This document shows positions 1 through 32,000 of a stretch of 32,000 bases of DNA, piece by piece (within the stretch, counting starts at the first letter, position 1; each line of letters begins with the position of its first letter). The notes under the pieces were generated by a model. That model ran no database searches. It was not told the DNA's origin and was given only the letters and a program-made list of their open reading frames with translations. The position numbers and the translations under genes are program-made. The DNA is taken from positions 1,020,001 to 1,052,000 of the forward strand of contig JAXLZO010000001.1 of NCBI GenBank assembly GCA_046350815.1, given 5' to 3'. This DNA is from Candidatus Saccharimonadota bacterium. Its GTDB lineage: Bacteria; Patescibacteriota; Gracilibacteria; BD1-5; UBA2023.

Positions 1-112
1 ACAATTTCTCTTATTTTTGCATCTCAAATTCGTGATTTTTTCCTATAGGTAGTTTTACTGATCATAGAGCCAAGTTTATGGGATAATTTATCCTGTCAAC
101 TGGTTTAGACCC
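1..112 (-). mobile_element. IS1595-family insertion sequence, window-truncated copy (only the transposase-proximal 112 bp visible)
   Basis: nt 1-112 match 29359-29470 base for base by eye and end in the same terminal repeat AACTGGTTTAGACCC. The transposase ATG is at 65-63 reading leftwards (MISKTTYRKKSRIGDAKIREIV...). Confidence 0.85.
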
Positions 113-114
113 TA

Positions 115-1749
115 AAAAATATCTCCACTGGGGTAGGTATAGCACATACACGTTGGGCAACACATGGATGAGTGGAGATAGTCAACTGCCATCCACATCT
201 TTCACAAAATGGAAGATTTGCACTCGTGCATAACGGTATTATTGAGAACTACCAAGAATTAAAAAATACACTCACGAGTGAATGAATCATATTTGAGTGA
301 CAAACTGATTCGGAAGTAGTTGCAAAGATGCTCGAAGGTGCACAAGGAAATACAATGGAGGAAAAGTGGCAGAATATTGCACCAAAACTTCAGTGAGCCT
401 ATGCATTTCTCATCATCGATAGAGATCAGCCAAATGATCTTCTTGCTGTTCGCAATGGAAGTCCACTTATTTTTGGGAAGAAAAACACGAGCAAAGAATT
501 CTATTTTACCAGTGATCAAAATGCACTCGCATGATTTGCAGATGATATTATTTTTCTTGAAGATGGGGAATATGTTTGTATCACGGGAGAGACACATAAG
601 ATATTCTCACCAACCGATGGAGAGCGTAGAGTATTTCAGAATCTCATGACAACAACTGATCAGATATCCAAATGAGATTTTGATCATTTTATGCTCAAGG
701 AAATATATGAACAGAGTGATGTAATCAAGAATGCTTTGATGGGTCGTATTGACTTTGATACACTCTCTGTCGATTCTCAATCACTCCGTGAGATCAAAAA
801 TATGGAAGACATTACATCTGTCCACTTTATCGCTTGCGGAACGTCCTATCATGCTTGTCTGTACGGCGCACGACTCATCGAAGAATATGCACACATTTCA
901 ACATATACGCACTATGGGCATGAGGCTATAGAAGAGCTTCCAGAAGTCGATAACCATTCACTCTATATTTTCGTATCACAAAGTGGTGAGACAGCAGATA
1001 CGCTCGACCCTCTCAAATATCTCAAACATCGCTGAGCAAGAACTTTCTCTATTGTGAATGTCGTTGGATCAAGTATTGCACGACTCTGCGATGCTGGTCT
1101 CTATACACGAGCATGAATCGAGATAGGAGTTGCATCTACCAAGGCATTTACTGGTCAATGTATTGCCCTTCTGCTTCTTGCAATAACGCTCGCAAATACT
1201 CATAATCAGGAAGAAAAAACCAGAGATATGATTTACGAACTAAGTGGACTATCACAAAAAATTGAGAACTCCACACGAGATATACACGCAAGCGTAAAAA
1301 CAATAGCACAAAAAATGAGTCAAAGTCATATTATCTTCTTTCTCGCGAGAGAAATAATGATCCCTATTGCACATGAGTGAGCACTCAAACTTCGTGAAAT
1401 TAGTTATCAACCAACCATACCACTCCCAGCATGAGAACTCAAGCATGGCTCACTAGCACTTATCGACACAGAAAGCGTGAGTATATGCATCATGGGAACA
1501 TGACATACTCTCGATCGTAATAAATCATCTCTCCACGAGATCAAGGCACGTGGCGGATATACTATTGCTATAGCCGATCGTATGATTGATGAAGCTGATG
1601 AGACAATCCTTATTCCATCTATTCACAAAGACCTCTCCCCTATCATAGCAAATATTGCACTCCAACTTCTCTCCTACGAGACAGCTCTTGCTCTCGGACG
1701 GGACATCGATAAACCTCGAAATCTTGCGAAGAGCGTAACAGTGAGATAA
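115..1749 (+). CDS. glmS: Glutamine--fructose-6-phosphate aminotransferase GlmS, 5'-truncated (about 65 N-terminal codons missing on this side of the IS)
   Basis: Table-25 translation gives [62 protein letters not shown] and NLAKSVTVR-stop(TAA 1747-1749). There are 11 in-frame TGAs, all at Gly positions of the family. The frame hits TAG at 106-108 inside the IS end. Confidence 0.9.
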
Positions 1750-1750
1750 A

Positions 1751-2518
1751 GGCTCTAGACAAGAAGAATTATCTTCTTACACTAGCTCCATATGATCAAA
1801 TACAGTAAAATCAGCTCTGAGAAAATACGAGAAATTTTGAAGCTATTTTTAGGAGACTTTACTGCTACTCAAACATCAGAACTTCTCGAAATATCTCGTA
1901 ACACTATTAACAGGTACTATGCTATATTTCGAGAAGAAATTGTGAGAATATCTATTGAAGAATCATCAAAGTTTTGAAAAGAATTCTGAGAATTTGAAGT
2001 TGATGAGAGTTATTTCGGTGTAAGACGAGTCAGAGAAAAACAATGAAGATGAGCGGCTGGAAAAACACCACAGTGTTTGGACTTCAGAAAAGAAACTGAA
2101 ATGTCTATGTAAGTATTGTTCCAGATTGTAGTAGAGACTCATTAATGCCTATACTATACAAGGAAAAGTTCTGGAATGATCCACGGTCAACTCTGATGGT
2201 TGGACAAGTTATGATGGGCTTATACTCAATGGATACGAACATTATAGAGTATTTCATTCACACAATGCACCACACAGGCATACACTTCGTTAAGTTTGCG
2301 AGATGAAAAAGTCATGTAAACGGTATAGAGGCATTTTGGAGTTTTGCAAAACAAAGAATGATCAAATTAAACTGAATCCGAGCAGATAAATTTCATCTTC
2401 ATTTGAAAGAATGCGAGTTTCGGTATAATTATCGCAATAAGAAAGAAGAAGCCTTACGGCTCCTTCTCAGAAGATTAGCGAAACGCTCAATTATTCAAAT
2501 GTTTGCTTGTCTAGAGTC
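1751..2518 (+). mobile_element. 768-bp IS1595-like insertion sequence, copy 1
   Basis: Terminal inverted repeats are GGCTCTAGACAAG (1751-1763) and CTTGTCTAGAGTC (2506-2518). It is flanked by the 7-bp direct repeat AGATAAA (1744-1750 and 2519-2525), which contains the glmS stop codon. An exact inverted copy lies at 23437-24204. Confidence 0.85.
1792..2518 (+). pseudogene. IS1595/ISXO2-like DDE transposase, disrupted by three frameshifts
   Basis: The homologous peptide is spread over frames: MIKYSKISSEKIREIL..FEVDESYFG..RGAAGKTP | VFGLQKRNGNVYVSIVPDCSRDSLMP | IQGKVLEGSTVNSDGWTSYDGLILNGYEHYRVFHS | FVKFARGKSHVNGIEAFWSFAKQR..ECEFRYN. The shifts are near 2070, 2155 and 2280. Compare the intact paralogue at 28731-29423. 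Confidence 0.7.
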
Positions 2519-2605
2519 AGATAAAAATTGTCATCTTTCCTTAAGAATGAAGGAATTAATAACATAACTCTACATTATAAATTAAGACAATATATCTGTC
2601 CACTC

Positions 2606-2636
2606 AAAATATCACCAAAGAGGTGATATTTTTTGT
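2606..2636 (+). terminator. Rho-independent terminator-like hairpin (probably the original glmS terminator, now displaced by the IS)
   Basis: AAAATATCACC-AAAGA-GGTGATATTTT followed by a T-run. Confidence 0.55.
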
Positions 2637-2738
2637 CTTTCCGATGAAAGTATGATGAAATACTCTGAGTAATCTATGTTCAATATTATGTGATATCTGT
2701 CATTGTTTCAGTCTCTAAAAAGCGTCTTTTGAAAGAAG

Positions 2739-3323
2739 ATGAGTTTCTGAAGTAAGTCTGTTTTCTGAAGCAATTCCTGATTCACCCTCACCGAACTCAT
2801 AGTAGTCATCACCATACTCTCTATACTCTCAGTGATAGGGTTTGTCGTGATGAGTCATCAGTCATCAGTGGCAAGAGATGGAAAGAGAATTAGTGATATT
2901 AAGACATTGTCAGAGAGTGCGAGAATTACCAGTGCACAGCTTCGAAAGCTTCCTACACCTATAGCAGATAGTGTCTCTCTTAGTGTGAGTGGATCATTCA
3001 TTGGATACCAAGGATTCATGAGTACGAGTATTGTGAATCCTCTTGGGTATGGATCAGATAAGATCTTTGATCCAAAAGACAATATACCTTATACCTATCG
3101 AGTCAATCAACACTACGACCAAGCACAGTTTCTTGCATATCTTGAGAATCCAAGATTTGAGAGGACGATAGAGATTGCTGGGTTGATGAAGAAGATAGGT
3201 GATATTGCTTCGCTTCGCGAAGTAGTATCACTCTCTCAAGCATACGCTCTCGATACTGCATATGCCTTAGATAGTTCCTCTGTGGATCTTTCTTCTCGTT
3301 TATCCCTACTCTGCAGGAGATAG
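2739..3323 (+). CDS. Type IV pilin-like / pseudopilin protein with prepilin N-terminal cleavage-methylation motif
   Basis: The translation starts MSFGSKSVFGSNSG|FTLTELIVVITILSILSVIGFVV. The invariant -1 Gly is the TGA at 2778-2780. The gene ends in TAG at 3321-3323. Confidence 0.75.
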
Positions 3324-3372
3324 ACTTTGAATCTTTCTCTCGAAGGGAAGTAAGCAACCTCTTCAGAATGGA

Positions 3373-5490
3373 GTGAGTGGTACAGGAAGTAGAGATATCT
3401 CTTTGAGTGATGCAAGTACGCTTGATATCATAGTGGGATCACAGTGAGACGATGAATATATATCCACGGATATCTCTACTTGATCTCTTCTTTCTCTGAA
3501 GGATGGAAGCTTCGGTGAGGATGCTTTGAGAGTGATCAATAGTGGAACCGGAAGCAACTGAAGTGGTACGGGAAGTGGGGATGGGGGATGATCAGGGAAT
3601 GATGGGTATGTATTGACTATGGGGGTGTATGATTATAGTGGATCTCCTTATGCTTATGGATATCTTGGACCTCTCACTGCTGCACTCTTTGGGGGAGCAC
3701 TCACGCCTAATCCAGCAGGTGATCTTACACCAAAGACTATTTGAGGAAAAAATATTGATAGTTTAATTATCATGGAGGGACAACAGTATCTCATACTGGA
3801 AAGTGAAAGTAATATTCCAAATGTTATTATTTCAGAAGGAAGTCAAAGTACAAGCTGTGTGTTCGCTCAAACAGAAGGAAATATAGATATTTTTGCTTGT
3901 GAGAATATCTCTATTGTTGGACCTTATACCGTTGGTGAGATGAGAAGTTTAGGAATGGAGGCGGGAGGGGTGGTACCAGTTGTGCCTACTATTCCAATAA
4001 ATCTTGTCTTAAGCCCTGGAGATACAGAAGTTACGGTGGGATGGAATCCAGTGAATACTGCAATAAGCTATACTCTTGCATGGAGTATTGGTAGTGGAAC
4101 ATATACAGAGATTACTGGTATAACAGGAACTGGATATATTCATACTGGACTTACGAATGGTTCAACCTACAACTACAAAGTCAAAGCGATAAATGCAAGT
4201 GGGGAAAGTGGTTATTCAAGTGTGGTGACTGGAGTGCCAAATGCGAGCTATAATCTCATTCCATGATCTTATACTCTCACTGAGAGTGGAACCAATGTCT
4301 GAACATTCAATGGATATATGGGCCAAACATTTATTAATCTCTACACTTCATATGGCTACAACGTGACTCCAAATCCTGGATGAAGCGTGAGCCCAGGGAT
4401 TATTGATGGAAAGAGTATAGAAGCGATTATTCAGTTGGGTAATACTATTGCTATTTATCTTCAATCATGAACAAATGACACAGAAAATATTACCGTTAAT
4501 AATATAGTTTGCGCTTGAAATGGTGTATCAGCAGGGCTGGCTATTTATTCGTGTACAACCTCTCCATTTGGAAGTTCACTTGTTGCTGGAGAACAAAAGT
4601 CATTTACGATGTTATTGGGTTGAATAGTTCCTAATACGTGTGGATTACTTCCTGAGGAAATTACTCAATTAAATAGCATTCAAGGATGAGCTAAGAAATC
4701 TGGTCAAAATTGGTGCGATCGTACCTATCTTGATTTTTCAAATAAATGACTCACAGTACTTCCATCTGCACTCAGCAAACTCAATCAACTTGAATATCTT
4801 TATTTTCAAAATAATTCTATTACCGAACTACCAACATGGGTCGGAACATCATTTCCAAGCTTATATGCTTTTAATGGAAGCAATAATCTTATAACTTCCA
4901 TTCCTGAAACATTTCATCCAGCAACAATTTTTGCAAATTATCCAGATGGCGTTGTTCAAATAATTCGTCTTGCAAATAATCAGATCACATCATTACCAAA
5001 TAGCTGGAATAATACTACTATTTCAAACGTTCAACAAATCGATCTCACATGAAATCCAGCGCTATGAAGCCTGTCCGCAAATTTAGGTCAAATCGGGGGC
5101 TGATGATGTCCATCATCTGATAGCGTATTTACTATTCGAGAGAATTATGGAGTCACTACAGATTGAGGAGGAGTTCGGGTTATTCAATCAGAATGCTTAT
5201 TTCCAACTTTTCCTGGAAAAATTATTACATGGTCGCCAAATACTCCAGCTCCTGGTGCAGCATATAGCACTGTATGATATAATGCTTTTGAGACTGAAAA
5301 TCACTGCTGACTGACGTCAGCACAAGTAGCACTCATGAATGAGTCAGATGCCTGATACCGGCAAAAGATGCTTTTGTGAGAATATAGCGATGGTTTCTCT
5401 GCTCAGAACTTCACATGACGCAAACAACTGTTTTCATATGATGCACAAGGCTCTGTTGGTATGTATACAGCTGGTTGGTGGTGTAATTAG
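3373..5490 (+). CDS. Large secreted/surface protein with Gly-rich linker, fibronectin type III domain and leucine-rich repeats (start uncertain)
   Basis: A single table-25 frame is open from 3271 to TAG 5488-5490 with more than 20 in-frame TGAs. The FN3-like segment is PINLVLSPGDTEVTVGWNPV..YTLAWS..GSTYNYKVKAINASGESGYS. The LRR segment is LTVLPSALSKLNQLEYLYFQNNSITELP..NNLITSIP..LANNQITSLP. No in-frame ATG occurs before 3617, so GTG 3373 was chosen arbitrarily. Confidence 0.65.
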
Positions 5491-5634
5491 GAATCAGCTT
5501 AGACTTCTGAAAATCACATAGTTTACTTAGTGCTAATATTTTGATCTGATGTCTTTGTTTGGAATTAACCAGATAACATAACACAACACATCTCCCAAAT
5601 CTAACAACCTGTAAACTATAATAGGAAGATTGTT

Positions 5635-7326
5635 TTACAACTCCTTCACCATATACGTTCCCTCAAGACGATATCCAAGTTGTTCATAGTATCCTCGAAC
5701 CCCAACTCATGCAATAACAGCAATACGACGGATACTCGGATATTCCGATCGAACAATTTCTTCAGCTTGAGTGATGAGCTTACGTGCAAGTCACCGATTC
5801 TGTATACTATCTGATGTAATAGTATTTCCAATAGGGAGAGTTACTCCAAATGTATGCACCTCACGAATGAGAGCAGCTCCAATAATTTCTGGAATGCCGA
5901 GATCTTCACCTGATGGAATTCGTAGTCGAGTGAGACTATAGAGTATATCACTCGCAGGGTCAATCCATTCGAGAAAATATTCGATGCCATTACTTGCTTC
6001 ATAGCGAGTGGTTTTTATCTCAAGAGCATCTAAGTACAGATCACTCAGTCGTACTTCACGATGAGACATATCAACCAGATGTTTTCATTGTGATTCGATC
6101 TTCTCGAAGGTAAGTTGACGAAGATTCGCAAGAGTAGATCCAGCGAGAATCTCATGCGCTGGAATATCACGATAGAGACGATTGAGTCGAACGTACCGTG
6201 GTACCATGATCTGGAGATCCGCCATGAGATCGATCAAAGTTGTGTCATCATAGGGAGTATATCAACCCGATTTCCACACTCATTCCAGCTCCGTATATGC
6301 CGTCACAACCGTCGGGTAGATCTTGATTTCATCAGGGCGAAAATCACTACTATTCCAAATACAAGCAAAACTCTCCCGATCCATCTCTGGTGTACTTCAT
6401 GGAAGATTCTGCATCATATGTGCTACAACTTTGATACCTGCATCCTTGAGGAGTCGTGTCGCTCGAATCGATTCAGTATTACCATGACCTCGCTTCGTCA
6501 GTTCATTGATAGAATCAAAAGTTGTCTGATATCCAAGTTCCACTCGAGTCACGCCATATCTTCGGAGTGTTCGGACTTCTTCATGAGTGACCCAATCAGG
6601 ACGTGTCTCAATAGCTATACCTATGACACGACAAGAGGCGGTTTGATTTCTTTTTTGTGCTTCCTCCAATGTTTTAGATCTATCAGGATGAAAATCCTTA
6701 GGAATATGAAACCCAATATATTTGGATGTATTTCCATCTTCAAAGGCCTCAGCAACAATCGATTCACGAAGCTGGGAATAGAGAGTATGTGCATCATAAA
6801 TATCAATCATAACCTGCTCTCGATAAGATTCAGGATAAACACTCCATGTACCACCGATAACACGCACATCACATTTATCAATAACATGTCCTGTGATCTC
6901 GAGAGATCTCAGGCGATTTTGAATTTGACGAAACGTATCGAACTCATTCATCTCAGCTCGCATCACCGCAGGCTCTCCACTCACATAACTCTTCGGAAGA
7001 TTATCATAGGTGGGGCAATAGGTGCATTGACCAGGGCAACCCCAAAATTTTGTTAAAAAAGAAATCACTGCAACTCATGAACTCGAACGAACTGCTCTCT
7101 TACGCAAGAGACTCATGACTCGCGCATCCATCGAGAGGATTCATTGATCACACAACACTCGATACCTATCAATAAAGAGAGAGAATGAGGGTGGTGCTGA
7201 GACTCTACTACGTGCATAGTAGGGAAGACAAAATTGGCAAAATTGTTCTTTTGTCACCATTTCTGTATTGCGAGCAACCTCAAGAAGAATAGAGTCAATA
7301 AGGGGAACAAGATTCGTAGAAGGCAT
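5635..7326 (-). CDS. elp3: Elp3-family radical SAM + GNAT acetyltransferase (tRNA U34 modification enzyme homologue)
   Basis: SGVAVISFLTKFWGCPGQCTYCP matches the radical-SAM Cys cluster. TRVELGYQT, GIKVVAHMM and IYPT are also present. The C-terminal GNAT motif Q-N-R-G-L-A-R-K-L has its Gly encoded by TGA 5791-5793. Four standard-code fragments are co-linear in one frame, and the gene ends in TAA 5635-5637. Confidence 0.8.
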
Positions 7327-7336
7327 GAAAAAAGTT

Positions 7337-7600
7337 TTATTTCGAAAGAGTGTGAGTAATACGCGCAAAGAGAACACCTGGAAGACGTGTAGCAGAATAC
7401 CAACCTATATGAGAATAGCACTCAGTAGGAATACCTCGAAAAATATCATCAAACAAAAGATAACATCGATTTGATTGCCAGCTTGGTGCGACCCTATCAG
7501 AAAAGAGCATCCAAGCAAGAGATGCTTGCAAGAATTTTAATGAATCAACAAAGAGAAGGATGATTTGAAAGATACTGTTGTCATCGAGCGATCTTTGCAT
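7337..7600 (-). CDS. Hypothetical protein (87 aa)
   Basis: Open frame directly upstream of elp3 on the same strand. It has no recognisable motif and no clear SD sequence. Confidence 0.3.
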   Translation of the reverse strand: MQRSLDDNSIFQIILLFVDSLKFLQASLAWMLFSDRVAPSWQSNRCYLLFDDIFRGIPTECYSHIGWYSATRLPGVLFARITHTLSK

Positions 7601-7638
7601 ACTATGTTTAAAAATAAATAGGGTTTAAAATACGAGAT

Positions 7639-8286
7639 ATGAAGTATACTCCCAATCTCAAAAAATTCAAAAATCGTCGCTTGCGAGTGCGGACACAGCA
7701 TGCAGTTGAGCGCTCATTTTTCGTACTCTCGACGATTGATATATCGGATTTCTTCAAGCTCCTCGCTGCAGTGCTCTTGATTATATCAGTACTCTGCCCA
7801 TGGACGGAGATTCATGTTTCATGAGCAGCACACATAATTGGGGCATTCACACGTATATCAGCAGGAGTAGGATTTTTCTATATTGCCGCAACAATTTTGA
7901 TTTTATTTAGTGTATTATCAAGAAAGCACAAAGAAGATTGGAGGGTCAAGCTTCCCAAATGGATGTTCGCCATCGATCCGGATGCTTTTTTTGCGGTTTC
8001 CATAGGAACGAGTGCATTTTTCATTATTCTTATTCATTCGGGCCTGACACTCCTTACTCAAAATGTATCCATCAAATATGGGCCAGTATTTGCATTGATG
8101 GCATCTCTATCAGTCCTGATATCCATCATTGCAAATACTAGAGAAAAAAAGAAAGATCTCGTTGATCGACTCTATATAGAGAACCTCACACAGAATCCTC
8201 TTGAAAATGAATATAGTGATCTGCTCTCCATAGAAAACAAACGACGTGACACGGTATCAGATAAAAATCTCCAACTTCCTCTCTAA
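7639..8286 (+). CDS. Hypothetical polytopic membrane protein (215 aa)
   Basis: Fragments 7639-7824 and 7897-8286 share one frame and are joined across TGA 7822-7824. The protein has several hydrophobic spans and ends in TAA. Confidence 0.6.
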
Positions 8287-8298
8287 TAAGCAATATTT

Positions 8299-8718
8299 AT
8301 GCGATATAAAATTCCCGTCCAGATAGAAAATGAGGATACGATTGTATTTGGACTTTCACTGCGCCAACTCATCATCATCGCGGTGGGTGGAGGTTTTGGT
8401 TATAGCCTCTTCAAAACGCTTTCAAATAGTGTTGACCCAACAATGGCTCTTATTTTTGCAAGTCCTATATTCATTATTACACTCGTAGTAGCACTCTTTC
8501 GCAAATCAGAGATGACTTTTCTTCCATTTGTTCTCAACTATCTCCGGCTCAAACTTTCTCCAGTCTCCCGTATGTGGCAGTCTGCCACGGAGTCATTCAG
8601 TGCTCTTGAGGTGTGATACGTCACAAGCTCTGATATTGTTGAGAAAAAAAGCGAAAATACGAAATGATGAAATTCAGAGGTATTCGAAAATGTAGAAGAC
8701 AAACTCAAAAAACTATAA
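8299..8718 (+). CDS. PrgI-family (VirB3-like) small membrane protein
   Basis: The N-terminus MRYKIPVQIENEDTIVFGLSLRQLIIIAVGGGFGYSLF followed by a second TM span is the PrgI-family pattern as I recall it. The frame extends through TGA 8614-8616 to TAA 8716-8718. Confidence 0.5.
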
Positions 8719-8782
8719 ATTGACTTATAGTTTTTTTGTTTATGATAATTCAAGTTCCATATATCGTACCAAGGAGAACGAT

Positions 8783-9253
8783 ATGAACAAAATCCCAACA
8801 ACTTGCCAAGCATATGTGCGACAAACTGCAGTATGGTACACTGGTGATGGTACGTCAGTGGAGAGGGAAATAGCATCAGATGATATTGCAATGATATTGG
8901 GAAGCAGGCCAAGCAAAGATTTTGGCGCTGTTTCTCTATTCAAGCAAGCATTTGCAAATTTTGGTGCTCAATCTCTCAAGGGTGACAGCTTTGATACGAG
9001 GACATACCTTGTGGATGCGACTGTACATACTCGTGAAGAATTTATTGCGATATGTACAGATCAAGACATTAAAAAGACGCTCCTTGAGGAAGAAAGATCA
9101 CATCCACCTGTAGTGGAAGTGAAATTTATTCACTTCGGAAAGCGATGGATGTGCGCCAACCCGGAAACCTTCGTATATATCAGTAGTGCAACTCAGGATT
9201 GACATTCAAGGAAGGAGAGGAACCCCTCAGAAATGAGGGGTTTAATAAACTAA
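8783..9253 (+). CDS. Hypothetical protein (139 aa to TGA 9200-9202; 156 aa if UGA is read as Gly)
   Basis: A strong SD (AAGGAG) lies 6 nt before ATG 8783. The interior is TGA-free. A hairpin at 9221-9242 lies inside the table-25 extension. Confidence 0.55.
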
Positions 9254-9371
9254 AGATAATGAAAGGGGGAACTTGTTTTTCTATTTTAGAGAATATAATG
9301 AGCAAATCCGAACAAAATACGAAACCTATATCTTCTATTCTTATCGGATGAGAATAGAGAGGAGAGATGTA

Positions 9372-9653
9372 ATGACCGTAGTAGCAATCATGAGTACCGA
9401 TGATTTCCTCGTGCAAATGGAGGCACACCTGAGGGAATACGATCGTCAGTTGTCTGGTGTGCAACTTGAAAAAATTCATCGGAAAGCAGTTCAGACATTT
9501 GGGATCAATGGGATCAACGTGTACCTGGAAGAATACCAAATGCTCATGCTCAAATGGATGCAAGAGGACGGATATCAAACCTGGAGGAACCTTACTCGCC
9601 CTTGGTCAATCAGGCAAATCAAACATTCGCTTGAGTCACCCGAGAGCGAATAA
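9372..9653 (+). CDS. Hypothetical protein (93 aa)
   Basis: GGAGAG lies upstream of ATG 9372. The frame is TGA-free, ends in TAA and is followed by the 9672-9697 hairpin. Confidence 0.45.
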   Translation: MTVVAIMSTDDFLVQMEAHLREYDRQLSGVQLEKIHRKAVQTFGINGINVYLEEYQMLMLKWMQEDGYQTWRNLTRPWSIRQIKHSLESPESE

Positions 9654-9671
9654 GATTCATTACTTAAATAA

Positions 9672-9697
9672 AAAAACCTCGTTTCCACGAGGTTTTA
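9672..9697. terminator. Bidirectional terminator hairpin between convergent genes
   Basis: AAAAACCTCG-TTTCCA-CGAGGTTTT. The lepA stop codon (9695-9697) touches the stem. Confidence 0.6.
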
Positions 9698-11596
9698 CTT
9701 TTTCAGAATCTTCACGAATGTCTCTGATGGGATTGATACCTTTCAGAACATTTTCATTTTCTTCTTTCCTTCTTTCTGTTTTTCGAGAAGTTTTCTCTTA
9801 CGTGATATATCACCACCGTAGAGTTTTGCTGTGACATCTTTACGAAGTGCAGATATATCTTCGCGTGCAATCACCGTATTTCCTAAGGCTGCCTGGATCG
9901 TGATCGCAAACTGAGCCTTTGGTATCTCATCTCGTAGTTTTTTTGTAATACGTGTACCAACGCCTCGAGCCTTGTCACGATGGACAATAGTAGAGAATGC
10001 ATCAACTCGCTCCCCCGCTACCAGAATATCAAGCTTTTCGAGCGTATCAGCTTGGTATCTCAGAAACTCATAGCTCATACTTGCATATCCAGACGTTACT
10101 GATTTGAGGTCATCATAGAAATCACCCACTAATTCAGCCATCGGAATTTCATAATGAATCACCGCACGATTCTGATCGAGAAATTGTTGATTCTTCATCA
10201 TACCTCGATGGTCCTGTGCAAGTTCAATAACATTCCCTATAAATTCCTTTGGTGTTATAAGCTCCACTTTTGCTATTGGCTCTTGAATCTCAATATACAT
10301 TCATGGTGCTGGAAGCTCCTCAGGATTAGAGATCATTACTGCTGTCGCAACCGTACCAGCATATTTGCTCGTTGAAGGAACTTCAATAATTTCTGGAGAA
10401 TGACGTGGATAAAACTGCGCTTTATCACCAGGAACCAGAACTCGAAATGTTACCTGAGGACTCGTCATAATTACATCCATAGCATGTTCACGCCAAAGAC
10501 GTTCCTTTACGATATCAAGATGGAGAAGCCCCAAGAATCCACAACGAAAACCATGACCAAGAGCAGGAGACACTTCCGGCTCAACAACAAGCGATGAATC
10601 GTTGAGCATAAGTTTATCGATAGCATCTTTGAGTTTTGGGTATTCATCCGTCTCAACTGGATATACTCCAGCAAAGATAAAAGGAGAAATGCGTTTGAAC
10701 CCAGCAATTGCTTTTTTATCCTCAGGAGCTCATCGATAAACCGTATCACCTACCTGGGCATCGCGAAGAGTCTTGAGTCCGGTAACAATATAACCAATCT
10801 CTCCTTCTCGAAGAATACCGAGAGGATTATACTTTGGTGAAAAACATCCAACTTCAATAGCTTCAATCTTCGCACCTGTGTTGATCATCTCAAGTTTATC
10901 ACCCTTCTTTATCTCTCCTGAAAAAAGTTTGAGATACGTCACGACTCACTTGTACGTATCATACTGCGAATCAAAGATGAGAGCCTTGACTGTGTCAGAT
11001 GGCGTGAGCTCACGGCCCTGCTGTCCAAGCATAACGATCTCAGAATTTCGATCGAGTTTACGAGGCTCGGGTACAAGCTCAATAACAGCATCAAGGATAG
11101 ATGCAACATTCAGCCCTGTCTTTGCTGATACACAGATAATATCATCTCTTCGACATCAGAGTAAGCTCATGACCTCCTGACTCACTCGATCCACATCAGC
11201 AGATGGAAGGTCAATCTTATTGAGCACGGGAATAATCGTGAGATCATGCTCCATGGCAAGATACACATTCGAGAGAGTTTGTGCCTCTATCCCCTGTGAA
11301 GCATCCACAACAAGAATAGCACCCTCAACCGAAGCAAGCGAACGAGAAACCTCATATTGGAAATCCACATGCCCAGGAGTATCGATGAGATTGAGCTCAT
11401 AATCCTTATAGTTCATACGAACTGGAGTGAGCTTGATCGTAATGCCACGTTCACGTTCAAGATCCATAGAATCAAGTGTCTGTGATTCAATATCACGTTT
11501 TTCAAGTGTTCCAGTGATTTCTAAAAGCCTATCAGCAAGAGTAGATTTTCCATGATCGATATGAGCAATAATACAAAAATTTCGAATGCCTTTCAT
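9695..11596 (-). CDS. lepA: Translation elongation factor 4 (LepA)
   Basis: [52 protein letters not shown] and [23 protein letters not shown] are all present. Five in-frame TGAs (11156, 10946, 10730, 10301, 9743) fall at Gly positions, e.g. DTYK-G-VV. The gene ends in TAA. Confidence 0.95.
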
Positions 11597-11660
11597 GAGA
11601 ATAATAAGAAGATATGTGCAGTATAGAGGAAAAGAGGAAAAAGAGAAGAAATCGATTCCA

Positions 11661-11951
11661 CTAAAAAGAAAAGAGCACACAAAGTGCACCCTTCAAAAGA
11701 GAATATATTCAGAGTCGAGTGAATTTTTCATTCCAACCACGAATATAAAGCAATCCATCACGAAAGTCCTGAGGTAACAAGTAAGTACAGTTACCTTTTG
11801 GGGTTAAAGTGATAGTAAATTCATCGCACTCAGCAAGAGAAGAAATGGAAATTTCTGTTTTCTTGGCCGATTCTAAACCATTAAATTGGTTCAAGAAGTG
11901 TATCAAATCATTCAATCTTAATAATGCCTGGTATTTCATATTATCCTCCAA
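11661..11951 (-). CDS. Hypothetical protein (80 aa to TGA 11709-11711; 96 aa under table 25)
   Basis: Open frame with no recognisable motif. Confidence 0.35.
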
Positions 11952-12007
11952 AATAAAAACAACCAGTTACTCTTATTTTAATGAATAGATATGGATTTGT
12001 CAAAATT

Positions 12008-12631
12008 CTACTTTATACTCGTAAACAACTGGTCTTGGGAGAATCGAAATTTTGGACGAGGCATTTCACCTTGTGCACGATATCCTATAGGAAGAAGGAG
12101 TGTTGGAGTGAGATGTTGAGGAAGCGAGAGAATCTCTGCAACCTGACTTGGATCAAATCCCTCCATTGGACAACTATCGATCTCAAGTTCCGCAAGTGCA
12201 GCATGTGCAAAACCAAGAGCAATATACGTCTGCTTTGCAGCCCAATTGAGTGCTCCACCATTCTCAAGAGTACTATGAATGAATCCATGAAGCATATCTT
12301 CAAATCCTTTGAGTTTTGCTCGAACTTCTGGTGATCCACCACTCATTCCATGAAAATATTCTTCTTGATTGGTTCGAAGATCCGTACGTGCGCAGAGGAC
12401 AATCAAATGAGAAGAGGTACTGATTTGCAATTGACCCCATGCAGCGCCTTGGATACGATCCTTGATATCTTGATTTTCGATCACATAGAAGTGATACGGT
12501 TGAAGTCCAAATGATGTTGGAGTCATACGAATCGCTTCAAGAACTTTGCTGAGATCCTCAGATGATACCTTTTTCGTCGGATCAAAAGATTTTGCAGCGT
12601 AACGCCAGTTAAGATTGGAAAGAAAGGACAT
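12008..12631 (-). CDS. NAD(P)H nitroreductase family protein
   Basis: MSFLSNLNWRYAAKSFDPTKKVS...LQPYHFYVI...SCPMEGFD...LLPIGY is the typical NfsB/nitroreductase pattern. The gene has 207 codons with no TGA and a TAG stop. Confidence 0.8.
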   Translation of the reverse strand: MSFLSNLNWRYAAKSFDPTKKVSSEDLSKVLEAIRMTPTSFGLQPYHFYVIENQDIKDRIQGAAWGQLQISTSSHLIVLCARTDLRTNQEEYFHGMSGGSPEVRAKLKGFEDMLHGFIHSTLENGGALNWAAKQTYIALGFAHAALAELEIDSCPMEGFDPSQVAEILSLPQHLTPTLLLPIGYRAQGEMPRPKFRFSQDQLFTSIK

Positions 12632-12695
12632 AAAAAATGATAAATTAATGAAGCTTGAACAGCTTATCTTATTAGTTGAAAAAAGCAACTGATTT

Positions 12696-12986
12696 TTAAA
12701 GAAAAGAAAAACGAGCATAAAGCTCGTCATTCGGGATAGCAAAATTAAGTCAAATCCTCCTTGATATAAGATAGCGAAATGTTGGATCGTTCTTCCTGTA
12801 GTACCAGGTGAACGGGACAAATTCAATCATGCAAGCAAAAAGAAAGAATGCAACCTTAACACTTTCCACTACCGGTTCACCCGGGAGTAAGTAGAAAAAT
12901 AGACTTTCCAATGCCACCAAAAAAATCAGGTTCCAGGGGGATAATATTTTTTTGAACGCCTCACCCGCAGGCGAAAATCGTGCCAT
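12696..12986 (-). CDS. Small hypothetical membrane protein (78 aa to TGA 12750-12752; 96 aa under table 25)
   Basis: An AGGAGG SD precedes ATG 12986. The protein has two hydrophobic spans. Confidence 0.5.
12698..12727 (-). terminator. Rho-independent terminator
   Basis: On the minus strand: ACGAGC-TTTAT-GCTCGT followed by TTTTTCTTTTCTTT. Confidence 0.7.
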
Positions 12987-13070
12987 ACAGACCTCCTAAT
13001 ATTGTTATTTATCCAGCTTGGATTGGATCAATATACGATATTATTCTATTTGTCAATAAAATCTCGTGAT

Positions 13071-13568
13071 TTAAAAAGGTCATCTCTCATCGATACACGA
13101 GAAAATCATATTTTCTACGAGCTCCTTATTTCCTCTATAACCTTTGAGGAATTCCTCAATACCTACGACCTTTCTTGCAAAAGATTCATGGCTTGATTCA
13201 AATGGAAGTAGCTCGTCAACCATTGCATGATAGCAGAGCATGTAAGTGAGTTCATGGGGACTCGATCAAAAATAATCAGATTCGATAACAAGGGCCAAGG
13301 AAATCTCTTTGATAGTTACACACCCCTCTTCCATTGCTTCACGCTTAGCTGTCTCTATAAAATCCATCTCTCATTCCTGTACATGTCCACCCATAATATC
13401 CCATCAACGATCAAGATGAGCAACAACGATCTCACCATCTTCGGTAAAAGGCACAACTCATACGCTTGTTACCTTATCCGGTGAAAAGATAGTATCTGGT
13501 GGAAGGTATCGAAAATGACAGATTTTCTTTAAATCGCGAACGGGTTGTCTGTCTTTTGTAGGAGTCAT
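13071..13568 (-). CDS. Nudix-family hydrolase (variant Nudix box)
   Basis: The table-25 translation contains GGHVQEGEMDFIETAKREAMEEG. This resembles GX5EX7REUXEEXGU but has one extra residue and no spacer before the last Gly. There are several in-frame TGAs and a TAA stop. Confidence 0.55.
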
Positions 13569-13660
13569 ATTTCTCTGAAGAAGTTATACTTTTCTCACAT
13601 CTTATAGATTTTCTTTGAAAATACATTTTCAATATTCACATCCATCATTTCTAGGCAAGA

Positions 13661-14248
13661 CTATATTTTCTGGAACAAATAACTCACTGACACCATTTTT
13701 CTTCATCTCGTGGATTCTGATGGCTCATGTATTTTTGGTTCGGAAGATGAAAGAATATTCCATTTTTGATACAAATCCTGCATTTCTTGTACGTCCGGAA
13801 AATACCAATCTTTTGATACTGGAGAAACAATAGGATCGCTTTCATTCGTAAAGAACGTAAGAGCATGAAATCAACCTGGTTTTGTATGATTCTGCATCTT
13901 TTGAATAATTCATCTCGCTTTACTGAATTCAAGAAAATGGAGCACTCGCATACAGACGAAAGCATCATATATTTCATTAAAGTTATACTCCACAATATCT
14001 CATTCAAGAGTAATAATTCCAAGACCCTCAAGAAGTGATTGAGTACGAATATTTGTCACTGATAAGTCCTGTGCGTACACTTGATGCCCCAACTTTGCAA
14101 GAGGAATACTATTGCGACCATGACCAGCACCAAGATCAAAAATAGAAGATCCTCTGGGAAGATTTTCTGTGAGCAAAGTAACCACTGGATCCATACCATG
14201 TTTTGGATCGAGTATTTCCTGATCACAAGATGGATAATAAGTGTTCAT
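13661..14248 (-). CDS. Class I SAM-dependent methyltransferase (TehB-like)
   Basis: IFDLGAGHGRNSIPLAKLGHQVYAQDLS matches motif I. Continuing across TGA 14000-14002 gives DIVEYNF..DAFVCMRVLHFL..KPGGFHAL. The gene ends in TAG 13661-13663. Confidence 0.75.
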
Positions 14249-14522
14249 AGAAAGTATTGAGAAAGATGAGAAAAGTATACGACTGAGAAATAGAAATCAA
14301 AGCAAAATGAGGAAGATTCTGATCTTCATCAGAATGACATTTTTTGTGTTTTGACTATTTTGGAAAAATCATTTGAAGAAAATAAATATTTGTAGTAAAA
14401 TCCATGCACCAGCTCAAAACAGAGTTCGGAAATAGAAAGAATTTGTATAAATTTTGCAAATTTTTAAAATCAACTATTTTCCCTATTAAGTCAAATAGCT
14501 TGGTAGGGTTTTGGAGAAGATA

Positions 14523-14867
14523 ATGAAAGCGGTATTTTGCGCAATTGCTATGATGGGACAGATGACATCGATAATTTTCTCAATGATGCTACTTGCTGCT
14601 ATATCGATGCAGTACACATCAAAAGAAAATTTCGAATCATATTTGATGGGGCATGCTATATTTCTATTTGGCATGCTTGCAGTAGGGTATATAAATACAA
14701 AGTTCATGATTCTGATGTACAAAATGAATGTATATGATCGTGAAAATCTCATCTATGAAGGAGAGGTTATACGAGAATTTGTAGAGCGCTCCATCAAAAA
14801 ATGAAACCAAAACCCTTTGAAGACTCAGCACAAAGTGCTGAGTCTTTTCTCTTTCTTACCATACTAA
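14523..14867 (+). CDS. Small hypothetical membrane protein (93 aa to TGA 14802-14804; 114 aa under table 25)
   Basis: GGAG lies 8 nt upstream of ATG 14523. The protein is hydrophobic and has a TGA-free interior. Confidence 0.5.
14820..14857 (+). terminator. Strong rho-independent terminator
   Basis: A 12-bp stem AAGACTCAGCAC-AAA-GTGCTGAGTCTT is followed by TTCTCTTTCTT. Confidence 0.8.
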
Positions 14868-15048
14868 TTTCATTTCAGAATCTTCAAATTTTGCACAAAG
14901 ATAAATTTTTTCATCAGACAATTTCTGTGATATTTTACTTTTCAAAAACCCAATACAATCTTGTTGCAAATCTAGCAGACAGAATATAATGAGATTACTT
15001 CATAACGTATCCTATATGTGAGGAGTAAGCGTAGCGTCATTCGTAGCA

Positions 15049-15282
15049 ATGATATCAGGCAACAATGTCATGGTCGTCCTCTTGTATACCATACTGTTTG
15101 CTATCCTCGTCATATTCATGGAGCTGCGGCTCAATGTCCTCCATAGACGCCATACGGAAAAGATACGACCAATAGCTACTAGTGGTCTTGGAAAACTTGA
15201 CAGACAACTCAAGACTTTCATTCGGATTCTCTTCTTTGTTGTTTACGTGATCTCAGTGCTTCTGATTGTGATTATCATATAA
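15049..15282 (+). CDS. Small hypothetical membrane protein (start uncertain; in-frame ATG also at 15016)
   Basis: 77-aa frame with two hydrophobic spans and a TAA stop. Confidence 0.4.
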   Translation: MISGNNVMVVLLYTILFAILVIFMELRLNVLHRRHTEKIRPIATSGLGKLDRQLKTFIRILFFVVYVISVLLIVIII

Positions 15283-15292
15283 CAAATCGTAT

Positions 15293-15820
15293 ATGAGTGT
15301 CATCATGCATGAGAATTATACGCTCGTTACGCGTCACCCCATCATTCTCCTTCATCATTTTGCCAAATGTATATTTTTGCTCATATTGAGCATTACAATA
15401 CTCGTGGCAATTTTTCATTACAAAGGAAGAATCCCAAATGATTTTATCACATTAGTACTCTTCCCTATCGCTCTTCTACTCATGAATTACGCATTCATGA
15501 AGTTCATATTAGCAATAGTAAGTTACTACAATAAAATCGTAATCATTGCACCAGATAAGATTATCATTATCGATAGCACTCTCCTACTTCAGGAAGATAT
15601 TGAAATCATTGATCTCGCAAAGGTAGTAAAAATTGATGTGGAGTGTCATGGTATTCTCTCGGCGATACTTTGATTCGGGCATTTTGTCATCGAGCAACAA
15701 CGCAACGATGTTCGTACGATGCATTTTATCTCACGACCATACGAGATACTCAATCTTATCAAAGAAAAAACAAATTACATCGATCAAGCAAAGTGAGAGA
15801 TGAAGAGTGAAATATACTAA
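15293..15820 (+). CDS. Membrane protein with bacterial PH (bPH_2/YdbT-like) domain
   Basis: Two N-terminal TM spans are followed by KIIIIDSTLLLQEDIEIIDLAKVVKIDVECHGILSAILGFGHFVIEQQ. The frame continues through TGA 15671-15673 to TAA 15818-15820. Confidence 0.45.
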
Positions 15821-15835
15821 GATATGATGTCAAAA

Positions 15836-15865
15836 AAATACCCGAGCAGAAACTCGGGTATTTTA
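15836..15865. terminator. Bidirectional terminator hairpin between convergent genes
   Basis: ATACCCGAG-CAGAAA-CTCGGGTAT flanked by A-run and T-run. Confidence 0.65.
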
Positions 15866-15878
15866 TGTATAGCTCCTT

Positions 15879-16448
15879 TCATTTTTCCTGAGCACTCTCC
15901 TCCTGATGATCTGATTCATCAGATTGATCAGTAATAGCAAGAACATCTGCTCTGGTGGCAATTACACCTTCCACGACAAATCGACTAAATAACAGTTCGA
16001 TTACCTTGCCCGTAAAGAAGTCACGGCGACGCCAGAAGACAACAGTAACATTACAGAATTCCACCACCAAGAAACGATGTGTCATATGTACATGCACCAT
16101 CGGACCATGTTCATCATCAAAATACAATTCTCTGGGGATCCAGAGATCGTGTTCTTCAATGAAGTCCAAAAATGCATGCCATGTATCCACGGAAACCTTC
16201 TGCTTTTCCCCCTTGCAGGAGAGAAAAAAAGCAAGTCGCGGATCTTCCGAAACTTTCTCCAGTATACATAATGCAAGTGTATACTCGTAATGATACTTGT
16301 AACCACGCCACCCACGAAGAAGCAACGCCCAGAACATCTGTCCAACAGTACATATCATCGCAAAAAGCGACAATACAACTTCTCCGATCGAACGGAGAAA
16401 CATATCAAAAGCTCTTCGCCCTTGACCATTCGCAACACTCGCCATCAT
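15879..16448 (-). CDS. Hypothetical protein with N-terminal TM segment and acidic C-terminus (189 aa)
   Basis: An AGGAG SD precedes ATGATG 16448-16443. There are no TGA codons and I recognise no family. Confidence 0.55.
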   Translation of the reverse strand: MMASVANGQGRRAFDMFLRSIGEVVLSLFAMICTVGQMFWALLLRGWRGYKYHYEYTLALCILEKVSEDPRLAFFLSCKGEKQKVSVDTWHAFLDFIEEHDLWIPRELYFDDEHGPMVHVHMTHRFLVVEFCNVTVVFWRRRDFFTGKVIELLFSRFVVEGVIATRADVLAITDQSDESDHQEESAQEK

Positions 16449-16510
16449 TTTCTCCTCACTATGTAAACTGGGTAGTTGATTGTACGAAATATATATTTTT
16501 GTCAAATGAA

Positions 16511-16533
16511 ACCACCCGCTAACTGCGGGTGGT
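16511..16533 (-). terminator. Hairpin overlapping the stop codon of the 16519-16767 gene
   Basis: ACCACCCGC-TAACT-GCGGGTGGT, with the TAG stop in the loop. Confidence 0.45.
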
Positions 16534-16767
16534 TGCGATGTCCGATATAATCCACGTTTTACCAGCATATCGGTAAAACGTTTTTGTTCCCCGGACAAAT
16601 TCCTCTTCGATCTTCTTCGGATCGACAAAAGATCCTTTCAGATCGACTTTCCAACCCTTTGCCTTTGCTTGTACTTCGGCAATGAGCATACCAGGAGCGA
16701 GAAAGATCGCTCCCAGATAATCTCCAAGATCTTGAAGATGAAATGATGTAACATTACGTTTCGCCAT
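16519..16767 (-). CDS. Hypothetical protein (82 aa)
   Basis: A G-rich SD-like AAGGGGG precedes ATG 16767. The frame is TGA-free with a TAG stop. Confidence 0.45.
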   Translation of the reverse strand: MAKRNVTSFHLQDLGDYLGAIFLAPGMLIAEVQAKAKGWKVDLKGSFVDPKKIEEEFVRGTKTFYRYAGKTWIISDIATTRS

Positions 16768-17008
16768 GATAGCGCCCCCTTAAAACACAGAGCAAAATTG
16801 CCCGTACATGAGGCTAGCATATATTTTCATAAGATGCAAAAAATGAAGCACTTTTTTGAAAAAGAATGCAAAAAGGATTTCTTTCCCATATATGAACTAG
16901 ATTATTACAAATAAATTGAGAAATTCAGCAAGCAGAAAAACTATCACTCTTTTGATTTATCGAGAAAACTATACTAGACTATCAATACTTACACTCTCTT
17001 TCCGAATT

Positions 17009-19738
17009 ATGCCACGATCACTTCTCCTTGCATCCACTGTATCACTTGGTCTCCTCTCTGGATTTATATTCATCCTTGTTGTTATCTTCTCCATATTCGT
17101 CGGTGATATGGGTGGATGACTCATCTGAGCTATCACGACAACGATCGTGATTAATTTCCTTCTCTGGCTCATGAGTCCTTGGTTCTCAGATTGGATGTAT
17201 CGATTTTTCTACAAGAACCAGTGGACAACGCTCGAAGAAATCGCGGTTGAATCTCCAAAAACAGCAGAAATCATCCGAAAAATCTGTGAAGCTGAGAAGA
17301 TCAAACTTCCAAAAATCGGTATTATCCCCGACGATAATCCGAATGCATTCACCTATGGATCTGGACCATGGAATGCTCGCATCATCATTACACACGGAAT
17401 TATTCGATTTCTCTCAGATGAAGAGCGATCATCGGTCGTCGCTCATGAGCTCGGGCATATTGCGAATCGAGATTTTATCATCATGACGATCGCGTCGACT
17501 CTTCTCCAGATTCTCTATGAGATCTATTATTACACAAACAAGCAAAAGAAGTGAAATAGTGATAATAGATCAAAACTTGCAATCGTAGGACTCATTGCTC
17601 TGATTTTCTATTGGCTCGGAAGCTATATTCTGCTCTATCTCTCTCGTGTACGTGAGTACGCGGCTGATGCATTCAGCGCAAAATACACCGATGCAAATCT
17701 CCTCGCAGATGCACTCATCAAGATCGCTATGGGCATCCTCTCGACTCCTGGTGATGCAAGACTGGTTAAATCCACTCGCTATATCGGTGTCGCATGAGAT
17801 GCAGTATCCAAGCAACTTGGACTCGTCTACAAGAACTGTGAAAAATCAGGATCATTCGAACTCCTCGGGCGATCACTCCTCTTTGATCTCAAGAGTCCTT
17901 GGGCATTTCTCGCTGAGCTCTCATCGACTCATCCACTGAGTGGTAAACGTATTGGTGCACTCATGAAACAAACGCTCGCACCAAAATATGATCTCGCAAG
18001 TATAGAAGCGAGACTCCAGATCGACACCAATCGTCTCTACCGATGATTTGCACGAGATCTCACACTCGTCATCATTGCTCGTCTTGCACCATGGATTCTC
18101 GGACTCATCACGCTCATAGCACTCCTTGCACTCCATATCCCGATCGAGTGAGGATTCCTCTTTGTAGTCACTGGATTCCTCGTGGGAATCGTCGTATCGA
18201 TGCTGATCAAACTCTGGATGATGTATCCAGCAAACCAAGATGAACCGACCACCATTCTCGAAGCAATGGGAGATATCTACGCTTCACCCGTACGAGGTCG
18301 CAAGATCTCACTCGAGGGGCAACTCGTCGGACGATGAATCCCTGGATATATCTTCTCGGAAGATATGCTGATGCAGGATAAGACCGGACTCATCTATGTC
18401 GACTACGAAAGTCGATTCGGATGGATCGGCAATCTCTTCTATTCACTTAAAAAAGCAGCAGAAAATATCGGAAAAGATGTACGAACGAGTGGCTGGTTCT
18501 TCCGAGATATGAGCTCTCGGATCGTCGCAGACCGCATCACAGGCGAAGGTATCGACCTCAAAGGCGGAGTACGACTCTGGATGTTGATCGGGATTATGTT
18601 TATGACCGTAGTGAGTGGTGTGGTAGGAGTGATGGCGAATACTATATACACAGATTATACAACAACAGAACAATCTAAGTTCATAGCAACAAATAAAGAG
18701 TCAACCAAAGAGGATCTTATAGCTCATCCAAACTGGAAATTTCGAGATCAATATGATGCTGTGTATGAATTTTCAGATGGAGTTGCAAAAGTAATCAAAG
18801 GAAAAGAGGGATGATTTATTAATGAGAAATGAGAAATTATTATCCCGATTGGAAAATATAAAATTCATCGTGATCAAGCAAAATCAGAAAGAATTGTATG
18901 AGAGAAGTATTGAAATAAATGCATTCTTTTGGATATTAATGGACAGGAGTTGTCCGAATTTGAATGTATATGATATCCTGAGTTTTCAGAAGATTATAAC
19001 AGTGTAATCACAAGTAATGGTCCTATACTAATAGATACTGATGGAAAAACTGTTATTAACAGTTGAATGTATGCTTATATAGGAGACTCTCAAGATGGTT
19101 TGATCCCAGTAATATTACTAGAGGGTTCAAAAAAACTTGGATTTATAAATACTGAATGAAAACTTATAATACCAGATATCTATGATAATACCTTGAGTGG
19201 TGATGAAAAATATTTTCATCAGTCTAAGGCAGTTATAAGTAAAGATGGATTATACGGGCTGATTAATAAAGAAAATGACACTCTTATTCCTTTTGAATAT
19301 CAAAAAATTAATACTTTTTTTGATTGAATTGCTTTTGCAAAAAAAGATGGAATATGTTGAACACTAAGTGAAGATGGTGTATTTACATCATTCGATTTCA
19401 CATGTACATCTATTTGAGAAAGTTATCGTGGTCTATCTGCCATTTTTACAAAATCAGATGATGGTGTTGTTGATAAGACTGGAAAATTCATCATAAAAGG
19501 AACATATAATAGTATTGATTTTCAAAACGAAAAAATCGTGGCAACAAAAGTTGACAGAACAACCTATAAAAATACAACGGATATTTACAATCTTGATGGA
19601 ACTCTCATGTATACAACAAAGTATGATGTACTATCTAATTTTCAAAAAAATTATGGATTTTGGAAAATAGTAAATCCAGATAATTCAAAAAAATATGGCT
19701 ATCTCTATCCAGACTGATATGTAAAATGGATTAAATAA
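17009..19738 (+). CDS. M48 (HtpX-like) zinc metalloprotease fused to additional TM segments and a C-terminal WG/KWG-repeat domain (909 aa)
   Basis: One table-25 frame runs from ATG 17009 to TAA 19736-19738. HELGH lies at 17444-17458 and REYAADAFSA lies downstream. The C-terminal repeats are of the type DGLIPV..KKLGFINTEGKLIIP.. / KDGLYGLINKENDTLIPFEY. Confidence 0.75.
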
Positions 19739-19750
19739 CTTTTCCAAGCA

Positions 19751-19787
19751 AATAACCCTAGCTCATATGAGCTAGGGTTATTATTTT
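19751..19787. terminator. Bidirectional terminator hairpin between convergent genes
   Basis: A 15-bp stem AATAACCCTAGCTCA-TAT-GAGCTAGGGTTATT followed by a T-run. Confidence 0.75.
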
Positions 19788-20648
19788 CTACCATATCTTC
19801 CTCCTCACATGACAATATGGCGTTTTGCCTGTGCGAGGATAATAATTCTGATGATAAGACTCCCCTATCCAGAATCTCTCAAGATCTCGTATTGTTGTCG
19901 CCACTCTGTATCCACGAGATGAGAGATCAGTGATAAGACTCTCGGCAATCGTTCGTTGTTCGCTATTTGTGACAAATATCACTGAGAGATATTGTTTTCC
20001 AATATCTGGACCCTGTCCATCTTCTTGAGTAAAATCATGAATCTCAAAGAATACTTTTGCAAGCGTTTCATAGTCGGTAATGGCAGTATCGTACCACACT
20101 TCCACCGCTTCTATATGACCAGTATTTCCACTACATACTTCACTATACTTGGGGTACTCCGTCTTGCCACCTGTATAGCCGATCGATGTCGAGAGCACTC
20201 ACTCGATCTGAGCAAGATAGTACTGCACTCACCAGAAACATCCAGCCGCGAAGACAGCATGACCAATATTCTCCATATCAGCATACGGTCGGAATCGAAG
20301 TGAGAGTGAATTCGCACAATGACGAGTATCACGGGGAGTAAATTGCTCACCATGAAATACATGTCCAATATGACCTCCACAACGCTCACATGTTATCTCG
20401 GTACGACGACCATCACTATCGAGAGTCTCTCGTACATTTCCGGGGATTCACTCTTCAAAGGATGGCCAGCCACATCCAGAATCAAACTTCGCATCACTCG
20501 TAAAAAGTGGTAGATCACACTGACGACAGACAAATACTCACGCACGTTTTTCCGAGAGATATTCCCCTGTTCCAGGATATTCTGTACCTTTATCAATAAT
20601 AATATCTTTTTCCTCAGGAGTAAGAGGATTGAGTTTGAAAGATGACAC
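19788..20648 (-). CDS. msrAB: Bifunctional peptide methionine sulfoxide reductase, MsrB-MsrA order (GTG start inferred)
   Basis: The MsrB part has CRQC..GCGWPSF..CERCGGHIGHVF..RHCANS. The MsrA part has FAAGCFW-G-VQ (Gly = TGA 20229-20231) and GYTGG..GHIEAV. No in-frame ATG lies between the upstream TAA and GTG 20648. Confidence 0.85.
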
Positions 20649-20708
20649 AGAAGAATAGAAGAAATACTTGAACCAATAGCTATTATACGGACAGAGATGA
20701 AAAATGAA

Positions 20709-21485
20709 TTATCCTCCAATAATAAGAGAAGTCATACTCAGTGATCATGCCACGAGCTTATCATTGAATATCTCAACCTGATCACTCTCTCAGCACAGAC
20801 CCAATGTGTATAGAAGTGGCAAATAATGTTCTGGTGTTGGAATGGCAAGCTCAAAAGAATGTCCTTGTTCTCTATAGTGTATTAATGGTTCATAATCTTT
20901 TTCAAGAATACAACGATTGATTTTTTCCTGAACTTCTCGCGCCCAATTATAACCATAATCATCCTTGTTAAAATTCTGAAAATCAACGAGTCAAAGATTA
21001 TGAATAATATTCCCACTTCAGACAATGAGTATTCACTCATCTCGAAGAGGACGAAGCTGTTTTGCGACATCAAAATGATATTGTGGTGGCCGTGTGAGAT
21101 CGAGGCTCATCTGAACAACAGGAATATCCGCATGTGGATAGATATGCCTGAGTACGCTCCAGCTCCCATGATCAAGTCACCATGTATAATCAAGCTCTAA
21201 TTCAATAGGAGAAAGGATCTCTTTGATCTTATTTGCAAGTTCTGGACTCCCCCTTGCTCCATAACGCACTTGGTAGAGTTCAGGAGGAAATCATCAAAAA
21301 TCGTGAATCATCCTTGGATTCTCCATGGCAGTAACTGCAATTCCCCGTGTACACCAATGTGCCGATATGCAAAGTATCACTTTTGGTCTGGGTAATTGTT
21401 GACCAAGTACTTGAAATGATTCTGTAAATGAATTCTCCTCTATAGCATTCATAGGACTCCCATGACCCAAAAAGAGGACTGGCAT
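20709..21485 (-). CDS. ygiD: Class III extradiol dioxygenase, YgiD/4,5-DOPA dioxygenase (LigB) family
   Basis: MPVLFLGHGSPMNAIE, ISAHW, LDHGSWSVL, GSGNIIHNL and AGSLSMTSLIIGG-stop are present. Several in-frame TGAs fall at Gly positions. Confidence 0.75.
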
Positions 21486-21629
21486 TTTCTGTTTATCTCA
21501 CGGTGAAATTCAAGAGTATGAAAGAATCAATTCATCCATATATCAAAGTATAAAGAAGATACAATCATATTAGACGAGAGAGCAAGAAAGGCAAAAAATA
21601 GTATAGCTATGATTTTTTCTGAGAGGAAA

Positions 21630-21697
21630 GGTAGATTCCCATCTTCATGGGAATGACAAGTAATTGTATGTCATCCTCGCGAAGGTGGGAATCTACC
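21630..21697. repeat. 68-nt imperfect palindromic element with mutually exclusive pairings
   Basis: GGTAGATTCCCA (21630-21641) pairs with TGGGAATCTACC (21686-21697). ATTCCCA can alternatively pair with an internal TGGGAAT (21648-21654). An inner GACA..TGTC hairpin is also present. Confidence 0.5.
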
Positions 21698-21734
21698 ATT
21701 CATTCTCTTACCACATGACAAGCATAAACAATAT

Positions 21735-21762
21735 AAAAAAGATATACACACATATCTTTTTT
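21735..21762. terminator. Terminator hairpin downstream of the helicase gene
   Basis: AAAAAAGATAT-ACACAC-ATATCTTTTTT. Confidence 0.65.
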
Positions 21763-21772
21763 ATCGAAAACT

Positions 21773-23317
21773 CTATCTCTCCGTCTTTGGTTTACCGAAT
21801 GTTCTCTTTGGTTGATTTCATCGAGAAGGTCTTTGGCTTGGTGCTGATGATGAACTGCTTCTTTTTGGTGACCGTGATTGCGAAGGTCTCTCCGGACGAG
21901 TATTTTTTCAAGCATATCCCTCTTCCGAGGTATTTTGATACGATCAAAATTTCTTTTTACTTTGTCCTTTTTTCGGACTTCATTCTCCATAATGACTTGG
22001 CTTTGCGTTTCTCTTTTTGGCAGGTTTTGGAGTGGATCGCACATTTGATTCCTCTCCTCATCGTTGTGAAACTTTTGACGAGCCGTGAGGTGTATTTCCA
22101 ATAGGCTTTGATCCTTTTGGTCCTGATCGTGGTACACCTCGCCTCCCCTGTGGTTGTTTTGGTGCCTTTATAGGGTTATGATCTCGCAGTGGAAATGGAT
22201 GATTCTCAATGACTGGTATTTTTTTCGCAATGAGCTTCTCAACATCTCGCAAATATTCTTTTTCTTCTGCATCACAGAATGAATATGCAGTTCATTTTGC
22301 TCCTGCCCGCCCTGTTCTCCCAATCCGATGAACATAGGTTTCAGCAAGATTCGACATCTCATAGTTGATCACGTACTCAAGCTCATCTACGTCGATTCCA
22401 CGTGCGGCAATATCAGTTGCAACGAGTATACGAGTTGTCTGCGCCTTAAAATTTGTAAGTGCTCGCTGCCTTGCGTTTTGAGCTTTATTGCCATGAATTG
22501 CTTCAGCACTTACATTGTTCTTCAGGAGAATCTCAACAACCTTGTTCGCGGCATGTTTTGTCCGTGTAAATACAAGAGCTGTTTTAATATTGGTATCCTT
22601 GAGAATATCAAGAAGGAGTGCGCTTTTATTGCCTTTATCTACAAAATAGACATGTTGCTTGATTATCTCAGCGGTCGAAGATACAGGGGTAACGGCAACC
22701 TTCTGAGGATTATGGAGTATCGTGTTGGCAAGCCTCACGATATCTCATGGCATGGTAGCAGAGAAGAAGAGTGATTGTCTTTTTTTCGGAAGTACCGAGA
22801 GTATTTTCTTCACATCCTGCACGAAACCCATATCGAGCATTCGATCAGCCTCATCAAGCGTGAATATCTCAACATCAGCAAGATTCACAAATCATTGATT
22901 CATAAGATCCAGAAGTCTTCCTGGAGTAGCTACAACAATATCTACACCACTCTTGAGAGCTAATACCTGAGCATGTTGGCTAACACCACCAAAAATAACG
23001 CTATATTTAAGACCCGTATGCCTTCCATAAGAACCAAAGCTCTCACCAATCTGAAGAGCAAGCTCCCGTGTTGGAGTAATAATAAGGCTTCGTATTTTTC
23101 GTTTCTGCGTGTATGTTTTATTCGCACTCAAAAGTTGGAGGATCGGAATAGCAAATGCAGCAGTTTTTCCGGTTCCAGTTTGAGCACAACCAAGAAGATC
23201 ATTTCATTGGAGAATGACCGGTATCGATTGTGCCTGTATCGGAGTTGGCGTTGTGTATCCCTCTTCCTCAAGAGCCTTGAGAATAGGATCAATAATATTG
23301 AGCGATGAAAAGAGCAT
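21773..23317 (-). CDS. DEAD-box ATP-dependent RNA helicase (RhlE-like) with basic C-terminal tail
   Basis: [66 protein letters not shown] and [18 protein letters not shown] are present. The K/R/S-rich tail ends at TAG 21773-21775. Confidence 0.9.
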
Positions 23318-23436
23318 GAAAATACAAAAAGTGTAATAAAATGAGAGCTTACAGGTTCTCGCAATTTTTAGAAAAAGTTCTCAACTAAAATAGAGAATTC
23401 CAGGATAGGGAGAAAATGAATTTCGTGAAAAGATTT

Positions 23437-24204
23437 GACTCTAGACAAGCAAACATTTGAATAATTGAGCGTTTCGCTAATCTTCTGAGAAGGAGCCGTA
23501 AGGCTTCTTCTTTCTTATTGCGATAATTATACCGAAACTCGCATTCTTTCAAATGAAGATGAAATTTATCTGCTCGGATTCAGTTTAATTTGATCATTCT
23601 TTGTTTTGCAAAACTCCAAAATGCCTCTATACCGTTTACATGACTTTTTCATCTCGCAAACTTAACGAAGTGTATGCCTGTGTGGTGCATTGTGTGAATG
23701 AAATACTCTATAATGTTCGTATCCATTGAGTATAAGCCCATCATAACTTGTCCAACCATCAGAGTTGACCGTGGATCATTCCAGAACTTTTCCTTGTATA
23801 GTATAGGCATTAATGAGTCTCTACTACAATCTGGAACAATACTTACATAGACATTTCAGTTTCTTTTCTGAAGTCCAAACACTGTGGTGTTTTTCCAGCC
23901 GCTCATCTTCATTGTTTTTCTCTGACTCGTCTTACACCGAAATAACTCTCATCAACTTCAAATTCTCAGAATTCTTTTCAAAACTTTGATGATTCTTCAA
24001 TAGATATTCTCACAATTTCTTCTCGAAATATAGCATAGTACCTGTTAATAGTGTTACGAGATATTTCGAGAAGTTCTGATGTTTGAGTAGCAGTAAAGTC
24101 TCCTAAAAATAGCTTCAAAATTTCTCGTATTTTCTCAGAGCTGATTTTACTGTATTTGATCATATGGAGCTAGTGTAAGAAGATAATTCTTCTTGTCTAG
24201 AGCC
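23437..24204 (-). mobile_element. 768-bp IS1595-like insertion sequence, copy 2 (inverted relative to copy 1; same frameshifted transposase)
   Basis: It reads as the exact reverse complement of 1751-2518 by eye, including the three frameshift sites. The flanks AAGATTT and TAAATAA are not a direct repeat. Confidence 0.85.
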
Positions 24205-24221
24205 TAAATAATTGAAGTGGA

Positions 24222-24476
24222 ATGAGCGGATATATGAGTGATGAGCTAAAAATCCTGAATCAGCATATGACAACTATCCTACATCATCAAAGCTCTCCTG
24301 AGGAGCGAGAGTGAGCAGCCCGAAGTCTTGCAAAATCTCTTGGGTTTGGGAGTCAGGTGACAGATATCTTATTAGCAAGGGTAGCAAGACCACTGACAGC
24401 AGGCTGCAAAGTAGAGCTGATCTATATGATCTCAAATGCACATTCAGCGCAAGTGTCATCCAAAAATATTCACTAG
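24222..24476 (+). CDS. Hypothetical small protein (84 aa, table 25)
   Basis: The frame runs from ATG 24222 across TGA 24312-24314 to TAG 24474-24476. The stop sits in the loop of the hairpin AAAAATATTCAC-TAG-TGAATATTTTT. Confidence 0.35.
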
Positions 24477-24529
24477 TGAATATTTTTTCTTTTCTGTGTG
24501 GTTCGTTTAGTATTTTATTCTGCAATGTA

Positions 24530-25185
24530 TAAAACCCCCGCCTCTGGTGGGGGAAACACCTAGGTTCTACCGTTCCAACATGTACAAGAAAAAAGGTTAT
24601 GATAGTATCTCTCAAGCAGAGAGTCCCCAGAAGAAGGGTGCTTACTATCATAACCTTTTTTCATTCTTCACTTATGGCTCATACTTCCTTTGATTGTAGC
24701 TACCATATAGTACTTTGCCCAAAGTACCGCAAGAAAATTATATATGGAACTTATAAAACTCAACTCTGAAACATTCTCAATGATCTTCTGAGAGAAATGA
24801 AAATAGAAAAACTCGAATGACATCTTATGAAAGATCACATTCATCTTCAGCTCAAGATACCACCAAGTCTCTCAGTAGCAAAAGTCATAGGTACTCTTAA
24901 ATGAAAATCTGCCATACGACTCCATAATAGATATGCACCAAGAAGAACAGCTCTTGGACACAAACACTTTTGGTCACGATGATACTTCGTACGAACAACA
25001 GGACTCGATATTGAAATGATCAACAACTACATCTGTAACCAAGAGAAAGAAGATATAATTGAGGATGGTAATCAACTTGATCTTCACTTCTAGTCTCACG
25101 CTATCCTAAGTCTCACTATACTTCCCATTCAAGACCCTTCTAGGGTCTCTCTGCTAAAACCCCCTGTTCTACAGGGGGATATTTA
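24530..25185 (+). mobile_element. IS200/IS605-family element carrying tnpA only (boundaries approximate)
   Basis: The tnpA gene is flanked by G/C-rich subterminal hairpins: CCCCCGCC-TCT-GGTGGGGG (24535-24553), AGACCCT-TC-TAGGGTCT (25132-25148) and CCCCCTG-TTCTA-CAGGGGG (25160-25178). A 5'-leader stem of about 19 bp lies at 24589-24661. Confidence 0.65.
24674..25093 (+). CDS. tnpA: IS200/IS605-family Y1 (HUH) transposase TnpA
   Basis: MAHTSFDCSYHIVLCPKYRKK..., DHIHLQLKIPPSLSVAKVIGTLKGKSA, HFWSRGYF and NNYICNQE are present. Four in-frame TGAs fall at Gly positions, and the gene ends in TAG. Confidence 0.85.
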
Positions 25186-25223
25186 TTTTGCTCCTGGATA
25201 TACTATTGTGCAATCCTTTTTCT

Positions 25224-26738
25224 ATGCCAAAAAATCAAGAATCCACCCAAAACTTTGAAGCTCAGCTCTTCAAGGCCGCTGATAAGCTCCGCAAAAATAT
25301 CGATGCTGCTGAGTACAAAAATGTCGCTCTCGGGCTCATCTTTCTCAAGTATATCTCTGAGAGTTTTCAGGAGCTCTATGATGAGCTTGAGCAGGATGAA
25401 TACGGAGATCCAGAGGATCGTGACGAATACCTTGCAAAAAATATCTTCTTCGTCCCCGAGCAGGCTCGCTGGAAAAATCTCCAAGCAAAAGCAAAGCTTC
25501 CGACTATCGGAATCGAGCTCGACAATGCTATGGAAGCCATAGAAAAAGAAAATCTAGAACTCAGAAATGTCCTCCCGAAAGTCTTCGGAAAACAAAATCT
25601 CGATAAAACCTCACTCGGTGAGCTCATCGACCTCATATCCAATACCGAGCTCAAAACCGCAAGCCATAACTCAAAAGATCTCTTCGGTCGAGTCTATGAA
25701 TACTTCCTCGGGGAATTTGCGAATGCAGAAGGGAAAAAATGAGGACAATTCTACACTCCGAAATCCATCGTGAAACTCATGGTCGAGATGATCGAGCCCT
25801 ACAAAGGACGTGTCTATGACCCAGCGTGTGGAAGCGGTGGTATGTTCGTGATGAGTGAAAAGTTCGTCGAAGAACACCAAGGGAATATCAAAGATATCAC
25901 TATCTATGGGCAAGAGAGCAATCAAACGATATGGAAGCTCTCAAAAATGAATCTTGCGATTCGAAATATCAATTCCCAATTTGTCGCATGGAATACTGAA
26001 GGGTCATTTCTTCGTGATGCCCATCCAGACCTGAAGGCTGATTTTGTTATTGCGAACCCACCATTTAACCAATCCGACTGGGGAGTGGATGTTCTCGCAG
26101 ATGATGCTCGATGGAAATACGGAGTACCACCGTCTGGGAATGCGAATTTCGGATGGATACAACATATGCTCTACCATACTGCTCCAGGCGGTATCGTCGC
26201 AACTGTCCTCGCGAATGGATCACTCTCATCCAATACAAGTGGAGAAGGTGATATTCGTAAGAGACTTATTGAAGCTGATCTTGTCGAGTGTATCGTTGCT
26301 CTCCCGAAACAACTTTTTTACAACACCGGTATCCCAGCATGTATCTGGTTTCTTCGTCGTGAACGCACAGAGAGAAGAGGTGAAGTTCTCTTTATCGATG
26401 CGTCAGAGATGGGATATATGAAAGACCGAGTACACCGCGACCTATCAGAAGATGATATAGAAAAAATTGCTACCACATACCATAACTGGAGAAAGGGTGG
26501 AAATTATGAAAATGTAAAATGATATTGTCACTCTGCGAGTAAGACTGATCTCGAAAAACATGGCTATGTCCTCACTCCTGGACGATATGTAGGTATAACC
26601 GATGTAGTCGATGACGGGATCCCATTTGAGGACAAGATGCGAGATCTCACAGCGAAGCTCTCTGAACAGATGAAGCAAGAGAAACTTCTTGATGAAGAAA
26701 TCAAGAAGCAACTTGCAAAGATAGGATTTGAGATTTAG
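25224..26738 (+). CDS. hsdM: Type I restriction-modification system methyltransferase subunit HsdM (N6-adenine)
   Basis: The N-terminal HsdM domain has [25 protein letters not shown]. Also present are G-GQFYTP (first Gly = TGA 25740-25742), [11 protein letters not shown] and IANPPFN. There are only two in-frame TGAs, and the gene ends in TAG 26736-26738. Confidence 0.92.
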
Positions 26739-26849
26739 TTATATTTCATTTCACAAATTTAATTAAAATAATATTTAGTTTGATTAAGTTTGCATAAATT
26801 AAACTAAAGTATATAGTAGTTATACTTAAAGTATCGAAATATAACTAAC

Positions 26850-27977
26850 ATGCGCTTTATGATTGGAAAATACATTCAACAACCGTCAGGATATACTGCT
26901 TTTATTCCAAATCCATTTCCACCAGATGGAATTTTTGAATTTTCTACAAAAATATATCAAAAACTCTCTGAAGCGGAACGGCTCCTCGGAAAACTCGATG
27001 GACTCTCAAGTCGTCTTCCAGATCTCGATTTTTTTCTTTCGATGTACATACTCAAAGATGCCACTTATTCATCTCAGATAGAGTGAACTCGTGCAACGAT
27101 GATGGATGCTATCGAACTTTCAGCAGGGATTAATGAGAAAAATACAGATGCTGATGATATTCTTCACTATATCGAAGCATTGAACTATTCTATAAACAGA
27201 CTCTCTGAGTTTCCTTTTTCTCTTCGTTTTATCAGAGAGATTCATGAAAAACTCATGATGGGTGCTCGCTCTTCTCACTTCGCAGATCCAGGGAATTTTC
27301 GAAAGTCACAAAACTGGATCGGTGGAACTACTCCAGAAAATGCCCTCTTTGTACCTCCGCCAGTAGAAGTACTTCACACTGCACTCGATGATATTGAAAG
27401 ATTTATCCATAGTACTGAGTGTATACCTCTCTTACAAGTAGGACTTCTGCATGCTCAGTTTGAGACAATCCATCCATTTCTCGATGGAAATGGTCGTACT
27501 GGTCGCATCCTCATAACCCTCTTTCTCTATTCTCGTACGATGCTCGAGAAACCAGTACTTTTCCTCTCTTCTTATTTCAAAAAATATCAACAAGTCTACT
27601 ACGATAGACTCAACGGATACCATAATGGAAAAGTAGAAGAATGGATAGATTTTTTCCTCGATGGTATCATAGAGATCGCACGAGAATCCATAGAGACATC
27701 AAAACAAATCGATACCCTCCGGGATGAAGATATGCAAAAGATTCAATCTCTTGGAAAGAGGGAGGCAGGAAGTGGAGTAAAACTCCTTAATTTCCTCTTC
27801 AGTGAACCACTCGTAACGACCAATACTGTATCAAAGGCACTTTGATTCTCATGGCCTGGATCACAGAAAGCGATTGATAGATTTATCAACCTCAATATTC
27901 TCAGTGCCTACGATGAGACGGAGAAATATGGTAAAAGGTATATCTACAGACGATATATAGATATTTTTAATAATTAA
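26850..27977 (+). CDS. fic: Fic-family protein (AMPylase-type) with N-terminal inhibitory helix motif
   Basis: The Fic motif HPFLDGNGRTGR lies at 27471-27506. The N-terminus has GYTAFIPNPFPP. The inhibitory motif S-S-Q-I-E-G has its Gly encoded by TGA 27084-27086. The C-terminus is winged-helix-like, and the gene ends in TAA 27975-27977. Confidence 0.88.
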
Positions 27978-27983
27978 AAGAAG

Positions 27984-28370
27984 ATGAAAAGAAGTGATGA
28001 AAAACGCATTCTTAAAATTCTCCGTATTATCCTGAATATAGTGTGGTGGATTATTAAATACATTGTTCTATGAATTTACTTCTCAACAAAGTGGATATGG
28101 GGTAGGTGAACGGGGCTCATGAGACAAAAGAAGAGAATATTGTGAATAGCTGTACGAACGCTATCAGTAATTCCGATATATATTATGCTCTGTATATGAA
28201 TCTTCATCTATATACATCGGGAAACATTCAAAGAATGATGAATCAAAGTTGCATGGTGTATCATGACCAAAGGGAAATGCGTCACTCGAGAGATACGGCA
28301 AGATCTACGCCATGATATACTTCAAGATCTCTCATGATCACTCCTCAATAATACGTGATTGACACAATAA
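27984..28370 (+). CDS. Possible small hydrophobic protein between fic and hsdS (doubtful)
   Basis: The table-25 frame runs from ATG 27984 to TAA 28368-28370 with a hydrophobic N-terminus. It contains 8 TGAs in 128 codons, and a competing frame exists at 28106-28315. Confidence 0.2.
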
Positions 28371-28717
28371 CTATGACTATTCACAACACAACGCATATAC
28401 CCGAATGATGGAGAGAAACGACCTTGGGAGAAATTGTCACTATTTGACGTTGATCTTCTCCAAGACCAATACAAGATTATTTATCAGACTTTGGTATACC
28501 ATGGGTTAAGATTTCAGATGCTACAGCCTCTCAAAATAGATTCATTGAATGAACAAAAGAATATATAAAAGAAGAAGGGCGCAGTACTTCTGTTCAACCA
28601 GGTAATCTACTAGTCTCCAATAGTGCAACTCCTTGAATTCCGAAATTTATGAGAATTCATGCTTGCGTACATGACTGATGGTTAGTATTCAGCAACTACA
28701 AAGAATTAAATAATGAT

Positions 28718-29470
28718 GGGTCTAAACCAGTTACGGGTTATATTGACGAAGTAACTTTAGCACTTCCTTATAAATATCTTTTCATTGAATACGACAATTA
28801 TATCTGAATTCAGATTCTTTCAAAAAATAGTAGAAGTAGACTTTCTTGATTCCATTGAATTGAGAGAGTCTTCTTTTGGTATAACTCCAAAATGACTCTA
28901 TTCAATTAATGTGTTGAGTTCATCTTGCAAATTCATTTGCTCCGTGATGAACACGGTAGTGTTTCTCATATCCAATATCTACAAGCCCATCATAAGCTCA
29001 CCATCCATCACTGTTAATCTCAGACTCTTCTATACGAAGTTTTCATCGAATGATTGGCACGAGAGTCCTTGCTTTTACATCAGGAACTATCTCAGTATAT
29101 ACTTTTCAGTTTCTTTTGAGTAAACCAAAGACTATTGTCTTCATACCAGCTCACCTTCCTCTCTTTCATCGGACTCTTGTTGGTCAGAAGTAACTCTCAT
29201 CTATCTCAACATTTCCAGTCCATATTTCATTCTTTTCTCTCTCACAGAGAAAGGCTATCGCCTTTCTGATATATCTATACCAATCCTGTGTTGTTTTTGG
29301 ATTGAGACCTGTTAATACCGCTGTTTTATCTGAAGTAAAATCCAGAGAAAAATATTTCACAATTTCTCTTATTTTTGCATCTCAAATTCGTGATTTTTTC
29401 CTATAGGTAGTTTTACTGATCATAGAGCCAAGTTTATGGGATAATTTATCCTGTCAACTGGTTTAGACCC
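28718..29470 (-). mobile_element. 753-bp IS1595-family insertion sequence (intact copy)
   Basis: Terminal inverted repeats are GGGTCTAAACCAGTT (28718-) and AACTGGTTTAGACCC (-29470). The 7-bp target duplication TAATGAT lies at 28711-28717 and 29471-29477. Confidence 0.9.
28731..29423 (-). CDS. IS1595/ISXO2-like DDE transposase (230 aa, intact under table 25)
   Basis: MISKTTYRKKSRIGDAKIREIVKYF...VEIDESYFGPTRVRGKRGRGAGMKTIVFGLLKRNGKVYTEIVPD...INSDGWGAYDGL...GYEKHYRVHH...HINGIESFWSYTKRRL...ESEFRYN. The TAA stop lies inside the left terminal repeat. Confidence 0.85.
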
Positions 29471-30327
29471 TAATGATTATTTATACTACTTCTTCTTGGA
29501 TTATCGGAGACATCTTGAACATTCCGCATCCTGAACTGTGTTCAAAAATCTTACAACAGATATTGTCAGGCATGTACCAATCCTCCTCCCACCCCTCCCC
29601 GAACAACGAGCTATCGCCGATATACTCTCATCACTCGATGCGAAGATCGAGCTTCTCCGAGATCAGAACGAGATACTAGAGAAGACGGCACAGACCATAT
29701 TCCAAGAGTGGTTTATGGATAATGAAACTTACCCAAGACAACGTTTATGAGATTTAATGATCGTAAAAAGATGATGATCTCCGAGACCAATTCAAGATTA
29801 TCTTCAAGAAAATGGATTAAGATGGTTAAAAATATCTGATGCCTCAGCAACTCAGTGACCGTATATCTTCGAAATTAAAGAGTGCATAAAAGAAGAATGA
29901 TTGAGAAAAACTATTCATTTAGATGCCTGATCACTTGTACTTTCAAATAGTGCAACTCCATGAATTCCAAAGATTCTTGCAGTTGATTCGTGTATACATG
30001 ATGGATGGCTCTATTTTCCAAAATCAAATTTCTCAAATGAATTCCTATTTTTATTATTCCAGACAATCAGACCTTTGCTCATTCAACAATGAAGTGGTAG
30101 TGTATTTACAAACTTGAAGACAGATATTCTAAAAGATTTTGAGGCACCATTACCAGATGATGATATATTAAAGGCATTTGATAATGTTGTAAAACCAATA
30201 TTTTCTAAGATATATAACAACTCGCTCCAAATCCAATCTCTCTCAAAAACTCGCGATACACTTCTGCCGAAGTTGATGAGCGGGGAGGTGAGGGTCGCTT
30301 AATTATTTTTTAACTAACTTTTAATTT

Positions 30328-30576
30328 ATGTTTGAACAAGAAATTAAAAAACTGCAGGAAGTTTTAAAATATTCAAGGTTGTGTAATAATAGTGAACTCT
30401 ATTGGTTAGAATTTAAAACCAAATTTAAAGATGAAGAATCTATGCTTGAGCTGTTAGGGAAAAATATTTCCGGAATAGCAAATTCATGTACCTATAATAA
30501 CTATAAAATCCACTGTAAAAGTGGATTTTTAAAGACAAATGGTGGAGATGACGGGAACTGCCCCCGTGTCCTCTGA
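30328..30576 (+). pseudogene. N-terminal remnant of an AlbA_2 (Schlafen-type) domain protein
   Basis: NSELYWLEFKTKF....LGKNISGIANS resembles the E-x-E-x-LEFK / AFAN signature of AlbA_2 proteins common in R-M loci. Similarity is lost after about 55 aa, and the frame runs through a terminator into the tmRNA gene. Confidence 0.3.
30505..30529. terminator. Terminator hairpin immediately downstream of ssrA
   Basis: A 10-bp stem AAAATCCACT-GTAAA-AGTGGATTTT lies 11 nt beyond the tmRNA CCA end. Confidence 0.7.
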
Positions 30577-30988
30577 GGCTCATTGTATACCGGTACGCTT
30601 ATAGAATATTTGGATTACTCCTATTTCACGAGAAATACTCAAAAAGAAATATGAGACCTTTGTGAATACGAATACCTATCACAAAGAGTGAAAGACTTGA
30701 GTATTCGGTAACTCGAAGATACAACTCATCCCACGAGCACGGTAGAATGTGAGGTTGTGAGCAGACCATCTGGCACTCATCCACAATGTGGAGGCTCTAC
30801 TAGTAATGTATGTGTATTACAGAACTAGGCAAAAGCTGGCGCGAACGCTACCTTTGACTTGAAGGCTGAAAGCCCAGCGAAACTACGTTTTGCAGTTGTT
30901 TTTGTCGGTGTTGATCACAGAAGTCGCCGACACCTCCTGAAGCGAGTAGACAACAAGACTATCTCAAAGTAGAATTCTTATCATCCCC
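30540..30988 (-). ncRNA. ssrA: tmRNA (SsrA), about 449 nt
   Basis: On the minus strand, the 5' GGGGAUG pairs with CAUCUCC-ACCA at the 3' end, giving a 7-bp acceptor stem with the G3:U70 alanine identity pair. The T-arm is ACGGG-GGCAGUU-CCCGU. The 5' GAAUUCUAC resembles the D-loop analogue. The internal tag ORF GCA AAA CGU ... GCC UAG (30893-30825) encodes AKRSFAGLSAFKSKVAFAPAFA and is preceded by an A-rich stretch and a TGTCGG/CCGACA helix. Confidence 0.85.
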
Positions 30989-31008
30989 ATGGAACCAACT
31001 GCACACCC

Positions 31009-31036
31009 AGTATAATGAGAATGCCTTGGTGAGCAA
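31009..31036 (-). promoter_or_regulatory. Candidate sigma-70-type promoter for ssrA
   Basis: On the minus strand: TTGCTC, 16 nt, TATACT, ending about 20 nt upstream of the mature tmRNA 5' end. Confidence 0.35.
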
Positions 31037-31052
31037 GAATTATTATGACAAT

Positions 31053-31385
31053 TTAGCCTTCAGGATCAATATTTGATCCGCGCATACCAATACCACCTCA
31101 CCTGCCAATAGGATGTTCTTCAACGAGTGCACCCAAAGCCTCGAAATAATTATCATTCGCTTCTCAACAACTCTTGCAAATACTCCAATTTGGTTGATGT
31201 GGCTTTCAACATGTTGAACAAGCATGAGAGGCTATCAAATCCACTACAGCTCTTCGAATAGCATGAGAGTATTGATTCAATCCGGCAAGACTTACCTCAG
31301 AATAATCAGGCAATTCTCTATACAACTTAAGTGCAGCACGTTCGATTTCACCACGAGCACGAAATTCAGAAACATTCATGCTCAT
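31053..31385 (-). CDS. Hypothetical zinc-ribbon protein (110 aa, table 25)
   Basis: MSMNVSEFRARGEIERAALKLY...HACSTC-G-KPHQPNWSICKSC-G-EAND. Both Gly residues of the CxxCG knuckles are TGA. The gene ends in TAA 31053-31055. Confidence 0.5.
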
Positions 31386-31495
31386 ATAAACAATAGTTTA
31401 AAAAAATATCAGTGATAGTAATCACGTAAAACTTATTGTCAAAATAGAAAATATCGCATTAAATATTACATAACACTAAATAAAATTATTATTAC

Positions 31496-31524
31496 TTGAC
31501 ATTATATATATAAATGATTAATAT
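31496..31524 (+). promoter_or_regulatory. Near-consensus sigma-70-type promoter
   Basis: TTGACA (31496-31501), 17 nt, TAATAT (31519-31524), lying 27 nt upstream of ATG 31551. Confidence 0.5.
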
Positions 31525-31550
31525 ACGTTTGTTATCTATTTTCTATTGGT

Positions 31551-32000
31551 ATGAAAATTAACACAATTCTTGGCATCGCTGCCACAATTTTTGCTACGAC
31601 TCTTGTTACAACTACGCTCACGGCTCAAGCATATGATGTTAACGCATACAATATGGGAGCAAAATCAGATACAGACAATATGGTTCCTTATGCGAGTGAA
31701 ATGAGATTTGCTCCATACTACTGGAACTACAGCACTTCGGACAACCGCAGAACTGAAGTTACAAACTACCGTCGTATGGTCCCTGTAGTGGCTGGCGGAC
31801 GCACTATTACAAATGTAGAGGTAGATGACAGCTTCAACGGTCAATATATCTATACAAGCTGGCGCTACTACCAGGAACGAACTGGTCAAACAAGCTATCC
31901 AGCAAATGCGATTTGGGTAAATACACCGAACGGTTATGGATTTTATGTTTCAACAACAAATTCATATTCTCCGACTACCACTCAATCGATTGTTATATAT
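31551..32000 (+). CDS. Secreted hypothetical protein, 3'-truncated by the window edge
   Basis: MKINTILGIAATIFATTLVTTTLTAQA|YD is signal-peptide-like. The frame is open to the last base of the window. Confidence 0.55.
   Translation, partial: MKINTILGIAATIFATTLVTTTLTAQAYDVNAYNMGAKSDTDNMVPYASEMRFAPYYWNYSTSDNRRTEVTNYRRMVPVVAGGRTITNVEVDDSFNGQYIYTSWRYYQERTGQTSYPANAIWVNTPNGYGFYVSTTNSYSPTTTQSIVIY

Follow-up and report, generated by a model that had tools for sequence, protein, structure and literature searches.

TGA is a glycine codon throughout the 32,000 nucleotides of DNA analysed here (the window), which we regard, with a probability of roughly 97%, as normal chromosomal sequence from an uncultured member of the Gracilibacteria (BD1-5) that uses translation table 25. 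Five independent lines of evidence (a tally against solved structures, the alignment columns of LepA, codon exchange between relatives, paralogues within the window and amino acid composition) support the claim of an earlier note on this DNA that UGA stands for glycine, as opposed to tryptophan, cysteine/selenocysteine or stop. UGA is found at glycine columns of family alignments, as in code 25, both in the comparison with structures and in LepA. The lineage name alone is insufficient for such an assignment, since two Gracilibacteria species use the standard code (PMC8629427); it is the sequence evidence that carries the claim.

The effect on the reading frames is large. Under the standard code, non-overlapping open reading frames of at least 100 amino acids (selected greedily) cover 51% of the window and the longest measures 321 amino acids; when TGA is read as sense the cover rises to 91% and the longest frame to 946 amino acids. 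Reading TAA or TAG as sense in place of TGA yields a cover of 56-60%, and in 30 composition-matched first-order Markov randomisations with TGA as sense the maxima were 58% cover and 284 amino acids. The shattered standard-code track described in the earlier note is thereby confirmed, and all eight TGA codons it had cited were found at the right coordinates and in the right peptide context (given below with each gene, x being the TGA). In total 168 in-frame TGAs are spread over 25 reading frames comprising 8801 codons (UGA is 1.9% of codons), against zero in-frame TAA or TAG codons in the same frames. Pfam domains run unbroken across the TGAs in GlmS, LepA, the Elp3-type radical-SAM protein, MsrB-MsrA, YgiD/LigB, the DEAD-box helicase, HsdM, Fic, the IS200 TnpA, the IS1595 transposase, the M48 peptidase, a TehB-like methyltransferase and PrgI.

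Which amino acid is inserted follows from the columns in which the TGAs fall. When each protein was aligned to its best homologue of solved structure, 28 of 47 alignable TGAs faced glycine (binomial P = 5e-20 against a glycine background of 7.5%) and none faced tryptophan or cysteine. BLOSUM62 sums over these columns amount to +143 for glycine, +8 for serine as the next best residue and -115 for tryptophan. The earlier note had placed the TGAs on invariant glycines; this is correct for about 60% of them, and the remaining 40% or so lie in variable columns with E, A, S, P, D, R, N, T, K or M in distant homologues. Over the window proteins the mean glycine fraction is 0.63 in TGA columns and 0.81 in GGN columns, and at most 0.09 for every other residue class. 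TGA and GGN also replace each other between paralogues inside the window, the two HsdS halves showing HDxW/HDGW and NGIE/NxIE. Finally, counting TGA as glycine raises the glycine content from 5.4% to a normal 7.3%, and TGA then ranks second among the glycine codons, behind GGA.

The glmS fragment (127..1749, plus strand) is missing some 64 codons at its start owing to an adjoining IS end. It holds 11 TGAs, including 1114-1116 in RA-x-IEIGVAST and the HE-x-ALKL site that had likewise been reported, which face E,G,S,G,P,G,G,G,G,G,N of Escherichia coli GlmS, and it ends with TAA at the end position of the E. coli protein. A pilin-like protein (2688..3323, plus) has a TGA (2778-2780, SNS-x-FTLTE) at position -1 before FTLTE, as in the prepilin-type motif G|FTLxE; the N_methyl match is weak (E=0.007), and the agreement is with the motif only. 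It is followed by an FN3/LRR surface protein (3271..5490, plus; start uncertain) with 24 in-frame TGAs. The Elp3-type radical-SAM/GNAT protein (5635..7326, minus; C-terminus at TAA) has 8 TGAs, including 5791-5793 on the minus strand (QNR-x-LARK), and the 7 that can be aligned face G,G,E,E,G,G,G of 6iad.

Further downstream, an M48 peptidase/WG-repeat protein (17009..19738, plus) contains 18 TGAs. The msrB-msrA fusion (19788..20633, minus) has 4, facing G, P/A, G and G, with 20229-20231 (minus) directly after GCFW. YgiD/LigB-type 4,5-DOPA dioxygenase (20709..21485, minus; MFO0764230.1) carries 8 TGAs facing G,G,G,G,A,R,D,G of 2pw6, and the DEAD-box helicase (21773..23317, minus; MFO0764231.1) carries 9, among them 22292-22294 (minus) in GRAGAK-x-TAYSF. 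Four are present in the IS200/IS605 TnpA (24674..25093, plus). HsdM (25224..26738, plus) has 2 TGAs; its glycine version corresponds to MFO0764234.1, and a version with tryptophan at the TGAs had no match in the protein collection searched. One of them (25740-25742, KK-x-GQFYTP) had been cited as an invariant glycine, but the residue is G in one solved structure and A in another. The same holds for the Fic-family protein (26859..27977, plus; MFO0764235.1), with 2 TGAs: the one at 27084-27086 (SSQIE-x-T) does lie in the SxxxE(G/N) inhibitory motif, published as (S/T)xxxE(G/N), but faces R or N in solved structures. Last in order, hsdS (28373..30302, plus), whose halves swap TGA and GGN at the conserved motifs mentioned above, is split by an IS1595-family element with a transposase (28731-29423, minus) containing 10 TGAs.

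LepA was the sole protein given a large-scale column test. The lepA (EF4) gene (9695..11596, minus) has 5 TGAs, including 10946-10948 on the minus strand (DTYK-x-VV), and its product is identical to MFO0764219.1, with glycine at the TGAs. A tblastn search of genome contigs with LepA returned standard-code organisms only, because tblastn breaks at TGA; the 67 loci found were reused as a control set. In these orthologues three of the five TGA columns are glycine in 66/67, 67/67 and 67/67 cases. In 120 relatives from the lineage all five columns are glycine (or a 'W' produced by code 4), so that columns which vary in distant homologues turn to glycine inside the lineage. When five lepA genes of the lineage are compared, the others carry GGN in 58 of 65 cases where one has TGA. 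The nearest relatives are Gracilibacteria and entries named 'uncultured bacterium (gcode 4)', also with in-frame TGA; outside its own 90% cluster, neighbours of this LepA are at most 76% identical.

Stop and arginine codons behave as expected for plain table 25. The homology-defined C-termini of GlmS, LepA, Elp3 and YgiD fall at TAA or TAG and none in the window falls at TGA, in line with the claim that conserved genes end in these two codons. CGA and CGG occur 124 and 33 times per 10,000 codons, CGA being the second most used arginine codon, and they are located on invariant arginine positions (LepA R5 and R464, PTREL and HRIGRTGR of the DEAD-box helicase, and YgiD). Together with a tRNA-Arg(UCG) found on closely related contigs, this indicates that a reassignment of CGA/CGG to tryptophan is absent; both codons keep their arginine meaning.

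Judging from the literature on the lineage, the decoder of UGA would be a dedicated tRNA-Gly(UCA) bearing the GlyRS identity set G1:C72, C2:G71, G3:C70 and U73, and RF2 would have been lost, with RF1 alone terminating at UAA and UAG. According to PMC6851277, none of the BD1-5 genomes available at the time contained the RF2 gene prfB. In the window, ARAGORN detected no tRNA gene. It was also run on 89 loci of the lineage, 0.50 Mb in total with 0.14 Mb belonging to this population or a very close one, and detected no tRNA(UCA) there. These searches included the regions flanking lepA in five relatives, the vicinity of IS1595 homologues at 60 metagenome loci, and the surroundings of copies of IS1595 and IS200 on JGI/Logan contigs that stem from this population or one close to it. 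The tRNAs detected in the lineage loci were Leu-GAG, Arg-ACG, Arg-CCU, Arg-UCG and Lys-CUU, with no others. Possibly, UGA is decoded in this genome without a canonical tRNA-Gly(UCA).

Decoding of this kind is one form of a broader alternative, in which UGA is mainly glycine but ambiguous, sometimes acting as a stop or being misread as tryptophan by UGA/UGG wobble at U34. A U34 anticodon does have this potential for ambiguity (PMC8629427), and TGA usage is uneven from gene to gene. Nevertheless, none of the window genes has its homology-defined C-terminus at a TGA. Moreover, TGA occupies invariant catalytic-motif glycines in GlmS, LepA and the motif VI region of the DEAD-box helicase, and frequent stops or misreadings at these sites would be costly. 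We consider this alternative improbable, and gene history is a simpler explanation of the uneven usage. The TGA share of glycine codons is 0% in a nitroreductase, 5% in hsdM, 8% in fic and 50-69% in hsdS and the IS1595 transposase, a strong difference between neighbouring genes (chi-square p = 2e-5), and HsdM has relatives of 80-91% identity in unrelated standard-code lineages. It is conceivable, though we put this forward tentatively, that the degree of TGA-for-glycine usage in a gene reflects the time it has spent in the recoded genome.

Bacteria have more commonly reassigned UGA to tryptophan (PMC8629427), as in table 4 of the Mycoplasma or endosymbiont type, and several public pipelines put W at TGA in relatives and in the IS genes of this organism; in JGI and Logan calls all TGAs of the IS transposases are translated in this way. 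The column tallies refute this reading and leave it with a very slight chance. True tryptophan columns are written TGG, namely HTRW, GCFW, GCGW and LepA W368 (W in 120/120 relatives), as had been argued against a Mycoplasma-type code, and the tryptophan content of the proteins would reach an abnormal 3.0%. The scattered 'W' residues in relatives are always in columns that are G elsewhere, which is the signature of code-4 mistranslation.

The standard code, with the TGAs as real stops in a pseudogenised or erroneously sequenced region or as a few sites of programmed read-through, would explain why table 11 breaks every gene and might draw on the IS-disrupted genes that do occur here (glmS, hsdS), but its likelihood is negligible: random decay would produce all three stops in random columns, whereas TAA and TAG interruptions are missing and the TGAs cluster on conserved glycine columns and alternate with GGN in relatives, and the sequence recurs with 100% identity in an independent assembly (a Logan contig). 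Selenocysteine requires rare UGA codons, catalytic cysteine positions and a SECIS element. This form of recoding was rejected given the frequency of UGA and the fact that none faces cysteine; in MsrA and MsrB the TGAs are at glycine positions, the catalytic residues are ordinary codons and both tryptophans of the catalytic regions are TGG. A phage or mobile-element origin was discarded as well, as the window has housekeeping genes and sits on a 1.28-Mb contig.

Comparison with public data supports the Gracilibacteria affiliation. Eight window proteins translated with glycine at TGA are identical to NCBI entries from a MAG named "Candidatus Gracilibacteria bacterium", encoded on a contig of 1,283,673 bp. 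The warning in the earlier note that standard-code annotation would be badly wrong is borne out by the Logan contig, in which LepA is cut into pieces of 146, 52, 102 and 185 amino acids, but the GenBank record is already on table 25. Use of the wrong table for this DNA either shatters the genes or puts tryptophan at about a quarter of the glycine positions, which matters for annotation, and public collections contain both errors for the organism studied here.

Known codes can be compared as follows. Table 25 is the Candidate Division SR1 and Gracilibacteria code with UGA as glycine (Campbell et al. 2013 and Rinke et al. 2013, cited in PMC8629427), and according to Hanke et al. 2014 (PMC4032931; cited in PMC6851277) this meaning was proven by proteomics in BD1-5. 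Codetta inferred it for 13 of 15 Gracilibacteria species, the other two being those with the standard code (PMC8629427). The BD1-5/Absconditabacterales clade corresponds to GTDB class JAEDAM01 (gTranslate preprint). The window shares with table 25 lineages the in-frame UGA at glycine columns, UGG for tryptophan, termination at UAA and UAG alone, a small genome (judged by the contig), the Gracilibacteria affiliation and GenBank proteins with glycine at UGA. The code itself is identical; UGA is heavily used here, with approximately 24-26% of glycine codons. The GC content of about 39% exceeds that of the BD1-5 genomes described best (29-33%; PMC6851277, PMC4032931) and is inside the range of 0.21-0.53 (PMC8629427). 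Table 4 lineages (Mycoplasmatales, several insect endosymbionts, some Eggerthellaceae) likewise have UGA as a sense codon, and the literature describes them with reduced genomes and a lost RF2, but the amino acid differs. For the sister lineage Absconditabacteria (SR1), Codetta predicts an extended code with UGA as glycine plus CGA/CGG as tryptophan (PMC8629427); the former is shared, whereas CGA and CGG occur on invariant arginines here.

Summarizing, the reassignment of UGA to glycine is already known, and the window is a further example of this well-documented change and opens no new genetic-code question. It represents a Gracilibacterium that has the UGA change without the CGA/CGG-to-tryptophan change of its sister clade. 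If TGA-for-glycine usage indeed reflects the length of a gene's residence, recent imports across the genetic-code boundary would be recognisable, and roughly datable, by it.

Under the standard code the window (GC about 39%) breaks into fragments, as the earlier note had described: the longest open reading frame (ORF) is 321 aa, and most of the listed ORFs are short and overlapping. When TGA alone is freed as a sense codon, ORFs reach up to 946 aa; freeing TAA or TAG instead leaves the picture almost unaltered. With TGA as sense, greedy non-overlapping ORFs of at least 100 aa cover 91% of the window, against 51% with the standard code and 56 to 60% with TAG or TAA freed. Since TGA is the most frequent stop triplet in the window sequence, a randomisation control was added: with TGA read as sense in 30 first-order Markov randomisations, cover never exceeded 58% and no ORF was longer than 284 aa. 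Inside 25 window frames we counted 168 TGAs and not a single TAA or TAG. The eight codons cited as glycines (in GlmS, LepA, MsrA, HsdM, a DEAD-box helicase, a prepilin, Elp3 and Fic) proved at their coordinates to be TGA in exactly the claimed context.

A side effect of the code is that long spurious ORFs lie antisense to real genes, because only two stop codons remain. These span 683 codons opposite the M48/WG gene (16979-19027, - strand), 341 opposite Elp3 (6034-7056, +), 344 opposite lepA (10133-11164, +) and 327 opposite glmS (259-1239, -). On genomes of this kind, gene prediction with table 25 may yield too many genes.

Running Pfam on the window translations with TGA left as X showed domains uninterrupted across the TGAs, each gene being a single continuous frame. 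The proteins recognised are GlmS (SIS and GATase domains), an Elp3-type radical-SAM protein, PrgI, LepA with its full domain set, a nitroreductase (12008-12631), a TehB-like methyltransferase, an M48 peptidase with WG repeats, an MsrB-MsrA fusion, a YgiD/LigB dioxygenase, a DEAD-box helicase, IS200 TnpA, HsdM (25224-26738), Fic (26859-27977), HsdS and IS1595-family transposases. The Elp3 homologue (5635-7326, -) is full-length, with radical SAM and GNAT domains, within a reduced CPR-type genome, and matches archaeal and Dehalococcoides Elp3 structures at E=9e-88. LepA (9695-11596, -) carries two insertions (residues ~183-201 and ~387-419) relative to the A. aeolicus and E. coli structures, and the alignment to solved structures breaks at both; lineage relatives measure 624-633 aa against ~600 aa in the solved structures.

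Nine window proteins were each aligned to their best solved-structure homologue, all from standard-code organisms. The residues opposite the TGAs were E,G,S,G,P,G,G,G,G,G,N in GlmS; G,G,A,A,G in LepA; G,P,G,G in MsrB-MsrA; G,T,E,G in the DEAD-box protein; G,G,G,G,A,R,D,G in YgiD; G,G,E,E,G,G,G in Elp3; K,M,G,S in IS200 TnpA; G,G in HsdM; and R,D in Fic. Glycine thus stands opposite 28 of the 47 TGAs (binomial P=5e-20 at a background of 7.5% Gly), while neither Trp nor Cys was found opposite any of the 47. Summed BLOSUM62 scores over the TGA columns are +143 for Gly, +8 for Ser in second place and -115 for Trp. The statement that these TGAs fall on invariant glycines is therefore true of about 60% of those that could be aligned, the rest lying in variable columns. 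The HsdM codon cited is A in 7vru and G in 3khk, and the cited Fic codon is R or N in solved structures; the last position of the published Fic inhibitory motif is G/N. The prepilin -1 Gly is based solely on motif resemblance and a sub-threshold N_methyl match. This overstatement does not weaken the conclusion that UGA encodes glycine.

LepA allows a closer look by column. Among 67 standard-code orthologues from GTDB genomes, three of its five TGA columns hold Gly in 66/67, 67/67 and 67/67 sequences, and the remaining two are hypervariable. In this alignment the mean Gly fraction is 0.81 at the GGN codons of the window gene, 0.63 at its TGA codons and at most 0.09 for each other residue class. 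In the 120 LepA proteins of the public collection that are closest to this one, the five columns are G throughout apart from a minority of 'W', and other scattered 'W' residues sit nearly all in columns otherwise G. For two of these relatives we inspected the DNA: all 15 'W' at these positions are TGA, the depositor having used table 4. Across five lineage lepA genes, a TGA in one is replaced by GGN in others in 58 of 65 cases. TGA and GGN also swap within conserved motifs in the window itself, between the two HsdS target-recognition halves and between two IS1595-type transposases (HDxW/HDGW, NGIE/NxIE, NxIR/NGIK). Glycine makes up 5.4% of codons with GGN only and 7.3% with TGA included; Trp would reach 3.0% were TGA to encode it. 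Conserved Trp positions are indeed TGG, and the claim that genes end in TAA or TAG agrees with the homology-defined C-termini of GlmS, LepA, Elp3 and YgiD, so that there is no sign of TGA terminating.

It is formally possible that UGA is partly ambiguous in this genome, but the window offers no sign of it. The column data rule out translation by table 4, with UGA as Trp. Three findings rule out pseudogenes and sequencing errors: the 168 TGAs against no TAA or TAG in 25 frames, the enrichment of TGA on Gly columns and an identical independent assembly. Selenocysteine is ruled out by the number of sites and the lack of any Cys correspondence.

A further change is predicted for Absconditabacteria and some Gracilibacteria: CGA and CGG would encode Trp in the former, and CGG in some of the latter (PMC8629427). 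Here both are ordinary Arg codons. CGA occurs 124 times per 10,000 codons, second among Arg codons, and CGG a moderate 33 per 10,000. They occupy invariant Arg positions in window genes: in LepA at R5 (R in 67/67 orthologues) and R464 (64/67), in the DEAD-box protein in motif Ib PTREL and in HRIGRTGR, and in YgiD in HW(F/C)TRG. Together with a tRNA-Arg(UCG) on closely related contigs (L151/L152 8045-8121; L155 77-153), this indicates plain table 25.

Literature on the lineage describes a tRNA-Gly(UCA) with glycine identity elements (G1:C72, C2:G71, G3:C70, U73) and the loss of RF2, and PMC6851277 credits Hanke et al. 2014 (PMC4032931) with validating UGA=Gly by proteomics. By analogy, UGA would be read by tRNA-Gly(UCA) in this genome too, and RF2 would have been lost. 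The window contains no tRNA genes, and the neighbourhoods of lepA and of IS copies, together about 0.5 Mb of DNA from the lineage, yielded no tRNA(UCA). As two 'Gracilibacteria' species have RF2 and the standard code (PMC8629427), it is the sequence evidence rather than the taxon label that carries the conclusion.

An exact-sequence look-up showed that the TGA-to-Gly translations of eight window proteins (HsdM, LepA, DEAD-box helicase, Fic, PrgI, YgiD, IS1595 transposase and IS200 TnpA) are NCBI entries, as are the nitroreductase and a small hypothetical protein, both without TGA. The entries (MFO0764216.1 to MFO0764235.1, plus others for IS copies) are titled 'MAG: ... [Candidatus Gracilibacteria bacterium]' and lie on a 1,283,673-bp contig with locus tags of the form U0518_...; the GenBank record of this genome thus already uses table 25. 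The same look-up retrieved no HsdM with Trp at TGA from the searched collection. The predicted damage from wrong-code annotation is nonetheless evident elsewhere. To the same 90% clusters, other pipelines contribute many fragments of 75-250 aa. On a Logan contig (SRR26348422) that matches window 3594-19780 at 100% identity, LepA is called as four pieces (146, 52, 102 and 185 aa); code-11 pipelines split Fic into 75-aa and 247-aa pieces; and IS genes on closely related contigs have W at every TGA in JGI and Logan calls. This organism's genes accordingly exist publicly in three translations: Gly (NCBI), Trp (JGI/Logan, IS genes) and code-11 fragments. The genome's own LepA was missing from the homology search because its 90% cluster is represented by a fragment of 124 aa.

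Window genes differ strongly in how many of their Gly codons are TGA (chi-square p=2e-5). In hsdS and the IS1595 transposase (28373-30302) the proportion is 50-69%, but it drops to 8% in fic, 5% in hsdM and 0% in the nitroreductase. HsdM is 80-91% identical to relatives from unrelated lineages, with a cyanobacterial MAG and Pacebacteria among them; this pattern fits a recent import of hsdM from standard-code donors. The Type I R-M module runs hsdM, fic, hsdS, the last (28373-30302) being cut in two by an inserted IS1595-family element with its transposase at 28731-29423 (-). The first 129 nt of the window share 95% identity with the end (29359-29487) of this element at 28.7-29.5 kb, and glmS homology (127-1749) begins right at the IS end, at E. 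coli GlmS residue 65, so that the gene is missing its initial ~64 codons, among them that for the catalytic N-terminal Cys. It appears to be IS-disrupted, unless its 5' part lies past the IS, outside the window. By NCBI accessions the genome holds at least five identical copies of the IS1595 transposase and at least four of IS200 TnpA. A perfect 773-nt inverted repeat (1750-2522 and 23433-24205; 100%, arms 20.9 kb apart) encodes a degenerate IS1595-like ORF; it could be an invertible segment, a composite transposon or a repeated-element assembly effect.

In summary, UGA=Gly and the lineage were known beforehand, and so, even, was the annotation of this very contig; the reading made from raw sequence was accurate, yet is no discovery. 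Mildly new are the heterogeneity of TGA usage between genes, with a highly mobile-looking hsdM, and the heavy IS load, which hits hsdS and apparently glmS.

Follow-up and report, generated by a model that had tools for sequence, protein, structure and literature searches.

What does an in-frame TGA mean when it stands at the end of a small gene, directly before an intrinsic terminator, in a bacterium that reads UGA as glycine? The question is raised by several loci in a window of 32,000 nucleotides (the whole stretch of DNA analysed here) from a Candidatus Gracilibacteria MAG with code 25 (UGA = glycine). Lineage comparison shows that code 25 is in force in this genome and that UGA is decoded in the neighbouring genes: lepA has 10 TGA sites, six of which are TGA in some of the four lineages compared and GGN in others, and in PrgI the tail 3' of three TGAs is kept in frame, with synonymous changes. 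Across the 17 ordinary genes of the window, TGA accounts for 23.6% of glycine codons; hsdM and Fic are TGA-poor. In carrying TGA where glycine is encoded, exchanged with GGN between lineages, lepA and PrgI conform to table 25 as known (Gracilibacteria/Absconditabacteria); what differs is that five small genes here hold TGA in the stop slot ahead of a terminator, where it alternates with TAA or TAG.

Each of these five loci (a–e; Table 1) comprises an SD-led ORF without internal TGA and an in-frame TGA 14–21 nt 5' of a stable hairpin, with a T-tract 3' of the hairpin in b–e and a weak one in a. The next TAA or TAG lies in the terminator tail or past it, 7–77 nt beyond the last stem pair. Four of the loci had been noticed in a preliminary description, and their TGA and TAA/TAG coordinates match the sequence; the fifth, e (16448-15879, minus strand), was absent from it. 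Locus d had been called the weaker case, with a start at 11951. Its TGA at 11711-11709 and TAG at 11663-11661 stand, but the SD-led start is ATG 11939, and the low ranking is not sustained: the locus has a 9–11-bp hairpin (11694-11670) with a T-tract, and no promoter-like site of the region is better than its own (12003-11975). Conserved genes do differ, as stated there: TAA or TAG comes before or at the hairpin in lepA, M48, the bPH protein gene, the DEAD helicase, a2 and PrgI. In such control genes the TAA/TAG-to-hairpin spacing is 12–19 nt, close to the TGA-to-hairpin spacing above. The hairpins are significantly stable and conserved as RNA: in L105 a compensatory change turns a C-G pair of the c stem into T-A, and in L087 the loop of c is flipped; the stem of d is maintained in relatives although the sequence differs; and the same hairpin type lies 3' of the orthologues of a. 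Under code 25, NCBI annotates ORF a as 156 aa (MFO0764217.1) and ORF e as 249 aa (MFO0764226.1).

Table 1. Features of the small-gene cassettes and of the tmRNA gene in the window
Feature	Position	Strand	Remark
Promoter-like site of a, TTGACT-18-GATAAT	8720..8749	+	
SD of a, AAGGAG	8771-8776	+	3' of promoter-like site
ORF a body, 139 aa, ATG 8783, no internal TGA, no known family	8783..9199	+	
Stop-position TGA of a	9200..9202	+	orthologue comparison
Hairpin of a, 10 bp, GAAA loop, weak T tail	9220..9243	+	dG -17 kcal/mol, z -3.6
In-frame TAA of a, 3' of hairpin	9251-9253	+	
ORF a2, 93 aa, TGA-free, TAA end	9372..9653	+	
Bidirectional terminator 3' of a2	9673-9696		
In-frame TAG of d	11663-11661	-	7 nt past last pair
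Terminator hairpin of d, 9-11 bp, with T-tract	11670..11694	-	
Stop-position TGA of d	11709..11711	-	same codon kept in L099/L100-L104 lineage
ORF d body, 76 aa, SD GGAGGA, no internal TGA	11712..11939	-	
Promoter-like site of d, TTGACA-17-TAAAAT	11975..12003	-	11/12 matches
In-frame TAA of b	12698-12696	-	12 nt past last pair
Terminator hairpin of b, with T-tract	12710..12728	-	
Stop-position TGA of b	12750..12752	-	
ORF b body, 78 aa, small membrane protein, SD AGGAGG, ATG 12986	12753..12986	-	
ORF c body, 93 aa, small membrane protein, ATG 14523	14523..14801	+	
Stop-position TGA of c	14802..14804	+	
Terminator hairpin of c, 13 bp, with T-tract	14819..14847	+	dG -19.9, z -5.6
In-frame TAA of c	14865-14867	+	18 nt past last pair
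Next in-frame stop of e	15758-15756	-	41 codons on, within convergent gene
Bidirectional terminator common to e and convergent bPH gene	15835..15864	-	dG -18.6, z -4.6
Stop-position TGA of e	15879..15881	-	
ORF e body, 189 aa, SD GAGGAG, no internal TGA	15882..16448	-	
TGA-free ORF 5' of e, 82 aa, TAG end	16519..16767	-	
tmRNA gene, tag AKRSFAGLSAFKSKVAFAPAFA	30540..30988	-	would-be rescue of non-stop mRNAs

All five gene-end hairpins that fall inside code-25 ORFs have an in-frame TGA 14–21 nt to their 5' side. TGA makes up 1.8% of codons, so that a 5-codon window would hold one by chance with a probability of ~9% per hairpin, and ~5e-6 for all five together; the association of TGA with the hairpin exceeds chance. 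Beyond this closeness to a terminator, the terminal UGAs of the five loci share no sequence context. Comparison with orthologues shows the ORF bodies to be real genes under purifying selection, with dN/dS of 0.12–0.24 at dS 0.26–1.25 (b against L088, 0.12; c against L105, 0.16; d, 0.18–0.24). Glycine in the five bodies is encoded by GGN 28 times and never by TGA; over all family members, orthologues included, the counts are 54 GGN and 0 TGA.

The tails 3' of the TGA lack conservation. There are indels in d and c, loop flips alter residues, and the tails of a and b are unalignable. The suggestion that the TGA marks the real ORF end is borne out by sister code-25 orthologues, which stop there or ~2–6 codons off, TAA being the stop for a and c and TAG for b. 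For a, the orthologues (L095, L104) have TAA 4–6 codons past the TGA position, directly 5' of their own GC-rich hairpin. For c, TAA occupies the identical codon in L105/L107 (AAAAAATAAGAAACC vs AAAAAAT--GAAACC), the two states lying a 2-nt indel apart within an A-rich run, and for b a divergent allele in L089 has TAG at the aligned C-terminus, 5' of the same hairpin. Relatives of d retain the TGA, and a 1-nt indel directly 3' of it puts their tail in another frame. The 16–21-residue extensions predicted earlier for a–d were likewise checked for conservation in other code-25 genomes, and none was found. A related case is a2, whose L104 orthologue ends in a tandem TGATGA at the same codon as the a2 TAA; this TGA state occurs in one of three lineages and looks derived. 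TGA, TAA and TAG alternate at ORF ends among lineages that all use code 25, and another sense codon at the stop slot is seen in 0/5 cases in the window and 0/7 counting relatives. From the UGA to the next stop there are 16–41 codons, in keeping with the ~20 expected by chance at this base composition. The predicted body C-termini before the UGA are ...SSATQD, ...LISRRI, ...EKFTRL and ...EESAQEK, and predicted peptides across a UGA read as glycine include ATQDGHSR, RIGLNFAIPNDELYAR and LGIYSLLK.

The explanation to which we give slightly better than even chances is that these stop-position UGAs are read through into junk tails or end up in non-stop mRNAs rescued by tmRNA. Each locus would be an ordinary small-gene cassette of promoter, SD, ORF and intrinsic terminator, in which the selected coding region closes at a UGA in the stop-codon slot and the segment from there to the next UAA/UAG would be a 3' untranslated terminator region, not conserved protein. 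With UGA meaning glycine and prfB (RF2) reported missing in all BD1-5 genomes examined (PMC6851277), the ribosome would be expected to insert glycine and enter the terminator. Transcripts ended by the terminator would have no in-frame stop, clearly so in b, c and e and borderline in a and d, and ribosomes at such 3' ends would pass to rescue by tmRNA, whose tag here ends in ...AFA and is a plausible degradation tag; transcripts reading through the terminator would give proteins with an added unconserved tail of 16–41 residues. The cassettes may be seen as a fast-evolving, recombining accessory set of this Gracilibacteria clade, kept in a standard-code grammar with no internal TGA and with TGA, TAA and TAG interchangeable at the ORF end; the stop-slot UGAs would be relics in slow repair or would arise recurrently from TAA.

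A parallel may be drawn with RF1-free recoded E. coli, in which proteins with an unassigned stop at the end undergo read-through, receive the tmRNA tag and are broken down (Ma et al. 2018, eLife, PMC6207430). Here too, with its release factor wanting, the codon would be read through, ribosomes would come to the 3' end of the message, and tmRNA/ArfA/ArfB rescue with degradation would follow; there, however, the codon is unassigned and the genes foreign, whereas here a cognate Gly tRNA meets long-resident genes under purifying selection. Several observations count against the read-through reading. If tails or tagging make a UGA end costly, its retention in d at dS ~1.25 is unexpected, as is the fact that TGA forms about half of the ends in this gene class. 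Plain stop loss should have left other sense codons in the slot, and none is seen. The TGA-free orthologues, moreover, hint at selection against internal UGA, which read-through does not predict.

The preliminary description had instead derived the cassettes from standard-code bacteria or phages, with UGA stops as relics now read through, an origin that we consider unlikely. It would account for the standard-code grammar, the TGA-free bodies and the self-contained promoter–terminator units, and it is consistent with the slightly atypical GC3 and codon usage of a2, b, d and e, the replacement of the b cassette by an allele of 35% identity between strains that agree at 93% in the flanks, and the TGA-poor hsdM and Fic. 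There are also predicted Gracilibacteria phages which are TGA-free and code-11-compatible (Liu et al. 2023, mBio, PMC10746230). Like them, the genes here lack in-frame TGA, code 11 equalling code 25 up to the end; unlike them, they are chromosomal, beside lepA, NUDIX and similar genes, and their back-up TAA/TAG lies 16–41 codons off, past the terminator, not near. Searches for outside relatives found none: with a as query, exhaustive HMMER searching of 1.84 billion representatives returned two proteins only, both from Gracilibacteria contigs with synteny to PrgI and lepA (a single distant homologue of a is P0143), the relatives of c are clade-internal, scans of viral contigs gave nothing, and Pfam, PHROGs, NCBIfam and PADLOC gave no homologue outside the clade. 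Since a, a2 and d are syntenic beside lepA in lineages dS ~0.6–1.25 apart, these families are not recent arrivals, and the TGA state of a2 is confined to its one lineage. With no standard-code donor found, "recent foreign genes" are unsupported. Ordinary stop loss within the code-25 lineage, by a TAA to TGA transition or a small indel, with short tails tolerated and the TGA of no special meaning, is quite unlikely in our estimate, even though a single A/G transition separates TAA from TGA, the states of c are a small indel apart, and the UGA-to-stop lengths fit chance. TGA should make up no more than roughly a quarter to 40% of outcomes, yet it is seen in 5/5 (7/7 with relatives); the absence of internal TGA and the retention of TGA in d would go unexplained, and the transcripts of b, c and e, probably without any stop, would not be neutral.

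A regulatory use of the same arrangement is conceivable. The mRNAs of the arfA type are reportedly non-stop, with a hairpin or terminator inside the ORF (Garza-Sanchez 2011, Chadani 2011, Schaub 2012), and the loci here resemble them in that a terminator hairpin 5' of the in-frame stop (5/5) would give a terminated transcript without a stop codon. The proteins would then, as with arfA, be tmRNA-tagged and destroyed, accumulating only when trans-translation is saturated, which would suit the tmRNA gene with its ...AFA tag and the retained TGA of d. Such programming is nevertheless highly improbable: the loci show no similarity to ArfA or a known family, their orthologues with ordinary TAA/TAG ends show the arrangement to be dispensable, and the same regulation would be needed for five unrelated proteins. 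There is, finally, the prospect that UGA is dual, glycine inside most genes and a release signal where only a few codons separate it from the terminator or the mRNA 3' end. Such a UGA would be the bacterial analogue of the ambiguous, position-dependent stop codons of some ciliates and of trypanosomatids (Condylostoma, Parduczia, Blastocrithidia), in which one codon is sense inside genes and also stands at ORF ends near the mRNA 3' end; those systems are eukaryotic and involve eRF1 and poly(A)-binding protein, and such stops have no known bacterial example or mechanism. A dual UGA would make sense of TGA, TAA and TAG turning over at one codon like synonymous stops (c, a2), of the tandem TGATGA closing a2 in L104, of d keeping TGA while its tail frame changes, of a stop slot never taken by another sense codon, and of internal TGA being avoided in all family members at dS ~1. 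We hold it to be decidedly unlikely all the same, given the reported lack of prfB, the clear decoding of UGA in neighbouring genes of the same genome, the lack of a common context at the terminal UGAs, and proteomics of another BD1-5 bacterium, which showed UGA to be glycine and yielded no peptides specific to a UGA=stop database (PMC4032931).

Read-through into junk tails or tmRNA rescue stays the preferred account of these ends. The published picture of complete UGA reassignment leaves a TGA in the stop slot undescribed, and residual or context-dependent termination at UGA would, if true, be the exciting reading of these cassettes.

Five small SD-led ORFs of the window, the cassettes a to e, carry a TGA in the stop slot, followed by a terminator hairpin and then by an in-frame TAA or TAG. 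Four of these had been recognized in the preliminary description, and the coordinates given there for a–d agree with the sequence, save that d begins at an SD-led ATG at 11939 rather than at 11951. Nor is d the weaker case it was taken for: its 9–11-bp stem (11694-11670) is followed by a T-tract, and its promoter-like site is the best of the vicinity. A scan for SD-led ORFs with a hairpin after a final TAA, TAG or TGA added the overlooked cassette e, whose next in-frame stop lies 41 codons on, within the convergent bPH gene. The hairpins of b, c, d and e are stable GC-containing stem-loops with a T-tract, as expected of intrinsic terminators, and those of b, c and d are among the region's top terminator-like matches; that of a combines a strong stem with a weak T tail (TTTAATAAA).

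Features of the window and of related contigs, with the triplet in the stop slot, the hairpin after it and how far past the last stem pair the next in-frame stop begins (NCBI locus tags of the source genome: U0518_052xx)
Feature	Position (strand)	Stop slot, window	Stop slot, relatives	Hairpin (kcal/mol; z)	Next stop past stem (nt)	NCBI code-25 length (aa)
a	8783-9199 (+)	TGA	L095 and L104: TAA 4-6 codons further, 8-9 nt before own GC-rich hairpin	-17; -3.6	8	156
a2	9372-9653 (+)	TAA	L095: TAA; L104: tandem TGA-TGA at same codon, then bidirectional lepA terminator			
b	12986-12753 (-)	TGA	L089 allele: TAG at aligned C-terminus, before same ACGAGC/GCTCGT hairpin and T-tract	-13.3; -3.8	12	96
c	14523-14801 (+)	TGA	L105/L107 (82% aa identity): TAA at identical codon	-19.9; -5.6	18	
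d	11939-11712 (-)	TGA	L099/L100-L104 lineage (~60% aa identity): TGA at same codon	-13.7; -2.8	7	
e (189 aa)	16448-15882 (-)	TGA, 15881-15879		-18.6; -4.6 (bidirectional terminator, 15864-15835)	77	249
e_up, TGA-free ORF upstream of e	16519-16767 (-)					
PrgI-family gene	8299-8718					
lepA	9695-11596 (-)					
Nitroreductase (207 aa)	12008-12631 (-)	TAG				
NUDIX gene	13071-13568 (-)	TAA				
tmRNA gene	30540-30988 (-)					
Spurious ORFs overlapping the tmRNA gene	30328-30711; 30810-31418					
Inverted IS copies	1750-2522; 23433-24205					
IS200/IS605-type tnpA	24599-25093			25160-25178 (GC-rich)		
Type I restriction-modification locus	25224-30302					
71-nt direct repeat (hsdS-like genes)	28611-28681; 29938-30008					
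129-nt repeat	1-129; 29359-29487					
b cassette and its swapped allele	12750-12986; L089:1130-1384					
25-codon ORF of a relative	L095:1806-1883					
Complemented hairpin loop of c	L087:1306-1332					

The distance from TGA to hairpin (14–21 nt) is near that from TAA or TAG to hairpin in control genes (12–19 nt), and with TGA making up 1.8% of codons, the chance of an in-frame TGA in the five-codon window before all five run-through hairpins is about 5e-6. Gene-end terminators in the window follow TAA or TAG in six cases and TGA in five; as the preliminary description had it, control genes differ from the cassettes in this respect, with PrgI, a2, lepA, the bPH protein, M48 and the DEAD helicase all placing TAA or TAG before or at their hairpins. 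No common signal surrounds the terminal UGAs (the +4 base is C, C, A, A and A in the window and T, T and G in relatives), their only shared context being the nearby hairpin.

Diverged copies of the cassettes were recovered from other samples by cluster look-up, exhaustive HMMER search, word-based search and a metagenome scan, and those in sister lineages, all of code 25 and represented by metagenome contigs (L-numbers), show what has become of each stop slot. The order PrgI–a–a2–lepA is kept in L095 and L104, and the b allele of L089 is 35% identical within flanks that are ~93% identical. At the stop slot of c, the alignment of L105/L107 with the window reads AAAAAATAAGAAACC versus AAAAAAT--GAAACC, an indel because of which the downstream frame differs by 2 nt, even as the stem in L105 bears a compensatory change of a C-G to a T-A pair. 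In d, a 1-nt indel directly after the TGA gives the L099/L100-L104 lineage a different tail (a 16-residue string versus gYIFFgRAHFVCSFFLKIAC), while the stem is retained despite several changes; in the hairpins of both c and d, loop flips (AAA/TTT) alter tail residues and leave the stem unaffected. The terminator structure at the gene end is thereby conserved in a–d, by compensation in c, by stem retention in d and by the hairpins after the a and b orthologues. The C-terminal extensions, whose conservation in other code-25 genomes would by the preliminary description have refuted its reading, differ in frame or sequence where bodies and hairpins are kept. At the level of aligned sequence, these comparisons demonstrate that the TGA marks the end of the conserved protein and that the "extension" evolves as terminator RNA and not as peptide; they likewise establish that TGA, TAA and TAG are exchanged for each other in this position in a clade that reads UGA as Gly. 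Decoding has a positive control in the PrgI gene, whose 33-residue tail beyond the first TGA is conserved in frame with several synonymous changes, a finding that also rules it out as a further relic stop. It is an orphan gene of the PrgI family (type IV secretion) with no VirB4-like neighbour, and all three of its TGAs lie in that tail, beyond the Pfam domain. Two other Gracilibacteria (L091 and L093; lepA 72–76% identical at the amino-acid level, non-syntenic) are without the families, and their gene-end terminators follow TAA or TAG in 4/4 cases; a standard-code organism (L092) was left out.

That the genome reads UGA as Gly is evident from TGAs at conserved Gly positions of conserved proteins. 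In lepA, 6 of the 10 TGA sites switch with GGA, GGG or GGT among four lineages whose LepA proteins are 97.6–98.4% identical, and in PrgI the TGA at 8614 is GGA in L095. The identical window sequence was recovered from several Logan and ENA assemblies, so that the TGAs are not assembly errors; the organism is present in wastewater and activated-sludge samples. Neither prfB nor tRNA-Gly(UCA) lies inside the 32-kb window, where a tRNA gene search found none. The meaning UGA = Gly itself has been verified by proteomics (PMC4032931).

The cassettes also evolve as genes do: dN/dS comes to 0.12 in b, 0.13 in a2 and 0.16 in c, and d has values of 0.24 and 0.18 (dS 0.26–1.25 in these comparisons), lepA having 0.016 at dS 0.8–1.1. 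On this signature the cassettes are to be regarded as real genes; a reading as non-coding RNA is ruled out by these dN/dS values together with the lack of any Rfam family between 8.7 and 16.9 kb. Their proteins found no match in Pfam, PHROGs, NCBIfam or PADLOC; b and c resemble small membrane proteins, and a single-sequence AlphaFold model of a was unusable (pLDDT 41). Within the bodies of a–e there are 28 GGN Gly codons and 0 TGA, a count that is partly circular given that each body by definition ends at its first TGA, but which holds in so far as the starts (SD and ATG) and the hairpins are defined independently of TGA; a Fisher test on Gly codon usage is post hoc. In 17 ordinary genes of the window 122/516 Gly codons (23.6%) are TGA. 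Taking a, a2, b, c, d, e, e_up and the nitroreductase together gives 0 TGA versus 53 GGN, and family members across all lineages have 54 GGN and no internal TGA; lepA switches freely between TGA and GGN over the same divergence. This hints at an ongoing avoidance of UGA inside these genes.

What a ribosome most likely does at such a UGA can be sketched as follows. Supplied with a Gly tRNA cognate to UGA and lacking RF2, it would insert Gly and then enter the terminator. In intrinsic termination, the RNA is usually released ~7–9 nt after the stem, so that terminated transcripts of b, c and e would end without a stop codon, with a and d borderline, and ribosomes on the stop-less messages would be rescued by tmRNA. 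A tmRNA gene is present in the window, matching Rfam RF00023 at 60 bits; it spans ~449 nt, with a long insert downstream of its tag region, and was missed by ARAGORN. Its deduced tag, AKRSFAGLSAFKSKVAFAPAFA, ends at TAG. Experiments in RF1-free recoded E. coli have shown such read-through and tmRNA rescue where a gene ends in a stop codon left unassigned (PMC6207430). Transcripts continuing past the terminator would instead add an unconserved tail of 16–41 residues, in which the T-tract would encode much Phe, Leu and Ser, and the predicted Gly-spanning peptides of such read-through are ATQDGHSR, RIGLNFAIPNDELYAR, GNQNPLK, LGIYSLLK and GKELYIK. Both outcomes should cut the yield of functional protein, which is hard to square with purifying selection on the genes and with d having retained its TGA, and on account of this tension a residual or position-dependent termination, or a use like that of arfA, is kept in play. 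In the former, UGA would mean Gly inside ordinary genes and still end translation at small-gene ends near a terminator, by termination or deliberate ribosome rescue; selection would therefore keep UGA out of the bodies and let UGA, UAA and UAG alternate at the ends. The stop-like turnover beside the terminator fits this, yet UGA is decoded in neighbouring genes, the terminal UGAs have no common sequence context, prfB is missing in all BD1-5 genomes examined (PMC6851277), and proteomics of another BD1-5 bacterium yielded no peptides unique to a UGA = stop database (PMC4032931), all of which makes it quite improbable. Programmed non-stop expression after the manner of arfA, whose mRNAs likewise have a terminator hairpin before the in-frame stop, would find a tmRNA system at hand; given that none of the five proteins has a Pfam or NCBIfam match or homology to ArfA, it is very improbable indeed. 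A plain loss of stops via the TAA-to-TGA transition, with no special meaning of TGA, would be simple, but other sense codons should then occupy the slot at least as often, and they do so in 0/5 cases in the window and 0/7 with the relatives, rendering it distinctly unlikely.

The origin of the cassettes is a separate matter. The preliminary description had seen their TGAs as legacy stops of genes from standard-code donors, of which the stop-position UGAs with unconserved tails have stood, whereas the foreign origin has found no support. With a as the query, an exhaustive search of 1.84 billion representative proteins retrieved only two, both on syntenic Gracilibacteria contigs; relatives of c occur only within the clade; scans of viral contigs (IMG/VR) and PHROGs gave none; and among the matches listed in a genome contig scan with lepA (≤56% identity) there were no homologues of a–d. 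The setting is chromosomal and syntenic, not that of a phage or mobile element, and a, a2 and d lie beside lepA in lineages separated by dS ~0.6–1.25, which makes them old residents. Against this stand the slightly atypical GC3 and codon usage of a2, b, d and e, the evident exchange of the b cassette as a unit, and the TGA-free, code-11-compatible phages predicted by Liu et al. to infect Gracilibacteria (PMC10746230), which put a code-neutral gene pool around these bacteria on record; on balance, acquisition of a–e from standard-code bacteria or phages is unlikely. The cassettes, a2 and their orthologues resemble the genes of those phages in having no in-frame TGA in the coding region, but differ in that the phage genes have several stop codons close together, whereas in a–e the next TAA or TAG comes 16–41 codons after the TGA, within or past the tail of the terminator.

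Several further features of the region may be recorded. The NUDIX gene ends ...GAA AGA TGA CCT TTT TAA; here a TGA precedes the TAA by two codons, so that the gene has the closely set, different stop codons of code-neutral phage genes. The nitroreductase has 14 Gly codons and 0 TGA; it occurs in the window lineage and in L089/L101, whereas the L104 lineage lacks it upstream of d, and its best plasmid relatives in tblastn have 40–44% identity, on account of which no donor can be inferred. The b cassette of L089 is a swapped allele, and those of L085 and L088 differ only in the first ~35 codons, mostly synonymously, so that b looks like a hypervariable, recombining small membrane-protein locus. 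A very hydrophobic, SD-led ORF of 25 codons in L095 (VERKIMVAFAMPLIMGIAFVMALII), resembling a small toxin-like peptide and missing from the window's shorter a–a2 spacer, reaches its TGA inside the 3' arm of a terminator hairpin, 5 codons before an in-frame TAA. Hairpin loops of c (in L087) and d (L100, L102-L104) are exact complements between strains with unchanged stems; such flips could stem from a palindrome flip or a strand switch during assembly. The entire five-cassette region is flanked by two inverted IS copies of 773 nt, 100% identical and 20.9 kb apart, which encode a two-part transposase with in-frame TGAs and could mediate an inversion; the IS200/IS605-type TnpA gene has 4 in-frame TGAs. 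The restriction-modification locus has few TGAs in hsdM and in a Fic-domain gene (2 each) and many in two hsdS-like genes, which share the 71-nt repeat. The 129-nt repeat ties this locus to the window start, and the area rearranges between strains, as L089 shows, where hsdS-like sequence abuts the NUDIX region.

The pattern thus falls within known phenomena—the UGA = Gly code, code-neutral genes and the rescue of stop-less messages—with the use of UGA in the stop slot being new. The reassignment of UGA to Gly in Gracilibacteria and Absconditabacteria is regarded as complete, and as an obstacle to gene flow; the chance that what is seen here reflects its incompleteness in a bacterium is small, yet real. 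Either way, code-25 annotation of a, b and e adds C-terminal residues that lie outside the conserved protein. Genes under purifying selection keep UGA in the stop slot, where it alternates with UAA and UAG between sister lineages, and from this two consequences are possible. These bacteria may tolerate or even exploit stop-less messages and junk tails across a whole accessory class of genes, in which case they would be a natural counterpart of the engineered, recoded E. coli; or UGA may keep a terminating role near mRNA ends, and this, if true, would be the first bacterial codon with a position-dependent dual meaning.
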